Virus record (IMG/VR): IMGVR_UViG_3300045988_126619 | Location: 32,001 to 96,000 of that record | DNA from: a virus | DNA: 64,000 bases | Strand: one strand, 5' to 3' | Shown here: positions 1 to 64,000 of the stretch, piece after piece | Position numbering within the stretch: the stretch's first letter is position 1 | How the letters are laid out: the number at the start of each line of letters is the position of its first letter | Position numbers and translations under genes: made by a program | The notes under the pieces: model-generated | Seen by the model: only the letters and a program-made list of their open reading frames with translations | What the model was told of the DNA's origin: nothing | The model's database searches: none

Positions 1-1006
1 GTTTTTCTAATTCTGCCTTTTCAGCTTTAACTGTTGCATATTCTGTGTTTAATGAATTATATTTTTCTTCAAAATTTTCTTCATTTTCCATAGTCTTCTT
101 TTTCTTTTTAGTTCCACAGGCAAATTCTTCTTCTGTAGATTCTTCTGCTGAATCGTCTTCTGCTTCTTCATCTTGTGTATCTTCTTGTTCTTCACCTGTT
201 GGTTCTGCAATTGGCTCTACTGGACTATTTGATTCTTCATCCTTGTTGTCTTCAACTGGTGCTTCTTTTGGTTCTTCAACAGGTTCATTTACTGGTGCAA
301 CATTTTCATCCTCTTGTGCAGATTTCTTAGCTTTTGACATTGGTTCAATTCCTCCTTCTGTTATATAATTATCTAGTGCTTTTAACATTTCTTCATATTC
401 TAATTTAAATTGTTCGTTTTTTGAATATTTAGAATCAACTTTAACTTTTCCACAATTAAAGGCAGGAATAACTCCATTTCCTAAAATACAAAGTGCTGAA
501 AAGTTAAAATCTCGCACTTCGATATATCCATCTCTATTTTCATAACTATCAATAGTTATTTCCATAGATTGAGAATTTTTATTAGCCATTAATCTATTAA
601 TTGCTTCTGGATTTCTTTCTTTCCAAAAATAACAGTCAACAGCTAATACATCACGGATTTCTCCATCTTCCATACAAACTTTTTCCCATCTTGAAGTTCC
701 TGCTATTACAGTACCATAAGGTATAGTCAAGACTTCTTCTTTAAGATTACCTTCTTCATCAAAGTAATAATCTATTGCATGGTCTTGGAAATCTCCATCA
801 ATGTAATATCCTATTACTGGTAAATAGTCTAATCCATATCGTGCCTTATCAACATATTCTTTCACAAACTTAGTTCTGTTCGCAATTTGTACACAATCTA
901 ATATATAGATAGTCCCTCTTACAAACGTCTTATTTACTGTTTGTCCAGTTTCTTGAGGTATAGAATAACGATAAGTATTAATATGCTTCTTTTCTTTCTT
1001 ATTCAA
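1..1006 (-). CDS. head scaffolding / prohead-associated protein (partial, 3' end runs off window)
   Basis: Minus-strand frame open from TTG at 1006 (AGGAGG 8 nt upstream) to the window edge. Absent from the ORF track because there is no stop in the window. Globular N-part, acidic linker, then coiled-coil EKYNSLNTEYATVKAEKAELEK. Lies just downstream of the portal gene. Confidence 0.45.
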   Translation of the reverse strand, partial: MNKKEKKHINTYRYSIPQETGQTVNKTFVRGTIYILDCVQIANRTKFVKEYVDKARYGLDYLPVIGYYIDGDFQDHAIDYYFDEEGNLKEEVLTIPYGTVIAGTSRWEKVCMEDGEIRDVLAVDCYFWKERNPEAINRLMANKNSQSMEITIDSYENRDGYIEVRDFNFSALCILGNGVIPAFNCGKVKVDSKYSKNEQFKLEYEEMLKALDNYITEGGIEPMSKAKKSAQEDENVAPVNEPVEEPKEAPVEDNKDEESNSPVEPIAEPTGEEQEDTQDEEAEDDSAEESTEEEFACGTKKKKKTMENEENFEEKYNSLNTEYATVKAEKAELEK

Positions 1007-1018
1007 TATCTCACCTCC

Positions 1019-1204
1019 TTAATAAAGCATTTTATTAGTATAAGCTATTTCATCTTTTGCAAAATTTAATTGTTTTCCTATTTGATTTTGAAATATAAAA
1101 ACCGTCTTACCATTAGGTAAAACGGATTCTTTCATTAGATTATATCCTTGTGCTATTAATTTATTTTTAATATCTTCTTTAAAGCACATTATAAAGTTAT
1201 CCAA
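1019..1204 (-). CDS. hypothetical small protein
   Basis: ORF track; tightly packed between the portal and scaffold-like genes on the same strand. Confidence 0.5.
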   Translation of the reverse strand: MDNFIMCFKEDIKNKLIAQGYNLMKESVLPNGKTVFIFQNQIGKQLNFAKDEIAYTNKMLY

Positions 1205-1216
1205 TCATATCACCTC

Positions 1217-2752
1217 TTATACTTTGGTAGCTTCACTACCTTCATTGTCTTCATTTGATTCACTTTCCTCGTTAGGTCTACCTCTTGTTTTCTTATCTTT
1301 ATTATCTGTACCAAAATCATCACCTGCTGTTGTGAAGCTTGATTGTAATGGTCTTAATTTATTTACCAAGTCTAATATATCATTTTCTAATAATAAAATA
1401 CCTAACACTTCACTCGGAGAATGTCCTTTCATGGCAAATAATTCTAGTCTACTTACAATACCATATTGTGCCATATTTAAAGCCATAGCTATTTCTTCAT
1501 CTTTATTAAATTCTGTGAGGAATGGTAATTTTACTTTAAAGATATTACTCTTATTTGTTCCACCTATACGTTTTGTCTTTCGTGTTAAAACATTAGCTAT
1601 TTGTTCAAAAATATTCTTTATTCTATTTTGGTCAACTAATGTTGAATACTTTAACCCCGAACCAGTTCTAATACCAGTTCCCATCATTGTATTTGATACT
1701 GTTGATGCGTTCCAAAATGATTTTTCTGCTTCCTCTAATGTTGTTAAATTTGTGTTACTATTTGTAAAAGATATTGGTGTGACCTTTATGGGTGATATGA
1801 AAGGTGTGATAAAATCTCCACAGACTTGTGTTAAAAAATCATAATATTCACTCACCATTTCTGGATTAACAGTAAATTTATTCATTTCTCCATCTTTTCC
1901 ATTAGTTTCCATCTCTAAGGCTAAGAATTGATAATTTGACATTTCATTCTTTGCTTTATTAATGCTCTTATAGTCTTGCATATCCATTATGTCAGAAAAT
2001 AAATTAGCATATGGTGGAAAATCAATATATGGTGTATTTAATTCTGGAAAATATCTTAAACATATTTGTTTATCGGGATTCAATCTTTGCCATCTATAAT
2101 TTCCTTTATCCTTTTTATATTTATTATAAAGTGTTTTAAATTCTTCGGGATAAGATTCTATTAATAATACATTATCTTGTCCTTTTCTTGAATCAAAATA
2201 TGTAAAATCAAATTCATATACCCAACAGCCATCTATACTACCATATACTCTACAGTACCTTGGGTCTAAATGTTTTATATTATAGCTATCTTCTGTTTCA
2301 ATTTCATAACCATAAAAAACACCATTCAATATAGTATTAGCTAGTGCTTTTCGGTATTCGATATCTACATTCATTTTTTCTATTTCATAACAAACTTTTT
2401 CCCAATCACTTTTTATTTTATTATTTCCACCACCTGTCTTTACTGGTAATACATATGGTGTTAAATAAGGCATATCATAAAAATATTTAACTAATGCTTG
2501 ATACTGTGGTACTGCAATATACATATTTAATGATAAGTCTAATAATTGTTTTTTATATCTTACAGGATTTTCTAAAAATTCTTTTATCATATCCTTATCT
2601 AAATCAATCATTCTTTTCTTTGTAGCATCTATAGAAAAATCACTTGCTAAACTTTTTAAAGCTACTGAATATCTGCTTTTTGCTTTATTTAAAGCTTTAT
2701 TCATTCTTTCTTCTGCTATTTCCTGTGGGGATTTTGCTCTTGTTGTTTTCAA
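1217..2752 (-). CDS. phage portal protein (SPP1 gp6-like)
   Basis: 511 aa, immediately downstream of the large terminase. Size, order and acidic C-terminal tail are typical of portal proteins. Confidence 0.8.
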   Translation of the reverse strand: MKTTRAKSPQEIAEERMNKALNKAKSRYSVALKSLASDFSIDATKKRMIDLDKDMIKEFLENPVRYKKQLLDLSLNMYIAVPQYQALVKYFYDMPYLTPYVLPVKTGGGNNKIKSDWEKVCYEIEKMNVDIEYRKALANTILNGVFYGYEIETEDSYNIKHLDPRYCRVYGSIDGCWVYEFDFTYFDSRKGQDNVLLIESYPEEFKTLYNKYKKDKGNYRWQRLNPDKQICLRYFPELNTPYIDFPPYANLFSDIMDMQDYKSINKAKNEMSNYQFLALEMETNGKDGEMNKFTVNPEMVSEYYDFLTQVCGDFITPFISPIKVTPISFTNSNTNLTTLEEAEKSFWNASTVSNTMMGTGIRTGSGLKYSTLVDQNRIKNIFEQIANVLTRKTKRIGGTNKSNIFKVKLPFLTEFNKDEEIAMALNMAQYGIVSRLELFAMKGHSPSEVLGILLLENDILDLVNKLRPLQSSFTTAGDDFGTDNKDKKTRGRPNEESESNEDNEGSEATKV

Positions 2753-2773
2753 AGATATCGCACCTCCAATCTT

Positions 2774-4544
2774 TTATCTTATTCTTTGTTTTGTAAATCT
2801 AAATAATTTTGAAGTATCAAAAGTCGTTTCCTTTTTAGGTCTTAACTCTTGCTCTAATATTTTCGCTATATATATTCCATATCCAATACTAGAATATCTA
2901 TCTTTTCTCTTTGACGATGGCTCGATAAGTTTTATTAAACCATTTGTTTGATTATCAACTTGTTCAAGATTTATCATTTCATTTATTAATAATGTAGTCT
3001 GAACATATGGTGAAAGATATTTCATTTGTTCTTCTTTTGGCATCTTATTAAATTCATCTATTTCACAGAATTTACCTCTACCATCATTTTCACTCATAAG
3101 TAATCTTAAACTACCTCTTTTTAATTCATCTCTAACAAATACGTGCATTTGGCTATTAAGTTTAGCATCTGCTTTTATTGAATAGATTACCTTTGGAGCA
3201 TCTTCAACAAAACATCTGCTTGCCATTTCTTCATCATTTATACAACTTACTGCATCGTATGAAATACCAGTTTCAGTATCATAAAGATTTGTAACTAACT
3301 GGTCAAAAACTCCAAGTCCTAAACCGTTACTATCAATTACGATATAATCACATTGGAACTCTTCAAAAAGTTTTCTTATTCTAATAGCCTGTGCTGTAGA
3401 ATGTCCACCTTCATAACTTTCCATGTAAACTATACGCTTCTCATATGATGTATGTGATTTATTTGGAATTAAACATATGATAGAATATACACTAGCATCG
3501 TTATTATTCTTTTTAGAACTCATACCAGATATATCGCATGATATAAGTCTTATTTCTCCTAAGAGTTTCTTTGGTTTCTTAAAGTTCTTTGATTTTAGAA
3601 CTTCATACATTTCATTAGGATATATTGCTTCATTTAATACCCTATTCTTTTCTAAGTCAACATATTTGAAGAAAGCTTTTTCGGATTCACCATAGAACAT
3701 AGCATCCATTTCCATCAGCCACGAAATTTCGTCAAAATCGTCTTCTGACATTTCTTCTTCAACTTGTCTTCTCATTAATAGTCCTTCTTTTATTGCCATT
3801 TGATAAGGTAAAGAACACACAAAGTATCCTTTTTGCCTTAGCATATTTTTAAAGAAGGCTTTACACTTATCCCAAGACCAATCATGTTTATAATAAGCTG
3901 AACTTAAATATAATTCCTTATTTGGTTCTTGTAAATGAGCATATTCTTTCTTTTGTAAATATCTTGGAGTTCTTGGAGCAGTCATAAATTTTTTTAAAAC
4001 AGTATCTACTATTGATTTTTGCACCATACGATACTCGTCTACAATAATTATGTTCGCTCTTTTGCTCCTCGCATTTTGCGTAGAAGCAACGCAACGCATC
4101 CAACTTCCATTTTTAAATGTTACCCTTGCATCATTTGAACCTGTTTTTAATTCATCTATTTCCCTATCCAACATAGGACTATCATTTCGGAGGTCTACTA
4201 TCTTTTCCAGTATCTCAATAGACTGTGACTTGACACCCGCTGATATAATAATCTTTGTACCGTGGATACAAAATACATCTCACGCAACAGAATATAGCAG
4301 TTAAAAACGTCTTACCTTGCCCCCTTGAGGCGATATAAATGAAGTGCTGACTTATATTCATAGCATATATCAACACTATTTGGAAAGGTTTTAACATTAT
4401 ACTTAAATGGTCTTTACAAAATAAATGTGGAAACAATCTATAAAAAGATGTCCACAATCCTATTCCTTGCATTAATTTTTCAGACTTTGTTAAATTGTCC
4501 ATTTTACTAGCTTTATTTTTAGTTTTGATTTCTACTTTTGCCAT
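2774..4544 (-). pseudogene. terL: terminase large subunit, reading frame broken near 4272 (needs +1 shift)
   Basis: ORF 4215..4544 carries Walker A ASRGQGKTF. The +1 frame is open from 4289 and continues ...GTKIIIISAGVKSQSIEILEKI... into ORF 2774..4174, which has Walker B IIIVDEY and the nuclease half. One extra nt sits in CCA-C-GGT. Confidence 0.8.
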
Positions 4545-4585
4545 AATTTATCTTTCCTTTTTTGTAAACGTTTTCAATAAAAAAA

Positions 4586-5551
4586 CTAAAAATCATCTAT
4601 TTCGATGTCTTCATCATCGTAATCTTCATCATCATATGTAGGTTTCATTACTGTATACTTATCCATTTCTTCTAAGTATTCATCTTCATATGGACACTTA
4701 ACACCCATCATCCTACATAGATTTCCTAAAAACCAAACTAGCATATAATGTACCCAATTAACTTTTTGCCACTCTTCAAGTGGTTCTGGAATAGGTTTTT
4801 CATTTTCATATTTCTTTATTAATGTTCCCATTGTTACTTGTTCACTAGCCATAGTTGCTGATTCTTGGCTAGGTTTCATATTAGCTGAACCAAACAAGTT
4901 TTGTAATGTTGCTAATTCTTTATCAACACTCTTACCTGCTCGTCTTAGCTTATCTACAGTTAATCTTTGTTCTGCAATTTCCATAAAGAATGTTTCTGTA
5001 GAATAACCATCGGGTTCACCATAAGTCCTAATCATCTTATGATATTCTTTATCTAAGAATCTATAATCTTCGGGTGAACGATTTTCTCCCCAAAATTCAA
5101 TAAGATTTTCGTCAACCCCATCTGTATTTTGAATAGTTATTCCCATTCTTTCTAATTCGTCAGATGAATCAAAATCATCTCCAACACCTTGTTTAGCACC
5201 TATAGAATTTAACTTAGTAAAATATATTTGCCAAGCAGGTGTTCCTACTGCTCTTTTAGAGTTTTGTAACTCACTTAATGTTGCATCAACACATGATTGA
5301 TTGAAACACACATTTAATGCTCTACACATATAATATAAAGCTGTCTTTATATCTGCATAGTAATTAAAATACTTATCATAAATCTTACCAACACATTCTT
5401 TACATACAGGCAATTTTTCATAAGCACTATATATATCGGCATTAGATTTATAATAATATCTCTCTGTCTTTTCAGTACCACAACATACACATTTTATTAA
5501 TTTAGATGTTAATGTAGTTTTTGTGGTCTTTTTCTTTGTAGTTGTTGCCAT
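4586..5551 (-). CDS. putative terminase small subunit / zinc-ribbon DNA-recognition protein
   Basis: Position directly upstream of terL; N-terminal basic tail and CVCCG..CKEC zinc-ribbon; acidic C terminus. Confidence 0.35.
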   Translation of the reverse strand: MATTTKKKTTKTTLTSKLIKCVCCGTEKTERYYYKSNADIYSAYEKLPVCKECVGKIYDKYFNYYADIKTALYYMCRALNVCFNQSCVDATLSELQNSKRAVGTPAWQIYFTKLNSIGAKQGVGDDFDSSDELERMGITIQNTDGVDENLIEFWGENRSPEDYRFLDKEYHKMIRTYGEPDGYSTETFFMEIAEQRLTVDKLRRAGKSVDKELATLQNLFGSANMKPSQESATMASEQVTMGTLIKKYENEKPIPEPLEEWQKVNWVHYMLVWFLGNLCRMMGVKCPYEDEYLEEMDKYTVMKPTYDDEDYDDEDIEIDDF

Positions 5552-5615
5552 AAAATAATCTCCCCTTTTTATATTTTATGACCTAAATAATTCAATAACT
5601 TTTGTTAGATTTACT

Positions 5616-5879
5616 TTATCTTACTATCGCTTTATTTTCCCATTTCTTATAAGCATCAAAATACATAACATTCTTATCTCCATTATAAGTACATTCATAA
5701 TACATACCATCAAATAGAGTAGTGCTTAATAACGCCTTATTATTTTGTAAAGCCTTACAACTCCATACTACAAACACATCGTCTTCTGTAATATTTTTAT
5801 TATCAGACTTATCCAAATGGTCATTAGTATAATTACATATTTCTTGCTTACACCAATTTAAAAATTCCTTTTCATTCAT
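5616..5879 (-). CDS. hypothetical protein
   Basis: ORF track, AGGAG-type RBS, same-strand block. Confidence 0.6.
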   Translation of the reverse strand: MNEKEFLNWCKQEICNYTNDHLDKSDNKNITEDDVFVVWSCKALQNNKALLSTTLFDGMYYECTYNGDKNVMYFDAYKKWENKAIVR

Positions 5880-5902
5880 ATAAATACTCCTTTTAAAACC
5901 AA

Positions 5903-6364
5903 CTAAATTGTTTCTTCTTCTTCAACAGTTTCATAATTATTAGATTTACTTCTTACTTCTTCTAAAGCTTTTTTAATAGCATCTCTGATAGTTAATTTAA
6001 AGCATAAAGTTTTTGCTTCGGCTACCTTTTCTTTTGTATCTAATACTGAACCTAATTCTTCATCTTTTATCATTTTAGTTGCTATTGAAAAATCAACTTT
6101 TAAATCTTTGTCAATTTTAACAACCTTATTGTTTAATTTAAGCTTAATTGTTTCTCCGCTGTCCTTATCTTCTATTACGTCACCTTTACTATCTACAGAA
6201 AATTTACCTTCAAAAGTTAAATCCTTATATTCTATAGAAGTAGGAAAATTGATTAACATAGCTTCTTCTTCATTAGGTAAAATATCTACATTTCCTAATT
6301 CTTTGCATTTAACAGTCATATAAAAGACATTATTTTTAATATCCTTTTCGTATGATAAAACCAT
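5903..6364 (-). CDS. hypothetical protein
   Basis: ORF track, RBS GGAGGAAT upstream. Confidence 0.6.
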   Translation of the reverse strand: MVLSYEKDIKNNVFYMTVKCKELGNVDILPNEEEAMLINFPTSIEYKDLTFEGKFSVDSKGDVIEDKDSGETIKLKLNNKVVKIDKDLKVDFSIATKMIKDEELGSVLDTKEKVAEAKTLCFKLTIRDAIKKALEEVRSKSNNYETVEEEETI

Positions 6365-6386
6365 TGTAATTCCTCCTATAATAATA

Positions 6387-6659
6387 TTATTGTTGTTGTA
6401 AATTAATTTCTTTGCATCCCATTACCAGTTTGTATAACTGGTCTTTATCCATAACACATTCAAATTCTACATCCTCGAATTGCGTATCAAAGATATATAA
6501 CTTTGCAGTATTATCTTTTAGTAATTCAATTGCACAAGCTTTTGTACCTTGCATCTTTAATACAATCTTTTTCGCTTCTCTATTATTTTCAGAAGTATAA
6601 AGACGAATCATTTCTCCTTCTTTAAGTTCTGAAATATTCAATAAATTTCCAGTAAACAT
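6387..6659 (-). CDS. hypothetical protein
   Basis: ORF track, RBS AAGGAGG upstream. Confidence 0.55.
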   Translation of the reverse strand: MFTGNLLNISELKEGEMIRLYTSENNREAKKIVLKMQGTKACAIELLKDNTAKLYIFDTQFEDVEFECVMDKDQLYKLVMGCKEINLQQQ

Positions 6660-6717
6660 TTACATAAAACCTCCTTAATATATTTATATACATAAATAGA
6701 ACAGAATTAATCCTGTC

Positions 6718-7515
6718 CTATTCATTCACAACACATAGGTTTAGTTTATCAATGATATAATCTACACCTTTTCTAGTTAAATATGTTTTGCTATTGGCAT
6801 ATTTACAATTGATAGCTTTTACTTCGAAAATACCTTGTTCTAAATATTTTCTATATGGAACGTTTTTATTTTCTCCATTCTTCTGTAAATAGCCATTTTC
6901 TCTAAGCATATTAAACATATCATTTTGACCAACTCCTACAATAGCACCAAATGTTCTTATATTCATTAATCCGTCCGAATTAATATACTCGTCCCATTTT
7001 GAACTTTTTTCACCTTCAATTAAAAGCTGTTCTTCTAATTGTTTATTTTGTTTTATTGCTGTAAAGTAAGCTATTGCTCTATCTTCTTCGCTCATATTAA
7101 GATATCCAGTTAATGCAGAATTGTTAGCATTAATTAATTTTTGTTCAAGTTCATTTATATATTCAATTGTCTTTGCTCTCACAATAGCTGATTCTGAATT
7201 TAACATTTGTAACATACCATCACGGTTTAAACTAAAACATGGCTGTTCTTTATTTTGTTTATTGATATATGACGACTCCAAAATATTTTGGTGTCCTTCT
7301 AAACCTAGTGTTTCCAATACTTCTAGTTCTTTTCTAATTTTAGTCATAAAACTATCATGTCTTAATTCAACATACTTGTCTTTCTTATTTAATCCTTTTT
7401 CTTTTAATATTTCAAATTCTTCTTCTCTAAATTGATTAATAATTTCAACCAATTCTACACTTGTAATTCTTAATTCTTTTGTTTGTTCTGTAATTTCCAA
7501 TAATTCCTTAGACAT
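6718..7515 (-). CDS. phage antirepressor (Rha-like N domain + KilAC C domain)
   Basis: N-terminal ITSVELVEIINQFREEE resembles Rha. C-terminal LMNIRTFGAIVGVGQNDMFNMLRENGYLQ...YRKYLEQGIFEVK resembles KilAC. Confidence 0.7.
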   Translation of the reverse strand: MSKELLEITEQTKELRITSVELVEIINQFREEEFEILKEKGLNKKDKYVELRHDSFMTKIRKELEVLETLGLEGHQNILESSYINKQNKEQPCFSLNRDGMLQMLNSESAIVRAKTIEYINELEQKLINANNSALTGYLNMSEEDRAIAYFTAIKQNKQLEEQLLIEGEKSSKWDEYINSDGLMNIRTFGAIVGVGQNDMFNMLRENGYLQKNGENKNVPYRKYLEQGIFEVKAINCKYANSKTYLTRKGVDYIIDKLNLCVVNE

Positions 7516-7702
7516 TTCTTTTCCTCTTTTCTATATAAATTTTTTGTGGGATTTATATAGATTCATATAAATCCTTATGACAGGAGCAAAACCCCACATA
7601 TTCTACTCTCTGTCAATGTCTAAGAATAGAACAGTTTTACTGCTCTCATAAAGATTTATATTGTTTATTTTGTGTTTGTATTGAATACTCTATTGTAAAT
7701 TA

Positions 7703-7731
7703 ATTATAACATATCATTTATTTTATGTCAA
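7703..7731 (-). promoter_or_regulatory. sigmaA-type promoter carrying the conserved motif
   Basis: TTGACA-17-TATAAT on the minus strand; the spacer holds AAAATAAATGATA. A second motif variant sits at 7659-7674. Confidence 0.6.
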
Positions 7732-7783
7732 CTATTTTTTTATATGATGTAGGGAAGAAATTCCTCCCTACATATTTGTATCT

Positions 7784-8125
7784 CTAAATTGTTCCACTTA
7801 CTTGTTGTTGTATTGCTCCAAGTTTTGCAACTTCTACGTTATTTTTAGAAGTAGATTCATTAATACATATAGCGTGAGCCATATCTTCTTCCATTCCTGC
7901 ACTAATTAAAGCTAAATACATTCCTGCATATCTTGAACCAATTTTAGCACCTTCTGCTAATTCCTTAACATCATAAGCTAATCCTCTTAAATTAGTTGTA
8001 TCCATACATGGAATTTCAGCTAATTTCTTAACTATTTCAACTAATTCTTCTTGTGAGTAATCTTCTAAATCTCTAGGCATTTCTTTTACTTTTTCTTCTA
8101 CTTGTTTATTATTTTCTCTTTCCAT
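7784..8125 (-). CDS. hypothetical protein
   Basis: ORF track; followed by hairpin GTAGGGAAGAAATTCCTCCCTAC at 7750-7772. Confidence 0.6.
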   Translation of the reverse strand: MERENNKQVEEKVKEMPRDLEDYSQEELVEIVKKLAEIPCMDTTNLRGLAYDVKELAEGAKIGSRYAGMYLALISAGMEEDMAHAICINESTSKNNVEVAKLGAIQQQVSGTI

Positions 8126-8137
8126 ATACAGTCACCT

Positions 8138-8713
8138 CTAACACATTATTTTATCTATTACTCCTAATTCTAACGCAGTTTCTGCATCAAAGAAGAAGTT
8201 TTCTTTTCTATCATATATTTCGTTGATACGTTCACGTGGAATTTTTGTAAGCTTTGCATAATAATCAGCGGATTTCTCCCAAAGTTTCTTTTGAAATTCA
8301 ACTTCTCTTTCAAATTCCTTTAGTTCTCCACCTTGTCCAAATGATGTTTGATGTAATAGATATTGACTTAATCCATATCCAATACGTTCATCACAATGAA
8401 TTATTATGTCAAATGCCATTGAATAAGCAATAGATTCAACTACACCAATAACCTTTATTTTATGTTTTTGTAATCTCTTAATATTACCTATAATAGCATT
8501 ACCATGAATAACACTTCCACCATATGAGTTAATTAATAATGTAACTGTTTTTATTTTTTTATCTTTCATTCCTAAACTATCGTAAGATTTATTATTCTCA
8601 ATAATTTTGTTAGCATAATAAGAAACTGCTACTGCCATTTCCTCATTTACTACACCATTTAAATATATTCTGCCTTGATTTGCGGAAGCGTGTTCCATCT
8701 CCATTATATTCAT
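8138..8713 (-). CDS. ClpP-family serine protease
   Basis: INSYGGSV, SIAYSMAFD (Ser) and LLHQTS (His) match the ClpP signatures INSPGGSV / HQP. Confidence 0.75.
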   Translation of the reverse strand: MNIMEMEHASANQGRIYLNGVVNEEMAVAVSYYANKIIENNKSYDSLGMKDKKIKTVTLLINSYGGSVIHGNAIIGNIKRLQKHKIKVIGVVESIAYSMAFDIIIHCDERIGYGLSQYLLHQTSFGQGGELKEFEREVEFQKKLWEKSADYYAKLTKIPRERINEIYDRKENFFFDAETALELGVIDKIMC

Positions 8714-8751
8714 ATTCTTCTACCCATTACCTATAAGGTATCTTTCTTTTT

Positions 8752-9957
8752 TTAATTTAAAACCATTGTATAAGTTTCTGTTATTCCCACATTTTCTTCA
8801 ATCTTAAATAATTTACACATAGCTTTTGAACCAACCATTAACTTATCAGCATAAGGGTCAGAACCTACAAAGCTAGGACATACAACTATTTCAGTATTTC
8901 CATTTAATTCTCCAACACTTAAAGATTGCCCACCATGAAAATGTCCCATAAAGCATAAATCATAAAATCTCTTATGTCTAACAGAAAAATCTTTGATTAC
9001 TTCTTTTATGTTCTTTATTTGATGTCCATGTAGTGTTATAATATTTTGACCACATAAACTGAAAGAATCATAGTCATAAAGAGATAATTTAACTTCTATT
9101 CTCTTATTTTCTGATACTAAATCAGATATATAATTTCCTATAATGTATTCCATATCTTCACTTGGCATTTCATTTGCTTTTGTTCCTAAATATCTGCATT
9201 GAGAGTGATTTGAGTTCATAGTATGTCTATATGTTATATAAACACATTTAGATAATTCATTTAAGAATGTAGCTATTAATCTGCTCACTTCAACTACTGC
9301 ATGAACTACTGGAACATCATTCAATTTAACGTCAGATATTCTTAACATTCCTTGTATAGAATCTCCTAATCCTATAACAGTAATGTGTGAAATTTTATTC
9401 TTTTTCACTATTTGTTTTGTCTTTTCTAATAGTATTTCAAATCTAAGTTTAACTTCATCTCTTGAATAACAATTGTTGTCTGATTCAAAATCAGCATTAT
9501 AATGAATGTCTGATAGTGCTAATAGATATTCTCCATTATTATCATTATGGATTTGAATTTTATCAAACTTTGGAAGTGGTAATGTTTCTATAGCATCCCT
9601 AACATTCTCATAAAACAATTCATATCTTGCATCTTTTGTATTATTTCTATTATATTCTACTTTCGTAGCTTGCATTTTCTTTCTAGCAATATCTAATTCT
9701 TTTATTTTTTCATCTAATTTCTTTAATTCTATTTCGTTACCATTTGTTGCAAACTCTTTTTCCCTGCAATAATATCCTTGATTAAAATTAGTAGCAGGAC
9801 ATCTAACGCTAGATTCTGATAATTGTGTTCCTGTGTTTTCTTTTATAATGTCATAAACCTGCAAATTATTTAAATTTAAATTTTCTTTTAATCTATAACA
9901 TCTAGCTGAATATTCAACAAATGATTCATCTTCTTTCTTAGTTAATCTCTTATCCAT
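8752..9957 (-). CDS. calcineurin-like metallophosphoesterase with N-terminal extension
   Basis: LALSDIHY, GLGDSIQG, TLHGHQ and GHFHGG motifs. Confidence 0.7.
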   Translation of the reverse strand: MDKRLTKKEDESFVEYSARCYRLKENLNLNNLQVYDIIKENTGTQLSESSVRCPATNFNQGYYCREKEFATNGNEIELKKLDEKIKELDIARKKMQATKVEYNRNNTKDARYELFYENVRDAIETLPLPKFDKIQIHNDNNGEYLLALSDIHYNADFESDNNCYSRDEVKLRFEILLEKTKQIVKKNKISHITVIGLGDSIQGMLRISDVKLNDVPVVHAVVEVSRLIATFLNELSKCVYITYRHTMNSNHSQCRYLGTKANEMPSEDMEYIIGNYISDLVSENKRIEVKLSLYDYDSFSLCGQNIITLHGHQIKNIKEVIKDFSVRHKRFYDLCFMGHFHGGQSLSVGELNGNTEIVVCPSFVGSDPYADKLMVGSKAMCKLFKIEENVGITETYTMVLN

Positions 9958-9980
9958 ATTTTTCTCCCCTATTGTTTATC

Positions 9981-10286
9981 TTATTTATAATATGATAAAT
10001 CTATTCTCATTAATCTCTCATTTAAAAATTCTTCATCTACTGCAAACCATTCATGATTATCTAAAATTCTTCTACTATTCAACATTGTATGAAGATGTTT
10101 CTCCAATAATTTATAATTTGAACATTGAATTTTAGTTAAAATCACTAATTCATCATTTATTCCATTAAATTTAAAGGAACGTTGTATTTGCTTAAATCTA
10201 TTGTCTATATTCTTTGAGCATCCAACTTTAATAACCATTTTGTCTTTAGTTGATTTTGTTTTATTTATAATAATATAAACGCCCAT
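9981..10286 (-). CDS. T5orf172 / GIY-YIG-like small nuclease-domain protein
   Basis: MGVYIIIN..IKVGCSKNIDNRFKQIQ pattern. Confidence 0.55.
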   Translation of the reverse strand: MGVYIIINKTKSTKDKMVIKVGCSKNIDNRFKQIQRSFKFNGINDELVILTKIQCSNYKLLEKHLHTMLNSRRILDNHEWFAVDEEFLNERLMRIDLSYYK

Positions 10287-10622
10287 TTTTACTTTCTATT
10301 ATATAAACAAATATTGTATCTATTACAATTTTATATTCAAATGTCCATTAAACAACTTTCTCACCTTTTAATTAATTCACCATTTAAAACCAAATTGATA
10401 AATTGTAATAAATAATTATAACTTGTACTCTAAAAAATAATATATTATTTGTAAGCTGTAACCTGTTATTTTGTCTGCATTACTTTTTCCTAAAAATTTA
10501 TTTTTTTAACTTGTTAGAATTTTACTTTACCTAATATAGTATATGTAAACAAGCTAGGAGCATTTATAAAAACACTCCTATCAAGCTACAGTAACAGAAT
10601 ACAATATTTGTTATAAACTATT

Positions 10623-11129
10623 TTATATTTCTACAAAAGTAGTTGCGTTAACCTGTTGAATAAGTGTTTCTAAATCTGATATTTCATCAACTAAAGATTG
10701 TTTTTCAGCTTTAATAACATCTATATCATAGTTTAGGTCAACTACTCTATAATATGAACTACTTCCATTTCCATCAAATTTCCTGCTCAATGAAGGTGCT
10801 TTACTAGACAAAGTTTCAAATAGTTCCAATTCTTTTCTCAAACTAGAAACCGTATTGATAGCTTCAATAATAGTCATATCTTCTTTGACTTTAACAGTTG
10901 CGTTCATTTTAGCTAATATATTTTTATATTTTGTCAATGTATTTAATTCTGATTTATATTTTGATAAAACCTCTTCAAAGTCTTTCACATCTACTAAAAC
11001 TTGTTCAGTTCCATCTAATTCTCTATCTTTTGTTATTGTACAATTGTTCATTACATCATAACGTAATGCACTCATGTCTTTTGATTTTTGATTAATAATC
11101 AATAATAAATTTGATAATGTTACTCTCAT
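10623..11129 (-). CDS. coiled-coil hypothetical protein
   Basis: Track ORF trimmed to ATG 11129, preceded by AAAGGGGAA. The upstream part of the track ORF overlaps a separate small gene. Confidence 0.55.
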   Translation of the reverse strand: MRVTLSNLLLIINQKSKDMSALRYDVMNNCTITKDRELDGTEQVLVDVKDFEEVLSKYKSELNTLTKYKNILAKMNATVKVKEDMTIIEAINTVSSLRKELELFETLSSKAPSLSRKFDGNGSSSYYRVVDLNYDIDVIKAEKQSLVDEISDLETLIQQVNATTFVEI

Positions 11130-11157
11130 ACTTATCATTCCCCTTTTCATCTTTTTA

Positions 11158-11313
11158 TTAAATCTCTTTCGGTTTTGTCTGACACCCACAAACTGGACAA
11201 TAAAACATATATTTATTACCAATTTTGTCATAGTCTTTATTTTTCATATATTCATCTACATTTATTAAAGTTTTACAGTTTTCACATTTTATACCATGGT
11301 ATTTCTTCTTCAC
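11158..11313 (-). CDS. small zinc-ribbon protein (51 aa)
   Basis: GTG start with AAGGAG 8 nt upstream. Sequence KKKYHGIKCENCK...YCPVCGCQTKPKEI carries two CxxC pairs. Too short for the ORF track. Confidence 0.45.
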   Translation of the reverse strand: MKKKYHGIKCENCKTLINVDEYMKNKDYDKIGNKYMFYCPVCGCQTKPKEI

Positions 11314-11469
11314 TTTAATCAACTCCTTACATATATTACATTATGGGAGGGGTACGAATACCCCAAACCATATAAATATGAAAGAGAGAAAAATAATATG
11401 AAAAATATGAATATCAATTAAGAACAAACAGACACGGATACTGTTTGCTCTATTATGGATACTCAAAAA

Positions 11470-11544
11470 TGGCAGGTGGACTAGGAATCGAACCTAGACA
11501 AACAATTTTGGAGATTGTCATTCTAGCCATTAAATTACCCACCC
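11470..11544 (-). tRNA. tRNA-Trp (anticodon CCA), CCA encoded
   Basis: Cloverleaf by eye: acceptor GGGTGGG/TCCACCT, anticodon arm ACAAT-CTCCAAA-ATTGT, T arm CTAGG-TTCGATT-CCTAG. Confidence 0.85.
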
Positions 11545-11564
11545 ACATAAAAGAAAGACGAAGA

Positions 11565-11801
11565 TTATTCCTCGTCTTCACTTTCTTCTTCTACTTTAGC
11601 TAAATCACTTTCACTAACTGGTGTGTCTGCCTCTGTTATTACAACCTTCACATAGGCATTATCTACCCCTGCCATATCACATAATTTAGATAACTTCACA
11701 GGCACAGCAAACTCTTCTGATTCTAATGTCATTTTTTCAGTATCTAAGAATCCACTCGCTACTATCCCTGCCCCTTTAATTGTGATTGCACTTTTTGCCA
11801 T
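11565..11801 (-). CDS. hypothetical protein, acidic C terminus
   Basis: ORF track. Motif variant ATAAAATAAACAATA (11819-11833) and GGGGA RBS lie upstream. Confidence 0.6.
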   Translation of the reverse strand: MAKSAITIKGAGIVASGFLDTEKMTLESEEFAVPVKLSKLCDMAGVDNAYVKVVITEADTPVSESDLAKVEEESEDEE

Positions 11802-11842
11802 ATTTAATTGTCCCCTTTTATTGTTTATTTTATTTACAAAAA

Positions 11843-13297
11843 TTATAATTCTATTGTGAAATCTAATTCTGAAACAAAAACCTTTGTAGTTCTATTATTT
11901 TCAGATAACATATCTTCTAATTTTGCTTTTAATTCTTCTTTTGCTTCATCTTCACCGTGCATCAAAACTACTTTATTACAATTGCATTGTTTAATATAGT
12001 TTATCAAATCTGTTTGGCTTGCATGAGAACTAAAAGTATTAAATCTTCTAATATTACAATGTTTGATTAATATATCTTTTTTATCAAATTCAACCTTATC
12101 AAGTGTTTCATCTAATATTTGCCCACCTATACAATTAGGAGAACAATAACCACAAAATAATATACTAGAATTAGTTTGTCCTAATAATCTATGAGCATGA
12201 AGTGTACTTCTTCCTCCACTAATCATCCCGCTACTAGATAGTATTACTGCTTGCTGTTTTTTACTCATGAAAGCGATACTAGCATCATAACTATCTATAA
12301 ATTTAAAACATTCCCAATTAATTACTTGTTTCCAATATTCTAATTCTTCACCTTCTAAAATAGAGAATAATGCTTTATTTATTTTACATCCCAAATTTGT
12401 ATCAATAACAATTGGTATTTCTCTATTCCAACTATCTTTAAATGTATCATATAGATAACACATTATATTTTGAAGTCTGTGTTGAGCGAATACTGGAATT
12501 AATACAGAACCATTTCTGTCTAACGTTTGAATGATTTCTTTTTTAAATTCTTCACGTTCTCTTATACAGTCCTGTTTAGTGAAGTTTCTATCACCTTTAC
12601 CATAAGTAGATTCTAAAAATACAACATCTGCTTTAGCTACATTAATAGTAGGTTTAACAAAATAATTAAATTGGAAATTATCAGTATTACCTAAATCTCC
12701 CGAAAACAATATCTTTTTAACAGTATTTGTTCCATATTTTTTAATATATAAAACCAACTGTGTTGCTCCCATCATATGGCTATTATCTACATATTGAAAA
12801 GAAACATATTCGTCAACTTTAATTATTTCATTCATAGAAACTTCTTCTATTTTATCTAATACTTTCCACATATCTTGAGTTGTATATAGTGGTTTACATT
12901 TCTTTCCTGTTTGTTTTAAATATTTACAATCATCTTCATGTATTTTTGTTCCATCTTTCAACATTACTGGTGCTATAGTTTTATTTGCATTATTCATAAA
13001 TATTTTTCCTGCAAATTCTTTTACATTTAAATAAGGTAATCCTCCAACATGGTCTTGGTGATTATGTGTTACAAAAACATATTCAGCATATTTAATTGGT
13101 ATGTTTTCAAACATCTTTTTATTGTCCATATATTCATCCCATTTAGAACCACCTTGACAAGTTCCTAAATCTACTAATAAATGTTTTCTACCTTCTTGTG
13201 TCATGTAAGACACCATTGTACATGAACCTGTTACTTGGTGACTTTGTGAGCCACACGTAATACATATGATTTTATTATCTTTCCTCTTTTTACCCAT
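11843..13297 (-). CDS. MBL-fold beta-CASP nuclease (RNase J / CPSF / Artemis-like)
   Basis: HNHQDHVGG (HxHxDH) in the N-terminal third. 484 aa, matching the beta-CASP architecture. Confidence 0.75.
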   Translation of the reverse strand: MGKKRKDNKIICITCGSQSHQVTGSCTMVSYMTQEGRKHLLVDLGTCQGGSKWDEYMDNKKMFENIPIKYAEYVFVTHNHQDHVGGLPYLNVKEFAGKIFMNNANKTIAPVMLKDGTKIHEDDCKYLKQTGKKCKPLYTTQDMWKVLDKIEEVSMNEIIKVDEYVSFQYVDNSHMMGATQLVLYIKKYGTNTVKKILFSGDLGNTDNFQFNYFVKPTINVAKADVVFLESTYGKGDRNFTKQDCIREREEFKKEIIQTLDRNGSVLIPVFAQHRLQNIMCYLYDTFKDSWNREIPIVIDTNLGCKINKALFSILEGEELEYWKQVINWECFKFIDSYDASIAFMSKKQQAVILSSSGMISGGRSTLHAHRLLGQTNSSILFCGYCSPNCIGGQILDETLDKVEFDKKDILIKHCNIRRFNTFSSHASQTDLINYIKQCNCNKVVLMHGEDEAKEELKAKLEDMLSENNRTTKVFVSELDFTIEL

Positions 13298-13380
13298 AAC
13301 AAAAATTCCTCCACACTCTCCTTAATAGTAAATAGGAATCTTTGTTTTAGATAAAAGTTTCTCTATTTATCTATTAATAA

Positions 13381-13408
13381 ATAAAAAGGGTAGTCTTATC
13401 AACTACCC
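13381..13408 (-). terminator. rho-independent terminator
   Basis: GGGTAGT-7-ACTACCC followed by a T-run on the minus strand, just after the HU-like gene. Confidence 0.6.
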
Positions 13409-13424
13409 TAATTTAAACAATAAA

Positions 13425-13730
13425 CTATCTGTTTACTGCTGATGTTTTCTTTATCTTTACAACTTCCTTTGCAGGTGCTGTATGTGCAGGATATGTTACT
13501 CCATTTAATGTTCTTTCTGGAACTTCCTTTTCATCTTGCATTACTTTTTCTACTCTGATATAAGAACCTAATTTAATTCCTTCGTCTACTCCTAGTCTAT
13601 CTATTACTGCATCTACAACTACATCAAAATTAGCAACAAAATCTTCTGCTGATTTCTTTGTTTTTAGTTCTAATGCTTCCTTTACTACGTCTACTAATAC
13701 TTCTTTCTTTAATAACTCTACCTTTGCCAT
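13425..13730 (-). CDS. HU/IHF-family DNA-binding protein
   Basis: About 100 aa. The helix-helix-beta-arm layout is colinear with bacterial HU, with a KK..A...V..F start and an arm with P. Confidence 0.7.
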   Translation of the reverse strand: MAKVELLKKEVLVDVVKEALELKTKKSAEDFVANFDVVVDAVIDRLGVDEGIKLGSYIRVEKVMQDEKEVPERTLNGVTYPAHTAPAKEVVKIKKTSAVNR

Positions 13731-13783
13731 AATTCTTTTTCTCCTTTTCGTTTCTTAGATTTTTTATTATTGTTTATTTTATT

Positions 13784-13826
13784 TCGGTGTCACAGGAATT
13801 GAACCCATGTACGTGCCTACACACCG
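13784..13826 (-). ncRNA. tRNA-like minihelix (acceptor stem + T arm only)
   Basis: CGGTGTG-11 nt-ATGGG-TTCAATT-CCTGT-GACACCG-A. No D or anticodon arm. Confidence 0.4.
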
Positions 13827-13881
13827 ATGTTTCCTTTATTTATAAAAAAACAAAGGAATAAATACATGAACTTTAACACGT

Positions 13882-13954
13882 TGGAAATTATAGGACTTGA
13901 ACCTACATCTCTCCGACTACTACGGAGTGCTTTCACCAGTTAAACTAAACTTCC
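13882..13954 (-). tRNA. tRNA with anticodon GUA (Tyr-like) and atypical loop
   Basis: Full cloverleaf: GGAAGTT/AATTTCC, D arm GTTT..AAGC, anticodon arm CTCCG-TAGTAGT-CGGAG, T arm GTAGG-TTCAAGT-CCTAT. A at position 33, short variable arm. Confidence 0.65.
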
Positions 13955-14040
13955 ATATAAATCCTATTTCTTTTTCGTCTGTGTGAAATAGGTAAATGTC
14001 ACCAGTATACTATAATATATTATCAAGGAGGTGTTTATTA

Positions 14041-14092
14041 GGGAAATCAAGGAATCGAACCTCTTTTAATGTTTAACCATAAACAATTTCCC
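14041..14092 (-). ncRNA. D-arm-less tRNA-like element (pseudo-tRNA?)
   Basis: GGGAAAT / TGTTT-ATGGTTA-AAACA / TTAAA / AGAGG-TTCGATT-CCTTG / ATTTCCC. 52 nt. Confidence 0.4.
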
Positions 14093-14128
14093 ATGTTAAA
14101 AGATAAGAAATTAATCTTACCTTAATAT

Positions 14129-14203
14129 TGGCGAGGATAGGTGGAAGTCGAACCACCGTTCACAGGTTAACAGCCTGTTGTTCTACCATTGGACTATATC
14201 CTC
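14129..14203 (-). tRNA. tRNA-Asn (GUU), CCA encoded
   Basis: GAGGATA/TATCCTC acceptor, ACAGG-CTGTTAA-CCTGT, GGTGG-TTCGACT-TCCACC. Confidence 0.9.
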
Positions 14204-15111
14204 ATATTATTATCTTTGAAGGCTTTTAGATTCTATCCTTCTTCTTGACTTTCAGAAGACTTACTGTCTATCTCCCTTATCCACTAACTCATGCTAGTAT
14301 CAAGAAATGCCTGCTATTTTATATACCGTTAGCTTTTACGGTCTACTAATATACTACTCTACAGTTCGCATTATACTTGCCTTGCGAGCAATTAAGGATT
14401 GGCTAAATCCAAATACGCTGTTCCTTATAAAGTAATTAAGTCCTTGCGAGAACTCCATTACACTTTGTTACATCTCTGCCAAAGTATTAAGACACTTTCG
14501 TATATTAGGAAGAAGAATTTTCGCTTTAGTTATTTGTATTTCAAATAAAATATGATATCCTCAATCATCACTTAAATCTGCTATATTCTTCTTAACTTTT
14601 CCAAACAGAAGTCACATCTTCTTAGTTGTTTCCTTGCCTTTTGAGCAAAGCTATACAACAGCGACTTCGATGCTTTCACTCAATTTATAAGTTACTAACG
14701 GTTCTATAAGATACTTTAGGATACTCCCTATTTTTCTTATACAACTGGTTATCGCACTTGTGTAAATTTCACTCGTACTATTTAACCTTACACTTTAGAT
14801 TTTCCATTTCACTAGTTTAGCGTGAACTATCCAATTGCTAGTTGGAAGATTTCATTCTTTGGTTATTCCATTACTCTCTTGTCATTCCTAGCTTATAGGA
14901 CTTTACCATATTGCTGACTATATTTTCACTTAACCAATATGATAAACATTTAAATCTTGTGTATTGCTTGAATTGACCATAAATGGCGAATGGTTGTTAG
15001 CCACCCTTTACATATATTACTATATGCTATCTGTGTCAAGCCACAATACGCACCTATATTAGTGTACCAGTTACTTTTATTTTAAAGAGTTAAAGTAACA
15101 AACTTTCTTCT
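14204..15111 (-). ncRNA. candidate very large structured ncRNA (GOLLD/ROOL-like context)
   Basis: 908 nt with no ORF of 60 aa or more on either strand. Abutted by tRNA-Glu and tRNA-Asn on the same strand. Less AT-rich than its surroundings. Local hairpins and GNRA-type loops are present. Confidence 0.5.
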
Positions 15112-15186
15112 TGGTACTCCATAGCAGAATTGAACTGCTGTCTTCACCGTGAAAGGGTGATGGCTTAACCACTTGCCTAATGGAGC
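15112..15186 (-). tRNA. tRNA-Glu (UUC), CCA encoded
   Basis: GCTCCAT/ATGGAGT, TCACC-CTTTCAC-GGTGA, GCAG-TTCAATT-CTGC. Confidence 0.9.
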
Positions 15187-15202
15187 ATATTAAAAGATTT
15201 TA

Positions 15203-15276
15203 TGGAGCAGTAATCGAGAATCGAACTCGAAACTTCGGGTCGGAAGCACGACATTTTACCATTAAACTATTACTGC
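15203..15276 (-). tRNA. tRNA-Gly (UCC), CCA encoded
   Basis: GCAGTAA/TTACTGC, anticodon loop CTTCCGA, TCGAG-TTCGATT-CTCGA. Confidence 0.85.
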
Positions 15277-15320
15277 TCGTTTTATCTTTCGTTATTATTT
15301 TTCTGTTTCTCTTTCGTTCT

Positions 15321-15413
15321 TGGCGGAGAATGTAGGATTCGAACCTACGATACCCTATTTAAGAGTATGACAGATTAGCAATCTGCTGTCTTAAACCACT
15401 CGACCAATTCTCC
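15321..15413 (-). tRNA. tRNA-Ser (GCU), class II long variable arm, CCA encoded
   Basis: GGAGAAT/ATTCTCC, GCAGA-TTGCTAA-TCTGT, long variable arm, GTAGG-TTCGAAT-CCTAC. Confidence 0.9.
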
Positions 15414-15615
15414 ATATTAATTACTCATAAAATAACTTCTCCTAAAAAGAGTGACATATTTCAGCCACTCTAAAAAGGAGAGTATTAATTATGAAAGAGA
15501 GGTATAAAAATTGAAAAGTTTGACCTCGAAAGGTCAATGGTATAAAAACTTTTTTAAAGTTATTATCTTTTGTTATTTGATAATTTCACCATTGGTTTAT
15601 TATCACTTTTTCTGT

Positions 15616-15630
15616 TATTGTTTATTTTAT
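15616..15630 (-). promoter_or_regulatory. conserved motif variant upstream of the tRNA cluster
   Basis: ATAAAATAAACAATA on the minus strand, about 200 nt upstream of tRNA-Ser. The leader contains a UUCG-capped hairpin TTGACCT-TTCG-AGGTCAA (15518-15535). Confidence 0.5.
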
Positions 15631-15730
15631 GTTTGAAAAGAGAACCTATAAACTACTATCTGTTTCTCGTTCTCTTTTCACAATACAACTTTCAAAATGC
15701 CTATAAACCGCACCATTGAGCCATTCTTTG

Positions 15731-15783
15731 AAAAAATAAAAAAGTAGCACACCCTTCAACCCTAGTGTTCATGCGGGTTTGCT
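15731..15783 (-). terminator. rho-independent terminator after the GIY-YIG gene
   Basis: AGCAAACCC...GGGTGTGCT stem followed by a long T-run on the minus strand. Confidence 0.55.
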
Positions 15784-15803
15784 GGGATTTCAAAATCAAA
15801 CAA

Positions 15804-16244
15804 TTATTTTTCATTTAGCACGTATATATTCTTTTCTTTCAATAATAACAATACGGTTTCTAAATCTTCTTTTCTTATTTTTATTCTAATATATTCTTTA
15901 TGATTATTAAAATTGTATTCATATAATTCTTGATTATATATATTTTTTTTATATATATTAATGTAAACCCTTTCTTTAATATTTAATTCTTCTTTGCTAA
16001 ATGCGTAATCTACATTTTTATATACTTCAAAATTTTTAAACCCATATTGTTCTATATCATTGATTAATTCATCATTACTTCTTTTTTCTCTTCTTCTAGT
16101 ATTATAAAATTTTTCAATGTCACTAAATCCTTTACCTCTATACCTTCCATTAAATCCATTCTTATTAGAAGTTTTTCCTATATATACCTTATTGTTTATT
16201 TTATTTACAACTTTGTATATTACTCCATATATTTTATTTTTCAT
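15804..16244 (-). CDS. GIY-YIG homing-endonuclease-like protein
   Basis: IYGVIYKVVNKINNKVYIGKT...GRYRG. Start moved to ATG 16244 (GGAGAAGGGA RBS). Overlaps the RNAP gene end by 11 nt. Confidence 0.7.
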   Translation of the reverse strand: MKNKIYGVIYKVVNKINNKVYIGKTSNKNGFNGRYRGKGFSDIEKFYNTRRREKRSNDELINDIEQYGFKNFEVYKNVDYAFSKEELNIKERVYINIYKKNIYNQELYEYNFNNHKEYIRIKIRKEDLETVLLLLKEKNIYVLNEK

Positions 16245-19122
16245 TCCCTTCTCCTTTCCTTCTAGTTCTATTATCAATTGTTTTTTCTATATTGACTTTT
16301 TTTGAACATTCATTACAATATTTTTGTCTAGGACTATTACTTTTAAACCTTTCTCCACATTCATTACATATCCTGTATCCTTTTTCTAATGACTTATAAT
16401 CAATGTTATCATTTATATTATTTATTATAGTATCACCAAATACATTAAATATAAATGTAAGATTATTTTCATGATTTAAAAAAGCATCCTTTACAATATA
16501 GTCAACCATGTCATTATAATCTATTCCTTTTTCTTTAGCATATATAATGAAAGATTCTTTTGCATCTATATATACATCTGTTTTTATATCACTTTTTGTT
16601 GTTGCATTTTCCTCTGCTTTCGCTCTTGTTCTTATCTTATCTTTAGTTTGACTTTCTATTTCTTCATATTTAGTTAATACAAAAGCTAAGTCTTTTACAT
16701 TTTTATTATGCAACAATGTTTCTAATTTAAATGTTCCAAATCCTTTCTTATAACTAAATCTTTTATATTTAACATGGTCTATACTTTTACATATTCTATC
16801 TATAACACCATTTCCTATTTCTCTACATTCATTATCTTTTTTATCTTTAGCAAATTTAAAGAAATGTGGATAATCATTATTATTCATTAACTGCTTAATA
16901 TCTTGTGGCAATCTTGGAAGTTCTAATTTTTTAGCAGAATCAATAATCCAGTTATTATATGCACATAATTTCTTTATTTCATCTTCTTTATCTTCATATC
17001 TATGTTGAGAAGTTATATTAGTAAGAGTATTAGAAACTTTACCTATATTAGATTTCTTATATACGAACTCTAATGATTTGAATATATTATTAATAGTTAA
17101 TTGTTTAGCTTCACCACCACCCATTTCATAGTACAATGGTCTAATATCTTTCATTTGTTCTTCTGCTAAATCTAACAACCATTTTTGCTTTGCATTATCC
17201 TTTACTACTAAAGCTTCATCACCATCCCAATCGCACATAAGAACTAAACTCATAAAATCTTTTGCAGAAACATATATAGCCTTAGTATTAAAGTAATTTG
17301 ATTTAGTATTACTAGCCTTATTCTTAGCCATAAACCATTCTCTACTTAAATGTGGACTTCTTAATAATGCCAATCTTTCACTATCTTTATATTCTTCAAA
17401 ATAAACTTCATTTGCTTCTAAATAATAATCTGAACCATCCCCAAATAATAAACTTGAAAAATGTATTAAATCTGGAATTATAAAAACTCTTTTTGCATTT
17501 AAATCTATTCTTCCACTTTTTGCATCTTTTCTATAGCTTGCTAAAACATCACGAACTTGATTTTTTACATATTTACTTGTAAGCATTTCTGGATATAACA
17601 TTAATGCAGTTTGGAAATTATTTTTTCTTTTATTTGATTTTGTAGCAGATAATAATTTTAATTGAGAATCCCTATCTACATGAACATCTTCTATTAATTT
17701 CTTAGTGTCGGCAGTTAAATATTCTATTTGTTCATCTGTCATATCTGTAAGAGTTTGCAACATCTGATAGTTAATATTCATATCCTTTAATCTTGGTTCA
17801 TCTTGCATACATATATTAAATGTGCAATTATATTTCTTAAAGTTTTCCTTATATTCATCCCAATCTTTATAATATTTCCATAACTTGAATTGAGATTTTG
17901 TGAATATTATTTGTATATCATCTTCTACAACATCATATTCTTTTCCATATATATCTTTTACTTTTGTAGATAAATTATTTTCTTTTATATATCTTAAATA
18001 GTTGAATGGACATACTAAACCTTTAAACCAAGGTAATCTTATTTGTGTGTTCTTTTTAAATATTTTAGTAAGACAAATTCCTGCTCCATCCATGAAATCT
18101 ATAGATATATCCATAACTTGTCTAGTTATTTCCCAATCAGTCTTATATACTGTTTTAGTTCTAACACCATTTTCATCATATACACATTTCTTTTCATCTA
18201 AAATTTTATCATCTCTGCTAATATAATCAACTTCACCTCTTATTAATGAAGAATAATCATCAACTACTATACATTTATCAATATCAAAATCTTCATATAT
18301 TTCAGATGCAGAATTGTTAAGACTTAAATAAGCACAGAACTTGTTTGCGTTCATACCTCCCATTTCATTTATTTTATCTATAGTAAGACCACACATTAAA
18401 TGTTTTTCTGTAGTTTCCCATAAATCTTCTTTAATCATCATGAATTTCTTTTGTCTAGTTTGTCCTGCTCCTGCTGTAAAGAATTTATATCTATATTCAT
18501 TACTAGATATTAATTCTCCTGTTTCTTCATCTATTTTTTCATCAACTATAGTAATACCATTTTTAATTACTTGTTCTGTAATTATCATATCAGTATTTCC
18601 TACTTCCATTACTATAAAATCTAATGTTGGTTTATTTTCATCAGCTAATTCTAATCCCAATTCTTGTTTTCTAGCTTTTATAGTTCTTATTGTAGCGTTA
18701 TCAAAAAATGTTATTTCATTCTTTATTCTAAAATCTTTAGTATATACAGTTCTGAATTTATTTTTCTTAATCTCTTCCTTTATTTTATGTGTCACGTCTG
18801 CATATTCTTCTTTTACTTCGCTATATACTAAAGTTTCTTCTGTAATAATAGTTTCTTTTTTACCATTAATCCATTTAATAGTATCAATTTCAATAGTAGT
18901 AGGAACTTCTTCTAATTTTTTCATATATTCTTTACGTTCTTCTGTAGAAATTTCTTCTCCTAAATCCTCATTTACAATTTCTTTATGTTTCTTTTTTAAT
19001 AAATAAGTTCTGTGATTTAATTGATATTGTAAATTATATAATTCTTTTTCATATTCAGTTTTTGTTAATCCTAATCCAATAGAATATAATTTTGTTTGTT
19101 TATTCATAGCCATATTTTTCAT
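16234..19122 (-). CDS. candidate single-subunit two-barrel RNA polymerase (YonO-like)
   Basis: LLRSPHLSREW followed about 45 aa later by MCDWDGDEALVV (17218-17232). This mirrors beta-prime NRAPTLHR...NADFDGDQMAVH. 962 aa with a C-terminal CNECG..CNEC zinc ribbon. Confidence 0.6.
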   Translation of the reverse strand: MKNMAMNKQTKLYSIGLGLTKTEYEKELYNLQYQLNHRTYLLKKKHKEIVNEDLGEEISTEERKEYMKKLEEVPTTIEIDTIKWINGKKETIITEETLVYSEVKEEYADVTHKIKEEIKKNKFRTVYTKDFRIKNEITFFDNATIRTIKARKQELGLELADENKPTLDFIVMEVGNTDMIITEQVIKNGITIVDEKIDEETGELISSNEYRYKFFTAGAGQTRQKKFMMIKEDLWETTEKHLMCGLTIDKINEMGGMNANKFCAYLSLNNSASEIYEDFDIDKCIVVDDYSSLIRGEVDYISRDDKILDEKKCVYDENGVRTKTVYKTDWEITRQVMDISIDFMDGAGICLTKIFKKNTQIRLPWFKGLVCPFNYLRYIKENNLSTKVKDIYGKEYDVVEDDIQIIFTKSQFKLWKYYKDWDEYKENFKKYNCTFNICMQDEPRLKDMNINYQMLQTLTDMTDEQIEYLTADTKKLIEDVHVDRDSQLKLLSATKSNKRKNNFQTALMLYPEMLTSKYVKNQVRDVLASYRKDAKSGRIDLNAKRVFIIPDLIHFSSLLFGDGSDYYLEANEVYFEEYKDSERLALLRSPHLSREWFMAKNKASNTKSNYFNTKAIYVSAKDFMSLVLMCDWDGDEALVVKDNAKQKWLLDLAEEQMKDIRPLYYEMGGGEAKQLTINNIFKSLEFVYKKSNIGKVSNTLTNITSQHRYEDKEDEIKKLCAYNNWIIDSAKKLELPRLPQDIKQLMNNNDYPHFFKFAKDKKDNECREIGNGVIDRICKSIDHVKYKRFSYKKGFGTFKLETLLHNKNVKDLAFVLTKYEEIESQTKDKIRTRAKAEENATTKSDIKTDVYIDAKESFIIYAKEKGIDYNDMVDYIVKDAFLNHENNLTFIFNVFGDTIINNINDNIDYKSLEKGYRICNECGERFKSNSPRQKYCNECSKKVNIEKTIDNRTRRKGEGNEK

Positions 19123-19132
19123 ACCTCTCTCT

Positions 19133-19147
19133 TATCATTTATTTTAT
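19133..19147 (-). promoter_or_regulatory. conserved motif directly upstream of the RNAP gene RBS
   Basis: CATAAAATAAATGATAAGAGAGAGGTATG. The motif overlaps the stop codon of the upstream gene, and no TATAAT follows. Confidence 0.5.
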
Positions 19148-19704
19148 GTTAACATATTTTTATAATAATCAATTTGTAATAATTGTCCCCTTAATTCATT
19201 ATAAAACTTATGCAATTTTGAATTATGGTATTTAAACCATTCTTCTTTATTATCTTCTACCATAAATCTTCTCATATCTGTAGCAGATATCTTTAATTTA
19301 CTTCTTGACACAATTATTTCCGTAATATCTTTTATATCCTCTCCATCAAACCATTTGGAACGACATTCCTCATTTCCATATATCATCAATTCGGGATATT
19401 TATATATATACTGTTTTGTTTTATCAAGTAAATATCTACCCCAATCAGTACATATATCATTTTCGTGTGATATATCAGCTATAGGTTTAACTATAACATT
19501 ATCACTTGGATAAATTTCTTTTATCATTCTAATTCTTGTAGCAACGTCAAATGGATTTCTTTCTGTTCCATCTTCTTGAGAAGAACCAACTAATATTAAT
19601 ATTCTATCAGCCATATTTAAAGCTGTATTAATCAGATTTTCATGACCTTGATGAATGATTTGAAATCTTCCACATAACATTGCTATATCATAATATCTAT
19701 TCAT
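19144..19704 (-). CDS. nicotinamide-nucleotide adenylyltransferase (NadM/NadR-type)
   Basis: GRFQIIHQGHENLI and ISATDMRR signatures. Confidence 0.8.
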   Translation of the reverse strand: MNRYYDIAMLCGRFQIIHQGHENLINTALNMADRILILVGSSQEDGTERNPFDVATRIRMIKEIYPSDNVIVKPIADISHENDICTDWGRYLLDKTKQYIYKYPELMIYGNEECRSKWFDGEDIKDITEIIVSRSKLKISATDMRRFMVEDNKEEWFKYHNSKLHKFYNELRGQLLQIDYYKNMLT

Positions 19705-19867
19705 ACGTTCCTCCTACTAATCTAAACATATTTCACCTAAGTTATATTGAATCGACTATTGCTGTAACTGTTCCAATTCTTTAAAATAATCCATTTCTAA
19801 AACCTCTTTTCGCATATTATTTTATTTTTTAAATTAAAATAGTTGTAAGAACCTGTCCCACAACTAT

Positions 19868-19896
19868 ATATTATCATTTATTTTATGCTTTGTCAA
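19868..19896 (-). promoter_or_regulatory. sigmaA-type promoter with motif in spacer
   Basis: TTGACA-17-TAATAT, spacer AAGCATAAAATAAATGA. Followed by leader hairpin 19843-19871. Confidence 0.6.
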
Positions 19897-19898
19897 CA

Positions 19899-20732
19899 TT
19901 ATTTTTTATAATATGCTTCAATTATTTCTTTAGGGATAAGTTCCATAGTTTCTATATAATTGATAACTTCATCAAATTTAACTATTGGAATATCATCAAA
20001 ACTTACAACATTAAAATGATTAAATACTTTGTCCTTATTTAATCTATGCTCTATACTTGTTCCGTAAATTCTTCTACCATAAAATTCACTTTCTCTTGCA
20101 ATCAACTTTTTACCATATACTTGTGTTGTTTTATTCCTTGAACCAATCATATTTTTAATATCTTCTACTGCCTTATGTGATTCTTCAACTTTTCTATTTG
20201 ATTCTTCTACAATAGTTTGTGCCTTTGATATTTCTGTACTTAAAGTAGTAACTACAGTTTGTGTAATCACAGGAACTATTGAGTTCATTACATTTACAGC
20301 TATATTTTGCATTTGCTCTGTATTAATACCTGCTACACCTTGTTCCGATACTTTTTCATCTAACTTAGCTAACCAATCTTTATATTCTGTAGCCTTTTGA
20401 TTGTGACATTCCATAGCTAATCTACTTGTCAAATATCTTGAACAGTATATTGAAGTTCTATCATCTGTGTTTTCTATTTCATCTAAAATATATGTAATTT
20501 CATTGATTAAATCCTCGTTTTCCTTTTGGTGCACATCGGTGCACTCTAATATTTTAGTTAATTTTTCAGAAACTCCTTTTGTCTTCCATCTTATTTTTAA
20601 ATTCCCATTAGTACCAATAGTGGTTAATCCTAATACTCTAGCAGAATTTGCTAAATTAATCATTTTAATTCCTTTGTCTGTTGTAATACTAATTTCTTGT
20701 CCTTCAAATAATTCTAATTGTTTTCCTACCAT
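19899..20732 (-). CDS. Bro-N/antirepressor-like DNA-binding protein
   Basis: N-terminal LELFEGQEISITTDKGIKMINLANSARVLGL resembles a Bro-N/Ant N domain. Weak call. Confidence 0.4.
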   Translation of the reverse strand: MVGKQLELFEGQEISITTDKGIKMINLANSARVLGLTTIGTNGNLKIRWKTKGVSEKLTKILECTDVHQKENEDLINEITYILDEIENTDDRTSIYCSRYLTSRLAMECHNQKATEYKDWLAKLDEKVSEQGVAGINTEQMQNIAVNVMNSIVPVITQTVVTTLSTEISKAQTIVEESNRKVEESHKAVEDIKNMIGSRNKTTQVYGKKLIARESEFYGRRIYGTSIEHRLNKDKVFNHFNVVSFDDIPIVKFDEVINYIETMELIPKEIIEAYYKK

Positions 20733-20744
20733 ATTTTATCTCTG

Positions 20745-20950
20745 CTACTCGAAATATGGACAAATATACCCATATTGAGATTTTTTACTGTTTCTTCGTA
20801 TCTCATTTTGTTCTATAGAACTACTTTGATTTGATATAATACTCCACAGTCGTAAATTCCCGACTAGCCATCGGTACATATCTATAATCACTTATTTTAT
20901 GCTATATTATAGATTTTTGCATCTCTCAAATTAAGACTTGCATTATAATC
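20745..20950 (-). ncRNA. candidate TnpB omega (re)RNA
   Basis: GC-richer structured stretch spanning the tnpB 3' end and downstream. It has CCGA-TGGCTAG-TCGG and GTCG-GGAATTTA-CGAC hairpins and the palindrome GTTCTATAGAAC. Boundaries are approximate. Confidence 0.4.
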
Positions 20951-22102
20951 TCTATCCTCAACGTACCCACATTCACATTTGTATATCCTATCACTAAGTT
21001 TTAAATCTTTCTTTATAGAACCACATTCATGACATAGTTTACTTGAAGGATAAAATCTATCAACAATTCTTAATTCAATTCCTAAAGCATTACATTTATT
21101 TGTTAACTTAGTTCTAAATTCATAAAACTTTTGTTGTGCTACTGCTTTAGATAAATGCTTATTCTTCATCATTCCTTTTACATTTAAATCTTCTATTGTA
21201 ACATAAGATGGTTTGTTTCTTATCACATCAGCTACAACTTTATTTATGTAATCAGTTCTTATATTTGTAAGTCTTTGGTGAAGTATTTGTACCTTAACTA
21301 TTTGTTTATGTATATTTTGTCTAGTAGCAACTCCTTTCTCTTTTTTATTTCTTATTTTTAAACTTTCATATTTCCTTGAGAGCTTTTTTTGTTCTCTTAA
21401 TAATTTCTTTTCTAATCTTTTAACTCTTTGAGTTTTATTTATATTTTTGTAATTTATTTTATTACTACAAATAGCAAAATCTTTAAGACCTAAATCAATA
21501 CCTACACCACAAGTATATTGCTTATTATCTATTGTTGGATTAACGTCAATAACTACTGACACATAATATCTATTAGCTTTTTTAGATACAGTTCCGCTAA
21601 CAACTTTTGCACTAACTGGAATATACCCATATTCTTTTAACCTTACATTCTTTAAAGTAGGTATCATTATTCTATGTCTGTCTACTTTCCAATCGCCTTT
21701 ATTATTTTTAGGAAAGTATATTTTAACATCAGATTTATTTTTCTTTTTAAATCTAGGAAATTTAGATTGACCTTTGAAGAATCTTTTGTATGCAGTTTCA
21801 GCATTTTGAATAGCTTTCTTTCTAGCTTTAGAACCACAATTATTTATCCATGTATATTCTTCTAAAACTTTAACTTCATTATTTATATATTTGTCAAAAT
21901 CATTAGCTGACATAAACGCTTGTTTTTTATCAATACAACCATCTTTGAATTGGTTATATAATTCATTATTTTTAGCCAAATATTCATTATACAACCATCT
22001 ACAAACTCCGATACTTTGATTAATCTTTTGTATCTGTTTTTGTGTTGGTTTTATTTCTACTTTGTAAGCTTTTAATCGCTTATCATTTATTCTGTGTTTC
22101 AT
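20897..22102 (-). CDS. tnpB: TnpB RNA-guided endonuclease (IS605 OrfB family)
   Basis: RuvC triad context GIDLGLKDF, IEDLNVKGM, DRDYNASLNL. Zinc finger CHECGS...CECG. Start set to ATG 22102 (AGAGGTG RBS). Confidence 0.85.
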   Translation of the reverse strand: MKHRINDKRLKAYKVEIKPTQKQIQKINQSIGVCRWLYNEYLAKNNELYNQFKDGCIDKKQAFMSANDFDKYINNEVKVLEEYTWINNCGSKARKKAIQNAETAYKRFFKGQSKFPRFKKKNKSDVKIYFPKNNKGDWKVDRHRIMIPTLKNVRLKEYGYIPVSAKVVSGTVSKKANRYYVSVVIDVNPTIDNKQYTCGVGIDLGLKDFAICSNKINYKNINKTQRVKRLEKKLLREQKKLSRKYESLKIRNKKEKGVATRQNIHKQIVKVQILHQRLTNIRTDYINKVVADVIRNKPSYVTIEDLNVKGMMKNKHLSKAVAQQKFYEFRTKLTNKCNALGIELRIVDRFYPSSKLCHECGSIKKDLKLSDRIYKCECGYVEDRDYNASLNLRDAKIYNIA

Positions 22103-22263
22103 ATTAATATCACCTCTTGAGTATATATTAACACATTCAAACACATTTGTCAACATTTTTATTAACTATTTTATCTCTCCTTTATAATTAATTTTATGTG
22201 GCTAGATATAATTTCTAACCACATTTATATCTTATCATTTATTTTATGTTCTATATACATTAT

Positions 22264-24072
22264 TTACATAAAATACTCCACTTCAAAATAATCATCTGTG
22301 AAAGTATTTCCTGTTCCTATTTCACATAATTCAAATGTTTCTTCTGCTCTTGTTACACCAACATAAAATGCACAAGCTTCTTCTACTATGTCTGCGTTCT
22401 TGCTAGGGAGTGTTCCATCCTCCACAGATACAAGAATAACCTTACGCCATTGTAATCCCTTAGAAGCGTGAATAGTGCGTAAACATATTTCATCTTTAGA
22501 TAATTTCTTTTTCTTTTTGCTTTGTTCAATATCTGAATATACGAATCTCAAAAATGAATCTAATGTGTTTGACTTAATGAATTTCTTAAAACTTTCCATT
22601 CCTGCTAAATGTTCATCAATACTTTCTTGTTCATCATATTTATCTTCAATAAAGGATACTATTTTGAATAATCTTTGTATCTTATTCACTAATGAATATA
22701 AATCTGTCCCATTATTGTGTAGAACTATTAAGTCTTTTATATTTTGAACAAATGTTCCTAGATTTCTTTTTACACTATAGTTACTACTTTGAAAAGTATT
22801 ACACGCTTGAAATAATGAAATATCATTTCTACTAGCATAATCAATTAATTCTCTAACTATGTTTTTTGCTATATATTTAAAAGGTTCTACTCTAATTTCC
22901 ATTAATTCTTCAATAGCGGAATCATCATTAGTATTTTGAATAAGTCTTAATATAGCTAAGAATATTCTTGATTCAGTTCTATTAAAGAATGAATTTGTCC
23001 CACTAATAGAGTAAGCAATATTTCTATTTTTTAATTCATTTTCAATTTCAAATGAACATTTATTTTTTCTATAAAGAATAGCAATTTGATTAGGTTCTAT
23101 CCCTTCTTCTAACCATTGTTGAACCTTATTTGCAACATAAACAGCTTGATAATCTACATCTATGAATGAATTTCTATTTATTGTACCATTTTCTTGATTA
23201 AAAGCTTCTGCATCTGCATATAAATCATCACAACCAAAATAATATCTTGAGAACACATTTGATTGTTCTACTATATTTTTACAAGAACGATAATTAATTT
23301 TTAATTTAACCACTTTAGCTTCTGGATATAACTTAACAAAATCCCTCATTATTGTTGGTAAACTTCCTCTAAATCCATAAAGAGATTGTTTAGTATCTCC
23401 TACCACACAAACATTACGAGAAGGGCATATAAGTTGCATAATTTTAACTTGTAAAGCGTTAGAATCTTGAAATTCATCTACCATTAAATATTTAACAGAA
23501 TATTTTCCTTCAATATCTTGAACTAATATTTGCATAGCTAATACTAACCAATCTTCAAAGTCATAACACTTATTTTCTTCCATTAAATCTTCATAAGCTT
23601 TGAAATATGCTCTTAAATTGTATTCATCATATTCACTTTCTTTTTCTGCAAAGCTATCAGAACTTGAATTATAACAATGATTTTTTTGATACCCAATCCA
23701 TGATAAAATATCCTTAACTAATATTTTATCGTCTAATCTTAAAGATTTAAACTTATTTTGAATAATATAGTTAGCAGGTGGTCTTTTATCTATATTTACC
23801 CCTTCTTGTATTAATATATTTCTACAAACACTATGGAACGTACCAACTCTAACATTATCATATCCTTTATCGCTTAATTTATTTTTTAAATCATTAGCTG
23901 ATTCATTAGTGAATGTAGTTAATAAAATATCTTCTTGATTTATACCTTGAGAAATCATATTTTCTATTCTACCTATAAGTAATGTTGATTTACCAGAACC
24001 CGCAGGTGCTGATACTATAACTGCTCCATCTATTTGATTAATTGCTTCTAATTGTTCTTTATTGAATCCCAT
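22264..24072 (-). CDS. UvrD/PcrA/Rep-family SF1 helicase
   Basis: APAGSGKST, TFHSVC, VDEFQDSN, VGDTKQSLYGFRG, NYRS, IHASKGLQW, YVGVTRAEE. Confidence 0.85.
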   Translation of the reverse strand: MGFNKEQLEAINQIDGAVIVSAPAGSGKSTLLIGRIENMISQGINQEDILLTTFTNESANDLKNKLSDKGYDNVRVGTFHSVCRNILIQEGVNIDKRPPANYIIQNKFKSLRLDDKILVKDILSWIGYQKNHCYNSSSDSFAEKESEYDEYNLRAYFKAYEDLMEENKCYDFEDWLVLAMQILVQDIEGKYSVKYLMVDEFQDSNALQVKIMQLICPSRNVCVVGDTKQSLYGFRGSLPTIMRDFVKLYPEAKVVKLKINYRSCKNIVEQSNVFSRYYFGCDDLYADAEAFNQENGTINRNSFIDVDYQAVYVANKVQQWLEEGIEPNQIAILYRKNKCSFEIENELKNRNIAYSISGTNSFFNRTESRIFLAILRLIQNTNDDSAIEELMEIRVEPFKYIAKNIVRELIDYASRNDISLFQACNTFQSSNYSVKRNLGTFVQNIKDLIVLHNNGTDLYSLVNKIQRLFKIVSFIEDKYDEQESIDEHLAGMESFKKFIKSNTLDSFLRFVYSDIEQSKKKKKLSKDEICLRTIHASKGLQWRKVILVSVEDGTLPSKNADIVEEACAFYVGVTRAEETFELCEIGTGNTFTDDYFEVEYFM

Positions 24073-24142
24073 TTTTAATACACTCTCTTTCTTGCTATCA
24101 TTTATTTTATGTGGTTAAGATATAATTCCTAACCACATATAT

Positions 24143-24171
24143 ATATTATCATTTATTTTATTCCTTGTCAA
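24143..24171 (-). promoter_or_regulatory. sigmaA-type promoter with motif in spacer
   Basis: TTGACA-17-TAATAT. The leader hairpin at 24109-24138 is followed by a second motif copy (24096-24110) before the helicase RBS. Confidence 0.6.
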
Positions 24172-24173
24172 CC

Positions 24174-24587
24174 TTATTCATTAGATTTTTTATACCATTT
24201 ACCTTCTTTTAATATTTTCTTACATATTGATGATGTATAACAGGCACTTAATTCTTCTAGGATTTCATCTAGTAAAAAGAAATCATCAAAATTTTCTGCA
24301 TCTATAATTCCATTACATTCAACTCTATATAAATCTCTATCATCATCAATAGCATCTGTAAAGTTTCCAACATATTCTCCAATATCTGAATATAATTCAA
24401 ATGTTGTATTAATTACAAAGCTGTTATAATCCCTTAATACTTCATAACTTTCATTATCATCACTAATTATTTCTAATGTATGATTACCACTTTCAATTCC
24501 TATTCTACAACGATAAGTATATCCTTTTGGTGTTGTAGCAATTAATTCTGTTCCTACTTCTTGATTTAAAGTTTCTATTATATTCAT
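24174..24587 (-). CDS. hypothetical protein
   Basis: ORF track, GGAGGAAT RBS. Confidence 0.6.
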   Translation of the reverse strand: MNIIETLNQEVGTELIATTPKGYTYRCRIGIESGNHTLEIISDDNESYEVLRDYNSFVINTTFELYSDIGEYVGNFTDAIDDDRDLYRVECNGIIDAENFDDFFLLDEILEELSACYTSSICKKILKEGKWYKKSNE

Positions 24588-24600
24588 AATTTAATTCCTC

Positions 24601-25218
24601 CTAACATTGTACAAACCATTTTGCTTGTAATATTTCATTTCCATCTATAATCTGATTATCTACATCTTTAAGTTCAAAGTTTTTATCTCCATCATAAATA
24701 GATGTAACGGTATCCCATATAGATTTAATTTTATTGCCTTTAACAAATTCTGCAACAGCTTCCATAAAGCTAACTTCTTTCCAACTATCTATTTTAACAA
24801 ATTTTGCATTAACATTAGTATCTGCTAAAGTCAAAGGACAACCATAATCACCATACCACGCAAGGAATTTATTTGAATAACCATCTACACATTCAACTAT
24901 TTCAACTATTTCATCTTCCACACTACCATCTTCATTTATAATTTTGAACCTAGTACCCACTTCCATGTTTCCTGCTTCAATAATGTTAAATTCTTCTTCA
25001 AGTTCAACTAAACCATCTAACATTTCATCTGTCCAAAAACAAACGTTTTCTTCAACACTATATCCATTAAAATTATATCCTTCACCTTCTTTGTGTACCC
25101 TTGAAATAGTTACCTCTGACCAATATTGCATATGTTTAGCAAACAAAATACCACCATATTCTCTATTAACTTCTAATCCTTTTTTTACCTTAACTTTATC
25201 TCCTACTTTATACTTCAT
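24601..25218 (-). CDS. hypothetical protein
   Basis: ORF track, AAGGAGAG RBS. Confidence 0.6.
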   Translation of the reverse strand: MKYKVGDKVKVKKGLEVNREYGGILFAKHMQYWSEVTISRVHKEGEGYNFNGYSVEENVCFWTDEMLDGLVELEEEFNIIEAGNMEVGTRFKIINEDGSVEDEIVEIVECVDGYSNKFLAWYGDYGCPLTLADTNVNAKFVKIDSWKEVSFMEAVAEFVKGNKIKSIWDTVTSIYDGDKNFELKDVDNQIIDGNEILQAKWFVQC

Positions 25219-25238
25219 ATTAATCTCTCCTTTTTTAT

Positions 25239-25325
25239 TTATTTATCATGATTAAATAACCATACAGCATAAAATAATACTGCTGTAGTACATATTGAAA
25301 TTACTTTTATTATGTTTTCATCCAT
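25239..25325 (-). CDS. small hydrophobic peptide (28 aa)
   Basis: ATG with AGAGGTG RBS directly after the motif at 25340-25354. Sequence MDENIIKVISICTTAVLFYAVWLFNHDK. Confidence 0.35.
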   Translation of the reverse strand: MDENIIKVISICTTAVLFYAVWLFNHDK

Positions 25326-25350
25326 TTAAACACCTCTTTTATCATTTATT

Positions 25351-25911
25351 TTATTTGTTGTCAATAATATTGAGTAATGTGATAATATCTTCAATGTCAT
25401 TCCAATTAGTACATCTAACTCCATCCCAATTTTTATTCCATTCATAATATCCAAAACAAATAGCATAATTTGCCACAGCACCACTTAAACATTCTATTTT
25501 ATCGTCTATTATAATATCACATGGAATAGCTTGTTTTTCTTCAAATCTATCCACAAACATTAACTTACAATTAGGAAAATATTTTGAAATAAATTCACTA
25601 GTTACTGGTTTTCTACTTTCTTCATGTTTACTACAGAATATAATTTCATGTTCTCCTGTTTTTGCTAATCTATTAATAGATTCTAATGCTCCATAAGTGA
25701 AATGTAAATATTTTTCATCATAGAACTTTTCATAATCGAAATACTGAAATAATTCACCTAATTCAGCTTTGTCTTTAACAATTGGATTTAAGTTCCAATC
25801 ATGATTTCTTGTATATACCAATTTATTGTTTGGATTATGGTCGTTATAAATTTTTACTAACATTTGTATACTTTCTATTATTGTTGAATCAATATCTATT
25901 ACTATCTTCAT
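25351..25911 (-). CDS. HAD-superfamily 5'(3')-deoxyribonucleotidase-like hydrolase
   Basis: N-terminal IDIDSTI (DxDxT). Size and layout resemble NT5C-type nucleotidases. Confidence 0.6.
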   Translation of the reverse strand: MKIVIDIDSTIIESIQMLVKIYNDHNPNNKLVYTRNHDWNLNPIVKDKAELGELFQYFDYEKFYDEKYLHFTYGALESINRLAKTGEHEIIFCSKHEESRKPVTSEFISKYFPNCKLMFVDRFEEKQAIPCDIIIDDKIECLSGAVANYAICFGYYEWNKNWDGVRCTNWNDIEDIITLLNIIDNK

Positions 25912-25945
25912 TTGTATCTCTCCTTCATATTTAACTTACAAATTT

Positions 25946-25974
25946 ATTATATCATTTATTTTATGTCTTTGCAA
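25946..25974 (-). promoter_or_regulatory. sigmaA-type promoter with motif in spacer
   Basis: TTGCAA-17-TATAAT, spacer AGACATAAAATAAATGA. Confidence 0.6.
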
Positions 25975-25994
25975 CATTTTATTTAATTAAATTT

Positions 25995-26549
25995 TCATTT
26001 TTGTGAATTGTATATTTTATCAACTACTAATCTGCTTATGATAGCTTCTAATATAACATCAGAGGTATTCTCATTTACATCAACATCAAAGTATGGTATC
26101 TCTAATTTATCAAGCCAATATCTAACTTTTGTATCATATTCAGTAGCTTCTTTTTTATCATGAAGTCTTCCAGTAGTCTTATATTCTACAGTTCTATTCA
26201 AGTATATGTTTAAATTATTAAATTGATTGAATTTAGTCAATACATATTGTCTAAAGTTTTCATCATCTTCTTCATCATAAACAATATCTAATAATATTGG
26301 TCTGTCAGTTATAATAACATCAACTTTGCCATTTATTCTAAATATTTTAAATAATTGTTTTCCAAAGATATAAGGTTGACATTTAAATATTTCTGAACGC
26401 CCTTCATAAACCATATCTTTAACATATTCTAATACTAATTCACAATCTAAACCTTTTTCTTTTAATAATGCAAATGTTTTGCAAGCTAGAGTTGATTTGC
26501 CAACTCCTGCTCCACCTAATAAATTAACAATCAAAGTTTTTTTCATCAT
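25995..26549 (-). CDS. P-loop NTPase / nucleotide-kinase-like protein
   Basis: GGAGVGKSTLA Walker A. Start set to the ATG overlapping the upstream stop (TAATG). Confidence 0.6.
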   Translation of the reverse strand: MMKKTLIVNLLGGAGVGKSTLACKTFALLKEKGLDCELVLEYVKDMVYEGRSEIFKCQPYIFGKQLFKIFRINGKVDVIITDRPILLDIVYDEEDDENFRQYVLTKFNQFNNLNIYLNRTVEYKTTGRLHDKKEATEYDTKVRYWLDKLEIPYFDVDVNENTSDVILEAIISRLVVDKIYNSQK

Positions 26550-26782
26550 TAATCCTCCCACGCTTTAGCATTGTTTATTTTATTATAAACATAATCAATT
26601 GTATATAATGGCATTGTTTCATATTCCTCTAATAAATCATTTAAACAGTGCATCCTGTCTTCTATAACTTTTATCAATACTTCTGAGTTGGTATTCATCA
26701 AATGAGATTCTAATTTAATCTTTTCATCAATAATTTTGTTCCTTTGTTCGTTTAGTTGCATAAAGGTTAATCCTTCTTTCAT
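26549..26782 (-). CDS. hypothetical protein
   Basis: Track ORF trimmed to ATG 26782 with AGGAGGAAT RBS. Confidence 0.5.
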   Translation of the reverse strand: MKEGLTFMQLNEQRNKIIDEKIKLESHLMNTNSEVLIKVIEDRMHCLNDLLEEYETMPLYTIDYVYNKINNAKAWED

Positions 26783-26793
26783 TTTAATTCCTC

Positions 26794-27105
26794 CTACCCT
26801 ACATATATACATATAAACTTTTTAAATTTTACTTTTTCTAATTCTTCTTTAGCTTTATTTTCAACAAATTCATAGTCATACTCATAATAATGTTCCCATA
26901 ATTCATCAATTAAACATTCTAAATAATCATCTTTATTCATCCAATGTTCACCATTCCATATTGCTAAATCATTGATAGAAACATTATAAACTTCTCCTTC
27001 TATACAACTATAATCATCAAAATCAATTGAATCATTAACGAATACTTTTATTTCTGCTGTTGGATTATCTTTAATTAATTGTTTTAATTCTTCTGAATAA
27101 TTCAT
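26794..27105 (-). CDS. hypothetical acidic protein
   Basis: Track ORF trimmed to ATG 27105. Motif at 27121-27135 plus GGGAG RBS lie upstream. Confidence 0.55.
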   Translation of the reverse strand: MNYSEELKQLIKDNPTAEIKVFVNDSIDFDDYSCIEGEVYNVSINDLAIWNGEHWMNKDDYLECLIDELWEHYYEYDYEFVENKAKEELEKVKFKKFICIYVG

Positions 27106-27310
27106 ATAAATCATCTCCCTTATCATTTATTTTATGTATTAATTATAACATAATAATTTATATAATACAAGTACAAAAATTTGTTTTTTTGAATAAAGTT
27201 TAAATATTATCTTTTTATTATTCTAACTCTACCAATAAAATATTATCTTTGTACTTGTAAAGTAATATATGAACGAATGTGAATATGTTACTTATTATAC
27301 TTAGAGTTTA

Positions 27311-27401
27311 TGCAACCTACCCTTCCCCTCCACTCTTGGAGGGAATACTCAACAATCCAGTAGATTGTTTCGTTGCAATAAAAAGCAAGCAATTTTATTG
27401 C
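27311..27401. ncRNA. GC-rich three-stem element plus overlapping hairpin (function unknown)
   Basis: P1 TGCAAC/GTTGCA encloses CCCTCCA-CTCT-TGGAGGG and AACAATC-CAGTA-GATTGTT. The next hairpin, GCAATAAAA-9-TTTTATTGC, shares bases with the P1 3' strand. Confidence 0.3.
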
Positions 27402-27501
27402 TAATTATACATAAATTATTATTTTTATATTTTGTACATTTATAAAAGTAATAATATATATAATATATATATTATAGGAATTACAAATGTACAAAAATAT
27501 T

Positions 27502-28605
27502 TTATTGTAGTATTAAAGACATAATATCTTTTGTTATATTATCATGTTTTATATCTATTACATCACCAGTTATCCTTAACATAGTTTCTATAAAATCGTC
27601 ATTATTTCTATAATCATATTTAACATTATCTCCTTTTCTATTTTCAATATTTTTATTAACATTTTCTATTTCCAAATCATTTATTCTAGTTTTATAATGT
27701 TCTATGTCACAATCATCAATCCCAATACTATAAAGGTATTGTTTTATTTGATTTATGTCGTAATTTATTTTTATTGCTCTAAATGAGAATTTAAAGTTTT
27801 CAAAATCTACTTGTTGTCTTATAAATTCATTTGTTAACTTAGAATATTCTCCCCATTTGCCTTTTTTTATTACTTCGTTTTCTCCATTTTCTCCACATTC
27901 TAACTTTATTAATGCTTTTCTTTGACATTTTCGTATTATATCTAATTCATAATCAGTACATAATCTTGGTCTAGTGCTTATTATATTATATTCATAATCT
28001 TCGTCTATATCTCCAAATTCATTAAATATTTTATTATTTGATACACCTTTTAATTTATTATAAACTATCATTTTTGAATCCTTGTCACAATCTATTATTC
28101 TTAATTTATCTAGTTTGTCCAAAGCTTTTAATAAATGAGATTTTATAGTTTTATTGGTAGAATTAAAATGGTCATGAATATATTTTATGTTGGTATTAGT
28201 GTAACAAGCGTATCTACCTCTATTTTTATTACAAGTATTATAATTTACATTTATTAGTCCTGTTTTTTGCATTAAATACATTATACTATATACTGCTATT
28301 CCATCTTTTACAAAATCTATATTTTTATTTCTATCATCAGCCATTATGTGTAATAGTATTATTATCTCTAAATCCTGTATATTTTCTAATCTATCAAACC
28401 TTTCTTTTCTTTTATCCTTTATTTCTTTTTGAACTTCAAATACTTCATCTATTATATATTTTCTTCCTTCTGTATGGTATTTACATAATGATTCTAATTG
28501 TTTAATTTGAGCAATTTTACTGTTTCCTGTTTTAATTTCCCAATTTAAAAAATTACAAACCTCCTTCCAATTCTTAAACACTTGTCCTTTTTTTAATTTC
28601 TTCAT
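27502..28605 (-). CDS. hypothetical protein; N-terminal domain shared with the GIY-YIG protein at 38140
   Basis: FKNWKEVCNFLNWEIKTGNSK..L..LC aligns with FKNWTKLCELFSWKITRGTYK..L..IC. Confidence 0.6.
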   Translation of the reverse strand: MKKLKKGQVFKNWKEVCNFLNWEIKTGNSKIAQIKQLESLCKYHTEGRKYIIDEVFEVQKEIKDKRKERFDRLENIQDLEIIILLHIMADDRNKNIDFVKDGIAVYSIMYLMQKTGLINVNYNTCNKNRGRYACYTNTNIKYIHDHFNSTNKTIKSHLLKALDKLDKLRIIDCDKDSKMIVYNKLKGVSNNKIFNEFGDIDEDYEYNIISTRPRLCTDYELDIIRKCQRKALIKLECGENGENEVIKKGKWGEYSKLTNEFIRQQVDFENFKFSFRAIKINYDINQIKQYLYSIGIDDCDIEHYKTRINDLEIENVNKNIENRKGDNVKYDYRNNDDFIETMLRITGDVIDIKHDNITKDIMSLILQ

Positions 28606-28624
28606 ATATTTTTCTCCTTATAAT

Positions 28625-28807
28625 TTATTTTATGTTTATATGCCAATTATGGCAGTTTTCTTTTCCCACACATCTAAAACAACAACTGCTTCCATCTTCA
28701 CAGCCATAAATTCTTCTTTCCTGTGGTATTTCATCAACTTCTTTTAACCATTCTTCTAATGGTGTCATAAAATCTTCATCATATTTTTTATTTGACATAG
28801 TTATCAC
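28625..28807 (-). CDS. small Cys-rich protein
   Basis: CEDGSSCCFRCVGKENCHNWH. The motif overlaps its stop codon. Confidence 0.5.
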   Translation of the reverse strand: MITMSNKKYDEDFMTPLEEWLKEVDEIPQERRIYGCEDGSSCCFRCVGKENCHNWHINIK

Positions 28808-28833
28808 TCCTTTATCATTTATTTTATGTTTAT

Positions 28834-28861
28834 ATTATAGCACAAATAACTAGTGCTGTAA
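28834..28861 (-). promoter_or_regulatory. sigmaA-type promoter upstream of a motif copy
   Basis: TTACAG-16-TATAAT, then 6 nt, then CATAAAATAAATGATAAAGGAG. Confidence 0.45.
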
Positions 28862-28871
28862 AGAGGTCTGA

Positions 28872-29621
28872 CTATAATAAATCAGATTCTAATTGTGATA
28901 AATTATAGCCACCAAATGTATTAGAAGTAATGTATTCGTTACTAGTTTCTACCAATTTCTCTGTAATAATTTTGTTCACGTATTGAACAGCACCTAAAAT
29001 ATTGATGTTTTGATGTGAATAATTGATTTTTGACATAACCATAGATTGAATAGCAAACTCATGAACACCTCTAAGGGCAAATAATTCACGTGCAATTTGT
29101 TTTAATTCAGATTTAGACATAGTAGTATTACCTTTGATAGTTTTAAATGACTTTGCATAAGATTTAATTATGTCAACCACATTAGTATCAGTATTAGTAT
29201 TTAAATTAGTATTTCTAATTTCTTCTTTGTCAGAAACCGAATTAGCTTCAACATCACTATTTTCAACAGTTTGTGGATAATTATTTTCATCCACTTTTTC
29301 ATTCATTTTTTCATCCACAGTTGGGTTAAAAAAATATTTATTAAGTCTACCAACTTTTTTAATTATTAGTATTCCTAAATCTACTAATTCATTACAAAGA
29401 TTTATAAAATGAGTTCTGCCCATTTGTATGCCCCTGCCTTTCCAAGCAGAATATCTAGCATATAGTCTGTCTAGGCTCATTCTAATAGAATTATCATCGT
29501 TAAGATTTTGTAGAGCATAAGCTAACACAGAAAGGCATTTAGCACGTTTATTGTCATTGAATACGTTATAGTTAATAATATCTAATTGTTTTTTTGGTAT
29601 TTGTATTTTGTAATTGTTCAT
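28872..29621 (-). CDS. replisome organiser / DnaD-domain replication protein
   Basis: N-terminal winged-helix-like region and C-terminal DnaD-like region (LKQIARELFALRG...AVQYVNKII). Long leader, with DnaA boxes upstream. Confidence 0.5.
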   Translation of the reverse strand: MNNYKIQIPKKQLDIINYNVFNDNKRAKCLSVLAYALQNLNDDNSIRMSLDRLYARYSAWKGRGIQMGRTHFINLCNELVDLGILIIKKVGRLNKYFFNPTVDEKMNEKVDENNYPQTVENSDVEANSVSDKEEIRNTNLNTNTDTNVVDIIKSYAKSFKTIKGNTTMSKSELKQIARELFALRGVHEFAIQSMVMSKINYSHQNINILGAVQYVNKIITEKLVETSNEYITSNTFGGYNLSQLESDLL

Positions 29622-29689
29622 AATAAAAATCTCCCCTATTCTTTAAAAATATAGCGGAGAAAAATCTTCTATATATATGTTTTTTTTGC

Positions 29690-29717
29690 TTGACTTATAG
29701 TGTATATGTGATATAAT
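29690..29717 (+). promoter_or_regulatory. plus-strand promoter inside the replication-gene leader
   Basis: TTGACT-16-TATAAT with TGn extended -10. Confidence 0.5.
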
Positions 29718-29723
29718 AAGTAC

Positions 29724-29828
29724 ATAAACAAGAAAAAATATATTAAAAATCTCTTCTGTTTTAGAAGAATTTTTCTCTGTGACCTATACGTTTATTTGAT
29801 TGGTAGTCTGCAAAACGTATAGGTTTTT
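29724..29828 (+). ncRNA. candidate about 105-nt countertranscript (antisense to the replication-gene leader)
   Basis: Runs from the promoter above to terminator CCTATACGTTT-19-AAACGTATAGG plus TTTTT (29783-29828). No ORF. Confidence 0.4.
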
Positions 29829-29854
29829 GCTATATTCAATTAATTTATATATTT

Positions 29855-29883
29855 ATTATACAAAAATGTGGATAACTTTGCAA
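29855..29883 (-). promoter_or_regulatory. promoter of the replisome-organiser gene
   Basis: TTGCAA-17-TATAAT on the minus strand. The spacer contains a DnaA box. Confidence 0.5.
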
Positions 29884-29910
29884 GAAAAATTTTAGTTATC
29901 CACATTTTTT
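29867..29910. terminator. bidirectional hairpin terminator made of two inverted perfect DnaA boxes
   Basis: TGTGGATAACT-16-AGTTATCCACA with T-runs on both strands. TTATCCACA sits at 29896-29904 and its complement at 29867-29875. Confidence 0.6.
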
Positions 29911-29911
29911 A

Positions 29912-30595
29912 TTATTTTCTATGAAATAGCCTGTTGAAAAAGCTATTTTTTTGTTTAGTTTCTTCAAATTCTTTTTTATGTTCAGCTAACATACTTCTCA
30001 TATCTGAAACGATTTTGGCTGAATCTCTTTCCTGTTTATCTATTTTATCTTGCGTTACTGCAATATTCTCTGATATATCTTGCAATTGTGAATATAATTC
30101 AGTTTTGAAATTATTAATAGATTCTTCTACATTCTCTTGAACCACTATAGATGTCTTTTCATCTATCTGTCTTAACAATTCTCCTGCAAACTCTTGCTGT
30201 TGAGCAATCATTAAATGAATTAGGTTCTGCATCATTTTTTGATTAGATTGAGTAAGAATTGTTGTTATATACTCCATGTCAAAAGTATCTTTTCCAATCA
30301 ATTCTTTGTCATTATTTGCAAATCCATTTCTTTTTATAAGTTCTTTTATTTGAGAGATAGAGAAATTCCGTTCTCTTCTCAATTTTTTTATTACTTCAAA
30401 TTGTTCTACACTTGTTTCTGTATATTGCCACCTGCCATTTACCTTTTTGATGTACAGAAATTCTTGAAAATCTTCTGCCCATGTTCTAATTGTATGAGGT
30501 GGTTCACCTATTCTTTTGCCAATTTGGACTGCATTAACTATACATTCTTCATCTTTTGGAACAGCTTTAAATTCCACATCATTATAATTATCCAT
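29912..30595 (-). CDS. MerR-family HTH + coiled-coil protein (TubY-like modulator candidate)
   Basis: MerR-type HTH VQIGKRIGEPPHTIRTWAE, then a long coiled coil and a basic amphipathic tail. Divergent from tubR. Confidence 0.55.
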   Translation of the reverse strand: MDNYNDVEFKAVPKDEECIVNAVQIGKRIGEPPHTIRTWAEDFQEFLYIKKVNGRWQYTETSVEQFEVIKKLRRERNFSISQIKELIKRNGFANNDKELIGKDTFDMEYITTILTQSNQKMMQNLIHLMIAQQQEFAGELLRQIDEKTSIVVQENVEESINNFKTELYSQLQDISENIAVTQDKIDKQERDSAKIVSDMRSMLAEHKKEFEETKQKNSFFNRLFHRK

Positions 30596-30706
30596 AATAA
30601 CACCTTCCTTTTACCTTAGTTTAGTATATAATATTAAATATGTAAAGTTAATTTAGTTTAATTTATTGCATACTTTACTTTACTTTACTCATAAATATAT
30701 CACATA

Positions 30707-30783
30707 TTTATCATAGCTTTATCATATCTTTATCGTAATTTTATCAAGCTTTTATCATAACTTTATCACATTTATGTCAAATA
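30707..30783 (+). repeat. partition centromere (tubC/tubS-like)
   Basis: Six in-phase 11-bp repeats TTTATCA starting at 30707, 30718, 30729, 30740, 30751 and 30762, plus a degenerate seventh. (TACTT)x4 lies at 30671-30690. Confidence 0.65.
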
Positions 30784-30808
30784 TTGAACATTTTATTATA
30801 AATAACTG

Positions 30809-30837
30809 TTTACTTTTGAGTAAATAAGTATTATAAT
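30809..30837 (+). promoter_or_regulatory. tubRZ promoter
   Basis: TTTACT-17-TATAAT. Confidence 0.55.
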
Positions 30838-30870
30838 TTGATATAGAGATGAAAGAAAGGAGATAAATAA

Positions 30871-31164
30871 ATGATTGATACCGATAAAGATGTGATAAAA
30901 ACATTGAATAGTAATGATTATTTTATATTAAGCAAGATATACTATCCAGAAAAAAAGTTAGGTAACTGCGAAGGAAGGGGCATAACCAAAGATTTAATAG
31001 CTGAAAGAAGCAAATTAAGCATTAGCACAATTAACAGGTCTATACCTAAATTATTAAAAGCAGGACTTATAAAAGAAGCTGTAAAGCAAATAAATAAGAA
31101 GGCTTATTATATTAGTGCAAAAGGTCAACAAAGATTAAAAGAATTAAGAGAAAGAGAGTGGTAA
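30871..31164 (+). CDS. tubR: TubR-like winged-helix centromere-binding protein
   Basis: 97 aa with HTH AERSKLSISTINRSIPKLLKAGLI. Sits immediately upstream of tubZ and downstream of the repeats. Confidence 0.7.
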   Translation: MIDTDKDVIKTLNSNDYFILSKIYYPEKKLGNCEGRGITKDLIAERSKLSISTINRSIPKLLKAGLIKEAVKQINKKAYYISAKGQQRLKELREREW

Positions 31165-31167
31165 TAA

Positions 31168-32256
31168 ATGGATAAGTCAAGCATATTAGTGACAGGATTA
31201 GGACAATGTGGCGGAAGATTAGCAGACACAATGAAGGAGTTTAATGGGAGATATACTACTAATTATATAAATAGTTCATTAGGTGATATAAAAGGTCTTA
31301 AACACGCTGATTTGGACAATAATGTACTAATATATAGTGGAACAGATGGAAGTGGTAGAATAAGAGAAAATGGAAAGAAATTTTTTGAAACAGATGCAAT
31401 AAGAGTAGCTGATTTTATAGGAAAATTCAGACAGTTCAAACATACTGTAGTATGTACTAGTTTAGATGGAGGTACTGGTTCGGGTACTTTAATACATTAT
31501 GTAAAATTATTAAAAAGATTAATGCCTACAATGACAATAACAGTAGTTGGTGTTTTACCAAAATTAGCATCAGAACCATTAAATTTAGATAACGCTAAGA
31601 AATGCCTTAAAGAATATGAAAAGTATATAAAAGATTTAGTAAACGGACTAATATTAATAAATAATGAAAAATGTGATATGAACTATGAACAAATTAATTT
31701 AGAAGCTGTTTCTATGATAGATGCGTTTTTTGGAATGGTAGGGCATCATGAAGATGGCAGTATAGATAATGGAAATCTAAATAATGTAATAACAGCAGGA
31801 GGATATATCAGTTTATTTAAACTACCAAATGTTGAGGATGTATCAGTAAGAGATGCCATGAAACAAGCTAAAGAGAAAAGTATATTTGCATTACCAGAAA
31901 ATTTTAGATGTTTATTTGGTGCTGTAAATGTAGTAGAAGGAATGTATAATAAAGATTCAATATGTGAAAAAATAAAAGCTAAAAAGACTACTTATTCAAC
32001 ATATAATAAGAAGGGATTAAATCTAGTAGCATTAAGTGGCTGTAGTATGCCTAATGATGATATAGATGATTTAATAGACGAATTAAAGACAAGACAAGAA
32101 GATGATGATGATTACGAAATAGAAGGTTTCAATATTTCAGATGATGAAGAAGATACAGTTGATACAAAACCTAAAAAACAAGAAAAAACAAATGTATTCA
32201 TGGAAGAAGAAGATATTGATGCCATTTTAAGTGATGCAGATTTCTTTAAATTTTAG
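31168..32256 (+). CDS. tubZ: TubZ tubulin/FtsZ-like GTPase
   Basis: GLGQCGGRLAD and tubulin signature DGGTGSG. Acidic C-terminal tail. Confidence 0.9.
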   Translation: MDKSSILVTGLGQCGGRLADTMKEFNGRYTTNYINSSLGDIKGLKHADLDNNVLIYSGTDGSGRIRENGKKFFETDAIRVADFIGKFRQFKHTVVCTSLDGGTGSGTLIHYVKLLKRLMPTMTITVVGVLPKLASEPLNLDNAKKCLKEYEKYIKDLVNGLILINNEKCDMNYEQINLEAVSMIDAFFGMVGHHEDGSIDNGNLNNVITAGGYISLFKLPNVEDVSVRDAMKQAKEKSIFALPENFRCLFGAVNVVEGMYNKDSICEKIKAKKTTYSTYNKKGLNLVALSGCSMPNDDIDDLIDELKTRQEDDDDYEIEGFNISDDEEDTVDTKPKKQEKTNVFMEEEDIDAILSDADFFKF

Positions 32257-32305
32257 ATGATAAATTGTCAGCAAAAAATATTTTTAAATTTTTTAATATT
32301 TTTTG

Positions 32306-32337
32306 TTGACAAGATATTTAAACTATGTTATTATAAT
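32306..32337 (+). promoter_or_regulatory. sigmaA-type promoter, then leader hairpin and motif
   Basis: TTGACA-17-TATTAT(AAT). Hairpin at 32339-32357 and motif at 32371-32385 abut the RBS. Confidence 0.5.
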
Positions 32338-32403
32338 ATTGTCGATAGGACATCGGCAAACAATAAAGAAATAAAATAAATGATAAGAATGGAGAGATGT
32401 AAA

Positions 32404-33072
32404 ATGAAAAGTATTAAAAGAATGAAGATGTTAGATGATATAAGGGGAGCAATTTCAAATTATTTTGAGTTTAGAATTGATAATTTATCAGAAAGTGAAA
32501 ACAAATTAAAATCAACTTATGTTAAAAGCTTAGATAAATTAGAAAACTCTAATGGAAACTTTTTTGAAACAATATCTGAATTAACATCAATATTATGTGA
32601 GGTATGTTTAGAATTTAAACCAAAAAATTTAGAAGATGTAGATAAGTTGTTACCATACCAAAAAAGTATTTTAAGAGTAACAGGAGCATTAGTGGAAGCT
32701 AGTTTCAGCTTAGATAAAGATATTAAAGGTTATAGTAAAAGTAGAAAAAATAAAAATGATAGAGAAGATAGAATGTTAAATGAATTAGAAAGTGTTATTG
32801 AAAATTATATAATGAGTGTTCTTGCCACAGAAAGTGTTAAAAAATTAAGTGACATCTATAAATCAAAGATAAATAAAATCAGAGGAAACGATGACTTGGC
32901 TGTTGTGTTAGCTGTTTTTGCTGAAATAGCTAAGTTAATGCAATCAATAGTTGATGAATTTGTTGTAGGAAAAACAACACGTAATGAATTAACTAAAGAA
33001 GAACAACAGTTTTTATCAATGAAAAATGCTATAGTAAGAACATTAAATGATATGAATAAAATGTTTAAATAA
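32404..33072 (+). CDS. helical hypothetical protein, paralog of 33557..34237
   Basis: Start moved to ATG 32404 (GGAGAG RBS). LCEVCLEFKP..EDVDKLLPYQKSIL aligns with LCTVCLKFDH..EDIDKLNEYQKNII. Confidence 0.6.
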   Translation: MKSIKRMKMLDDIRGAISNYFEFRIDNLSESENKLKSTYVKSLDKLENSNGNFFETISELTSILCEVCLEFKPKNLEDVDKLLPYQKSILRVTGALVEASFSLDKDIKGYSKSRKNKNDREDRMLNELESVIENYIMSVLATESVKKLSDIYKSKINKIRGNDDLAVVLAVFAEIAKLMQSIVDEFVVGKTTRNELTKEEQQFLSMKNAIVRTLNDMNKMFK

Positions 33073-33109
33073 TATAAAATAAACAATAAATAGAAATGGA
33101 GGGTTCAAT

Positions 33110-33490
33110 ATGGATTTTAAAAAATGTGAAGAACAAGTAATAACTTTAATAAAAGAATTGAGAAGAGAAATAGTGGATGATTGTGAAAATGTTTGGGATT
33201 TATGTGATGAATGTAGATGGAATAAAGAAACACAAAATGGTATTAGCATTTGTGATAATAATACAGAACTATATCCGATTGAAGCTGTATGCAAAGATGA
33301 TTGTGACACAATAGAACAGATTATGTGTGCATTATACAAAGAAATGAGTAAAGATTGTGATGTAAATAAAGATGATTGTAGTAAGTGTCAATGGAATAGA
33401 GTTTCAAAAAACGGACAAACATTATGTGACTTACACAGCAAGATTATGGCATATATTATTATAGAAAAAAATGAAAGAACGCAGAAATGA
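33110..33490 (+). CDS. Cys-rich protein with two DDC-x-C..W-x7-G-x3-CD repeats
   Basis: CDECRWNKETQNGISICDNN and CSKCQWNRVSKNGQTLCDLH. Confidence 0.6.
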   Translation: MDFKKCEEQVITLIKELRREIVDDCENVWDLCDECRWNKETQNGISICDNNTELYPIEAVCKDDCDTIEQIMCALYKEMSKDCDVNKDDCSKCQWNRVSKNGQTLCDLHSKIMAYIIIEKNERTQK

Positions 33491-33556
33491 TGAATAAATT
33501 CAAAAGTAATTGTAATTAATGTAAATAGGATGAATTTAAATAAATAATAAATAGAA

Positions 33557-34237
33557 ATGGAGAGATTTAATATGATGATGGAAATGATGCAAAAAATATT
33601 TTTAGAAGAAACTGGAAATGTTATAGGAGGATATTTAAACAATGCTGACAAACCTTTAAGTGGTTCAGATAAGAAATTACAAGATAGTTATGAAGAATTT
33701 GTGCATGAAGCAACAAATCCAACTGGAAATACTATGACAAAATTAAAAAACTTAGCATTAGCTTTATGCACAGTATGTTTAAAATTTGACCATGAAACAG
33801 AGGAAGATATTGATAAATTAAATGAATATCAAAAGAATATAATTTTATTTACAGGAAAAGTTGTAGAAACACTTACTATTGTAGAAGAAATAACAGGTAA
33901 TGATATGGATGGCGAATTGCCTAATGAAGAATCACAAAAATCAGAAGATATAATTGATATGATAGGGAATATTATAAAAAAATATTTAGATTCTAAAGAT
34001 AATTTTAACAAAGATGAAATGATATTAGCTAATTCATATGAAAAAATTATTGATACTCTAAAGAAAAAAGATATTTCTGATGAAAACTTTAGAAAAACTT
34101 TAGCATTACTTGAAAATTTAATGTTGAAGGTAATCAATAATATTTTTGATATACCATCTGACCTAACAGAAGAAGAACAAGATATGATACGTATGAGAAA
34201 TGCTATTGTAGAATCATTACTATTGTATAATAAATAG
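33557..34237 (+). CDS. helical hypothetical protein, paralog of 32404..33072
   Basis: See paralog alignment at 32404; GGAGAG RBS. Confidence 0.6.
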   Translation: MERFNMMMEMMQKIFLEETGNVIGGYLNNADKPLSGSDKKLQDSYEEFVHEATNPTGNTMTKLKNLALALCTVCLKFDHETEEDIDKLNEYQKNIILFTGKVVETLTIVEEITGNDMDGELPNEESQKSEDIIDMIGNIIKKYLDSKDNFNKDEMILANSYEKIIDTLKKKDISDENFRKTLALLENLMLKVINNIFDIPSDLTEEEQDMIRMRNAIVESLLLYNK

Positions 34238-34253
34238 AATAAGAATTAAAAGA

Positions 34254-34280
34254 AATGGGGTTCGTCACTCCATTTTTTTT
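34254..34280 (+). terminator. rho-independent terminator
   Basis: AATGGGG-7-CTCCATT followed by TTTTTT. Confidence 0.6.
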
Positions 34281-34371
34281 GCATAAAATAAACAATAATA
34301 TATAAATTAGAATTATGAGAAAAATATAGAATTATTTTAAATAATTTAAAGAAATTTTTAATTATTTATAG

Positions 34372-34400
34372 TTTACAATACATAAAATAAATGATATAAT
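34372..34400 (+). promoter_or_regulatory. sigmaA-type promoter with motif in spacer
   Basis: TTTACA-17-TATAAT, followed by a 10-bp leader hairpin at 34401-34430. Confidence 0.6.
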
Positions 34401-34456
34401 TAACTCATAGGTTGGATAATCTATGAGTTAAATTTTTATAAAGAGAGGTATAAATT

Positions 34457-35245
34457 ATGAACAGAAAGAAAATACACAACATTTTAACAAAACTCTATAA
34501 AACTCAATGGAAAACAGTATTTAATGAACTGGATAAACAATATACAGATAAGGTTATTGAAATTGCTAGTGATTATGAAATACGTAGACAAAAAGCATTT
34601 ACTCCAATATTGATAAATGGTTACAATTTAAATGATAAGTTAAATAAATATAAAAATACGATTGATGCAGAAACATTTTATGAATATGTTGATGAAAATA
34701 ATAGTTATATTAGAGAATATAACGTGCTTACAAAAAAAATGCACTCCGAATTATTAAATCAATGTGAAAAGATTAAAGATTTTTACGAAGAAATTCAAGA
34801 CATAGTTATTCCTTTTGCAAAGAAATTATCAGATGTAGATGAAATATTTGCTAGATTAGGTCATTTAAAAGGTAAATGGTTTAATATGTTAATAACATTT
34901 GATTGCAATAAAATAGGAGAAAGTCCAACAATATTTAATGAAAATGTTAATATACTTAATAAAAAAAGAAGTAAAATAATTGAAGATTTAGAAATTAAAA
35001 TGCAAAAAATGGAAAACCAAACCGAAGATAAACCCAATAAAGGACAAGAATATAAGAAAATATTTGACCATAAAGAAATGAATAGACTGGCAGAAATAAG
35101 TGGATATATATTTAATAGAACCACAGGAAGTCATAAAGTATATATTCATTCAAAAACGAATAAATTAGTAGTTATTCCCCAACACAAACTTGAATACGGT
35201 CTTATGTGTGGAATTCAAAAACAAATAAAGCAAAATTCTTTATAA
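34457..35245 (+). CDS. protein with C-terminal HicA-like (YcfA) domain
   Basis: C-terminal GYIFNRTTGSHKVYIHSKTNKLVVIPQHKLEYGLMCGIQKQI matches the HicA GSH..PxH..G...I.KQ pattern. The 190-aa N-terminal part is unknown. Confidence 0.55.
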   Translation: MNRKKIHNILTKLYKTQWKTVFNELDKQYTDKVIEIASDYEIRRQKAFTPILINGYNLNDKLNKYKNTIDAETFYEYVDENNSYIREYNVLTKKMHSELLNQCEKIKDFYEEIQDIVIPFAKKLSDVDEIFARLGHLKGKWFNMLITFDCNKIGESPTIFNENVNILNKKRSKIIEDLEIKMQKMENQTEDKPNKGQEYKKIFDHKEMNRLAEISGYIFNRTTGSHKVYIHSKTNKLVVIPQHKLEYGLMCGIQKQIKQNSL

Positions 35246-35251
35246 ATTATG

Positions 35252-35280
35252 TTGACATTACATAAAATAAATGATATAAT
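35252..35280 (+). promoter_or_regulatory. sigmaA-type promoter with motif in spacer
   Basis: TTGACA-17-TATAAT, spacer TTACATAAAATAAATGA. Confidence 0.65.
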
Positions 35281-35298
35281 TAAAAATGTAGATAGGAG

Positions 35299-35505
35299 AT
35301 GATGATTGTGAAAAATAAAAACAAATATGTGAGCATTAAAGAACTGTTAGATGAAGTAGAGGATGCTATGATACAAGAATGTGAATGTGTAGACGATTGT
35401 CACGATTGTAAGTATGGAAAAATTATTACAGGTAATAAATCTATATGTGATTTACATACAGATTTATATGCAGAATTGGTTACGGGGGCGATATGGAATG
35501 ATTAG
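35299..35505 (+). CDS. small Cys-rich protein (single copy of the 33110 repeat)
   Basis: VDDCHDCKYGKIITGNKSICDLHTDLY. The true start may be GTG 35308. Confidence 0.55.
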   Translation: MMIVKNKNKYVSIKELLDEVEDAMIQECECVDDCHDCKYGKIITGNKSICDLHTDLYAELVTGAIWND

Positions 35506-35884
35506 TAAAAATCAATATGATGATGGGATAAGATGTAAAGGAATGTGTGATTTTGGCGACAGCAATATGGAACAAGTATTTATTGGCGGAGGATGTGCTG
35601 AAAGAGGATTTTGTTATCAATACAAAATGCAAAACAAATCAGAAAATAACATATTGTGGAAAAAAATTACATTCAAGGAACGAGAATATATGTGCAAAGT
35701 AGATTTATACAATCTAAAATTATTTGTATATAACATGAATGGTAATGAACTATATTCAAATCCATTATATACAAATAATTTGGTAAAAGAATGTAAAGAT
35801 GCAGTATTACAAGCAAATGCTATAGTTGTAGAATCTCAAGTATATGAAGATTTTATGAGATGGGATGGAAATATGGATAAATAA
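35498..35884 (+). CDS. hypothetical Cys-containing protein
   Basis: Track ORF trimmed to ATG 35498, which overlaps the upstream stop. Confidence 0.5.
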   Translation: MISKNQYDDGIRCKGMCDFGDSNMEQVFIGGGCAERGFCYQYKMQNKSENNILWKKITFKEREYMCKVDLYNLKLFVYNMNGNELYSNPLYTNNLVKECKDAVLQANAIVVESQVYEDFMRWDGNMDK

Positions 35885-35904
35885 TAAAGGGAGGGAGTAA
35901 TAAT

Positions 35905-36228
35905 ATGTGGACAGAATTTAAACAGGATAGTTGTTTATATAGAGTTCGTATAGAACATCATAAACCTACATGGATGCAAATATTATTCGATAGAGAAGTA
36001 TATAAAGAATATTGTATACACATACAAAAGGTAGATTCAAAAAGCACTTCTGTTATAAAATATAGATTTAGCGAGTATGAATTGTGTTTTTATTGTAACG
36101 ATATGGTCAACCAAACATTAAAAGACCTAATGAAAAATAGTGACGAAAAATATGAGAAATATTTAATAGCGACAGCTAAAGAATTGATACAAAATCAAAT
36201 ACAATCAAAGAGAATTACAGAGGTTTAG
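35905..36228 (+). CDS. hypothetical protein, paralog of 36242..36607
   Basis: MWTEFKQDSCLYRVRIEHHK aligns with MWVEFDYYGNHYRIRVEHKK. Both end in EV. Confidence 0.6.
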   Translation: MWTEFKQDSCLYRVRIEHHKPTWMQILFDREVYKEYCIHIQKVDSKSTSVIKYRFSEYELCFYCNDMVNQTLKDLMKNSDEKYEKYLIATAKELIQNQIQSKRITEV

Positions 36229-36241
36229 GAGGATTAATAAT

Positions 36242-36607
36242 ATGTGGGTGGAATTTGATTATTATGGAAATCACTATAGAATAAGAGTGGAACATAAAAA
36301 AGGTTGGAAAACATGGATTGGAAAGGTAATAAGTGATTTTTCTTATACGGAATATAAACCATATGCAATAAGAATTGAACAAAGAATCGATAAATACAAT
36401 ACGTATTCATATAGAAAAACATATAAGAAAATATACAAAAAAAATATGACAATCTATGATAATGTTTTTGTTACTGAAAATAATCATTTAATTTGTGTAA
36501 GAAATTTAAAACAACAAGATGATAAAATGTTTACTTCAATATTAATTCAAACAGGCATCACTACATTAGAAAAGATGAATAGAGATAGTAGAATAGCAGA
36601 GGTTTAA
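36242..36607 (+). CDS. hypothetical protein, paralog of 35905..36228
   Basis: As above; GGAGGA RBS. Confidence 0.6.
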   Translation: MWVEFDYYGNHYRIRVEHKKGWKTWIGKVISDFSYTEYKPYAIRIEQRIDKYNTYSYRKTYKKIYKKNMTIYDNVFVTENNHLICVRNLKQQDDKMFTSILIQTGITTLEKMNRDSRIAEV

Positions 36608-36651
36608 TTCTTTGCTATTTACACAAAATAAACAATAAGCGAGGTATAAAT

Positions 36652-36777
36652 ATGAAAAGAAATATTTTTTTTGAATATATTCAACAAAGAATTGAAATTG
36701 GTTATATCACACGTTTGTTTATTATTGGAATGATGATTATTTATATAATCAGCGAAGTATTATATCAAATTACTTAA
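36652..36777 (+). CDS. small membrane protein (41 aa)
   Basis: ATG after motif variant 36622-36637 and GAGG RBS. Contains hydrophobic LFIIGMMIIYII. Confidence 0.45.
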   Translation: MKRNIFFEYIQQRIEIGYITRLFIIGMMIIYIISEVLYQIT

Positions 36778-36793
36778 TATATGGAGGGATAGT

Positions 36794-37081
36794 ATGAAAA
36801 GAATATTGTTAGGAACATTGACATTAATTTTTACATCTAGTTTATTATTAGGATGTAGTGAAACAATAAACTCTGGTTATACTTCATCAGATAAAGATGG
36901 AGTATTAATATCAATAGAAAATAATATAATGTGTGGGGCAAATCAAGATATTAAAGTGGTAACTTTTGGAGAAGAAAAATTAGAAAATTATTCAATAGAA
37001 AAGAATGATGATGGTACTAAAGATGTAATATTGCATTTATCAACTAATACAAATAAATACAGAAAAGAGGAGAATAAATAA
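36794..37081 (+). CDS. lipoprotein
   Basis: Signal peptide with lipobox LLLGC. Confidence 0.65.
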   Translation: MKRILLGTLTLIFTSSLLLGCSETINSGYTSSDKDGVLISIENNIMCGANQDIKVVTFGEEKLENYSIEKNDDGTKDVILHLSTNTNKYRKEENK

Positions 37082-37938
37082 TGATATTAAATTGTAAAGA
37101 AATAAGAGAAAAGGCTATTGATAAAATAAAACAAGAAGGGAATATAGAAAACTGTAAAGCAGTATTTGTTCAAGTTGGAGAAGACCAATCTTCTAATGTA
37201 TATGTTAGAAATAAAATAAAACTTTGTGAGGAAGTTGGAATTAATGTAGAGCATATGCAATTTGCAAGTAATGTTGAAGAAAATGAACTAATTAACTTTA
37301 TAAAAATAATGAATATGGATGAATATATACATGGGATAATGGTACAATTACCTTTACCAAAGCATATAAGTGAAGAAACAATCATTAATACAATAGACCC
37401 TAAAAAAGATATAGATGGTTTTACGCACAGCAATAAAGGTAAATTAATGGTAGGGGATAGTTCAGCTATGATTCCTTGTACACCTTTAGGAATTATGGAT
37501 ATATTAGATTACACAGCAACAGATGTTGAAGGTAAGAATGTGGTAATAGTTGGAAGAAGTAACATTGTGGGAAAACCTATCGCTCAATTATTGATAAATA
37601 AAGGTGCTACAGTTACTGTATGTAATAGTAAAACAAATAAACATTATTTGGGAGAACTTATATCAAGAGCAGATATATTTATAAGTGCAATTGGACAACC
37701 AAATTATTTTAACAAAGAGTTCTTTGATTCAGTTGATATTCCTACTACAAGATTAAAAAACATAGTAGCAATTGATGTGGGAATAAATAGAGATTCAGAT
37801 AATAAATTGTGTGGAGATATTTCAAGAGAATTATATGATGATTTTAACATAATCACACCTGTACCAAATGGAGTGGGAGTAATGACCGTATTAAACGTAA
37901 TAAAAAATATTATTAAATGCTATAAAAATCAAATTTAA
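37081..37938 (+). CDS. folD: bifunctional methylenetetrahydrofolate dehydrogenase/cyclohydrolase
   Basis: VGRSNIVGKPIAQLL and TPVPNGVGVMTV signatures; 285 aa. Confidence 0.85.
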   Translation: MILNCKEIREKAIDKIKQEGNIENCKAVFVQVGEDQSSNVYVRNKIKLCEEVGINVEHMQFASNVEENELINFIKIMNMDEYIHGIMVQLPLPKHISEETIINTIDPKKDIDGFTHSNKGKLMVGDSSAMIPCTPLGIMDILDYTATDVEGKNVVIVGRSNIVGKPIAQLLINKGATVTVCNSKTNKHYLGELISRADIFISAIGQPNYFNKEFFDSVDIPTTRLKNIVAIDVGINRDSDNKLCGDISRELYDDFNIITPVPNGVGVMTVLNVIKNIIKCYKNQI

Positions 37939-37952
37939 ATAATTAAAATTGC

Positions 37953-37981
37953 TTGACATAAAATAAATGATATAGTATAAT
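37953..37981 (+). promoter_or_regulatory. sigmaA-type promoter with motif in spacer
   Basis: TTGACA-17-TATAAT, spacer TAAAATAAATGATATAG. Confidence 0.65.
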
Positions 37982-38139
37982 GAATTCATAGGAAGGAGCT
38001 GATACATTGTTAACTGATAGAGAAATACAAGAAATAAGAGAATTACTTGCTCGGTAATGAATTGACTGATGAAGAAAGATGGGAATTAGAGGAAATTCTG
38101 ATTAGACATTACAGACACGTATAAAAAGGGGGAATTTTA

Positions 38140-38853
38140 TTGGCAGAAGATAAAATTAAATACTTAGAAGAACTTAGAGATAAATTAGAAAAGTCTAATA
38201 TAAGAGAATTTAAAAATTGGACTAAGCTATGTGAACTATTTTCGTGGAAAATTACTAGAGGAACATATAAACTTGCTAGAGAAAAAGAATTATCAATAAT
38301 TTGTCAATGGGAAAAGATTGGGAATAAAATAAAAATAAAAAAAATAAATAACAATATACAAAAGTCAGATATAAAAGATGGAAGGAGCGATATGATATTT
38401 GGTGGATATAATAATGTTAAAATTGGTAAAAATGAATACGATAATATAGGTATATATATTATTATTGATAAAGACAATAACTGTTATATTGGTTCTACCA
38501 TACAAGGTTTTAAACAAAGGTTTTACGACCATTATAGAAAAAAACACAAATCCATGCAACATACGTATGATTTATTACATGATAATTATGCAGAATTTAG
38601 AATATTGCACGATATGACAGATATTGAAGATGTAGAACTTATTCGTATGGTAGAAGATGAATATATCCAATATTACAAATCTCTACCACAATATAATGTT
38701 ATAAATAGAGCAGAAAAAGCTTATTATAAAGGTTATTGTAAAAAACAAAAATATAAAAGTTTAAAAATAAAAGAAGAAGATTATATGTTAGCTATTAAAA
38801 TATTGCAAGATAATAATATTGAAATAAAAGGAGAGTTATTAGATTATGAGTAA
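38140..38853 (+). CDS. GIY-YIG endonuclease with N-terminal domain shared with 27502..28605
   Basis: IGIYIIIDKDNNCYIGSTIQGFKQRFYDHYRK. TTG start after GGGGG RBS. Confidence 0.65.
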   Translation: MAEDKIKYLEELRDKLEKSNIREFKNWTKLCELFSWKITRGTYKLAREKELSIICQWEKIGNKIKIKKINNNIQKSDIKDGRSDMIFGGYNNVKIGKNEYDNIGIYIIIDKDNNCYIGSTIQGFKQRFYDHYRKKHKSMQHTYDLLHDNYAEFRILHDMTDIEDVELIRMVEDEYIQYYKSLPQYNVINRAEKAYYKGYCKKQKYKSLKIKEEDYMLAIKILQDNNIEIKGELLDYE

Positions 38854-39025
38854 ATATTTTGCAGTCAAAGATGTGAAAATAGCAGAAATAATGTCTAGTT
38901 TATTAAATAAAAATTATTATAAATTTTATGATGAAAAATTAGGTCAAGATATTTATACTTTTGAAAGAACTGAAAACATAAATAAAGTTTATGGTCATGC
39001 TATGAGAATATTAGCAAACCTATAA
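38846..39025 (+). CDS. hypothetical protein (59 aa)
   Basis: ATG overlaps the upstream gene end and fills the gap to the helicase gene. Just below the track cutoff. Confidence 0.5.
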   Translation: MSKYFAVKDVKIAEIMSSLLNKNYYKFYDEKLGQDIYTFERTENINKVYGHAMRILANL

Positions 39026-39043
39026 TTGGGAAGGATTACGATT

Positions 39044-40516
39044 ATGATTAAGAAAAAATATATACAAGAAATAATAGGTGATGATTATAGAAGTTGGGAA
39101 AAAGGTGAAACAATATTAATTAAAGCAGGCACAGGAGCAGGAAAATCTAGTTTTGTAAAAAATATATTAAATATGTTTTGTTACTGTAGAAATGAAAAAA
39201 TATTATTTCTTAGCAATAGAACCAATTTAAAAAAACAAAATGAAAATGATATAGATAAATTAATTGATATAGGATATAACAGCATAATAATAAAAAATTA
39301 CCAAGAAGTAGAAGAAAATTCTGAATGTGGAAAATATGATTTAAGTAAATATGATGTTATTGTTATGGATGAAGCACATTATTTCTTTACTGATTCAGCA
39401 TTTAATAATAGAACAGATGTTTTCTTTAGACAAATATTAAAGAATGATAATGTAATCAAAATTTTTATGACAGCAACTCCAACTATTTTACAATTCTATT
39501 TCAAGCAAAATAATTTGAAGTTTGATTATGAATATGAATTAGATACAGATTATTCATATTTAGAAAATGTTATAGCCTATAATAATAAAGATTCTGCTTT
39601 ATCAATAATTAATGAAATACCTCAAGATGAACAAATAATTTATTTTGGTTCTGTAAAAAGAGCATTAGAGATATCACAAACTTTTGGTGGAGCATTTATA
39701 TGTAGTAGGTATAATAAAGATTATTACAATAAATACGTTATCGGAACAGAAAATGAAGAAGAATTAAATAGGATTATTACAAGTCAAAAATTCAATAATC
39801 ATATATTATGCACAACTATAGCACTAGATAATGGGATAAATTTATCATCAAAATCTAATATAAAACATATAATTATAGAAGTTTCAGATTTGGATACTTT
39901 TATACAATGTTTAGGAAGAAGAAGGGTTGTTGATGGTGAAAAAATTAATTTATACTTCTATGATTTTTCTAACAATCAAGAAATAGCAGGTTATAGAACT
40001 AAATTATTAAAACCATTGGCAGAAGCCGACTTTCTTATTGATAAAGGCGAACTAGAATATGTAAAAGCATATAATAAACAACACAAAACAGGAATAGTAG
40101 ATTTTACAATTGGAGAAGATGGTTATACTCACCCACAATTAAATGAATGTATGTATTATAAATATTATGTTAATAAAATAATATATGATTCTATATTAGA
40201 TAAAAATACATCAACTAGTTATAAAAGTATGGTTTCTGTAGCATTAGGTGTTGAAATTATAGATAAAGAAATGACAGAAATAAAATCATCAACAGAGATA
40301 TATTTAGATGGATTAATAGGAAAACCACTTTATAAAGAAGACCAAAAAGAGTTAATAGAAAGATTAAATATTAGAGATGATAGGCACAGATTGCAAAAAA
40401 AGATATCTACATTAAATGGATATTTAATAGATAACTATAATATGATGTTGATTAGTAAAAGAATAAGAGAAGAAGGTGATAGAACCACAATTTGGTTAAT
40501 AAATAATATAGAATAA
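39044..40516 (+). CDS. SF2 DEAD/DEAH-box helicase
   Basis: GTGAGKSS, VMDEAHYF, MTATP, QCLGRRR. Start moved to ATG 39044. Confidence 0.75.
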   Translation: MIKKKYIQEIIGDDYRSWEKGETILIKAGTGAGKSSFVKNILNMFCYCRNEKILFLSNRTNLKKQNENDIDKLIDIGYNSIIIKNYQEVEENSECGKYDLSKYDVIVMDEAHYFFTDSAFNNRTDVFFRQILKNDNVIKIFMTATPTILQFYFKQNNLKFDYEYELDTDYSYLENVIAYNNKDSALSIINEIPQDEQIIYFGSVKRALEISQTFGGAFICSRYNKDYYNKYVIGTENEEELNRIITSQKFNNHILCTTIALDNGINLSSKSNIKHIIIEVSDLDTFIQCLGRRRVVDGEKINLYFYDFSNNQEIAGYRTKLLKPLAEADFLIDKGELEYVKAYNKQHKTGIVDFTIGEDGYTHPQLNECMYYKYYVNKIIYDSILDKNTSTSYKSMVSVALGVEIIDKEMTEIKSSTEIYLDGLIGKPLYKEDQKELIERLNIRDDRHRLQKKISTLNGYLIDNYNMMLISKRIREEGDRTTIWLINNIE

Positions 40517-40611
40517 ATAATACTGACCATTTTTTTGGAGTAAGCTAAATATAGCTTTATCCAACTTTTTGGTCACAACATAAAATATGGTATTACAAAG
40601 GAGGAAAATAT

Positions 40612-40821
40612 ATGTTAATTGATTTAGAAAAACAAGATTTAATAAACTTAGTAAAAGGTATTGCTCCATCTTTTACCGCTATGAATGAACCTTATATTAA
40701 AGGTATGGGGTACTACGATGATTATAGGGGTTCTTGGAAATGGTATAATACCTCCCTAGAACAATTAGATGAAAATGACTTACTTCTTATTTATTACCTA
40801 TGTAAAAATAGTTGGAACTAG
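40612..40821 (+). CDS. hypothetical protein
   Basis: ORF track, AAGGAGG RBS. Confidence 0.6.
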   Translation: MLIDLEKQDLINLVKGIAPSFTAMNEPYIKGMGYYDDYRGSWKWYNTSLEQLDENDLLLIYYLCKNSWN

Positions 40822-40871
40822 ATTTGAAAATTATATGAATATAAAATAAAATAAACAATAGGAGTGATTAA

Positions 40872-41186
40872 ATGATTTTAAGAGATAAGGGTAAAAGTTT
40901 TTTTGATGAAAAATTAATTGTTGGAGCATCTGTTTATGAAGATTATTACGGAAACAACGATATTCGTAAAGGAATAAATATATTTACAAGAGATAAACAT
41001 TACAGATTTGAGTATGATGATATCAAACTGGCTCAAGAAGATATATTTGATATTCAACAATTATATGTAGAAAGAAATAAACCTAACCAAATGTTTGTTG
41101 ATAGTAGAGTTAATATAAGTACACAGATACAAGATGAACAAGGTGATTTGAGAAATTTTGCTGATAGAGTTAATGAATTAATATAA
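40872..41186 (+). CDS. hypothetical protein
   Basis: ORF track. Motif variant 40846-40860 abuts the GGAGTG RBS. Confidence 0.6.
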   Translation: MILRDKGKSFFDEKLIVGASVYEDYYGNNDIRKGINIFTRDKHYRFEYDDIKLAQEDIFDIQQLYVERNKPNQMFVDSRVNISTQIQDEQGDLRNFADRVNELI

Positions 41187-41224
41187 GCAAACCATATTAT
41201 ACAACAACATAGAACAGGGTAAAA

Positions 41225-41255
41225 GGGAAGATTGCTAACGCATCTTCTCCTTTTT
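41225..41255 (+). terminator. rho-independent terminator ending the plus-strand block
   Basis: GGGAAGAT-9-ATCTTCTCC followed by TTTTT. Confidence 0.55.
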
Positions 41256-41317
41256 AACTCATAAAACAAGTTTTATTCGTTATAGTTTGTTTTTTATTAT
41301 CTATACCTACAACTATA

Positions 41318-41512
41318 TACCCCCCCCATATATGAAGTATATCCGCCCATATAAGCTTCTTATACCCCTCCCCTTATAACTTTACTATTTATATTTGCAG
41401 GGTGCTTAGAACAGCTAATAGGGTTATTATTTTGTTATATGTTTACGACTGCAATATACCCCCTCCCTACCTATATATAATTATTGGCATTAATACGTTA
41501 AGTACCCGCCCT
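41318..41512. repeat. cluster of C-tract boxes (TATA-CCC[CG]CCC-TA)
   Basis: C8 at 41320-41327, CCGCCC at 41343-41348, CCCCTCCCC at 41365-41373, CCCCCTCCC at 41459-41467, CCCGCCC at 41505-41511. One more at 41776-41780. Confidence 0.6.
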
Positions 41513-41514
41513 AC

Positions 41515-41543
41515 TTGACAACAATTAAAAATAGTATTATAAT
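41515..41543 (+). promoter_or_regulatory. consensus sigmaA promoter in the non-coding region
   Basis: TTGACA-17-TATAAT bracketed by inverted CCCTACTT / AAGTAGGG. The only downstream candidate is a 29-codon ORF at 41636-41725. Confidence 0.45.
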
Positions 41544-42165
41544 AGTAATAAAGAAGTAGGGTAGAATAATAGATATTTACTCTATGAAATGGCAATAAGT
41601 TCTTTGAAAAGTAAATAAAAAGGGTGTTTTTGAAAATGGATATATCCGATGATTTACATATGTTTATGAGTGATGTTATGAGAAAAGTGTTACTCGTCAA
41701 AAAATACAAAATGTGTGTAGATTAAGGAGAGGATGGCTTTGTTCACGAATTGAACACAGTAAACGTTTACAAGTACCCCCTAGTATACGTTTTCATACGA
41801 TATATAACAGAGTATAAGTATACATTATACGTTGTTACCTATGTACTAGGCTTTACCAGTAATAAGGGAAAATATTTTCATAAATTGAACACTCATTAAT
41901 GTTATGTATATATTTGTTACGTACCTATACACACACACACACACCAACATAACAAAATGTTAATATCAAGTACAGTATTAGTAAACATAAAGTTTAATAT
42001 TAATGAACTATTACCACCATAAAGTTTTGTATTACTATACTTTGTGTTCACTATTACTATACTTGATTTATATATAAGATAAGATTTGAACGTTTGTTAT
42101 TTGTATAGTTGTTCAAGTTTCAATAGTTCAAATCTTATTTTCTCTTATATTTGATATCATGTTAT

Positions 42166-42650
42166 ATGGTATTATATACTACATTAACAAGTTTGACATA
42201 CAATGATAGAGTTGTTCTAGCAAAAGAGTTATCGAATACCACTTTAAGAGGTTTGACAAGTTATACATTATGTGTTCTAAGTTATATAGTAATGAATACT
42301 ACATAATAAGATTTGACAAACGCTATAACATTTGTTCTAAGATAAGAGTTATTGAATACCATATAAGAAGGCTTGACAAACTATGTTTGATTTGTTCTAA
42401 ATTTTTGGATACTATTTTGAGTGATTTGTCAAGAGTTAATTTATAAGAGGTATTTAATACTGCATTATAAGGTTTGACATAATAATAATTTTATATCTAG
42501 TTTTTTAGAACGACTGATTTTGTTTTGTCAAGTATAATTTTATATATGGTATTGGATACTGTTTAATAAGGTTTGACACATGATGATTTATATGCTCTAA
42601 GAATTTAGATACTATTTTTATAGTTTTGTCAATGGTTAATTTTAGGAGAT
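42166..42650. repeat. array of bipartite TTGACA-N16-TTCTAA elements (direct and face-to-face)
   Basis: Forward TTGACA at 42193, 42253, 42313 and 42373 (exact 60-bp period), then 42474 and 42573. Reverse units lie at 42405-32, 42505-31 and 42605-32. One more reverse unit is at 43029-43055. Confidence 0.75.
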
Positions 42651-43411
42651 ATAGTGTATTTAATATGTATACATATGTATGTGTATGAAGTACACCAATC
42701 TATACACGTACAATATAACGACAATTTAGATTTGAACGTGAATTTAAGAACGAAAATAACCTTGTAATTAATCATTTATTTTGTGTTTGAATTTACATTT
42801 TTGTGAGAATTGAAGATAGCTGAAACGTAGTCATATCAATGGTTTGCAGGCTTACAAATATTCCTAATTAATGATAATATATATCATTTACATAAGAATA
42901 TAGTATAGTAAAGGTTTACAACGCATTTATTACGTTATTTTACGACTGTTTTATAACTGGTATTTTAAGAGATATTAAGAACACGAACGTTTAACGTATT
43001 GTGGTGTGAAACATTCAGATAACATATATTAGAACAAGTATTTTGATTTTGTCAAGTTTTTAGCGGAATAGAGTAGTATTGTACAATATATGAACAAGTA
43101 TAGTATTAGTAAACAAAAGTTTATAAATAGTAAACAATTATCAGAATATTATGAGCGTGTATAATAACGATAATGGAACGATAGAACGGTTTTATTTTTC
43201 AAGGTATTAGTTTACCTGCGATTTTTGGGCGTGAATCTAAACGTTTACATGGGCATTAGAATTGATTGACCAGTCAACATATTGAGTAGTTTTGTAAACG
43301 TTTACAGAGTATGAGTGTTCAACAAGTGAACTATTGTTCTGAATAGTGTATAATTAAATAATATGCGAACCTTATCAAGTGCAAAAAAATAACTAGCGTA
43401 TAGAACGTTAG

Positions 43412-43621
43412 TTATTGATATATAGATAAAGCTATTAATATTAATATACATAGAGTTGAAAACATTTGTAAGTTGCGTATAATACGTTGAATACTGTTTA
43501 ATGGTTTGAAATCAAGTGACACGTTATAAGAAGTTTTGTTATTATTAGTTATCTTTTTGCTGAATGTTAATGTAGTATTGAATACCATGTTAAAAGTTCT
43601 ATTATAAGTTGTTGTTATCAT
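43412..43621 (-). CDS. hypothetical protein with C-terminal TM segment
   Basis: ORF track. AGAGGTG RBS and motif variant 43636-43650 lie directly upstream. Confidence 0.5.
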   Translation of the reverse strand: MITTTYNRTFNMVFNTTLTFSKKITNNNKTSYNVSLDFKPLNSIQRIIRNLQMFSTLCILILIALSIYQ

Positions 43622-43651
43622 ATCTTTACACCTCTTATTATTTATTTTATG

Positions 43652-43768
43652 CTATATAAATTTATAAGTATAAACTTGTTCCTTAATATCTTTAATACCT
43701 AGAATGAATGATAGTTGTTTTTTGTCTACCACCTTTTGAGTTCCATCTTTAAAAAATATCTTACACAT
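43652..43768 (-). CDS. small protein (38 aa)
   Basis: ATG after AAAGGTGGTAATAA RBS and motif variant 43798-43812. Sequence MCKIFFKDGTQKVVDKKQLSFILGIKDIKEQVYTYKFI. Confidence 0.4.
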   Translation of the reverse strand: MCKIFFKDGTQKVVDKKQLSFILGIKDIKEQVYTYKFI

Positions 43769-43818
43769 AATTTTATTACCACCTTTACATTTTTTGTTAT
43801 CATTTATCTTATGTACTC

Positions 43819-43847
43819 ATTATATAATAAATTTTGGATATAGTCAA
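43819..43847 (-). promoter_or_regulatory. sigmaA-type promoter (divergent pair, leftward)
   Basis: TTGACT-17-TATAAT, then 6 nt, then CATAAGATAAATGATAA. Confidence 0.55.
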
Positions 43848-43935
43848 CATTTTAAGTAATATTTTTATTAATTATTTTATGTTATATATTATATATAATG
43901 TAGAGAAAATTTTAATAATATTTTTACTTAAAATG

Positions 43936-43964
43936 TTGACATAAGATAAACAATAATATATAAT
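43936..43964 (+). promoter_or_regulatory. sigmaA-type promoter (divergent pair, rightward)
   Basis: TTGACA-17-TATAAT, spacer TAAGATAAACAATAATA. Confidence 0.6.
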
Positions 43965-44009
43965 AGTAGTTGTAAAGGACAATAGAATAAATTTAAAGAG
44001 GTGCTGTAA

Positions 44010-44336
44010 ATGAAACTTAATATTAAAAAATTAGATGGTTCAAAAGAACAAATTAAATGTGATAATTTTTCAATATTAACATATGAAAAAGATAAAAATA
44101 TTAAAGAATTATATAGTGGAAGTGAAATAGAAAGAATAACAGTAATGTCGGGTATTGTAGATAAAAACATGAGATTGCATGACTGTAAAATAAAATATTT
44201 AGCGTTAATATCACTATTAGACAAAAGCGATAAAGCTCAACCTTGGATGAAAATAGATTTAAACAATTCAAGTGTTGGTGACATTCAACAAAGAACAAGA
44301 GAAATAGAAGAATATATAATAGAATCTTTATGTTAA
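44010..44336 (+). CDS. hypothetical protein
   Basis: ORF track, AGAGGTG RBS. Confidence 0.6.
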   Translation: MKLNIKKLDGSKEQIKCDNFSILTYEKDKNIKELYSGSEIERITVMSGIVDKNMRLHDCKIKYLALISLLDKSDKAQPWMKIDLNNSSVGDIQQRTREIEEYIIESLC

Positions 44337-44407
44337 GCTTAAAAAGTGCTGACGAGTCTTTGAAAATTAAGACGAAACTAGGGGCAACCCTAGTCCACTT
44401 TAAAAGT
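44337..44407 (+). ncRNA. type I hammerhead ribozyme
   Basis: Stem I AAAGTG/CACTTT; core CTGACGA; stem II GTCTT-8-AAGAC; GAA; stem III ACTAGGG-GCAA-CCCTAGT; cleavage triplet GTC ending at C44395. Confidence 0.8.
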
Positions 44408-44437
44408 GAATTTTAATTAAATAAGGAGCGTTTAAAG

Positions 44438-44869
44438 ATGATTAAAATATTAAGAGTTGTTCAATTAAAACATATTAAAAAGGTTAAAATATTAGATGGA
44501 GATAATAAAATTACTATAGATTTTAGTAAGAATATTACGAAAATTAATAACAATCCTTTTGACACTTTTTCTAAAACTGTTATAAATGGAATACCAAACA
44601 AATATATTCACTTAGAAAAATTGTTTAACAATGAAGATAGAGAAAATATGTTAAACATTGTTTATGATATGATAGTAAAGGGTTGTTATAGCATAAGCAA
44701 TGATTATATCTATATAGATTATAATGGTAATGAATATAGAATTAATACACGTAATAAAGATAGTTTTATAATAGGAAGAATAGGAGATAATGAACTTGTT
44801 ACACGCTTTTATTATGAAGTAAATAATATAAAATCTAATACAGTATATGAAGTATTGTCTAATTGTTAA
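44438..44869 (+). CDS. hypothetical protein
   Basis: ORF track, AAGGAGCG RBS. Confidence 0.6.
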   Translation: MIKILRVVQLKHIKKVKILDGDNKITIDFSKNITKINNNPFDTFSKTVINGIPNKYIHLEKLFNNEDRENMLNIVYDMIVKGCYSISNDYIYIDYNGNEYRINTRNKDSFIIGRIGDNELVTRFYYEVNNIKSNTVYEVLSNC

Positions 44870-44890
44870 TAATGTTTTTATTAAAAGTTG

Positions 44891-44919
44891 TTGACATTTA
44901 TAAAATTATCTATTATAAT
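44891..44919 (+). promoter_or_regulatory. sigmaA-type promoter; motif lies downstream in the leader
   Basis: TTGACA-17-TATAAT. The motif at 44937-44951 abuts the AAGGAGCG RBS. Confidence 0.6.
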
Positions 44920-44965
44920 ATAGGCATAGTAAACGAACAAAATAAATGATAAGGAGCGATAAGAT

Positions 44966-45445
44966 ATGAAAAAATTTAACAAAGGTGATATAGTATTATG
45001 TAAGAATGTTATAGGAGCAAACTACATTTTATGTAAAGTAATTGATGGAAATTATTCAGATAGGGCAATAGAGGTGCAAGTATTAAAAAATAACGCTTAT
45101 ACAGTAGTTAGCTTGATTTACTGCAAAAAGGTTACACAAAACACTATCAAAAAAGAAATACAAAGGGAATTAATAGCAAATGGAGTGACTAAAGAAGATT
45201 TAGATAACAATGTTTTTGAAGATTTTATTTCATTAGAGTTATTATGTGCTATAAAAGCATTTGCGTTAAACTTTGTTAAGTTGACAATATCTGATTTAAA
45301 GGCTATTAAGTATTGTGACGAATACGACAACGCAGAGGACTTTAAGCAAACAATTATATTTTCATTTTTTGATTACTTATTGGATAATGATAATATAACA
45401 ATAACTCAATTTAAAAATACAATTGTAAAGAATTTAACAGTATAA
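44966..45445 (+). CDS. hypothetical protein
   Basis: ORF track. Confidence 0.6.
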   Translation: MKKFNKGDIVLCKNVIGANYILCKVIDGNYSDRAIEVQVLKNNAYTVVSLIYCKKVTQNTIKKEIQRELIANGVTKEDLDNNVFEDFISLELLCAIKAFALNFVKLTISDLKAIKYCDEYDNAEDFKQTIIFSFFDYLLDNDNITITQFKNTIVKNLTV

Positions 45446-45460
45446 GGAGCGTGTAAAGAT

Positions 45461-45661
45461 ATGATTAAGTGTGTAAAGGAAATTAAGCCAAATGACGTAT
45501 TGGATTTAGGTGGTAACATTTTTAACAATACAAGGTCGGTTTGTACATTAGTAAGTTATGGAATATGTGGCGACACATACGAACTCAATTTAAAGTCGGA
45601 ACAAACTGGAGAATATTTTACTCAAGAATTTAAAAATACTGATAATATTGTGGTGTGGTAA
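45461..45661 (+). CDS. hypothetical protein
   Basis: ORF track, AAGGAGCG RBS. Confidence 0.55.
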   Translation: MIKCVKEIKPNDVLDLGGNIFNNTRSVCTLVSYGICGDTYELNLKSEQTGEYFTQEFKNTDNIVVW

Positions 45662-45674
45662 AGGAGCGTTAACA

Positions 45675-45860
45675 ATGAATAGAATTAATGATTTGATAGA
45701 AAAACAGTTTTTAACTTATGACGAACTTGCAGAACTAACACTCTCTAGTTATGTTGAAAGTGTTATTGACAATGGGAATAGTGGTTTACATTATGGATAT
45801 AAATGGTTTTCGGTTATAGTGAATGATTTTGACTTTGACATATACGTTAAATATGATTAA
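45675..45860 (+). CDS. hypothetical protein
   Basis: Track ORF trimmed to ATG 45675 after AAGGAGCG. Confidence 0.55.
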   Translation: MNRINDLIEKQFLTYDELAELTLSSYVESVIDNGNSGLHYGYKWFSVIVNDFDFDIYVKYD

Positions 45861-45874
45861 GGAGTGTAGGCAAT

Positions 45875-46141
45875 ATGTGGAAAAAGATATTTGATATTAA
45901 TAATCAATTAAAACAAGTTACAAACGATATTAAGGCAAGCGACAAGCAAATACACGCTATAGAGGTTAATAAGCAAGGATTATTATATATTAATAGTGTA
46001 ATAGGTGTGGCTAATGACGTGGCAACTGGAAATTATTGTTTGATAGGTGTAGTTGATAGTGGTTTGAGTTCAAATGATGAACGACTAAAGTTATACTTAC
46101 AAAATATAATAAATGAATACAATGAATTAAGAAGTGTATAA
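45875..46141 (+). CDS. hypothetical protein
   Basis: ORF track, AAGGAGTG RBS. Confidence 0.55.
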   Translation: MWKKIFDINNQLKQVTNDIKASDKQIHAIEVNKQGLLYINSVIGVANDVATGNYCLIGVVDSGLSSNDERLKLYLQNIINEYNELRSV

Positions 46142-46167
46142 GAGGTATTATTACCTCTTATTTTATT
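46141..46167 (+). terminator. rho-independent terminator
   Basis: AGAGGTA-TTAT-TACCTCT followed by a T-rich tail. Confidence 0.6.
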
Positions 46168-46441
46168 ATATCAATGTAAACGTTTAATTTTAGTGTCATA
46201 TGTACAGAATGATAAATAATACATTATTAATACTGCAACGACTGTATGAAGCTGACAAGGGCAAAATATTTGATATTACGTTGTATTATATTGTTGTTAG
46301 AATACTATATAATACATTTATTAGCTAATATAAGCGTTTTTGTGAGTTCTAATGAATAATTTATCATCTAATATGTTAAACCACTAATGTAAACGATATT
46401 ATGAATAAATAAAAAAATAATAAAAAGTTATTAAAAAGTTG

Positions 46442-46470
46442 TTGACATAAAATAAATTATAATATATAAT
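46442..46470 (+). promoter_or_regulatory. cassette promoter
   Basis: TTGACA-17-TATAAT with the motif in the spacer. Upstream box AAAAGTTATTAAAAAGTTG. Confidence 0.6.
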
Positions 46471-46538
46471 AATACTTGTAAGGAACAACAGAAACGGAAC
46501 GCCTTGAAAATATCAAGCAAACAGTAACAAAATTGTTC

Positions 46539-46567
46539 TTGACAAAGCACAAAATAAATGATATGAT
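46539..46567 (+). promoter_or_regulatory. second tandem promoter
   Basis: TTGACA-17-TATGAT, spacer AAGCACAAAATAAATGA. Confidence 0.55.
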
Positions 46568-46758
46568 AATATCAAGGAAAACAGTTCTTTGAAAAATAAA
46601 TATATAGATATTAGATTTACTTTGAAAAAGTTTATAACTTTAAAGAGTGCATTACAAGAGTGAATTGCTTATCTTAATTATTTATTTAATTTAATATATA
46701 GTAATGTTGTATATTAAATTAAGTAAATAAAATATTAAATATAAGAGGTTGAAGTAGT

Positions 46759-47097
46759 ATGGAAAAAATGTATTATATCAAATCTAAAAATTATGAACTT
46801 GCTGAAAGACAACAAGACAAATTACGTTATTTGTATGAAGAGTTAAATTATAATTACATTGTTGAAAACAATCCACAAGAATTAACCAAGGAAGAGTACG
46901 AAAAACAATTATCTGACATTTTCAAGGCTCAAGAACAATTAGACAATGCTATGAATAATGTACATTTTGAAGGGTTTAAAGCTAAAGCATATTGGAAATA
47001 TGTAGAGGTTATTAATTACTGGGCAAATGTTAAAGCTACAGAAATGCAAATAGTTTGCGACAAGCTAAGAAGTCAAGGGTTTACGGCTTGTATATAA
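46759..47097 (+). CDS. hypothetical protein
   Basis: ORF track; long about 190-nt leader. Confidence 0.55.
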   Translation: MEKMYYIKSKNYELAERQQDKLRYLYEELNYNYIVENNPQELTKEEYEKQLSDIFKAQEQLDNAMNNVHFEGFKAKAYWKYVEVINYWANVKATEMQIVCDKLRSQGFTACI

Positions 47098-47131
47098 ATT
47101 AGTAAAAATATTATGAAAAGGTGGTAATATT

Positions 47132-47620
47132 ATGAAAACAAAATTAGTAGTAAATGGATTAACTTTAAATATCGAACTAAAAACAAAGGTTTGCAGAGAT
47201 TATTCAGATTTCCAAGAAAAGGAAATGATTTGTTTGTCAATAAGTGGAAGCAAAAAAGGATATGGAAGAGGTCAATGTTTGGGCTATATTAAACAAAGAA
47301 TTTTAATGGGTTCATTTAATCCAAGACTTAAAAAGGCTCAAACTAATGAAGTATTAAATATTATAAACATATGGGAAAAGTATCATTTGAACGATATGAA
47401 AGCGGGAACTATAAACCAAGAAAAGTTCATCAAAGAAAACTATAAAGGTGCTTATGATTATAACAAAGTTTGTGAATTATTAAAAGAAAACAATCTTTTA
47501 GAAGATGTTTACATGAATTGTCAAAATTACAAATATGGTACATCTTGGTTATGTGAAGAAATACCAACAAGCGTTATAGATAGCTTAATGAACTCTATAG
47601 AGAATTTACAAAACATGTAA
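47132..47620 (+). CDS. hypothetical protein, paralog of 49667..50350
   Basis: VLNIINIWEKYHLNDM aligns with VLNIISIWEEYHLKSI. Both start MKT. AAAGGTGGTAATA RBS. Confidence 0.6.
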   Translation: MKTKLVVNGLTLNIELKTKVCRDYSDFQEKEMICLSISGSKKGYGRGQCLGYIKQRILMGSFNPRLKKAQTNEVLNIINIWEKYHLNDMKAGTINQEKFIKENYKGAYDYNKVCELLKENNLLEDVYMNCQNYKYGTSWLCEEIPTSVIDSLMNSIENLQNM

Positions 47621-47666
47621 TAATAAGTTGTCAGTATTTTTTTAGTAAAAACTTTATTAAAAAGTA

Positions 47667-47695
47667 TTGACAACACACAAAATAAATGATAATAT
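47667..47695 (+). promoter_or_regulatory. cassette promoter
   Basis: AAAACTTTATTAAAAAGTA-TTGACA-17-TAATAT with the motif in the spacer. Confidence 0.6.
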
Positions 47696-47743
47696 ATTAG
47701 TATAGTAAATAAAGAAAATAAATATAAAAGGTGGTAATAAATT

Positions 47744-48130
47744 ATGATGAAAATATCTAAAATAACAATGTATTTATGTAAATCTGAAAGAAGAAATAGC
47801 AAATGTATATCTAAAAGCTTGGATATAGTTAAGACTAGTACGCCAACAAAGCTAAAATCACAATTCAATAAAGAGGATATAATAGACTTTATAGACAAGG
47901 TCGTTTGTTGTAGAGAAGATTATCCAGTAATTAGATTTACAGTATTTGACGGAAATTTCTGTTTATCTAATTGGAATACGAGAAAAATACACGGAAATAT
48001 TGAAGAGGTAATAAACTGTATTTATAAATATATGCAGTATTTGAATGGTAAAGAGTTCGATTTTACCTTGGAAGAACTTCATAGCGATAAGCGTGTAAGA
48101 TATCATATAAATAAATATTATCATGGTTAA
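47744..48130 (+). CDS. hypothetical protein
   Basis: ORF track, AAAGGTGGTAATAA RBS. Confidence 0.6.
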   Translation: MMKISKITMYLCKSERRNSKCISKSLDIVKTSTPTKLKSQFNKEDIIDFIDKVVCCREDYPVIRFTVFDGNFCLSNWNTRKIHGNIEEVINCIYKYMQYLNGKEFDFTLEELHSDKRVRYHINKYYHG

Positions 48131-48174
48131 TTAATAAGTGGTCAACATTTTTAGTAAAAACTTTATTAAAAGTG

Positions 48175-48203
48175 TTGACACAACATAAAATAAATGATAT
48201 AAT
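48175..48203 (+). promoter_or_regulatory. cassette promoter
   Basis: AAAACTTTATTAAAAGTG-TTGACA-17-TATAAT with the motif in the spacer. Confidence 0.65.
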
Positions 48204-48252
48204 AAGTACATAAACTAAATCAAATAAATAATATGAAAAGGTGGTAATAAGT

Positions 48253-48852
48253 ATGATAAATGAAAAGGTAGTAGCATTATTAAATGAAGTATTTGCAGGT
48301 GAAAGCATTGATAGTATTGAATTTTGGGATGATAACACAATAGTGGTTGATGGACAAACATTTCTTGTGTTAGATGATAGCGAAGCTGATGAATATTACA
48401 ATGATTATCAAAAGGAATTAATTGATGAAGTAGGTCTTGAAGGTTTTAGCGGTAGTTTCCAAGATTGGATAATTGACAATTGTATTGACGAACAACATTT
48501 CTTTGACATTATGAATGAAAGTAATGAATGTTACTTGGATGATATCGAAGTAGAATGTTCAAATACTGGAGAATATGACAATAGACTAGAAGAAGAAATA
48601 GCCGAAAATGGTTGTGCAGATAGGGAGGAATACTTAAATTTCCTTAATAGTAATTATGATAACGCCATAGAATGGTATAGATTTAATTTTGGCAATGAAC
48701 AATTCAAAGACTACATTAAAGATAATGACTATGTTATTGATTGGGATTCAGTAATTGAAGAGTGCAAAAGCGTTGACGGTAGAGGAACATTATCAAGCTA
48801 TGACGGTGAAGAAATAGAGTTGGAAAATGGATTTTTTGCATATAGATGTTAA
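48253..48852 (+). CDS. strongly acidic hypothetical protein
   Basis: Start moved to ATG 48253 after AAAGGTGGTAATAA. Very D/E-rich. Confidence 0.6.
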   Translation: MINEKVVALLNEVFAGESIDSIEFWDDNTIVVDGQTFLVLDDSEADEYYNDYQKELIDEVGLEGFSGSFQDWIIDNCIDEQHFFDIMNESNECYLDDIEVECSNTGEYDNRLEEEIAENGCADREEYLNFLNSNYDNAIEWYRFNFGNEQFKDYIKDNDYVIDWDSVIEECKSVDGRGTLSSYDGEEIELENGFFAYRC

Positions 48853-48949
48853 TTGAATATAGTTAAGAGGAATATAAACAAATATTCCTCTTATAGTGTA
48901 GTCAATTAAGGCAAACACAAAATAAATAATTAAAGGTGGTAATAAGATT

Positions 48950-49540
48950 ATGTTAAGTTTAAAGTATCAAATCTTAAAAGAAGGTATCAAGTTAATAAGC
49001 GATGAAATGGTGGAAAATTTAGGAAAACAAGAAAATTTAAAATTATATGATATTGCATTTAATGCAAATGACAATGATTATGAATCATATTTTTATGATT
49101 TTTGTGTTGACAATTACGAACAATTCAAAGAGGTAGAAGAGTCGTTCTATACTAAAAGAGAATATATAGGGCGTACAAGTTCTTTTTATATAGTTTCTAA
49201 TGGTGGTTTTATAGGTAGTTGCTACAATGGGAAGGATTATTCAAATCTAAGCAATTTAGATAAAAAAATAATGGTTATAGATGAATATTTAACAAGTCGA
49301 ATATCTGGAATGATTAACATATATGACGATATGAGCGTATTTGATGCTGACATAAGATATATAAGTGAATATGATGAAGACAGTCAAATAATAGAGGAAA
49401 TAATTGAAGATATGAAACAATACTTATTATCTAACTTGGAAGAAATCAACAACACTTATAAATATATTGCAAACTTTAAAGAGAACCAAGTTAAATATTG
49501 GGATGAATATATAGAATGTTTGAAATCAGAAGAGTTTTAA
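48950..49540 (+). CDS. acidic hypothetical protein
   Basis: ORF track. Motif variant 48917-48931 abuts the AAAGGTGG RBS. Confidence 0.6.
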   Translation: MLSLKYQILKEGIKLISDEMVENLGKQENLKLYDIAFNANDNDYESYFYDFCVDNYEQFKEVEESFYTKREYIGRTSSFYIVSNGGFIGSCYNGKDYSNLSNLDKKIMVIDEYLTSRISGMINIYDDMSVFDADIRYISEYDEDSQIIEEIIEDMKQYLLSNLEEINNTYKYIANFKENQVKYWDEYIECLKSEEF

Positions 49541-49566
49541 AAATTAATAAAAACTTTATTAAAAGT

Positions 49567-49595
49567 GTTGACATAAAATAAATTATACTGTATAA
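49567..49595 (+). promoter_or_regulatory. cassette promoter
   Basis: AAAACTTTATTAAAAGTG-TTGACA-17-TATAAT. A second motif copy at 49635-49649 precedes the RBS. Confidence 0.65.
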
Positions 49596-49666
49596 TGTAA
49601 GTATAGTAAATGATTAAAGCAAATCAAATAAAAAATAAAATAAATGATATGGAAAGAGGTAATAAT

Positions 49667-50350
49667 ATGAAAACTGTATTAAACTTAAAAACTATAACTT
49701 TAGAGGTGGAAATTAGAAACTGGAACGTAGAAAATGAATTGTCAATATGTGCGGAGTATAATGGTTCATGTGGTCAATGTTTAGATAGCATTAAAAGAGA
49801 TATTGACAAACTTAATTTTACAGACGTTGAAAAAGCAGAAGTTTTAAATATCATTAGCATATGGGAGGAATATCACTTAAAATCTATTCCAAGTGATACA
49901 ATGGTAAACTTACAAAACTCTATTGATAAACTACAAGGAATTATTGAAGAATATGCACAAAAGGATATAGACGATATTAAGGAGGAAATTAAAGAATATT
50001 TAAAAGACAATATTGAAGAAACTATAACAATTGTAGGTGAGATAAATAGCTGGAATGGTTGTTTAGAAGATTATGCTTTAAATGTAAATGATGAATATTT
50101 CTTTGAATCATACTTTGAAGGTAATCCATATGGAGTTGTTGAAGCACTTCACAACAATGATTATTATAGTATTAATGATGATTATGTTACATTTGATATG
50201 TATGGACATTTAGTATCATATAGTGAGTATGAATACCATGAATTACTAGAAGATAACATAGAGGAAATTACAGACGAACTTATTGACAATTTATCTCATG
50301 TATGTTTATCTGATGATTTACAAGAAATAGTTAACAAAATGTATGAATAA
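49667..50350 (+). CDS. hypothetical protein, paralog of 47132..47620 with acidic C-terminal extension
   Basis: Start moved to ATG 49667 (AGAGG RBS). Confidence 0.6.
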   Translation: MKTVLNLKTITLEVEIRNWNVENELSICAEYNGSCGQCLDSIKRDIDKLNFTDVEKAEVLNIISIWEEYHLKSIPSDTMVNLQNSIDKLQGIIEEYAQKDIDDIKEEIKEYLKDNIEETITIVGEINSWNGCLEDYALNVNDEYFFESYFEGNPYGVVEALHNNDYYSINDDYVTFDMYGHLVSYSEYEYHELLEDNIEEITDELIDNLSHVCLSDDLQEIVNKMYE

Positions 50351-50441
50351 TTGAATATAAATAATAGATATCTAAAAGGTATCTATTAATATGTATTCAA
50401 TATACATAAATAAAATATATTATAAAGGTGGTAATAAGATT

Positions 50442-50723
50442 ATGGATTATAAAAACATTTTTAAAGCAATTAAGAAACAACTTAAAGACACACACAATTA
50501 TGATTGTATTTCAATAGATAGCAGAAAGAAGACTATATTTTTAGACAATCTAAAAGGATATAACAGTATGACTAATTTCTTCAAAGGTCTTGATTATAGT
50601 CCAACAAATCATATTGTAATAAATGATATAGACTTTATTATAGTAGGTTTTGCTTACTGTGACGGAGTATTTTCAAAGGTTTTTATCAAAGAATATAACC
50701 AGTTTTTAAAAGATGGTAGATAA
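50442..50723 (+). CDS. hypothetical protein
   Basis: Start moved to ATG 50442 after AAAGGTGGTAATAAG. Confidence 0.55.
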   Translation: MDYKNIFKAIKKQLKDTHNYDCISIDSRKKTIFLDNLKGYNSMTNFFKGLDYSPTNHIVINDIDFIIVGFAYCDGVFSKVFIKEYNQFLKDGR

Positions 50724-50748
50724 TATATGAAAAGGTGGTAATATAAAA

Positions 50749-50889
50749 ATGTATAAGTTAAGAATTGAAGAGTTAAGAAGTAAGCAAGTATTAAATAAGG
50801 CTGAATACAGAGAATTAAAACGTCTAAAGGATATAACAGTCGTTGTTATTATAATCACGCTATATGGGGCAATTATCGCTATTCTGTAA
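50749..50889 (+). CDS. small tail-anchored membrane protein (46 aa)
   Basis: ATG after AAAGGTGGTAATA. C-terminal VVVIIITLYGAIIAIL. Below the track cutoff. Confidence 0.5.
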   Translation: MYKLRIEELRSKQVLNKAEYRELKRLKDITVVVIIITLYGAIIAIL

Positions 50890-50969
50890 AGTTTATATAT
50901 ATTCAGCATACTAATTAATAGTATGTTGAAATATGTATAAAACATTAATAAAAACTTTATTAAAAAGTG

Positions 50970-50998
50970 TTGACGTAAAATAAAATAAATGATATTAT
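50970..50998 (+). promoter_or_regulatory. cassette promoter
   Basis: AAAACTTTATTAAAAAGTG-TTGACG-17-TATTAT with the motif in the spacer. Confidence 0.6.
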
Positions 50999-51046
50999 AT
51001 ATACATAAGGTAACACAAAATAAATTAACGAAAAGGTGGTAATAGT

Positions 51047-51931
51047 ATGATAAAAGAATTAAAGGGCATTAAAATTTTAGAGGTTGTTGGAAGTGAACAA
51101 AATATAATTGAAGAAATCAATTTTGTTGATACAACTAATACTAAAGTTATTAGAGTTGAATTTATTGAAGATATGATAACAACTGTTGTAATTAAAGATG
51201 GAAGAACAAAACATTATAATAGACTATTAAAGAAGTATGAAAGAGTTGTTGATTATGTTTCTAAGCATTTAGCAGATATGAGAAACAAAGTCGCAGAAAT
51301 AGTTAACAAAGATTCAGAGGAAATTGAAGCAGGAGCAACATTTAGTAGCTTTTTACACAATAGAATATCAACTATGAAAAAAGATAATATTAAGATTCAT
51401 AAATATTGTTATTCTGATGATATTGTAGTAATGATTGACGATAAATTTACTTATGAATGTAGATTTGAACAAGATAGTGAATTTTATAGTAACTTAAATA
51501 AAATATTCAAGAAAACAGTTTGTATTACAATTGATGATGAAAATAATATTGTGGAAATTAAAATTGATTATGAAAATATCGAATTAAAACACGATGAAAG
51601 TGGACTTTATACACCCAATAAAAAATATGAAAATATTGTTAATGGAATTGTAAGAAGAAAAAACAAACTTTTAAATCAAGCAAGTGAAATAATTAAAATA
51701 GATAAAGTATGCGAACACAATTACGATAAAGACTATGCAATGTTATATATGAACGATATTGTTAAAAATGTTAATGTAGGGATAGAAAATGGTATATTAA
51801 TCAGTTATTCAAAAGGGCAATATAAAATATCTATTGGATTATCTGACTATTGTGAATTGAACGTAAATCTAAATCCTAATAGTAAACTATATCAGATGAT
51901 AAAAGACAAATACAAAGGATTATTTGAATAG
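51047..51931 (+). CDS. hypothetical protein
   Basis: ORF track, AAAGGTGGTAATAG RBS. Confidence 0.6.
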   Translation: MIKELKGIKILEVVGSEQNIIEEINFVDTTNTKVIRVEFIEDMITTVVIKDGRTKHYNRLLKKYERVVDYVSKHLADMRNKVAEIVNKDSEEIEAGATFSSFLHNRISTMKKDNIKIHKYCYSDDIVVMIDDKFTYECRFEQDSEFYSNLNKIFKKTVCITIDDENNIVEIKIDYENIELKHDESGLYTPNKKYENIVNGIVRRKNKLLNQASEIIKIDKVCEHNYDKDYAMLYMNDIVKNVNVGIENGILISYSKGQYKISIGLSDYCELNVNLNPNSKLYQMIKDKYKGLFE

Positions 51932-51945
51932 TGGAGGTGAGTAAA

Positions 51946-52338
51946 ATGAAGAAAATTGACAACGAAAATGATTTACAAAGATATTTATATAAAGATGGAT
52001 TAACAAAAGCTTATGGCTTAAATGATATATACGTGTCAAAAAGTGGTGCGGTTGTTAGCATTAAATTATTTAATAAAGGATATAGAATAAAGGATGTCAA
52101 TGTTAGTAAAGGCACAAAAGGACTATTAAAATTCAATTATTGCGAAAATGGAAAAGTCACAAGTATATTATTACACAAAATAATTTACGATACCTTTAGT
52201 ACAGATAAAAGTAGTCACGGAGAAATATGCTTTATAGATGGCGATAGTAATAATTGTAGTTTTAACAACTTAATAACTGTTAGTGAGTTGTTAGACTACT
52301 ACAAACAACACAATAATGTTAATAAATTAGTGGGATAA
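51946..52338 (+). CDS. hypothetical protein
   Basis: Start moved to ATG 51946 (GGAGGTGA RBS). Confidence 0.55.
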   Translation: MKKIDNENDLQRYLYKDGLTKAYGLNDIYVSKSGAVVSIKLFNKGYRIKDVNVSKGTKGLLKFNYCENGKVTSILLHKIIYDTFSTDKSSHGEICFIDGDSNNCSFNNLITVSELLDYYKQHNNVNKLVG

Positions 52339-52354
52339 ATAGGAGGACTGAAAA

Positions 52355-52534
52355 ATGTTAAATATATTAAATAATGTTACTTTAATTCTAGGATACTCAT
52401 GTTATGTTGTAATTGCTTATATAGCGTTTGTATTAGCTTGTATAAGAATTGAAAAGGCAATTAAAAGGAAGAGAAAAACAAAAGCGTTAAAGGAGCGTAA
52501 AAAAAGATTTATGGAGGTTTTAAAATCAGCATAA
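52355..52534 (+). CDS. small membrane protein (59 aa) with basic tail
   Basis: AGGAGG RBS. TM segment LILGYSCYVVIAYIAFVLAC, then a K/R-rich tail. Confidence 0.5.
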   Translation: MLNILNNVTLILGYSCYVVIAYIAFVLACIRIEKAIKRKRKTKALKERKKRFMEVLKSA

Positions 52535-52563
52535 AATAATCAATAAAGTTTTTACTAAAAGTA

Positions 52564-52592
52564 TTGACAATAAATAAAATAAATGATAATAT
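52564..52592 (+). promoter_or_regulatory. cassette promoter
   Basis: AAAGTTTTTACTAAAAGTA-TTGACA-17-TAATAT with the motif in the spacer. Confidence 0.6.
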
Positions 52593-52637
52593 ATAATCAA
52601 GGAAAACAAATAAATTAAAAAAGGTGGTAATAAGATT

Positions 52638-52982
52638 ATGTTAATGAATAAAATGAAAGAATTATATTTAAAAAATAAGTTTAAAAATGTTACACTTGAA
52701 AATTTTGATGATTTTGAAGATGAAATTTTTTACTACTTAAACATAGAAGATATCGAACAAAAATATATAAATCAAGCCAAAAAATTCGATGGTGAAAACT
52801 ATATGTTAAGTTGTTTTAGATATCTTATAGTTTACGATACAGAAAAACAAAAGTATACTGCGGGTATTTTAGAATACATTACGGAAAATGATGGAATACA
52901 AGAAATGGATTATTTAAAAGAAATGGAAATACGTATTCTAGGGGGAATAATAGAAAAAGAAAGAAAGAGTAAAGGGTGGTAA
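52638..52982 (+). CDS. hypothetical protein
   Basis: ORF track, AAAGGTGGTAATAAG RBS. Confidence 0.6.
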   Translation: MLMNKMKELYLKNKFKNVTLENFDDFEDEIFYYLNIEDIEQKYINQAKKFDGENYMLSCFRYLIVYDTEKQKYTAGILEYITENDGIQEMDYLKEMEIRILGGIIEKERKSKGW

Positions 52983-52986
52983 TAAT

Positions 52987-53205
52987 ATGAAAAATGTTTA
53001 TGGTGTAAAATTAACAAAAAAGGATATTGAAAATACAATATCAATAGCAATGGATTTACAAATGTATGGATATAATTTTGAATACTTTCATTCAGAATAT
53101 ACAGATAAGTTAAGTGAAGAAAACGCACTAAAATTATGGGATAAAGCAAAAGCGTTAAATAAAACAGTTACTAGGAAATCAATTGCAGAAATATATTTTT
53201 CTTAA
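52987..53205 (+). CDS. hypothetical protein
   Basis: ORF track, AAGGGTGGTAATA RBS. Confidence 0.55.
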   Translation: MKNVYGVKLTKKDIENTISIAMDLQMYGYNFEYFHSEYTDKLSEENALKLWDKAKALNKTVTRKSIAEIYFS

Positions 53206-53254
53206 AATAAAAAAAAGATTATTAAATTATTAAATTAAAAGGTGGTAATATAAA

Positions 53255-53632
53255 ATGAAAAACATGAAAAACTTATTTATAAAGGCTCATAGATTAACAA
53301 AGGAAATTAAATCAGAGTTCAAAGGGGTTGACTATAAAGCACAATTTGGAATATGTATAAAGTTTTTTAGAACAAAATCAAATGGTATGAGTGCATTTGT
53401 CGGAGCAATTGGACAACTATTTCAAAATGTAAAAATGAATGTTGAAAAAGTTATAACTTTTGCAAATGGTTCATACGGATATACTTTAAAAGATGAACAA
53501 GGGAACTTGTATAAGTGGTTAAGCAAGTTTGAAATAAAAGGGGTAGACGTATTCTTTAAAAGGTTCATTATTAAAAGGCACGTAACACAAAATGGAATAT
53601 GTTATAATTCTATTGGAAGGTGTTTAATTTAA
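53255..53632 (+). CDS. hypothetical protein
   Basis: ORF track, AAAGGTGGTAATA RBS. Confidence 0.6.
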   Translation: MKNMKNLFIKAHRLTKEIKSEFKGVDYKAQFGICIKFFRTKSNGMSAFVGAIGQLFQNVKMNVEKVITFANGSYGYTLKDEQGNLYKWLSKFEIKGVDVFFKRFIIKRHVTQNGICYNSIGRCLI

Positions 53633-53681
53633 AGGTGTTATTGACACAAAATACACTATAAATAAAAAGGAGATAACAAAA

Positions 53682-54113
53682 ATGTTGACAAATTTTAAGA
53701 TAATTGAAGAAAAGTTAATTGATAATATGGAACTTATAAAAAATAGTTCGGATATTAATAATATAGGAATTATTGAAGAAAAAACCATGATTAAATGTTA
53801 TAATAATAATACATTAATTTCTTGGTGTGTAATTTCTAAAACAACTGAAAAATTAATGAAAGACTTTTTTAAATATGATGTTAATTATTTAGAAGAAGAA
53901 GAAAAAGAACAATATACAAAAGATTTTATGAATTGTATTTATATAGATTTAATTAAAAGTGAAGTACCAAAACAAGGTGGAGCAACCGCAATAATTAGTT
54001 ATTTAAAAAATAAGTATAATAAAATATGGTTATATTCAACGTTTGAAGCTATGGATTTTTATGATAAAATGAATTTTAACAATTATGATGGTGAATATAT
54101 TTACTATATTTAA
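53682..54113 (+). CDS. possible GNAT-family acetyltransferase
   Basis: C-terminal ...QGGATAIISYLKNKY..IWLYSTFEAMDFYDKMNF resembles the acetyl-CoA-binding and FY.K.GF end of GNATs. Weak call. Confidence 0.35.
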   Translation: MLTNFKIIEEKLIDNMELIKNSSDINNIGIIEEKTMIKCYNNNTLISWCVISKTTEKLMKDFFKYDVNYLEEEEKEQYTKDFMNCIYIDLIKSEVPKQGGATAIISYLKNKYNKIWLYSTFEAMDFYDKMNFNNYDGEYIYYI

Positions 54114-54128
54114 AAGGAGTGTAAAAAC

Positions 54129-54344
54129 ATGGAATTAATAGTCGAAGCAAAAGATTTAAAATCAGATGATATATTATTAGATAGGGGAAATTTACAAGTG
54201 CAAACCGTAAAAACTAATTTTGCAGATAATAGAATAAGATATGACGATATTACAACAATTACTTTTAATGATGATTTTCCTAGTAACTTATATACAAGTC
54301 CAGACACAATGTTTAGAATTTTTAGAAGAGATATGGAGGAATAA
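54129..54344 (+). CDS. hypothetical protein
   Basis: ORF track, AAGGAGTG RBS. Confidence 0.5.
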   Translation: MELIVEAKDLKSDDILLDRGNLQVQTVKTNFADNRIRYDDITTITFNDDFPSNLYTSPDTMFRIFRRDMEE

Positions 54345-54346
54345 AA

Positions 54347-55054
54347 ATGCAAACAAATTTTATAAATAATTATGATATTAAAAACTTTGAGTTAATGAAT
54401 ATGAATAAAATTGACACGGTTTATGATGGCAAAAGAATAAAAGTTTATGCAGTTGAATTAAAAGCAACAACAAAAGATAAAATAAAATTTATAGATATAA
54501 TGAAGAATGGAATTGCAACATATTTTATTAATCTATTTACATTATGGGTAGATGAAAAGAATAGTTTACCTAAACAAAAAGGGCGTATGAATACTATTAA
54601 TACAAATAGTAAAATAGCTTGGATTAAAAGAAATGATACACAACAACAAATAGGAACGTCATACGGTGTAGGCATGATAAGAGATAATAAATCTTATATT
54701 AGAATGTTAAATGATAATATGATTTTTGATGATAAAGACAAAGAACTATTTGTAAACTTTTATTTTCATCAATTACTTATAGAACTTGAAATAGCTGAAA
54801 GGAAATATTTTAAAGAAACAGATGTCAGAATGATTAAATTAAGACAACTAACAGAATATATAAATAAATACGGTCAACTGAATAACAATATTAAAGTTAA
54901 TGACATTCTTTGGAACGGTGACGACAATATTGAAGAAAACGACATTGACTATTTGATAGAAAAATACAAAGAAATAGAAAAGGTATTTACTAAAGTATCA
55001 AATGAAGTCCTTGAAAAATATCCACAATGGAAATATGAAGATGAAGAAAAATAA
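54347..55054 (+). CDS. hypothetical protein
   Basis: ORF track, GGAGGAAT RBS. Confidence 0.6.
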   Translation: MQTNFINNYDIKNFELMNMNKIDTVYDGKRIKVYAVELKATTKDKIKFIDIMKNGIATYFINLFTLWVDEKNSLPKQKGRMNTINTNSKIAWIKRNDTQQQIGTSYGVGMIRDNKSYIRMLNDNMIFDDKDKELFVNFYFHQLLIELEIAERKYFKETDVRMIKLRQLTEYINKYGQLNNNIKVNDILWNGDDNIEENDIDYLIEKYKEIEKVFTKVSNEVLEKYPQWKYEDEEK

Positions 55055-55214
55055 AAAAGCAGGAATACATTATACTATCTCTTTTATATTGCGGTTATTA
55101 GCTTCATATAGAGGTTTTATAAATGTTCGTGATAAATTATTTAACTAAAAATAAAAGGCTTGTATAAAGCTAATAAGAGTATTAGAAATAAAATAAATGA
55201 TATTGTAAAATATG

Positions 55215-55243
55215 TTGACAAATATTTATAAGTCATATATAAT
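55215..55243 (+). promoter_or_regulatory. sigmaA-type promoter
   Basis: TTGACA-17-TATAAT. The leader AATACTTGTAAGGAAC repeats the 46471 leader. Motif copies lie at 55188-55202 and 55273-55287. Confidence 0.55.
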
Positions 55244-55296
55244 AATACTTGTAAGGAACGAACTTACAATAAATAAAATAAATACTAAAAAAGGTG

Positions 55297-55325
55297 TTGA
55301 CAATACACAAGATAAATGATACAAT
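55297..55325 (+). promoter_or_regulatory. sigmaA-type promoter before the recombinase gene
   Basis: TTGACA-17-TACAAT, spacer has motif variant ACAAGATAAATGA. Confidence 0.55.
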
Positions 55326-55360
55326 AATAGTGTAGTAAAGAGGAAGCGAGGTAATAAAGT

Positions 55361-56335
55361 ATGAAAAAATACCTATACGAACAATATTTCAACGAACTAA
55401 ATGAAGATTTAAAAGTTGGTAAGGTTAGGGAAAACACTTACAAATCAAAGAAAAGTGATTTGAACACGCTTTACAATTATATGGCAGAACTTGGCTATAC
55501 AACAGAAAAAGATTTTTTTGAAAATGTTAGGCAATCAGATATAGACCAGTTTGCAGAACAATTAAAAACACAATATAAACCTTCCACATATAACAGAAAA
55601 ATAGCAACATTTAAAAAGTTTTTTAACTATCTAATTGACAATTCTTATATAGTTAATGTAAACTATTTTAACAATATTAAACAAATATCTAATGATATAG
55701 TGGAGGAAAAGACAAAAGAAAAAGATATTATTTCTATTGATAAAGTAAAAATGTTGTTAAATGCAACAGAAGAAAAAGACCAAGAAAAACAAAGTACATT
55801 TGAGTTTAATGCAAAAAGAAATAAAGCAATAATTACTATTTTAACTTGTTATGGTAGTAGAATTGAAGAAATTTTATCAACAAAGTTTTCAGACATAAAG
55901 GAAACAGAGAATAAAATTCAATATATAGATATTCCAAAAACTAGAGTTAAAAATCGCTTGCATAAAAGAATATTTATTGCAAATGCTATAAAAGAAAGCT
56001 TGGAGGAATATTTAAAAATCAGAAATGAAGTTCTACCATACAATGAAGATGATTATATATTCAGTAGTGTAAATGGTAAAAAATTGACTAGCAATAACAT
56101 AAATGAAGCATTAAGCAACTTATGTAAAAAAGCAAATATAAATAAACATATCACGTGTCATTGTTTTAGACATATTTGCACGTTAGCATTACAAGAAAAA
56201 TCAATACCAGAATACGACATTGATTATATTATAGGTTGGAAAAAGGGGGATTCTATGCAACAGAGATATTCAAAACATATGCCAATAGAAAAGATTAATA
56301 AAATTATATCCGCCACGGATTTACTGCAAAAATAG
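55361..56335 (+). CDS. tyrosine recombinase / phage integrase family
   Basis: YGSRIEEIL (R), HCFRHICT (HxxR), IGWKKG, QRYSKH (Y). N-terminal SAM-like core-binding domain. Confidence 0.8.
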   Translation: MKKYLYEQYFNELNEDLKVGKVRENTYKSKKSDLNTLYNYMAELGYTTEKDFFENVRQSDIDQFAEQLKTQYKPSTYNRKIATFKKFFNYLIDNSYIVNVNYFNNIKQISNDIVEEKTKEKDIISIDKVKMLLNATEEKDQEKQSTFEFNAKRNKAIITILTCYGSRIEEILSTKFSDIKETENKIQYIDIPKTRVKNRLHKRIFIANAIKESLEEYLKIRNEVLPYNEDDYIFSSVNGKKLTSNNINEALSNLCKKANINKHITCHCFRHICTLALQEKSIPEYDIDYIIGWKKGDSMQQRYSKHMPIEKINKIISATDLLQK

Positions 56336-56364
56336 AATATGTCATACGGAGGAAGAATGTTTTT

Positions 56365-56607
56365 ATGGGGTTAATGGAAAAAGAAGATGTAAGATTATTA
56401 TTAGCGAAAACGGAAATTGAGGAAAAAATCGTTTCACTAACAAATTTAAAAGAGAATACTATCAAGTTATTTGTACAAATAGACATTGGGAAAGTTTATG
56501 ATATAATAAATGATGGTAAAAATTTTGAGTTAATATTTATAAGTGGAAATAAAACAAAAATTACATTTTTAGATAAACATAATAATAAAATGTTATTAGA
56601 AATGTAG
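56365..56607 (+). CDS. hypothetical protein
   Basis: ORF track, GGAGGAAG RBS. Confidence 0.5.
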   Translation: MGLMEKEDVRLLLAKTEIEEKIVSLTNLKENTIKLFVQIDIGKVYDIINDGKNFELIFISGNKTKITFLDKHNNKMLLEM

Positions 56608-56612
56608 ATATA

Positions 56613-56640
56613 TTGACAATTGGGATATATCCACTATAAT
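56613..56640 (+). promoter_or_regulatory. sigmaA-type promoter; motif downstream in the leader
   Basis: TTGACA-16-TATAAT. The motif at 56653-56667 abuts AAGGAG. Confidence 0.55.
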
Positions 56641-56689
56641 TATTAACAAATACGAAAATAAATGATAAAAAAAAGGAGATGTATTCCAA

Positions 56690-57991
56690 TTGGAAAAATT
56701 AAGAATGTTAATAAATGAAATCATAGTAGAATATAGAAAGGACATGAAATTTATTCAAGAAGTAAGAAGAAGTTTCGCACAAAAAGGACTAGACACAAAT
56801 ATTCCTGCTATGTTATTCAAAAATCAAATGGAGGTCGAAGACCTTGAAGTAAATGAATTAATATGTTTGACAGAATTTTTATATACAGAACTTAATCAAG
56901 AAAGATTTAGTTTAAAAAAATATTTTTCAGATATGGAAATCAGCAATTATAAAGTTTATCAACAACCCAATAAAGAAACACAAACAAATAATATTGTTCA
57001 TATCGAAGAGGTAAGAATGATTACTGATATCGAGTACGTTGTTCCAATGACTGCAAAACAATTAACAGAATTAAGACAAAATAGACAATATGCTTACTTT
57101 AAAGATATTCAAAGATGTACTAAAAAGGAAAAATTACCTAATGGGGACATCATAGAAAAAATTAATGTTAATAAACAAGGAATTGAAAGCTTAAAATCAA
57201 GATTTAAAGACAAAGAACGATATATTGTGCCAACCGAAATAAGTTTTACTATTTTAGACATTGAAAATAAAAATCCACAATATCAATTTATACCACAATA
57301 TAAAAATACTGGAGATTTAAATATAAAGATTAATTTTGATATAGATAGTGACGAATATACACCACTAATAATAAACGATGGCTACCATAGATTAACTGCA
57401 ATAACTGATGCTTATTTAGAAGATAACAGTATTGCAGATAAACAACTAGTAGTCGGTATTCATGTTTTAACAGAAGTTCAAGCAAAAGATTTGACTGCCG
57501 ATACTTTCAAACAAAATGCAACAGATAAACAATGGATTGATAGTTTGAAATTCACAAAAGAAAATCAAATAATAGATATGTTAATACAAAAATCAGTATT
57601 TTTAAGTGAAAACAATATTGTAAATAGTAAAAGAGATTTTGTGAGAGATACAAAAGCAATTACTTATAGAGTTTTATTAAAACAAGGTATAAAATTATTA
57701 AATTTAACATTTAATAATGATATAACTATGACAAGAAATGTAACTAAAATTGCTAAAAACTTAGATATATTACTCAATTATTTAAAAGATGAATATAGAG
57801 AACTATTTCATAGAGATTGTTTATTATTTGAAAAAGCATTTATTATGTTTCTTGCAATAGCGAGTGATTTAAATAATGACATTATATCTATTGGTCAATT
57901 AGGGGATAAAATTGTAAATTTAAATTTTGAAGAGTTAAAACAAAAATCAGAGCAAGAATTGTACGAAATAGTGCAAAACATTAATTTTTAA
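56690..57991 (+). CDS. ParB/Srx-fold DGQHR-like (DndB-like) domain protein
   Basis: LIINDGYHRLTAI resembles the DGQHR / ParB-nuclease motif. 433 aa with a TTG start. Confidence 0.4.
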   Translation: MEKLRMLINEIIVEYRKDMKFIQEVRRSFAQKGLDTNIPAMLFKNQMEVEDLEVNELICLTEFLYTELNQERFSLKKYFSDMEISNYKVYQQPNKETQTNNIVHIEEVRMITDIEYVVPMTAKQLTELRQNRQYAYFKDIQRCTKKEKLPNGDIIEKINVNKQGIESLKSRFKDKERYIVPTEISFTILDIENKNPQYQFIPQYKNTGDLNIKINFDIDSDEYTPLIINDGYHRLTAITDAYLEDNSIADKQLVVGIHVLTEVQAKDLTADTFKQNATDKQWIDSLKFTKENQIIDMLIQKSVFLSENNIVNSKRDFVRDTKAITYRVLLKQGIKLLNLTFNNDITMTRNVTKIAKNLDILLNYLKDEYRELFHRDCLLFEKAFIMFLAIASDLNNDIISIGQLGDKIVNLNFEELKQKSEQELYEIVQNINF

Positions 57992-58005
57992 TAAAAAGGA
58001 AGTGT

Positions 58006-58983
58006 ATGAAAATGGAAAAATTTAAACAATATATAGAAGAAACAACAAACGAAGGGCAATTAAATAAGTATCAAAAAAATAAATTACAATGGCTTTATGA
58101 TAGTAAATATTCATATAATTCAAAATTGAATTTTTGGAAATTATTTAAAAGAAATGTTGATTTTGTAGAGTTGGAAAAGAATAAAGATGTTTATGATTTT
58201 GATAGACAAGAAATAATTGATTTAATTAAAAACACACCTACGACAAAAGTTTCAACAAAGTTAACAATATTTAGTATGATAAGTAGGTATATTGATTGGG
58301 CGGTTCAAAGAGGATTTAATTACATGGGTAATCCTTGCGATACTATCAATGTACACAAGATTTTAGATATTGATACAGAGGTAACAAAGGAACAATATAA
58401 ATCTCTACATGACTTTTATGATTGGTTAGGACAATTAAAAAGAGCAACACCAGTTGATAAAATGATTTTATTAATGTTGAGATATGGTATAGATGTCAAA
58501 AATATTGGAGAAATAAAAATGCAAGATATGGATATAGAAAAGAATATTTTACATTGTAAAAATGGTGATATAGAAGTATCCTTACCTATTGATGAAGAAT
58601 TTATTCAGATGGCAATAAAATCTAATGAATGTATAGAATCAGATGATGTAAGTTATATTGTTTCAGACTATATTGCAAAAGTACAAACAAATATGCAAGT
58701 TCCGACTTTAGATAAAACAGTAATTTATAACAGGATTAATGTTATTTTTAAAAGAGCAGAAGAAAAAAGAATATCTATTCCTTTATTAAATTTAAGTAGA
58801 AGATATGACATCTTATATAACAAATATCTTCTTAACGGAGAAGTTACAATTGATGATGTAAAGGAAACATTAAAGATATTTAATGGTAAATTTACACCAA
58901 ATCAAGCGTTAACATTAAAAAGGAATTTTGAATTGGCGATGGGTGGAGAAATTAAAGTCAATACATTTAGAACAAGAAAATAA
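58006..58983 (+). CDS. integrase-like protein with apparently degenerate catalytic domain
   Basis: N-terminal core-binding-like region (ISRYIDWAVQRGF..GNPC) and LLMLRYGIDVKNIGEIK box I-like R. No clear HxxR..Y by eye. Confidence 0.35.
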   Translation: MKMEKFKQYIEETTNEGQLNKYQKNKLQWLYDSKYSYNSKLNFWKLFKRNVDFVELEKNKDVYDFDRQEIIDLIKNTPTTKVSTKLTIFSMISRYIDWAVQRGFNYMGNPCDTINVHKILDIDTEVTKEQYKSLHDFYDWLGQLKRATPVDKMILLMLRYGIDVKNIGEIKMQDMDIEKNILHCKNGDIEVSLPIDEEFIQMAIKSNECIESDDVSYIVSDYIAKVQTNMQVPTLDKTVIYNRINVIFKRAEEKRISIPLLNLSRRYDILYNKYLLNGEVTIDDVKETLKIFNGKFTPNQALTLKRNFELAMGGEIKVNTFRTRK

Positions 58984-59074
58984 AAAAGGTGTAGGCGTAC
59001 GAATAACGAATTAAAGTTATTTTGGGGATACTCATTTAGTTCTCCCCTTTGTAGCTTTTTTAGAGGTTGAAGTT

Positions 59075-59281
59075 ATGGATAAGGATGTATTACGGGTGGT
59101 TGACTTGGTTTTGAAATCAGACAATAGCATTATATTAATATGGAATTACTTATTACCTAGACTAGAGGACGTTGAAATTTTAAAAATGCTTACAAAAAGA
59201 AGTGGGAAAGAAATAAGAATAGTTCCATTAGTGGAAATTGTGAGGAATATTAATAATAAAAATGTGACAATTATCCAATAA
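59075..59281 (+). CDS. hypothetical protein
   Basis: ORF track, weak RBS AGAGG. Confidence 0.4.
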   Translation: MDKDVLRVVDLVLKSDNSIILIWNYLLPRLEDVEILKMLTKRSGKEIRIVPLVEIVRNINNKNVTIIQ

Positions 59282-59287
59282 AAAGTA

Positions 59288-59316
59288 TTTACACAAGATA
59301 ACTGATAGTGTATAAT
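59288..59316 (+). promoter_or_regulatory. sigmaA-type promoter
   Basis: TTTACA-17-TATAAT, spacer CAAGATAACTGATAGTG (degenerate motif). Confidence 0.5.
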
Positions 59317-59360
59317 ATAAGTATAATAAATTATTTGAACATAAAGTGAGGTAATAAATT

Positions 59361-59966
59361 ATGCAAAAGAAAACATTAAAAATCTTAGTAGCAACATTAG
59401 GGATTGTTGTAGTATTAGGAGGAGTAATTGGAACAGATATTTATTTTACTGGTAAGACAGTTGGCAATATGAAAGAAAATACACCAATTGAAAGTCTTAA
59501 CTTGAATCAAAAAACTATAGCAAATATATTGGGTTATGAATTAAAAACAGAACAACAGTTACAAGATGAATATTTAATTTTAACAGAAGAACAAAAAATA
59601 TTGTTAGAATTAAAAGATATCATTGATAATTCAGACGATAGTCTTAAATGGGAAGAAAATCTGGATAGATTAATGGAAATAGAAGAGAATACTATATTAA
59701 AAAATCGTAGAATTAAAAATGGATTAAGTTTGGCAATTCAAATATTTGAACAAAAAATCAAATTAGGTGATGCAGAATATAAGTTGCTAACTGGTGATTT
59801 TGATTTTTTAATGTATGATATGGCAAATAATATCTTATCTGATAAAGTACAGACAAACATAAAAGAGTTTATGAATATATTTACACAATTACATGGGGAT
59901 GAAATGAAAAAAGCTCAAGAAAATATAAAGACATTTCAAGAAAAGAAATCAGAACAATCTATATAA
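59361..59966 (+). CDS. membrane-anchored hypothetical protein
   Basis: N-terminal TM LKILVATLGIVVVLGGVIG. Confidence 0.6.
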   Translation: MQKKTLKILVATLGIVVVLGGVIGTDIYFTGKTVGNMKENTPIESLNLNQKTIANILGYELKTEQQLQDEYLILTEEQKILLELKDIIDNSDDSLKWEENLDRLMEIEENTILKNRRIKNGLSLAIQIFEQKIKLGDAEYKLLTGDFDFLMYDMANNILSDKVQTNIKEFMNIFTQLHGDEMKKAQENIKTFQEKKSEQSI

Positions 59967-59984
59967 TAAAGAGAGGTAATAAAC

Positions 59985-60335
59985 ATGAGTATAATATCAA
60001 AAATAGAAAGAGCAATAAAGACAGTTAATCAAGGACAATCAGTAATGTATATGGAAACTGAAATCTCACCACGAGATTTTGGCAAAAAAGAGCCACAAAA
60101 TAAACAACAACCACAATCTTTTGAAGATGTATTAAATAGCGTTAGACAACTGAATTTAAATACCAAAACTTATAAATCAGTAAGTAAATTGCCAAAAACA
60201 AAAGGTTCAAATGCTAATATTACTTACAACAATGCTAGAGAATTAAATAGAATATTAAGTCAATGTAAAGATAAGTATGAAACTTGTAATGTATTTGACC
60301 ACATGGGAGTAGTTTCACTAGTAAACAGAAAATAA
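59985..60335 (+). CDS. hypothetical protein
   Basis: ORF track, AGAGAGG RBS. Confidence 0.55.
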   Translation: MSIISKIERAIKTVNQGQSVMYMETEISPRDFGKKEPQNKQQPQSFEDVLNSVRQLNLNTKTYKSVSKLPKTKGSNANITYNNARELNRILSQCKDKYETCNVFDHMGVVSLVNRK

Positions 60336-60360
60336 ATAAAATAAATTATAGGTGATTAAA

Positions 60361-61707
60361 ATGAAACTCAGAGATTATCAGCAAGAATGTGTAGATAAAA
60401 TGATTAATATGGATAAAAACATAAAAGGTATTGCGTGTATCCCAACAGGTGGAGGAAAGACAATTTTAATGTCAGAAATCGCAAGAAACACAAATGGTAG
60501 AATATTAATAGTAGTGATGAATACAGAGTTAAGAGAACAAACAATTGATAAATTAAAAATGGTTTGTGGAAGTTCTGTAGATGTTGGGAGTGTTCAAGGT
60601 AGCTTAAAAGAGTATGATAATAAAATAATAGTAGCAACTAGACAAACATTAACTAGTAAGAGTTTTAATGCTTTTAGATTATTAGATAAAGGTAATTTTG
60701 ATTTAATAATGTTTGATGAATGTCACGTGGCTATAGAGCAACAACAATTAATATGCTTAATGTTAGCAACAGAAAACACAAAAGTAATAGGATTTACTGC
60801 AACGCCTTATAATTTAGACATGAAATATCTCTATGATGAAATCATTTATAAAAGAGAATTAATAGATATGATTAATGAAGGTTATTTAGTTAAACCAGTT
60901 TGTATGCAAGTAAAATCAGATACAAATTTAGATGATATAAAAATCAGATTTGGGGACTTTAATAAAAGGCAATTAGGGGAAAAAGTCAATAATGAAGTAA
61001 GAAATAAATTGATTCTACAATCATATGTTGATATGTGTCAAGATAGAAATAAAACACTTATATTTACAACAAATGTAAAGCATAGTCAAGCAATTGCAGA
61101 ATGTTTTGTGCAAAATGGAATATCAGCAAAATCAATTGATGGAAGTTGTTCAAAAACTGAACGAAAGCAAATATTTAATGATTTTGAAACTGGAAAAATA
61201 AAAGTATTAGTAAATGTGGATATATGTACAATAGGGTTAGATATCCCAAGTATAGACTGTGTCATATTTGCTAGACCAACAAAAAGTAAAGGTTTGTATA
61301 TACAAATGCTAGGGCGTGGGTTAAGACTATCGCCACAAACAGGAAAAACTGATTGTTTAGTAATTGATATAGTTGATGTAACAACAAAACACAATTTAAT
61401 TAATGGAAAAACTGTATTTGATGTAGATGTTGAAGAAAAACAAAATAAAAAGAAGAAAGTGACAAAAAAAGAAATACTTGAAGCAATAGAAGAAGAATAC
61501 GAGGAACAAAAACAACAAGAATATATAGAGGATATACAACTAGACATTAATATCTCACCAAGCTATGAAGATACTAATATTTTAGTTGAAATGTCAGAAA
61601 AATTAAATCCTTTTGTAAAATCAGCTAAAAAGAAAGTTGAATCCTTAAAGAAAAATTATACCAAAATGAAACAATTAACTAAAAAGATATTTAATATATT
61701 TAAATAA
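60361..61707 (+). CDS. SF2 DEAD/DEAH helicase (type III restriction res-subunit-like fold)
   Basis: LRDYQ, PTGGGKT, MFDECHV, FTATP, QMLGRGLR. Start moved to ATG 60361. The motif at 60336-60350 abuts the RBS. Confidence 0.75.
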   Translation: MKLRDYQQECVDKMINMDKNIKGIACIPTGGGKTILMSEIARNTNGRILIVVMNTELREQTIDKLKMVCGSSVDVGSVQGSLKEYDNKIIVATRQTLTSKSFNAFRLLDKGNFDLIMFDECHVAIEQQQLICLMLATENTKVIGFTATPYNLDMKYLYDEIIYKRELIDMINEGYLVKPVCMQVKSDTNLDDIKIRFGDFNKRQLGEKVNNEVRNKLILQSYVDMCQDRNKTLIFTTNVKHSQAIAECFVQNGISAKSIDGSCSKTERKQIFNDFETGKIKVLVNVDICTIGLDIPSIDCVIFARPTKSKGLYIQMLGRGLRLSPQTGKTDCLVIDIVDVTTKHNLINGKTVFDVDVEEKQNKKKKVTKKEILEAIEEEYEEQKQQEYIEDIQLDINISPSYEDTNILVEMSEKLNPFVKSAKKKVESLKKNYTKMKQLTKKIFNIFK

Positions 61708-61721
61708 GAGAGGTGTTTAAT

Positions 61722-62000
61722 ATGAGAAAAACTATTATAGGGATGTTATTAATATATACACTTGGATTAATGGGTTGTGGAACTCCTAATAACGTTATAA
61801 AAGGAACTATAATTGATGTTGAATGTAGTATGAATAAAAATTATCTTATCATAGAAACAAATAGTGGTAATTCGATTAAGTTAAGAGCCAGTTTGGAAAA
61901 AACTATTATGTATCAAAAGGGGACAAAAATTCAATTCACTTATGATAGATATGATGGATATATAAAATACTTATATTTAGATGAAGGGCAGAACAGTTAA
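61722..62000 (+). CDS. lipoprotein
   Basis: Lipobox LGLMGC. Start moved to ATG 61722. Confidence 0.6.
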   Translation: MRKTIIGMLLIYTLGLMGCGTPNNVIKGTIIDVECSMNKNYLIIETNSGNSIKLRASLEKTIMYQKGTKIQFTYDRYDGYIKYLYLDEGQNS

Positions 62001-62139
62001 ATAAAACTTGTAAAAGAATTAATAGAAGAAGGTGATAAAAATGATATGGGGCAAGTTATTCCTCCAAAAACCAATATGTTAACTTATTATTAAAAACGAT
62101 TTACACAAAAAATAAATAACAAAAAGAGAGGGATTAAAT

Positions 62140-62592
62140 ATGAAAAATACTTATTGGAATAAACATGGAAAATATCAAAAAGAATATAATAAATTATATG
62201 AAAAATTCGTGCCAACTATGGGATATACAGATAATAAATATATAAATTTATTAATAGCTACTGGAAAAAGATATTCTGATTTATATAATAATGGATTGGG
62301 AAATGAAGATACTCTATATGACTATTGCATAAAAAAAATAGAATCAGTATTAACAGAATTAAAATGTAGTGATGAAATCAAATGTTGCTTCACGAAAAAC
62401 AGATTCAGTATAGAGATATATGAAGAACCAGTTTATATATGGGATGAAGACAATAATCGTGAAACCGATGAAATAGATTATTATGAAGATAAAGAAGAAG
62501 AAATTATTGAAAGTTTAACACAACAAGAATATAAACATTTTGAATTATTTGTTGATTCAGTTATAGAATTATGTATTGAAAAATTACAATAA
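62140..62592 (+). CDS. hypothetical protein
   Basis: ORF track, AGAGAGGG RBS. Confidence 0.6.
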   Translation: MKNTYWNKHGKYQKEYNKLYEKFVPTMGYTDNKYINLLIATGKRYSDLYNNGLGNEDTLYDYCIKKIESVLTELKCSDEIKCCFTKNRFSIEIYEEPVYIWDEDNNRETDEIDYYEDKEEEIIESLTQQEYKHFELFVDSVIELCIEKLQ

Positions 62593-62693
62593 TAAAACAT
62601 TACAAAAAAGCTTTGAATCAAGAACCGAGGACATTGATTAAAATTGATGTTCTTTTTTTAATTTAAAAATAATATGAAATTTAGTATAAAATA

Positions 62694-62722
62694 TTGACCG
62701 AAATTTATACCTATGATATAAT
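62694..62722 (+). promoter_or_regulatory. sigmaA-type promoter lacking the conserved motif
   Basis: TTGACC-17-TATAAT with TGn. Confidence 0.5.
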
Positions 62723-62751
62723 GTATATATAGTAAATAAGAGGTGATAATT

Positions 62752-63435
62752 ATGGAAAATAAATTGATAGAAAGAATACAAAAATTATTAGCACTTACAG
62801 AAAGTAGTAATGAAAATGAATCAAAATTAGCAATGTTAAAAGTTCAAGAATTATTGGTAAAAAATAAATTGTCATTAAAAGATGTTGAAAGCTATAAGAA
62901 AGTAAATATTAGTATTAAAGAACATATAAGTGATATTTCTTTTAGACAAGGAAAATGGAAAGCACAACTAGGACAATTAATTGCTGAAAATTTTGGATGT
63001 TATCAATATTTCAGAGGTGTTAGAAGTAAATATATAGTTTTTTTTGGGAAAGAAGAAGATGTTATTGTTTGTAATATAGTTTTAGAATATGCTATTGATT
63101 GTATTCAAAGTGCAGTTAAAAAATTGAGATATCAATATTCAAGAAGAGGACTTAGTACAAAAGGGTTAGAAAATGATTATGCGTTAGGATTTATAGTTGG
63201 GTTAAAAAAATCTTTTGACAAACAAAAGGAACAAAATAAAGGTTGGGGTCTTGTATTAGCAAAGGATGTTCAAGTTGTAGAAGCTTATGAAAATATCGAA
63301 TTTTCTAGTGGAATCAATACAAGTGCTAAATTTACTGGACATGAAGAAGCCTTACGAAAAGGAAAACAAGATGGAGAAGAATTTAGCATAAGTGATAAAA
63401 TAGCAAGAAAAGAAGAAGAAACGCCATTAATATAA
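62752..63435 (+). CDS. DUF2786-like protein
   Basis: N-terminal LIERIQKLLALTESSNENESKLAMLKVQELLVKNKLS is the typical DUF2786 helix. Start moved to ATG 62752. Confidence 0.6.
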   Translation: MENKLIERIQKLLALTESSNENESKLAMLKVQELLVKNKLSLKDVESYKKVNISIKEHISDISFRQGKWKAQLGQLIAENFGCYQYFRGVRSKYIVFFGKEEDVIVCNIVLEYAIDCIQSAVKKLRYQYSRRGLSTKGLENDYALGFIVGLKKSFDKQKEQNKGWGLVLAKDVQVVEAYENIEFSSGINTSAKFTGHEEALRKGKQDGEEFSISDKIARKEEETPLI

Positions 63436-63463
63436 TAAACGTAGTTTAAGGAGTTGATAGATA

Positions 63464-63850
63464 ATGAAAAATTTAAAAGATTTAATGATTAGCATTTCAG
63501 AGTTTAAAGTTCAAATGTCTGAAATTATCAAGAACAAAGTAACAAAAGTTATAGTTAAAAATAACGAGCCAGTTGCTGTTATTATGCCGTATGCTGAATA
63601 CATAGAAAGGGCAAAAGATTCGGAGAGAATAGAACAAATAGGGCAAGATATAACTTTACAAAATGGGGTTCAAATGATGGTGACTGTTTCAAAAGAAAAA
63701 GATGACTCACTATGTATCAAAACATATGTAAAGATGAAGACAACAGGGGATTACAAACTTCATTTTACACACCATATAGGGATGCCAACAATTGAATCGA
63801 CTATGACTACAAAAGAAATAATAGAGTTTTATGAAAGGAATGATAATTAG
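63464..63850 (+). CDS. Phd/YefM-like antitoxin-domain protein with C-terminal extension
   Basis: ISISEFKVQMSEIIKN..VIVKNNEPVAVIMPYAEYIE matches the Phd/YefM N-terminal pattern. Confidence 0.5.
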   Translation: MKNLKDLMISISEFKVQMSEIIKNKVTKVIVKNNEPVAVIMPYAEYIERAKDSERIEQIGQDITLQNGVQMMVTVSKEKDDSLCIKTYVKMKTTGDYKLHFTHHIGMPTIESTMTTKEIIEFYERNDN

Positions 63851-63851
63851 T

Positions 63852-64000
63852 ATGTTGACAAATGAACAAATATTTTTACTAAAAAAACATAATATAAATC
63901 CTTCTAATGTTTTAAAAAACGATAATTTTTTATATAAATACACATATGTTGATATGGGTGGGTTATTGATATTAGATTTAATTGATATTGACGAACAATA
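63852..64000 (+). CDS. hypothetical protein (partial, runs off window)
   Basis: ATG 2 nt after the upstream stop; open to the window end. Confidence 0.4.
   Translation, partial: MLTNEQIFLLKKHNINPSNVLKNDNFLYKYTYVDMGGLLILDLIDIDEQ

What the first reader, a model, noticed from the sequence alone, without database searches (positions are those of the whole stretch)
7659..62120. 15-nt motif ATAAAATAAA(TG/CA)ATA recurs more than 40 times, always co-oriented with the next gene, in two different contexts
I located copies by eye on both strands. Minus-strand copies start at 7659, 7712, 11819, 13768, 15616, 19133, 19872, 22233, 24096, 24147, 25340, 25950, 27121, 28619, 28813, 43636 and 43798. Plus-strand copies start at 32371, 33074, 34283, 34382, 35262, 36622, 37958, 40846, 43941, 44937, 46447, 46549, 47677, 48185, 48917, 49572 and 49635. 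Further plus-strand copies start at 50980, 51015, 52574, 55188, 55273, 55305, 56653 and 60336. In context A the motif fills the 17-nt spacer of a near-consensus TTGACA/TATAAT promoter, often with a conserved upstream box AAAACTTTATTAAAAGTG. In context B it lies 0-6 nt upstream of the Shine-Dalgarno sequence with no usable -10 downstream of it, sometimes overlapping the preceding stop codon (19133, 28619). In that context it often lies downstream of a separate TATAAT (27142, 28834, 43819, 44914). The motif is better conserved than the hexamers, and its offset from the -35 varies from 1 to 6 nt. It therefore looks like an independent signal. It could be a promoter for a phage RNAP or sigma factor, a regulator site, or an RNA-level 5'-UTR element.
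Basis: seen in the sequence. Interest (0 to 1): 0.7.

Follow-up and report, generated by a model that had tools for sequence, protein, structure and literature searches.

The report
Repressor operator boxes of SPβ-like phage
The recurring 15-base motif is real and is most likely the binding box of this phage's integrase-shaped master repressor, the same kind of box already described in Bacillus phages SPβ and phi3T, so it is a new example of a known system rather than a new signal.

Summary
There are 27 exact and 47 one-mismatch copies of ATAAAATAAAYRATA, against 0.05 and about 2 expected from strand-aware shuffles. Every copy points the same way as the local genes.

The conserved core is 17 bp (AC-ATAAAATAAAYRATA). 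It sits in discrete places:
- inside the 17-nt spacer of sigma-A-type promoters, in only two registers (-1 or +4 from the -35 hexamer);
- at +1 of a promoter, or directly before a Shine-Dalgarno sequence;
- just upstream of a -35 hexamer.

The window is an SPβ-like phage (homologues of YonO, YonJ, YonG and the YopQ-YopR pair). In SPβ a 15-bp repeated element (SPBRE) is bound by the master repressor MrpR/SroF. In phi3T, SroF clamps an asymmetric A-tract box as a monomer. I re-derived both boxes. They show the same contexts and the same strict co-orientation as the motif here.

The window encodes a MrpR/SroF homologue at 58006-58983. The evidence is a Pfam MrpR_N_CB match, a profile-profile alignment, and an AF2 model whose best PDB match is phi3T SroF bound to DNA.

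The best reading is therefore that the motif is the operator of this repressor (confidence about 0.78). Binding was not tested. A YonO polymerase promoter and an RNA leader element are weaker alternatives. This is a new member of a known kind, of modest interest.

The parts
58006..58983 (+). MrpR/SroF(YopR)-type repressor homologue, 325 aa (proposed binder of the motif)
   Evidence: Pfam MrpR_N_CB 41 bits, cut-off 27. BLASTP to SPβ YopR: 22% over 249 aa, E 5e-6. hhalign 89.7% over 230 columns. AF2 model pLDDT 79.8; top Foldseek hits are phi3T SroF-DNA 9rd5, YopR 8bj6 and MrpR 8a0a.
56690..57991 (+). YopQ/SroE homologue directly upstream of the repressor gene
   Evidence: BLASTP to SPβ YopQ E 2e-13 over 448 columns. 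Its only hits among the phage records are yopQ of SPβ-family phages.
55361..56335 (+). Tyrosine-integrase-family gene in the position of yopP/sroD
   Evidence: Pfam Phage_integrase 82 bits. Pairwise similarity to YopP is not significant, so the assignment rests on position only.
7712..7726 (-). box, exact TG; class A register -1 (TTGACA/17/TATAAT)
7659..7673 (-). box, 1 mismatch, CA; in the leader downstream of the 7712 promoter, ahead of the ANT-like gene and the late cluster
9970..9984 (-). box, 1 mismatch, CA; class B, abuts the SD of the YonJ-like exonuclease gene
11819..11833 (-). box, exact CA; class B, TATAAT 8 nt upstream, SD 1 nt downstream
13768..13782 (-). box, exact CA; follows a tRNA-like 3' end, SD 21 nt downstream (gene 13425-13730)
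15616..15630 (-). box, exact CA; about 200 nt upstream of the tRNA cluster, no ORF start nearby
19133..19147 (-). box, exact TG; class B, overlaps the end of the preceding ORF, SD of yonO 5 nt downstream
   Evidence: SPβ and phi3T carry degenerate boxes at the same position before yonO.
19872..19886 (-). box, exact TG; class A register +4 (TTGACA/17/TAATAT)
22233..22247 (-). box, exact TG; TGATAAGAT extended -10-like, no -35; followed by a hairpin and a degenerate copy (22183) before the TnpB SD
24147..24161 (-). box, exact TG; class A register +4
24096..24110 (-). box, exact TG; class B before the SD of the UvrD-like helicase, downstream of the 24147 promoter and its leader hairpin
25340..25354 (-). 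box, exact TG; TTGACA at +4 but no usable -10; overlaps the preceding stop codon; SD adjacent
25950..25964 (-). box, exact TG; class A register +4 (TTGCAA/17/TATAAT)
26569..26583 (-). box, 1 mismatch, CA; class B within the 3' end of the upstream ORF, SD 9 nt downstream
27121..27135 (-). box, exact TG; class B, TATAAT ends 6 nt upstream so the box starts at about +1; SD adjacent
28619..28633 (-). box, 1 mismatch (TT); class B, overlaps the end of the upstream ORF; SD adjacent
28813..28827 (-). box, exact TG; class B, TTTACA/17/TATAAT ends 6 nt upstream; SD adjacent
32371..32385 (+). box, exact TG; class B, promoter 32306-32334 lies 36 nt upstream; SD 5 nt downstream
33074..33088 (+). box, exact CA; class B, right after the stop of the preceding ORF
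34283..34297 (+). box, exact CA; 2 nt after a hairpin plus T-run, about 90 nt upstream of the 34372 promoter
34382..34396 (+). box, exact TG; class A register +4 (TTTACA/17/TATAAT)
35262..35276 (+). box, exact TG; class A register +4 (12/12 consensus promoter)
36623..36637 (+). box, 1 mismatch, CA; class B, SD 3 nt downstream
37958..37972 (+). box, exact TG; class A register -1 (12/12 consensus promoter)
40846..40860 (+). box, exact CA; class B, SD adjacent
43636..43650 (-). box, exact (TA); class B before the 69-aa minus-strand ORF
43798..43812 (-). box, 1 mismatch, TG; TTGACT/17/TATAAT ends 6 nt upstream, so the box is at about +1
43866..43880 (-). box, 1 mismatch; TATAAT 7 nt upstream; lies just upstream of the 43798 promoter
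43941..43955 (+). box, 1 mismatch, CA; class A register -1
44937..44951 (+). box, 1 mismatch, TG; class B, TATAAT 17 nt upstream, SD adjacent
46447..46461 (+). box, 1 mismatch (TT); class A register -1
46549..46563 (+). box, 1 mismatch, TG; class A register +4
47677..47691 (+). box, 1 mismatch, TG; class A register +4 (paralogous early cassette)
48185..48199 (+). box, exact TG; class A register +4 (paralogous early cassette)
48219..48233 (+). box, 1 mismatch; class B copy of the same transcription unit, SD 4 nt downstream
49573..49587 (+). box, 1 mismatch (TT); class A register -1 (paralogous early cassette)
49635..49649 (+). box, exact TG; class B copy of the same unit, SD 6 nt downstream
50980..50994 (+). 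box, exact TG; class A register +4 (TTGACG/17/TATTAT)
52531..52545 (+). box, 1 mismatch; upstream of the -35 of the 52574 promoter
52574..52588 (+). box, exact TG; class A register +4
55188..55202 (+). box, exact TG; 12 nt upstream of a TTGACA/TATAAT promoter (placement as at SPβ aimR)
55273..55287 (+). box, 1 mismatch; 9 nt upstream of the -35 of the integrase-gene promoter
55307..55321 (+). box, 2 mismatches, TG; class A register +4 in the promoter of the yopP-position integrase gene (head of the repressor operon)
56653..56667 (+). weak box, 2 mismatches, upstream of the YopQ-like gene
60336..60350 (+). box, 1 mismatch (TT); class B before the SD of the SNF2-type helicase; kept at the orthologous place in relative L017
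16234..19122 (-). YonO-type single-subunit RNA polymerase (the polymerase of the rival explanation; not part of the operator system)
   Evidence: tblastn: 34-37% identity to SPβ-family yonO and relatives over about 85% of the length.

Best explanation
The motif is the operator ('box') of the phage's master repressor, a monomeric protein of the MrpR/SroF (YopR) family with an integrase-like fold, encoded at 58006-58983. The element is the counterpart of the SPβ repeated element (SPBRE) and of the phi3T SroF box. In a lysogen, or late in the lysis-lysogeny decision, the repressor would clamp around each 17-bp-core box.

Inferred mode of repression, by box position:
- Boxes in the promoter spacer. 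In register +4 the box covers the extended -10 TG and the first two bases of the -10. In register -1 it covers the -35 edge and the spacer. Either way it would exclude host sigma-A RNA polymerase.
- Boxes at about +1 to +15, or immediately before a Shine-Dalgarno sequence, would block open-complex formation or promoter escape, or act as roadblocks to read-through inside operons.
- Boxes just upstream of a -35 hexamer would block UP-element or -35 access.

What is shown: the statistics and anatomy of the boxes; the SPβ-like gene content; the presence, synteny and fold of the repressor homologue; and the identical site architecture of the experimentally validated SPβ and phi3T boxes.

What is inferred: that this protein binds this box, and the mode of repression at each class of site.
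For: 1. Enrichment and orientation. 27 exact copies against 0.05 expected, and all copies co-oriented with genes.

2. Gene content. The phage is SPβ-like: YonO; YonJ, YonG, YonD and YonB Pfam families; and a YopQ homologue next to a MrpR_N_CB protein.

3. The repressor homologue. hhalign to YopR plus phi3T SroF gives 89.7% over 230 columns. MrpR/YopR are the only PDB sequence hits. The AF2 model (pLDDT 79.8) has as top Foldseek hits phi3T SroF bound to DNA (E 8e-12), YopR, MrpR and the SroF-Sar complex. These score far better than generic tyrosine recombinases.

4. Literature. MrpR ChAP-seq peaks at ten SPβ promoters share a 15-bp motif that equals SPBRE, and MrpR represses PaimR and PyosX (PMC10516654). 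SroF binds as a monomer that nearly encircles DNA. It reads 24 of 26 bp of an asymmetric box built on two A-tracts, partly by DNA shape (bioRxiv 10.1101/2025.11.27.690993).

5. Re-derivation in SPβ. ACAAAWAATATGTATA occurs at 11 sites, which are exactly the ten published target genes. All are co-oriented with their gene. Five sit in a TAGACA-17-TATAAT spacer with the box's last TA forming the start of the -10. Others abut the SD with a -10 a few nt upstream (yopV, yopM, yonX). One lies just upstream of a -35 (aimR).

6. Re-derivation in phi3T. 17 boxes in 50 kb, all co-oriented, in the same contexts, including operon-internal SD-adjacent ones and one before yonO.

7. Box similarity. The phi3T core GAATAAAAATAAAAT resembles the window's CATAAAATAAAT.

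8. Relatives.
   - Relatives with a 75%- and a 61%-identical repressor keep the box, the latter as ATAAAATATATGATA. This holds even where the promoter relationship changed.
   - More distant relatives of the phage have different oriented A-rich boxes in the same positions: L004 and D-1873 (reached through YonO) and L024 (39% repressor).

9. The variable dinucleotide. It is TG, CA or TA in 40 of 44 boxes. These are pyrimidine-purine steps, and TG and CA are the same base-pair step in duplex DNA. This fits duplex or shape readout better than single-strand or RNA readout (inference).
Against: - No binding or repression data exist for this phage.
- The repressor is only about 22% identical to YopR, and the box sequence differs from both known boxes.
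- Only 17 bp are conserved, against the 24 bp contacted in phi3T.
- There are many more sites here (about 45 in 64 kb) than the roughly 11 in SPβ.
- Several sites lack any recognisable promoter (28619, 33074, 40846, 60336).
- In a near-identical contig, exact CA-type boxes lie in the late structural region, one of them between the capsid gene and its terminator (L012 16197 and 21341).
- A simple operator model does not by itself require strict co-orientation or adjacency to the SD.
- No Sar-like antirepressor with a LexA box was recognised next to the repressor gene.
Confidence: 0.78

Rival explanations
1. The motif, or its CA variant, is the promoter recognised by the phage's YonO-type single-subunit RNA polymerase. 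Transcription would start at or near the 3' end of the motif, giving short leaders that begin just before the Shine-Dalgarno sequence.
For: - The phage encodes YonO, and the YonO promoter sequence is undefined in the literature (PMC5467207).
- The sites are many, oriented and highly conserved, like T7-type promoters.
- Lineage-specific motif variants track YonO-bearing lineages.
- Among SD-adjacent boxes, all 7 in the arm downstream of yonO, including the late region, are CA variants, against 5 of 19 elsewhere.
- The SPβ interval bracketed by the published P_YonO primer-extension primers contains TTAAACAATAT, which resembles the CA half of the motif.
Against: - In SPβ, YonO starts at a single site upstream of yonK and is needed only for 37 late genes (PMC5467207).
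- The homologous repeated elements in SPβ and phi3T are bound by the repressor. They precede early genes that lie outside that late cluster (PMC10516654).
- Here the motif is dense among early and replication genes and absent from the 7.6 kb of late genes in the window.
- It precedes yonO itself.
- Its placement in two exact registers inside sigma-A promoter spacers is what an operator needs, not a second promoter.
- The SPβ transcription start could not be mapped onto the sequence, so the TTAAACAATAT resemblance is untested.
Confidence: 0.07
2. The motif acts in the mRNA as a 5'-leader element next to the ribosome-binding site. It could be a translational enhancer or repressor site, or a processing site for a phage or host RNase such as the beta-CASP protein at 11843-13297.
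For: - Strict sense orientation (47/47).
- About 20 copies end 0-9 nt before a Shine-Dalgarno sequence, and several form the entire 5' leader when a -10 lies 6-8 nt upstream.
- Some copies sit between genes of an operon, where no promoter is needed.
- The phage encodes a beta-CASP/RMMBL protein.
Against: - Class A copies lie upstream of their own transcription start, so they would be absent from that RNA.
- No Rfam family matches at the sites.
- The TG/CA alternation preserves a duplex base-pair step but changes the RNA sequence.
- The late, highly expressed genes lack the motif.
- The homologous elements in SPβ and phi3T are demonstrated protein-bound DNA sites (PMC10516654; bioRxiv 10.1101/2025.11.27.690993).
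Confidence: 0.06
3. The motif is an operator for some other phage DNA-binding regulator (an activator or shut-off factor not identified here), not for the MrpR/SroF homologue.
For: - The link between this protein and this box rests on homology and analogy only.
- The box sequence differs from SPBRE and from the phi3T box.
- Many small ORFs of unknown function are present.
Against: The complete SPβ-type package is present: a YopQ-YopR pair, a box with A-tracts, and the same site architecture. The box co-varies with repressor divergence in relatives. No other candidate regulator was found.
Confidence: 0.05
4. The motif has no separate function. It is a favoured sigma-A promoter spacer plus extended -10 sequence, spread by duplication of promoter cassettes.
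For: - In register +4 the motif's TGATA supplies the extended -10 TG and the first TA of the -10. All the register +4 copies carry TG (10 scored, plus 25950 and 55307 read from the sequence).
- A subset of promoters at 46-53 kb are clearly paralogous cassettes.
Against: - About half of the copies are not in a promoter spacer.
- Copies occur in two registers, at +1, upstream of -35 hexamers and inside operons.
- The motif stays exact where the hexamers decay (25340).
- Orthologous genes in a relative keep the box but change its relation to the promoter.
Confidence: 0.03

Closest known systems
SPBRE (SPβ repeated element) and the master repressor MrpR/YopR/SroF of Bacillus phage SPβ (Lazarevic 1999 as cited in, and Kohm et al. 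2023, PMC10516654)
   Same: - A repeated, non-palindromic, A-rich element of about 15 bp, dispersed over the early region.
- Every copy is co-oriented with the downstream gene.
- Copies sit in the 17-nt spacer of sigma-A promoters with the box's terminal TA forming the start of the -10, or abut the SD just downstream of a -10, or lie just upstream of a -35.
- The repressor gene follows a YopQ homologue.
- The phage also carries homologues of YonO, YonJ, YonG, YonD and YonB.
   Different: - Box sequence: ACAAAWAATATGTATA in SPβ, ACATAAAATAAAYRATA here.
- About 11 sites in 134 kb in SPβ, about 45 in 64 kb here.
- The repressor is only about 22% identical.
- The genome has 26% G+C, the host is unknown and probably not Bacillus, and no arbitrium genes were recognised.
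- A TG/CA dimorphism and exact copies in the late region are seen here but not in SPβ.
SroF box of Bacillus phage phi3T (crystal structure of the monomeric SroF-DNA complex, PDB 9rd5; bioRxiv 10.1101/2025.11.27.690993)
   Same: - An asymmetric operator built on two consecutive A-tracts (phi3T AATAAAAATAAAAT; here ATAAAATAAAT).
- Many copies (17 in 50 kb), all in sense orientation, including operon-internal SD-adjacent ones and one before yonO.
- The predicted structure of the window protein matches SroF-DNA best.
   Different: - In phi3T 24 bp are contacted, while only 17 bp are conserved here.
- The flanking specific bases differ.
- The Sar antirepressor with its LexA control was not identified here.
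Promoters of phage-encoded RNA polymerases (T7-type 23-bp promoters; the uncharacterised promoter of SPβ YonO, PMC5467207)
   Same: Many highly conserved, strictly oriented copies upstream of genes. The phage encodes its own RNA polymerase.
   Different: - The copies sit in fixed registers inside host-type promoters.
- They are concentrated at early genes.
- The family precedent (SPβ) has one YonO start site and late-gene specificity.
- The homologous elements are repressor-bound.

Membership tests
SPBRE / SroF-box operator system of SPβ-like phages | The phage encodes a MrpR/SroF (YopR)-family protein (N-terminal core-binding domain plus catalytic-like domain). | tested here: met
   Pfam MrpR_N_CB 41 bits against a cut-off of 27. 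Homologues at 75-84% identity also hit MrpR_C_cat. hhalign gives 89.7% with E 1.9e-6 over 230 columns against YopR plus phi3T SroF. MrpR/YopR are the only PDB sequence hits.
SPBRE / SroF-box operator system of SPβ-like phages | The repressor has an integrase/tyrosine-recombinase fold that is closest to SroF/MrpR. | tested here: met
   AF2 model pLDDT 79.8, pTM 0.66. Foldseek ranks 1-7 are phi3T SroF-DNA (E 8e-12), YopR, MrpR and SroF-Sar. XerA, Cre and lambda Int follow at E >= 3e-6. TM-scores are only 0.4-0.55, probably because of domain orientation.
SPBRE / SroF-box operator system of SPβ-like phages | Loss of recombinase catalytic residues (no catalytic tyrosine). | tested here: inconclusive
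   There is no Tyr in the last 51 residues. No residue-level structural alignment of the catalytic hexad was made.
SPBRE / SroF-box operator system of SPβ-like phages | The repressor gene is the last gene of a yopP-yopQ-yopR (sroD-E-F) type operon. | tested here: met
   The order is integrase-family gene 55361-56335, YopQ homologue 56690-57991 (E 2e-13; the only phage-database hits are yopQ), then the repressor 58006-58983. The integrase gene is not detectably similar to YopP.
SPBRE / SroF-box operator system of SPβ-like phages | An asymmetric, A-tract-containing box of 15-26 bp, present in many dispersed copies in the phage genome. | tested here: met
   The core is 17 bp. There are 27 exact copies against 0.05 expected.
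SPBRE / SroF-box operator system of SPβ-like phages | The boxes overlap or abut early sigma-A promoters (spacer, +1 region, or upstream of the -35). | tested here: met
   Registers -1 and +4 in at least 15 promoters, -10 hexamers 6-8 nt upstream of 5 boxes, and 3 boxes just upstream of a -35. The same placements were re-derived for SPβ and phi3T.
SPBRE / SroF-box operator system of SPβ-like phages | The repressor binds the box and represses transcription. | not testable with these tools
   This needs EMSA, ChIP or reporter assays.
SPBRE / SroF-box operator system of SPβ-like phages | A Sar-type antirepressor under LexA control near the repressor gene. | tested here: inconclusive
   There is no GAAC-N4-GTTC box within 58-61 kb. 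The only intergenic one is at 43328. The small ORFs downstream of the repressor gene have no Pfam hit.
Promoter of a YonO-type phage RNA polymerase | The element precedes the genes that depend on the phage polymerase (late genes in SPβ). | tested here: not met
   There is no <=1-mismatch copy in the late genes at 1-7600. The copies are dense at early and replication genes and before yonO itself. A few CA copies occur in the late region of a near-identical contig.
Promoter of a YonO-type phage RNA polymerase | Transcription starts at a fixed distance from the element and depends on the polymerase. | not testable with these tools
   There are no transcript data. The published SPβ start site could not be converted to sequence coordinates.
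Sigma-A promoter element (spacer, extended -10 or UP element) | A fixed position relative to the -35 and -10 hexamers. | tested here: not met
   There are two registers within spacers, plus copies downstream of the -10, upstream of the -35 and without hexamers.
Structured or curated RNA element | A match to a described RNA family, or presence in the transcript at all sites. | tested here: not met
   Rfam gathering-threshold hits in the window are tRNAs and RAGATH-18 only. Class A copies lie upstream of their own predicted start site.

The most novel reading that the evidence does not exclude
The box may be more than a passive operator. Its strict sense orientation holds here in 47 of 47 copies, and also in all 11 SPβ and 17 phi3T boxes I scanned. 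Its placement directly against ribosome-binding sites, and the clustering of the CA variant downstream of yonO and in the late region, would then reflect a second, strand-specific role. One possibility is that CA-type boxes double as start sites or entry points for the YonO polymerase, which would define the still-unknown YonO promoter. Another is that the clamp-like repressor acts as a polar roadblock, or that the box acts as an mRNA leader.
Probability: 0.12. Interest if true: 0.65.

Novelty: new member of a known kind. Interest (0 to 1): 0.3.

Why it matters
The finding extends the SPβ-type repression system beyond Bacillus phages. That system combines a monomeric integrase-fold repressor with dispersed asymmetric A-tract boxes. 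Here it appears in a very AT-rich 159-kb phage seen repeatedly in metagenomes.

The phage carries a divergent repressor (about 22% identity) and a different box sequence. This offers a natural specificity variant for studying how SroF-type proteins read DNA sequence and shape.

The result also gives a ready annotation rule for such phages: box plus -35/-10 marks a repressed early promoter.

Finally, it highlights a feature I did not find discussed in the papers read here. The boxes are always in sense orientation and often abut the ribosome-binding site.

Tried and rejected
- Near-identity search of 20 kb against phage genomes found only trivial hits.
- Mapping the published SPβ YonO start site (B. 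subtilis 168 coordinate 2225998) onto the SPBc2 sequence failed. The primer-extension primers bracket a 240-nt interval. An exact scan of genome contigs for the primer found nothing. Neither the text nor the supplements gave convertible coordinates. The TTAAACAATAT resemblance there therefore stays untested. It is conserved in phi3T, but so is the whole region.
- The window motif is at chance level in C. botulinum phage D-1873 and absent from relatives whose YonO is 31-55% identical. It is therefore lineage-specific, and only analogous motifs exist there.
- tblastn of the repressor against phage genomes gave no hit.
- IMG/VR scans with the repressor profile, the YopQ-like protein and the helicase did not recover the repressor region of the L004 lineage. 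The link between the L004 and D-1873 motifs and a repressor is therefore untested.
- The first AF2 model, from 5 sequences, was too poor to use (pLDDT 54).
- The generic sigma-70 scan is uninformative overall in this AT-rich DNA (160 hits against 174 expected). Only its top hits are useful.
- The repeated 14-mer in L024 turned out to be a separate 65-nt-period array, not a box.

Full report
**Observation**

ATAAAATAAAYRATA occurs 89 times at <=2 mismatches, against 19.3 +/- 4.4 in shuffles. The coding strand is A-rich, so I repeated the test on a joined 'transcribed strand' with dinucleotide shuffles. That gave 27 exact copies against 0.05 expected, and 47 copies at <=1 mismatch against about 2.4 expected.

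All copies point the same way as the local genes. The three minus-strand copies in the right arm (43636, 43798, 43866) precede minus-strand ORFs.

Three <=1-mismatch copies are inside coding sequence and are probably incidental: 16190 in a GIY-YIG ORF, and 16407 and 18363 in the polymerase gene.

**Anatomy**

Aligning 44 non-coding copies shows two further conserved positions upstream: A at -2 (36/44) and C at -1 (26/44, against a 9% C background). The flanks beyond that are unconserved, so the core is 17 bp, AC-ATAAAATAAAYRATA. The variable dinucleotide is TG in 23 copies, CA in 12, TA in 5 and TT in 4.

The copies fall into these positions:
- Inside host-type promoters the box sits in only two registers relative to the -35 hexamer.
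  - Register -1 has its first A as the last base of TTGACA (7712, 37958, 43941, 46447, 49573).
  - Register +4 is scored at ten promoters, with 25950 and 55307 read the same way from the sequence.
  - In register +4 the box's TGATA supplies the extended -10 TG and the first TA of the -10. All of these copies carry TG.
- About 20 copies end 0-9 nt before a Shine-Dalgarno sequence.
  - Five of them have a -10 hexamer 6-8 nt upstream, so the box starts at about +1 (27121, 28813, 43798, 43866, 11819).
  - Others overlap the preceding stop codon with no promoter in sight (19133, 28619, 33074).
- Three copies lie just upstream of a -35 hexamer (52531, 55188, 55273).

Five of the six best consensus promoters between 19 and 39 kb carry a box.

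**The genome**

The window belongs to a 159-kb contig found in several metagenomes. It is a 26% G+C phage with portal, terminase and helicase genes.

The 962-aa protein at 16234-19122 is a homologue of YonO, the single-subunit two-barrel RNA polymerase of Bacillus prophage SPβ. Neighbouring genes carry YonJ, YonG, YonD and YonB Pfam families. At 55.4-59.0 kb there is an integrase-family gene, then a YopQ homologue (E 2e-13; its only hits among 50,697 phage records are yopQ genes), then a 325-aa protein with the MrpR_N_CB domain.

**The link to known biology**

For YonO, one start site upstream of yonK is known, and the promoter sequence is explicitly undefined (PMC5467207).

SPβ has a second relevant system. 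Its master repressor MrpR (YopR, SroF) has a tyrosine-recombinase fold. It binds a 15-bp motif identical to the 'SPβ repeated element' (SPBRE) at ten promoter regions, and it represses PaimR and PyosX (PMC10516654). A 2025 preprint shows that phi3T SroF binds as a monomer that nearly encircles the DNA. It reads 24 of 26 bp of an asymmetric box built on two A-tracts, partly through DNA shape (10.1101/2025.11.27.690993).

I re-derived the SPβ element from the published target promoters. ACAAAWAATATGTATA occurs at 11 sites, which are exactly the ten published genes. Every copy is co-oriented with its gene. Their contexts are the ones seen in the window:
- Five sit in a TAGACA-17-TATAAT spacer, with the terminal TA forming the start of the -10.
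- yopV, yopM and the second yonX copy abut the Shine-Dalgarno sequence just downstream of a -10.
- The aimR copy lies just upstream of a -35.

In 50 kb of phi3T the box core GAATAAAAATAAAAT occurs 17 times. All copies are in sense orientation and in the same contexts, including operon-internal copies and one before yonO. The window, SPβ and phi3T each have a box or degenerate box directly before the yonO ribosome-binding site.

**The repressor homologue**

The evidence is as follows:
- BLASTP to YopR gives 22% identity over 249 residues, E 5e-6.
- MrpR/YopR are the only PDB sequence hits.
- A profile of five homologues aligns to YopR plus phi3T SroF at 89.7% probability over 230 columns.
- A first AF2 model was unusable.
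- A second model, from nine homologues, reached pLDDT 79.8.
- That model's best PDB matches are phi3T SroF bound to DNA (E 8e-12), YopR, MrpR and the SroF-Sar complex. These are well ahead of XerA, Cre and lambda Int.
- There is no tyrosine in the last 51 residues. I did not verify loss of the catalytic set.

**Relatives**

- A relative whose repressor is 75% identical keeps the box at ten places in 21 kb. These include orthologous genes where the box has moved from a promoter spacer to a +1/SD position.
- A 61% relative has ATAAAATATATGATA.
- A 39% relative has AAAAYAAATTATAT at promoter and SD positions.
- Two relatives were reached through YonO. L004 (55% identity) and C. botulinum phage D-1873 (36% identity) lack the window's motif. 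They have their own oriented boxes in the same contexts: AAAC-AAATTAATGTATAA (SPBRE-like) and AAC-AAAATTAAATTAAA. I could not reach the repressor genes of these two lineages.

**Mechanism**

The most economical reading is that each box is an operator for the MrpR/SroF-type repressor.
- In register +4 it would cover the extended -10 and the -10.
- In register -1 it would cover the -35 edge and the spacer.
- At +1 it would block open-complex formation or escape.
- Inside operons a DNA-encircling monomer could act as a roadblock.

Monomeric binding to an asymmetric site explains why the box is not palindromic.

TG and CA are the same base-pair step in duplex DNA, and 40 of 44 boxes have a pyrimidine-purine step there. 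This suggests duplex or shape readout. The exclusive use of TG in register +4 is explained by its second job as the extended -10. The binding and these modes of action are inferred, not shown.

**Rivals**

- A YonO promoter is attractive because that promoter is unknown. Among SD-adjacent boxes the CA variant accounts for 7 of 7 downstream of yonO and in the late region, against 5 of 19 elsewhere. However, the SPβ precedent (one start site, late genes only), the early-gene distribution here and the repressor-bound homologous elements argue against it.
- An RNA leader role would explain the orientation and the SD adjacency. But spacer copies are not transcribed from their own promoter, and TG/CA changes the RNA.
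- A pure promoter-architecture or duplication explanation fails on the positional data.

What the operator model leaves unexplained is the strict sense orientation, the very high site number, and exact boxes in the late region, one of them between the capsid gene and its terminator (L012 16197).

**Verdict**

It is best filed as a new, divergent member of the SPBRE/SroF-box operator system, in a non-Bacillus-type SPβ-like phage. Interest is modest.

Noticed in passing
window 41200-43420: A 2.2-kb stretch between the gene arms has almost no coding potential. It holds an iteron-like array at 42161-42642 (units GGTTTGACA-N14-TTGTTCTAAG-N15-GAATAC, with inverted TTTGTCAA copies). It also has three ATATACCCCCyCCC boxes at 41315-41469 and a (CA)n run near 41930. 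This is a candidate replication origin or partition site.
   Followed up: partly
window 43328-43339: A LexA/Cheo-type box, GAACTATTGTTC, lies 9 nt upstream of a TATAAT in the non-coding region next to the divergent promoter cluster. In phi3T the antirepressor Sar is LexA-controlled, but no Sar-like gene was identified here.
   Followed up: no
window 20785-22156 (-): A TnpB (OrfB_IS605 / Cas12f1-like TNB) gene is followed by a RAGATH-18 RNA (71 bits). This is presumably its guide-type RNA, inserted between the UvrD-like helicase and the yonO region. Phage D-1873 has a transposase at the same place.
   Followed up: no
window 15804-16277 (-): A GIY-YIG-type ORF overlaps the 3' end of yonO. It contains an exact copy of the motif (16190) as coding sequence (…NKINNK…). 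This shows that a few copies are incidental.
   Followed up: partly
window 11843-13297 (-): A metallo-beta-lactamase / beta-CASP / RMMBL protein has a weak Anti-Pycsar Apyc1 Pfam hit. It could be an RNase J-like enzyme or a cyclic-nucleotide anti-defence enzyme.
   Followed up: no
window 7659-15630 and 33074-40860; L012 16197 and 21341: The CA form of the box is regionally clustered. All SD-adjacent or leader copies downstream of yonO, and the two exact copies in the late structural region of a near-identical contig, are CA. One of those late copies sits between the capsid-like gene and its terminator hairpin. The arm upstream of yonO (19-29 kb) and the 44-56 kb early arm are almost all TG.
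   Followed up: partly
L001 4511-4530 (SPBc2 about 60510-60529, minus strand): The SPβ interval bracketed by the published P_YonO primer-extension primers contains GATTAAACAATATCTA, which resembles the CA half of the window motif. It is conserved in phi3T, but so is the whole surrounding region. The published start coordinate could not be mapped.
   Followed up: partly
window 46400-52650: A series of paralogous small early genes. Each has AAAACTTTATTAAAA(A)GTGTTGACA, a box in the spacer, a second and often degenerate box before the SD, and the SD/start AAAGGTGGTAATAnnnATG. This inflates the count of 'independent' motif copies.
   Followed up: partly
L024 13301-13640: A contig carrying a 39%-identical MrpR-like gene ends in six copies of a 29-nt repeat (GTTTAATAAGTATTATATTAATTATAAAG) spaced about 65 nt apart. 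This looks like a CRISPR-like or iteron array.
   Followed up: no
window 13783-13830 (-): The sequence just upstream of box 13768 ends like a tRNA (…GGTTCAATTCCTGTGACACCGA), but ARAGORN and Rfam call no tRNA there. It may be a truncated or unusual tRNA next to the tRNA cluster.
   Followed up: no

Follow-up and report, generated by a model that had tools for sequence, protein, structure and literature searches.

GOLLD is among the few natural RNAs that build protein-free cages. The family corresponds to Rfam RF02032 (Weinberg et al., 2009, cited in PMC12286853). As published, it has a conserved 3′ domain and a variable 5′ domain, is of phage origin, and is located in tRNA islands (PMC12286853; PMC12990946). 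Cryo-EM has shown that GOLLD forms RNA-only dihedral cages, which have been solved with 10, 12 and 14 copies (PMC12286853; PMC12990946). The env-38 GOLLD (PDB 9MEE, 833 nt) is a 14-mer, and the GOLLD of Streptococcus agalactiae (9L0R, 700 nt) is a 12-mer, of which the 3′ domain alone gives mainly a 10-mer. In these cages the 3′ domains make up the ring; the 5′ domains serve as caps and fix the copy number, and the linker points inward (PMC12286853; PMC12990946). The role of GOLLD is described in the literature through associations only, with phage lysis and with tRNA arrays (PMC12286853; PMC12990946).

The locus described here lies within a 64-kb stretch of viral DNA (the window, to which all positions refer unless another record is named). 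A sequence-only reading had proposed that the gap between two tRNA genes holds a giant structured RNA, either of the GOLLD or ROOL kind or of a new class. The suggestion of GOLLD is borne out by a full-length match to RF02032, and that of a new class is not. We conclude, with a high degree of confidence, that the minus strand of 14204–15111 encodes a single complete two-domain GOLLD RNA. This conclusion is based on the homology of both domains to GOLLDs that score above the Rfam cut-off, on the retention of the family secondary structure through many compensatory changes, on natural variants that preserve the structure, and on the context of a phage and a tRNA array. The RNA is a divergent new member of a class that is itself already known. 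There is no Clostridium entry in the part of the GOLLD alignment of Kretsch et al. covered here, and a literature search gave no paper linking GOLLD to Clostridium phages, although both of these are weak evidence of absence.

The locus and its tRNA array

The features of the locus are collected in Table 1. The boundaries of the gap are as claimed: with both ARAGORN and Rfam, tRNA-Glu ends at 15112 and tRNA-Asn begins at 14203 on the minus strand, leaving exactly 908 nt. The array region contains six minus-strand tRNAs, namely Ser, Gly, Glu, Asn and Tyr, with Trp farther along (ARAGORN, Rfam). No ORF of 60 aa or more is present on either strand from 13731 to 15803, as the earlier reading had stated, the longest being 51 aa overall and 49 aa within the gap. 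The gap is also less AT-rich, as had been noticed, with a GC content of 0.327 where the window as a whole has 0.264. A GC content as high as this is reached by only 2.6% of 908-nt windows, and the GC maximum of the 64 kb falls within the tRNA/RNA block.

Table 1. Features of the GOLLD locus and its neighbours, in the order in which they are read on the minus strand.
Feature	Position	Strand	Evidence	Remarks
YonO homologue, 962 aa	16234–19122	−	33–37% identity, phrog_8308	just upstream of the tRNA/GOLLD array
tRNA-Ser(GCU) and tRNA-Gly(UCC)	15203–15413	−	ARAGORN	upstream in array; varies among near-identical phages
tRNA-Glu(UUC)	15112–15186	−	ARAGORN; Rfam tRNA, 65.8 bits	3′ end adjoins start of GOLLD unit
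67-nt leader, tRNA-Glu to 5′ domain	15045–15111	−	nhmmer match begins at query position 68	
GOLLD 5′ domain, ~375 nt	14670–15044	−	nhmmer; RNAalifold	
Helices P14/P15 (published numbering, our mapping)	14607–14669	−	Rfam alignment, pair count	first two helices of 3′ domain
A/U-rich unpaired linker	14510–14606	−	Rfam alignment	23-nt insertion
3′-domain core	14220–14509	−	RF02032 match, helices, covariation	
Unstructured spacer before tRNA-Asn, 16 nt	14204–14219	−	fold energy 0 kcal/mol	3-nt deletion tolerated (L027)
tRNA-Asn(GUU)	14129–14203	−	ARAGORN, Rfam	directly 3′ of GOLLD
tRNA-Tyr(GUA)	13880–13955	−	ARAGORN, Rfam	downstream in array
β-CASP/RMMBL metallo-β-lactamase-fold protein, 484 aa	11843–13297	−		RNase J/CPSF-73 type

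Several local elements had been picked out by eye. The duplicated module CUCGCAAGG is found at 14450–14442 and 14388–14380, with CUUAAUU following the first copy and preceding the second. In the Rfam alignment both copies are hairpin loops of the GOLLD 3′ domain, and the duplication is also seen in two other GOLLDs (L010 and L011). GNRA-type loops are likewise present, for example GUAA at 15020–15017 and GAAA in ACGAAAGU. The hairpin at 15070–15099 is correctly placed, formed by GTTACTTT (15099–15092) with AAAGTAAC (15077–15070), but its stability is similar to that of shuffled sequence (z = −0.44).

A transcript start near 15630, which had also been proposed, is unsupported. Promoter-like matches occur at the chance level (18, against 15.1 expected in shuffled sequence), with one weak match at 15652–15624. 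No terminator-like site was found inside the array, the nearest on the minus strand being at 13387–13409, past a 101-aa ORF.

The spacers after tRNA-Asn and tRNA-Tyr each contain a tRNA-like minihelix on the minus strand (14041–14092 and 13786–13827 respectively), consisting of a 7-bp acceptor-like stem and a T-arm-like hairpin with the loop GGUUCGAUUCC or GGUUCAAUUCC. Neither minihelix is called by either of the tRNA tools. The first has z = −2.69 when folded within 14036–14128. Possible explanations are that these are decayed tRNAs or that they act as signals for processing.

Identification of the 3′ domain

An Infernal search with Rfam models, as the sequence-only reading had advised, matched the minus strand of 14220–14669 to positions 1–416 of the 416 in RF02032, with a score of 110.1 bits and an E value of 1.5e-29 in a 2-kb search, or 4.5e-28 in the 64-kb window, where it was the top match. 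A scan at the curated Rfam thresholds reports nothing in the 908-nt gap, because the score is below the gathering cut-off for RF02032 of 150 bits; this cut-off is an annotation threshold rather than a structural feature, and among the defining features of GOLLD that could be assessed it is the only one that the window lacks. The criterion for GOLLD used by Kretsch et al. is a cmsearch E value below 1e-5, which is surpassed here by more than 20 orders of magnitude.

The 3′ domain has 450 nt and 34% GC. All 15 of its helices are present, including a 10-bp long-range helix (14509–14500 with 14354–14345). Standard base pairs are formed at 88 of the 98 consensus pairs, 42 of them with both nucleotides changed relative to the consensus, and the other 10 are non-standard. 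The window is identical to the family at 91 of the 131 highly conserved positions of RF02032.

Covariation was found in both halves of the RNA. The 3′ domains of 17 GOLLDs (the window and one of its variants, gut-phage GOLLDs, env-38 and a further two from IMG/VR) were aligned with MAFFT on sequence alone, and the structure was projected onto the result. In this alignment 74% of cells are paired, compared to 36–54% when partners are slid by 1–3 columns, a comparison that favours the 3′ structure because the structure was taken from the window's own Rfam fit. Changes on both sides are seen in 43 of 69 pairs, compared to 12–27 in the slid controls, only the first 69 pairs being counted because the final third of the MAFFT alignment is misaligned.

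The signature motifs of the 3′ domain align across the 17 GOLLDs. The P14/P15 region carries the conserved loop UCAAAAG (14644–14638), in which CAAAA is invariant in all 17. The motifs of the core (14220–14509) are ACGAAAG..UAAU, two CUCGCAAGG hairpins, AGAGUAG, GUGGAUAA and a terminal hairpin. The linker at 14510–14606 was searched with ARAGORN for an embedded tRNA, and none was found.

Natural variants

Variants of the locus were collected by exact look-up of the adjacent 101-aa protein, which gave ten contigs. In three of these the intergenic region is identical to the window; those that differ are L027 and a group of five (L030–L033 and L036). The β-CASP gene is highly diverged in the L030 group, and the upstream tRNA set is altered in both L027 and the L030 group. 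Despite these differing flanking genes and tRNA sets, the 908 nt are 99.1–99.7% identical among the variants.

Comparison of the window with L027 and L030 gives 10 differences in 908 nt (7 substitutions and 2 deletions, with the paired 14272/14258 counting as one). All of them either fall at unpaired sites or retain the pairing. The unpaired sites are in the loop of the leader hairpin (15085), the linker (14571, 14539 and 14531), a bulge (14274) and the 3′ spacer (14211–14213). At the paired sites, 14272 G>A together with 14258 C>U is a double change from G-C to A-U, and U-A becomes U-G through A>G at 14285 and again at 14813.

The tRNA array is an exchange hot spot surrounding an almost invariant GOLLD (cf. 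15112–15413). The tRNAs upstream of GOLLD are Ser-Gly-Glu in the window, Ser-Gly-Tyr-Glu in L027 (3757–4620) and Ser-Thr-Tyr-Cys-Glu in L030 (4038–4603). L027 has a 103-aa ORF inserted in the array, and neither L027 nor L030 has the GIY-YIG endonuclease gene (15804–16277 in the window) among its gene calls.

These variants bear on the suggestion that the window carries a decaying remnant, homologous to GOLLD and no longer selected or functional. In favour of a remnant, the match is below the gathering cut-off, there are changes at some conserved nucleotides and in one A-rich loop, and closer relatives of the neighbouring proteins are found without any GOLLD. Decay is however hard to reconcile with the retention of 90% of the consensus pairs, 42 of them by double changes, with two domains of full length, and with a sequence that is almost unchanged among variants having different flanks and differs among them only in structure-neutral ways. 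We therefore regard a remnant as improbable, and a complete GOLLD as the better description.

Relatives and the 5′ domain

GOLLDs have a second, more variable domain of ~300–420 nt adjoining the 3′ domain on its 5′ side. Rfam models only the conserved 3′ domain, and relatives were therefore needed to interpret the upstream 442 nt. A motif pattern for the 3′ domain returned 14 loci from IMG/VR, all of them GOLLDs (159–218 bits), and three unrelated GOLLDs in MAGs from a genome collection. A pattern for the 5′ domain returned 15 loci from metagenomes; L048, L049, L050 and L053 were dropped as chance matches within ABC-ATPase-like coding sequence. A relaxed version of the 5′ pattern gave no additional loci in IMG/VR. 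With blastn, the 908 nt gave a single 44-nt match to the 14 IMG/VR GOLLD loci, and the region gave no match to 50,697 GenBank phage records. With blastn showing almost no similarity to the window, nhmmer was required.

The nhmmer query was positions 68–418 of the 5′ half, equivalent to 15044–14694. It matched 10 of the 14 IMG/VR loci (E values from 4e-11 to 1.5e-9) and ten of the metagenome loci (1e-12 to 5e-10), with three truncated loci matched more weakly. A third lineage was provided by GenBank MT835469.1, a 176-kb phage from human faeces, which has a 3′ domain of 172.6 bits and a 5′-half match with an E value of 3.7e-12. The matches, to GOLLDs of human-gut phages, are collinear and fall on the sequence that directly precedes the Rfam 3′ domain. 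The blocks common to the window and its relatives are UGGCUUGACA, AGAUAGCAUAU, UAUGUAAAG, GUCAAUUCAAGCAA, AUAGU..GAG and one near GCGAUA.CCA.

RNAalifold predicted 93 pairs in the 5′ domain from 13 sequences of the three lineages. The fraction of cells paired is 96.8%, compared to 34–43% in slid controls, and 32 pairs are changed on both sides, compared to 2–7; this test favours the structure, for which the same alignment had served as the basis of prediction. An invariant helix, GCUUGA (15041–15036) with UCAAGC (14971–14966), encloses a cluster of three hairpins, and further conserved helices follow downstream. The GNRA hairpin of the cluster (15027–15010) has the loop GUAA in the window and GUGA in the relatives. 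In the window we count about 75 standard pairs among the 93, and about 18 that are non-standard. Three of the predicted helices, for which the gut lineage is the main source, are not retained in the window, which may be an alignment error or a true difference.

The leader (15045–15111) contains the A/U-rich hairpin at 15070–15099, and gut-type GOLLDs have no counterpart to it. In MT835469.1 the equivalent place is taken by a leader of 56 nt.

The 5′ region of env-38, which comprises P1–P13 in the published architecture, gave (in a sequence lacking 18 nt) no significant nhmmer match to the 5′ domain or to its profile. This agrees with the published view that 5′ domains are the variable part of GOLLD. 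It could also be taken to mean that GOLLD is represented here by its 3′ half only, and that an unrelated spacer, or else a different and new RNA joined to it, makes up the 5′ ~440 nt, particularly as Rfam covers the 3′ domain alone and has no match to the 5′ half, which when folded by itself has a modest z of −2.54. This explanation has very little to recommend it, given that positions 68–418 are collinear with the 5′ segments of above-cut-off GOLLDs in three lineages and that 32 pairs covary in the 5′ half.

The arrangement tRNA-GOLLD-tRNA recurs among the relatives. In most gut-type loci the 5′ domain starts about 6 nt past a tRNA or tRNA-like sequence, and a tRNA of varying identity is found 12 to ~47 nt past the 3′ domain. 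One relative (L011, GOLLD at 8137–8588, 218 bits) has a tRNA-like match of 38.9 bits in its linker (8202–8270) and lies in a 13-tRNA array; it is an instance of the embedded-tRNA variant known from the literature.

A different large RNA, whether ROOL, a group I or II intron, RNase P RNA, tmRNA or a new class, can be set aside almost completely: the size and tRNA context would fit ROOL as well, but permissive Rfam searches of the region and the window gave GOLLD only, besides tRNAs and RAGATH-18, with no match to the ROOL, intron, RNase P RNA or tmRNA models at E = 10 (13700–15850) or E = 0.01 (whole window), and ARAGORN found no tmRNA. There is equally next to no likelihood that the stretch encodes small proteins, since its ORFs of 31–49 aa do not reach 60 aa, its conservation is accounted for at the RNA level, and changes between lineages keep base pairs and not reading frames.

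Phage, host and gene neighbourhood

The window belongs to a ~160-kb SPbeta-like phage or prophage of Clostridium butyricum. This assignment follows from the flanking phage genes and from the annotation of proteins that are at least 90% identical, which occur in a C. butyricum assembly (locus tags PMX22_158xx, on a 155.5-kb contig) and also in records labelled ‘Caudoviricetes sp.’ (contigs of ~159.5 kb). The 962-aa protein is 33–37% identical to YonO, the single-subunit RNA polymerase that the Bacillus phage SPbeta encodes, and to homologues in phages of Clostridium, Enterocloster and Thomasclavelia. In the phage variants the YonO homologue is present in versions of 959 or 1021 aa. Other flanking phage genes encode a GIY-YIG homing endonuclease, a UvrD-like helicase and an exonuclease.

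The β-CASP protein is a predicted RNA nuclease beside the tRNA/GOLLD array, and as such it could have a role in processing. An identical protein has a weak precomputed match to the anti-Pycsar Apyc1 family.

The order YonO-like gene, GOLLD between tRNAs, β-CASP gene (11843–19122) is complete in one other locus, L051 (3284–9078), with proteins 31–32% identical to those of the window. The YonO side only is found in L008, L012 and L015, and the β-CASP side only in L054 (5862–9252), L020 and L013 (29–31% identical). The closer relatives of the neighbouring proteins (47–55% identity; L001, L004, L022 and L023) have no GOLLD nearby, and none was found in IMG/VR within 8–10 kb of the YonO relatives (L001–L007) or the β-CASP relatives (L022 and L023). 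In L023, which has the β-CASP homologue of 47% identity, two other RNA motifs associated with phages, skipping-rope (66.5 bits) and drum (63.8 bits), lie just downstream (9984–10901).

The window also contains a TnpB protein (IS605 OrfB/Cas12f-like, 419 aa; 20897–22156, minus strand), with a RAGATH-18 RNA of 71.4 bits directly downstream (20785–20850). The pair resembles a transposon-associated nuclease together with the scaffold of its guide RNA, carried within the phage. A megablast search with 25 kb gave short matches only, at this element, and these DNA matches were to Clostridium phage c-st and Lactobacillus brevis phages.

A more speculative proposal is that the window GOLLD and its gut relatives form a subfamily fixed in a conserved module of SPbeta-like gut-Firmicute phages, composed of a YonO-type polymerase gene, tRNA-GOLLD-tRNA and a β-CASP/RMMBL nuclease gene, and that the monomer, excised by tRNA-processing enzymes, works with the polymerase or the nuclease, for example in keeping hold of phage tRNAs, in shielding them or in tying up host RNases. 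Taken together, these two suggestions are unlikely to hold.

Proposed processing and assembly

The residues that make contacts in env-38 were re-anchored by motif in our own alignment, because the env-38 text is short by 18 nt. By this motif alignment, the window keeps the UCAAAAG loop, whose As are responsible for an A-minor bridge in env-38, and the UC of the first CUCGCAAGG loop and the GA in the linker flank, which make a kissing contact. It also keeps the GC dinucleotides in two neighbouring hairpin loops, which make symmetric kissing contacts in env-38; the second CUCGCAAGG module is one of these two loops. As the contact motifs are mostly kept and an AUGA loop differs, the window GOLLD is likely, by analogy with env-38, to form a cage, with a copy number that we place no more precisely than 10 to 14.

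The following sequence of events can be envisaged. GOLLD would be co-transcribed with the tRNA array, as suggested by the lack of a terminator-like site between the array and 13387–13409. Its 3′ end would be made by RNase P cleavage at tRNA-Asn and its 5′ end by 3′ processing of tRNA-Glu, a route to which the recurrent tRNA sandwich in the relatives points. Between 10 and 14 of the monomers would then come together as a closed dihedral cage, with the 3′ domains as equatorial ring, the 5′ domains as caps and the A/U-rich linker facing inward. GOLLD would presumably act in the lytic growth of its ~160-kb phage.

Significance

The window copy leaves knowledge of the GOLLD class unchanged. It is an ordinary member, and its value is practical. 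Our results indicate that the 150-bit Rfam cut-off overlooks genuine intact GOLLDs in AT-rich clostridial phages. The recurrent tRNA-flanked layout suggests how the ends of GOLLD form, and the analysis identifies genes that recur beside GOLLD, for a YonO-like RNA polymerase and a β-CASP nuclease. C. butyricum is culturable and open to genetic engineering. GOLLD is thereby placed in a phage of a culturable host, and deletion and induction work becomes feasible. Should the module proposal be true, C. butyricum would be the first genetic system for probing GOLLD function.

Comparison with known systems

ROOL resembles GOLLD in being a large phage RNA located by tRNA islands and in forming RNA-only cages. 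Its sequence and fold are unrelated, and it has no Rfam match in the window. The mycobacterial GOLLD in horizontally acquired tRNA clusters has tRNAs on both sides, as in the window, and a homing endonuclease gene is nearby in both cases, HNH in the mycobacterial locus and GIY-YIG in the window (PMC6582537). The mycobacterial linker has a (pseudo-)tRNA inside it, unlike the linker of the window (PMC6582537).

The gut-phage GOLLDs (the IMG/VR and metagenome loci L008–L021 and L039–L052, and MT835469.1) have a 5′ domain of the same type as the window and, like it, tRNAs directly on both sides. They score 159–218 bits, compared to 110.1 for the window, and their 3′ domains have no blastn-level similarity to that of the window. 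Most of them are without a leader, unlike the window. Hairpin 3 of their 5′ cluster ends in a GAAA loop, and in the window this hairpin is shortened.

The window differs from env-38 in having 908 nt between its tRNAs, which is longer than the 833 nt of env-38, and a 67-nt leader. The 5′ domains of the two cannot be aligned by sequence, although by eye they have the short motif GGCUU(U)GACA..AAUUCAA in common. In env-38 an inter-shell A-minor contact is made by a hairpin loop for which the family consensus is A-rich; the window has AUGA there (14292–14289). The architecture of the 3′ domain is nevertheless the same in the window as in the env-38 and S. agalactiae GOLLDs, with UCAAAAG, ACGAAAG..UAAU, the CGCAAG loops, AGAGUAG and GUGGAUAA in common. 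All three have an unpaired linker past the first two helices, which in the window corresponds to the linker that is disordered and faces inward in env-38, and a separate 5′ domain of ~400 nt, and all three are located in the tRNA array of a phage.

Follow-up and report, generated by a model that had tools for sequence, protein, structure and literature searches.

The window, that is, the whole 64-kb stretch of viral DNA analyzed here, belongs to a ~159-kb SPbeta-like temperate phage or plasmid-prophage of Clostridium butyricum. Its minus strand encodes a homolog of YonO, the single-chain RNA polymerase that serves the late genes of the Bacillus subtilis prophage SPbeta (Forrest et al. 2017, PMC5467207), and the yonO-like gene precedes the late-type genes of this large temperate Firmicute phage and points the same way. 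The order of features, namely the polymerase gene, a non-coding gap or RNA region, a YonJ-like exonuclease gene, the terminase gene and the portal gene, is that of SPbeta, and YonK, YonJ and YonG domains are found downstream of yonO in related phages as well. Unlike SPbeta, the element has a Clostridium host and carries genes for plasmid-type maintenance: the window encodes a TubZ-like tubulin, and relatives have Rep3 and ParB. The features are collected in Table 1.

Table 1. Features of the polymerase locus and related elements in the window.
Feature	Position	Strand	Basis or remark
Late-type gene region	1217..13297	-	co-oriented, downstream of polymerase; order as yonJ...yonF in SPbeta
Portal gene	1217-2704	-	
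Large-terminase-like gene	2774-4174	-	
YonJ-like exonuclease	8752-9957	-	
tRNA-Trp	11470-11544	-	
Beta-CASP nuclease	11843-13297	-	
Structured-RNA island	13880..15413	-	tRNA-Ser, Gly, Glu, Asn, Tyr and GOLLD-like RNA
Conserved post-yonO element	15438..15555	-	candidate control region, leader or small RNA
Hairpin and T-run, terminator-like	15730..15783	-	directly after endonuclease gene; read from sequence
GIY-YIG homing-endonuclease gene, free-standing	15804..16244	-	overlaps polymerase stop by 11 nt; PHROG
yonO-like gene, single-chain two-barrel RNA polymerase	16234..19122	-	ORF, BLASTP, PHROG 8308, AF2, Foldseek
CxxC-13-CxxC zinc-ribbon-like element	16303..16368	-	C919-x2-C922...C936-x2-C939
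DWDGD, catalytic triad D631/D633/D635	17218..17232	-	residues 631-635
LLRSPHLSREW, R588-x-P590 element of metal-binding barrel	17335..17367	-	residues 586-596
First-barrel residues in FMDGAG...IRLPWFKGL	18022..18090	-	D345 (18088-18090), R362 (18037-18039), K367 (18022-18024)
Perfect copy of A/T-rich motif, class B	19131..19149	-	ends 8 nt before first polymerase ATG
Cytidylyl/adenylyl-transferase-like gene	19144..19704	-	directly upstream of polymerase; PHROG 395 E=1e-21; Pfam CTP_transf_like on record
Probable host-type promoter TTGACA, 17 nt containing motif, TAATAT	19868..19896	-	inferred
MrpR-like protein, tyrosine-recombinase-fold repressor family	58006..58983	+	Pfam MrpR_N_CB, structure match

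The polymerase ORF was found on the minus strand exactly where the initial annotation had placed a 962-residue protein, and it counts 962 codons from the first ATG. Because a Shine-Dalgarno-like GAGAGGT runs straight into this ATG, the true start is probably codon 4 at 19113, giving 959 aa; a 100% identical database copy from C. butyricum (P0001) is 959 aa long, and the N-termini of homologs start with MNKQ. The DWDGD signature, contained in MCDWDGDEALVV (residues 629-640), lies precisely at its predicted position and follows LLRSPHLSREW at a distance of 43 residues, close to the ~45 first estimated. R588, P590, E595, D631, D633, G634 and D635 do not vary across an alignment of 47 homologs of 36-61% identity, and the two motifs align with ILRSPHLFRE and FDNDGD of YonO; judged from this conservation, they are not chance strings.

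A BLASTP comparison with SPbeta YonO gave E=5e-129 and 34% identity over 826 aa, pairing residues 121-940 with YonO 77-820 and aligning RSPHL, DxDGD and the C-terminal CxxC..CxxC. A tblastn search against SPbeta and its relatives reached 1e-112, and PHROG 8308 was matched over the full length at E=3e-215. The two-barrel polymerase superfamily is defined by four Asp, two Arg/Lys in the first barrel and an R-x-P in the second (PMC2919709; Iyer 2003; Ruprich-Robert & Thuriaux 2010). All eight residues (D345, R362, K367, R588, P590, D631, D633 and D635) are present, invariant in the 47 homologs and identical in YonO, as determined by alignment rather than by 3D superposition. On the same alignment-inferred footing, D345/R362/K367 match D709/R738/K743 of QDE-1 in order and spacing (PMC2919709), and R588-x-P590 corresponds to R962/P964 of QDE-1 and R446/P448 of Rpb1. 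The Arg-to-Lys spacing is +5, and the Arg-to-Asp spacing is +43 against +45 in QDE-1.

The AF2 model of the polymerase (pLDDT 87.4, pTM 0.78) places DWDGD in the loop that connects a helix to a strand, like that of the metal-site barrel, and the strand/helix pattern around RSP and DWDGD fits a double-psi barrel, so that the protein is predicted to carry two double-psi beta-barrels in one catalytic core. In Foldseek, phage models named 'RdRP' were matched at 5e-33, maize RDR2 at E=1e-18 (TM 0.50 over 877 columns) and QDE-1 at E=1e-11 to 1e-15. The solved structures of QDE-1 and RDR2 (PDB 2J7N, 7W82, 7EU1) were matched with probability 1.00 over ~850-1000 columns at TM ~0.4-0.5. These sequence, structure and profile comparisons, of the kind suggested at the outset, recovered YonO, QDE-1 and RDR2 and no unrelated family. 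The YonO homology, the catalytic residue set, the QDE-1/RDR2 fold match and the synteny with the SPbeta late region together fully bear out the initial proposal of a YonO-type single-subunit two-barrel RNA polymerase.

The protein is thus a new member of a known family, one already shown to include a phage RNA polymerase, with at least 2294 protein matches and matches on at least 488 viral contigs. Homologs in Firmicute phages and in bacteria were reportedly noted already in 2003-2010. All close database copies are named 'hypothetical' or 'RNA-dependent RNA polymerase', the latter name being misleading. The practical value of the identification lies in better annotation of these copies.

That name reflects a real resemblance, on which the protein could be read as an RNA-dependent RNA polymerase that copies or amplifies RNA in the manner of QDE-1 and the RDR enzymes. 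RDR2 and QDE-1 are its top matches among solved structures, and they have in common with it a single chain, two double-psi barrels, DxDGD and the eight invariant residues; like QDE-1, both our protein and the YonO-like proteins lack an acidic residue before the first-barrel Asp (M344-D345). The Pfam RdRP model PF05183 is reached by 18 of the 47 homologs at E<=0.01 (best 6.6e-18), and several phage records give a homolog this function. The window polymerase itself showed no match to PF05183 even at E<=1, and its sequence did not attain the cutoff of any Pfam model; judged by its homologs, it is related to this model yet not a formal member. QDE-1 and RDR2 work in silencing pathways, with RNA or single-stranded templates, whereas the gene for our protein belongs to a dsDNA phage and heads its late region just as yonO does in SPbeta. 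The protein is far closer to YonO than to any RdRP (only ~12% identity in structural alignments). YonO, the only characterized member, strongly prefers DNA, carries out strictly DNA-dependent RNA synthesis, is inactivated by an Asp-to-Asn mutation in its essential aspartate triad and is needed for late-gene transcription (PMC5467207). We therefore consider the RNA-templated reading very unlikely. The preference for a DNA template is carried over here from YonO, at 34% identity, and from no second protein, the best structural matches being RNA-dependent polymerases.

The initial annotation had also drawn a parallel to the beta-prime subunit of multisubunit RNA polymerases. The pattern R-x-P...DxDGD does parallel NRAPTLHR...NADFDGD of beta-prime, and a common two-barrel catalytic core logic extends to multisubunit beta/beta-prime and to the divided phage enzymes that descend from it, the phiKZ/AR9 non-virion RNA polymerase and crAss-like gp66. 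Beyond the metal-site loop, however, no clear similarity to beta-prime was found: the Foldseek matches to beta-prime were marginal and distant (E=0.02-1, TM<0.1, vs 1e-18 for RDR2), Pfam RNA_pol_Rpb1 gave no match, and neither crAss nor AR9 polymerases were among the top structure matches. Unlike the multisubunit enzymes, the polymerase is one chain rather than four or five subunits, with no detectable homology to the clamp, flap or trigger loop (the last as described for YonO, PMC5467207).

In comparison with YonO, the polymerase has the same RSPHL...DxDGD, first-barrel D/R/K residues and C-terminal CxxC..CxxC, in which all four Cys are invariant among the 47 homologs. It is ~120 residues longer, with N-terminal residues 1-120 unaligned and a 24-residue insert at ~304-327 in a long beta-hairpin. 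The zinc ribbon, to which Pfam zinc-ribbon models match weakly, had been described as the end of the protein; the element is present, but ~22 helical residues follow it in the AF2 model, placing it near the C-terminus rather than at it.

Another difference from YonO is the GIY-YIG endonuclease gene joined onto the 3' end of the polymerase gene, an overlap that had been noticed initially and that measures 11 nt. Its product matches PHROG homing-endonuclease families at 1e-8 and aligns with the Pfam-positive GIY-YIG protein of the window at E=2e-4, with no Pfam match of its own at E<=0.01. The gene is found in four of four near-identical public copies and is absent after yonO in the relatives L006-L009. 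The hairpin that follows it recalls the stem-loop annotated directly after yonO in SPbeta and was missed by a simple terminator scan because of its long loop. On the other side, the cytidylyl/adenylyl-transferase-like gene is probably the first gene of the polymerase operon, and the predicted host-type promoter ahead of it would probably drive this gene, the yonO-like gene and the endonuclease gene.

The spacer of this promoter contains an A/T-rich 19-bp motif, ACATAAAATAAATGATAAG, of which 38 copies with up to three mismatches occur in the window against 0.5 expected, all in the orientation of the genes. As had been reported (a copy 0-12 nt ahead of the gene), a perfect copy ends just upstream of the first polymerase ATG; it abuts the ribosome-binding site, holds the stop codon of the upstream gene and shows no promoter hexamers. 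The initial annotation had proposed the polymerase as the reader of this motif, which would then act as the polymerase's own promoter in a T7-like manner and drive most phage genes, including that of the polymerase. The number and orientation of the copies fit this idea, as do a length and conservation comparable to those of a T7-type promoter, the class-B ends (...ATAAG followed by GAG, recalling ...TATA followed by GGGAGA) and the retention of the motif in the closest relative, L007, including ahead of its yonO; moreover, the YonO promoter is not yet defined in the literature. Nevertheless, 13 of the 38 copies form the spacer or -10 box of near-perfect sigma-A promoters (TTGACA-17-TATAAT), which are sites of the host polymerase. 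Few copies fall in the late region, the part that in SPbeta is transcribed by YonO from a single start, and the motif is absent from L006, L008 and L009, whose YonO proteins are 45-55% identical, and from the SPbeta start-site region. A start within the class-B copies would, in addition, leave almost no leader ahead of the ribosome-binding site.

The style and placements of the motif point instead to a repressor. In SPbeta, the repressor MrpR binds the SPBRE element (Kohm et al. 2023, PMC10516654), and one copy of this element sits in the promoter of yonP, immediately ahead of yonO. Like SPBRE, the motif is A/T-rich, starts with ACA and ends in ...ATG.ATA, is repeated in gene orientation in many intergenic regions, and either overlaps a -10 box or directly abuts a ribosome-binding site, placements that parallel SPBRE at yonP, yonT and yonX. 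One copy lies at the operon holding the polymerase gene, where control is proposed by analogy. It differs from SPBRE in sequence, is ~5 nt shorter and is more frequent, its copies in 64 kb outnumbering the roughly 10 SPBRE sites in the whole of SPbeta about fourfold. As in SPbeta, the genome also codes for an MrpR-family protein (Pfam MrpR_N_CB at 3e-10, above the cutoff), which matches the solved SPbeta MrpR/YopR structures 8A0A/8BJ6 at E=1.5e-5. By this analogy, the motif ahead of the polymerase gene is more likely a repressor operator than a promoter of the polymerase, and we propose the MrpR-like protein as its reader; the two would carry the SPbeta repressor/operator scheme over to Clostridium. 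The claim that the polymerase reads the motif was thus not upheld, and we regard it as improbable.

Downstream of the terminator-like hairpin, at the head of the RNA island and the late region, lies a conserved element consisting of a T-rich TATACCA (15538-15544), hairpin 1 (15520-15537), a CT-rich tract ending in ACTCTCC (15477-15483), and hairpin 2 (15448-15471) followed by TTTTTAGGAGA. It is ~100% identical to L007 over ~150 nt, with flanks of ~60% identity. The same architecture recurs 263-326 nt after yonO in L006-L010 and L020, where the hairpin-1 stem sequences differ. The clostridial lineage thereby offers a compact, strongly footprinted candidate region of ~120 nt for a YonO-type promoter. 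YonO begins transcription of the SPbeta late operon at one site, ahead of an unannotated ncRNA and yonK (PMC5467207); as no alignable similarity was found between this start-site region and the clostridial element, our placement of the polymerase start is a guess.

Host-type promoters are scarce in the late region, with one site at >=11/12 in 15.8 kb vs 18 on the right arm, an argument weakened by the fact that, at a strict threshold, very strong sigma-A sites are few in the left early region too. The perfect sigma-A promoter at 7731 within the late region would suit a narrower role, in which the polymerase serves the structured-RNA island only, or acts like a primase in replication, leaving the late protein genes to the host polymerase. 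The helicase and nucleotide-metabolism genes adjoining the polymerase gene, and the co-oriented tRNAs and large ornate RNAs immediately downstream in many yonO loci, could be taken in the same sense. Deletion of yonO in SPbeta, however, silences 37 structural and lysis genes forming a single operon (PMC5467207), the SPbeta gene order is conserved here, and nothing ties the YonO family to priming, which makes such a restricted role extremely unlikely.

We thus favor, with a probability of about 0.82, an account in which a YonO-family DNA-templated polymerase is expressed from a host-started operon and then transcribes the late region from a downstream start. The enzyme would be a single polypeptide of ~110 kDa that uses two double-psi beta-barrels and two magnesium ions, held by D631/D633/D635 and D345, to make RNA from a DNA template; R362, K367, R588 and P590 would make up the rest of the active site common to two-barrel polymerases. 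If SPbeta is a guide, the host polymerase would first transcribe the polymerase gene in a short operon, comprising the cytidylyltransferase, polymerase and homing-endonuclease genes, from the sigma-A promoter near 19.9 kb. In the lysogen, the MrpR-like repressor would hold this promoter shut through the A/T-rich operator in its spacer, a logic that parallels SPBRE in the yonP promoter. The polymerase so produced would initiate beyond its own gene and the terminator-like hairpin, probably within or close to the conserved element at 15.44-15.56 kb, and would transcribe leftwards through the tRNA/GOLLD-like RNA island into the packaging and structural genes.

Both here and in SPbeta, the polymerase gene heads the late region, and after it come a stem-loop and a non-coding RNA region, with tRNAs and a GOLLD-like RNA taking the place of yonN and a 1.7-kb gap in SPbeta. 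Few bacterial non-coding RNAs are as large as GOLLD and ROOL, which form nanocages; we know of no established function for either. From the GOLLD-like RNA here and in L007, the ROOL and tRNA placements described below, and the SPbeta start upstream of an ncRNA, we tentatively suggest, at somewhat less than even odds, that YonO-type polymerases are dedicated to structured-RNA islands (tRNA arrays, GOLLD, ROOL) as well as to late genes. From a start in or near the element at 15.44-15.56 kb, the five tRNAs and the ~900-nt GOLLD-like RNA would be read before the packaging genes. The flap domain of cellular polymerases mediates hairpin-dependent pausing and termination, and a low-pausing, flap-less enzyme would suit such hairpin-dense templates. 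The repeated occurrence of GOLLD and ROOL just downstream of a phage polymerase gene suggests who makes these RNAs and when. ROOL RNAs occupy the post-yonO position in 25 of 80 other yonO loci, and all 62 of 62 tRNAs lie downstream of yonO and co-oriented with it, counts to be read with the kinship among many of the 80 loci in mind. The island is conserved in L007. Its Rfam-matched GOLLD part (14220-14669) lies inside an ORF-free gap (14204-15111), and the matches to RF02032 score 110.1 bits in the window and 121.5 bits in L007, below the gathering threshold of 150 bits, which is why we call the RNA GOLLD-like; both span the whole model (1-416) at E=1e-29 to 1e-31, with the signature loops present.

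The polymerase ORF encodes a protein that aligns with YonO, the single-chain RNA polymerase of Bacillus phage SPbeta, over 826 residues with 34% identity in a pairwise BLASTP comparison (E=5e-129), and the SPbeta match was also recovered by tblastn (1e-112). This direct homology is the decisive result for the identity of the protein. In the BLASTP alignment, ILRSPHLFRE of YonO pairs with LLRSPHLSRE, FDNDGD pairs with CDWDGD, and both C-terminal CxxC pairs are aligned. PHROG 8308, the function of which is listed as unknown, is matched end to end (3e-215), and a Pfam search with the window protein returned weak zinc-ribbon matches and otherwise nothing. All elements observed in the initial annotation were confirmed: the ORF, LLRSPHLSREW (residues 586-596 of the translation), MCDWDGDEALVV (residues 629-640), DWDGD at exactly 17218-17232, the C-terminal cysteine pairs (C919-x2-C922...C936-x2-C939), the overlapping endonuclease gene and the upstream motif. 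Codon 4 is the likelier translation start, because a Shine-Dalgarno-like GAGAGGT immediately precedes the first ATG, the identical database protein has 959 aa, and the N-termini of homologs start with MNKQ.

In an alignment of 47 homologs (36-61% identity), D345, R362, K367, R588, P590, D631, D633, G634, D635 and the four cysteines are invariant. Eight residues have been reported as invariant across all two-barrel RNA polymerases; their QDE-1 counterparts are D709, R738, K743, R962, P964, D1007, D1009 and D1011 (PMC2919709). D345, R362, K367, R588, P590, D631, D633 and D635 of the window protein match this set by order and spacing and are identical in YonO. The Pfam RdRP family (PF05183) is reached by 18 of the 47 homologs, with a best value of 6.6e-18; the window protein is not among them. 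An AlphaFold2 model built from the alignment is confident (mean pLDDT 87.4, pTM 0.78). In a comparison of the model with the PDB, RDR2 (maize and Arabidopsis) and fungal QDE-1 gave E-values of 1e-18 to 1e-11 over about 850-1000 columns, and bacterial beta-prime subunits 0.02-1 only; among predicted viral structures it matched phage proteins named 'RNA-dependent RNA polymerase' (5e-33). No sequence relative was found in the PDB, either in a sequence search with the protein or in a profile search with the 47-member alignment, and a YonO-family structure appears to be absent from the deposited structures. The YonO alignment, the invariant active-site residues and the RDR2/QDE-1 fold matches bear out the proposed YonO-type single-subunit RNA polymerase, and neither profile nor structure searches placed the protein confidently in an unrelated family or set the DWDGD loop apart from a double-psi barrel. 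The window protein is a YonO-family single-chain two-barrel RNA polymerase, for which we infer activity from YonO, and the main interpretation in the initial annotation is correct.

Purified YonO is a strictly DNA-dependent, highly processive RNA polymerase with an essential aspartate triad, and deletion of yonO silences 37 SPbeta late genes (PMC5467207). Firmicute homologs of the polymerase family were also noted previously (PMC2919709). Since this polymerase family has already been described, along with its activity and role, the gene adds a further member and is in itself of modest interest. Its neighbourhood, however, gives testable leads on the YonO promoter and on the question of who transcribes the structured RNAs GOLLD and ROOL. 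YonO homologs with 48% identity, all annotated as hypothetical, were also seen on Clostridium perfringens plasmids of 35-39 kb (PLSDB matches H40-H48), which are far smaller than SPbeta-like phages. A pCP13 plasmid paper that came up as 'YonO' literature was discarded, since the match was to the author name Yonogi only.

The source element is an SPbeta-like temperate element of Clostridium in which the polymerase gene occupies the yonO position, as follows from the gene order and from the maintenance and regulatory genes. Clostridium butyricum and human-gut assemblies contain the identical polymerase protein on contigs of around 159 kb. On the same strand, the polymerase and endonuclease genes are followed by five tRNAs, an ORF-free stretch of about 900 nt and a sixth tRNA, and further downstream by genes for a beta-CASP nuclease, a YonJ-like exonuclease, a terminase-like protein and a portal protein. 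The order in SPbeta matches this arrangement: yonO, yonN, a 1.7-kb non-coding gap, yonK, yonJ ... yonF (terminase). Relatives with 45-60% identical polymerases have YonK, YonJ and YonG domains at the same place and also encode Rep3, ParB and tubulin maintenance genes. A TubZ-like tubulin is among the window proteins too, as are a MerR regulator, a tyrosine recombinase and an MrpR-like protein. The cluster of TubZ, MerR and winged-helix genes, together with Rep3 and ParB in the relatives, suggests a prophage with plasmid-like maintenance. A Pfam scan of 20 window proteins did not reveal a sigma factor.

Coordinates of the features in the window and in related yonO loci (L001, SPbeta; other L numbers, other loci)
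Feature	Position	Strand	Remark
Polymerase ORF	16234-19122	minus	962 codons from first ATG; ORF scan
Endonuclease ORF	15804-16244	minus	146 codons
Post-yonO element	15438-15555; also L006:13100, L007:13168, L008:13093, L009:13107	minus	
GOLLD-like RNA	ORF-free 14204-15111; Rfam-matched part 14220-14669	minus	inside tRNA cluster
RAGATH-18 RNA	20785-20850	minus	71 bits; adjoins TnpB-like gene
IS605-family TnpB-like gene	20897-22156	minus	two genes upstream of polymerase gene
MerR-family regulator	29912-30595	minus	divergent strand-switch point, ~30.7 kb
Winged-helix protein	30871-31164	plus	divergent strand-switch point, ~30.7 kb
TubZ-like tubulin	31168-32256	plus	divergent strand-switch point, ~30.7 kb
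MrpR-like protein, 325 aa	58006-58983	plus	Pfam MrpR_N_CB 3e-10, above cutoff
Motif copies (examples)	19131-19149, 22231-22249, 27119-27137	minus	
Motif copies (examples)	35260-35278, 48183-48201	plus	
Skipping-rope RNA	L022:9704-9776; L054:6949-7039; L061:6949-7038		
DUF3800-VIII and sub-threshold skipping-rope RNAs, SPbeta gap	L001:8820-8929 and 10174-10239		

The A/T-rich motif ACATAAAATAAATGATAAG occurs in 38 copies at no more than 3 mismatches, where chance would give 0.5, and every copy is oriented like the local genes; a perfect one stops 8 nt short of the first ATG of the polymerase ORF. Copies abound among the small genes of early type and are few in the late region. When viewed with their flanks, the copies fall into two main classes. 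In class A (n=13), the motif is embedded in near-perfect host-type promoters, either with TTGACA 2 nt upstream and the 3' end of the motif forming TATAAT or TAATAT, or with the ACA of the motif completing TTGACA and TATAAT following 17 nt later. Class B (n=10), which includes the copy at the polymerase gene, has no promoter hexamers and runs directly into the ribosome-binding site. The possibility that the motif is a mere Shine-Dalgarno site was rejected, since the element is 19 nt long and lies ahead of the ribosome-binding site. Several motif pairs consist of a promoter copy, a hairpin (GTGGTTAG...) and a second copy about 50 nt away (24163/24112, 22249/22199). At about 46400-53700 (plus strand), there is a run of small genes, each behind a near-identical cassette of promoter and ribosome-binding site (TTGACA..motif..TATAAT, then AAAAGGTGGTAATA), which looks like a paralog or cassette array.

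Both placements are known from SPBRE, an SPbeta operator element found in about 10 promoter regions, one of them the yonP promoter close upstream of yonO, and bound by the master repressor MrpR in ChAP-seq (PMC10516654). The SPBRE copies that we inspected in the SPbeta locus are A/T-rich, start with ACA and end with ATGTATA; SPBRE overlaps the -10 box at yonP and yonT and adjoins the ribosome-binding site at yonX, the same two placements as in the window. The MrpR-like protein matches the solved MrpR/YopR chains 8A0A/8BJ6 at 1.5e-5, and is of the SPbeta master-repressor family, which has a tyrosine-recombinase fold and no recombinase function. Most simply, the motif can be read as a putative SPBRE-type operator of an MrpR-like repressor and not as a promoter of the polymerase. 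The idea that the polymerase reads the motif is probably wrong, given the motif's host-type promoter context, its scarcity in the late region, its likeness to SPBRE and the presence of the MrpR-like gene. A role as a promoter for the polymerase was rejected because 13 of the 38 copies lie inside sigma-A promoters, the placement is SPBRE-like, and the motif, which L007 as the closest relative keeps, is missing around yonO in three other relatives (L006, L008 and L009); it is absent from the SPbeta locus as well. These three relatives carry other repeated intergenic words instead. L008 and L006 each have a similarly placed word of their own (AACAAATTAATGTA, 14 copies, and AAATAAATTGAAAA, 12 copies, respectively), directly upstream of the -35 box or the ribosome-binding site, which suggests lineage-specific operator/repressor pairs in related phages. 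The cytidylyltransferase, polymerase and endonuclease genes are probably transcribed from a class-A promoter at about 19868-19896, which, as in SPbeta, would let the repressor control production of the polymerase.

Downstream of the polymerase gene, a sensitive Rfam search identified a GOLLD-like RNA that covers the whole model (1-416) with the signature loops present, at 110 bits (E=1.5e-29), which is below the curated cutoff of 150 bits. The same RNA is present in the closest relative (L007:14357-14810) at 121.5 bits, also below the cutoff. In 28 diverse viral yonO loci, every match at Rfam thresholds lies downstream of yonO and co-oriented with it; the matches comprise tRNAs, ROOL (384 bits), tmRNA (L065) and three skipping-rope RNAs. 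Across 80 yonO loci, many of them related to one another, ARAGORN predicted 62 tRNAs in 35 loci, all 62 downstream and co-oriented although equal flanks were scanned on both sides, and nhmmer with a validated ROOL query found full-length ROOL in 25 loci (within L031-L075), always 2-2.7 kb past yonO. ROOL is co-oriented with the yonO homologs and directly follows tRNA-Met/Thr (for example L073:8984-9587, 384 bits). GOLLD and ROOL have been described near phage tRNA islands as RNAs that form nanocages and have no known function (PMC12286853, PMC5737381), and a link to a polymerase is not drawn in these two papers. Transcription of GOLLD and ROOL RNAs by YonO-type polymerases is a lead, and it stays one because of the relatedness among the 80 loci. 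Bacillus-type loci also show skipping-rope RNA (RF02924) repeatedly, between several hundred and several thousand nt past yonO. In the yonN-yonK gap of SPbeta, the skipping-rope match is sub-threshold, and there is a DUF3800-VIII RNA that passes its threshold.

The YonO start site in SPbeta lies upstream of an unannotated ncRNA (PMC5467207). From the published primer sequences, this site (genome position 2225998) could be bracketed to L001:9099-9291 only, and an exact-match scan of the representative-genome collection for its position gave 0 matches. In the window, the interval from the endonuclease stop to the first tRNA contains a terminator-like hairpin and then a conserved block of about 120-150 nt, which is nearly 100% identical to L007 whereas the flanks are about 60% identical. 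In L006 to L010 and L020, this post-yonO architecture recurs at 263-326 nt past the yonO gene, in the order T-rich TATACCA, short hairpin, AAC, CT-rich tract ending in CTCTCC, second hairpin and TTTTTAGGAGA; the stem sequence of the first hairpin is lineage-specific while its structure is kept. In an exact scan that left out the near-identical copies L002-L005, TATACCA plus hairpin was found in 6 of 85 loci, all in the closest clade, so the element as defined is not family-wide. Covariance models for this element and for the skipping-rope RNA were dropped, since hairpin registers were inconsistent in MAFFT alignments of 4-5 sequences. The SPbeta yonN-yonK gap gave no blastn match to any locus and only chance-level or weak similarities to the motif or the post-yonO element (a CT-rich tract and, beyond the start-site bracket, TAAAATAAgTGATATG at L001:9515), and the element has no demonstrable homology to the SPbeta start region. 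The element could serve as the late promoter, as a leader or as a small RNA of the anti-Shine-Dalgarno type. On the right arm there are 18 strong host-type promoter matches (at least 11/12), and in the 15.8-kb late region there is 1; this scarcity fits dependence of the late region on another polymerase, a reading weakened by the left early region, which is also poor at the same threshold.

The endonuclease ORF, which begins MKNKIYGVIYKVVNKINNKVYIGKT, starts 11 nt ahead of the polymerase stop codon. Its product matches PHROG homing-endonuclease families (1e-8) and aligns with a second window protein that reaches Pfam GIY-YIG (E=2e-4). In several SPbeta-like phages yonO itself is split: in Bacillus phage BUCT083 (L090, 2245-3534) a 1.3-kb insert encoding a GIY-YIG nuclease, without a match to an intron model in Rfam, breaks the most conserved C-terminal motif (ENNFTID|FAKTL), and two-piece matches were seen in phi3T, Goe11/14 and SPbetaL3-7. 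Together with the endonuclease gene that is joined to its 3' end in the window, these splits suggest that yonO is a hotspot of homing-element insertion. The insertion of the TnpB-like gene with its RAGATH-18 RNA (20785-22156) is present in the window and in one near-identical public copy (L004), and is recent, because it is missing at the same site from the otherwise near-identical copies L002 and L003.
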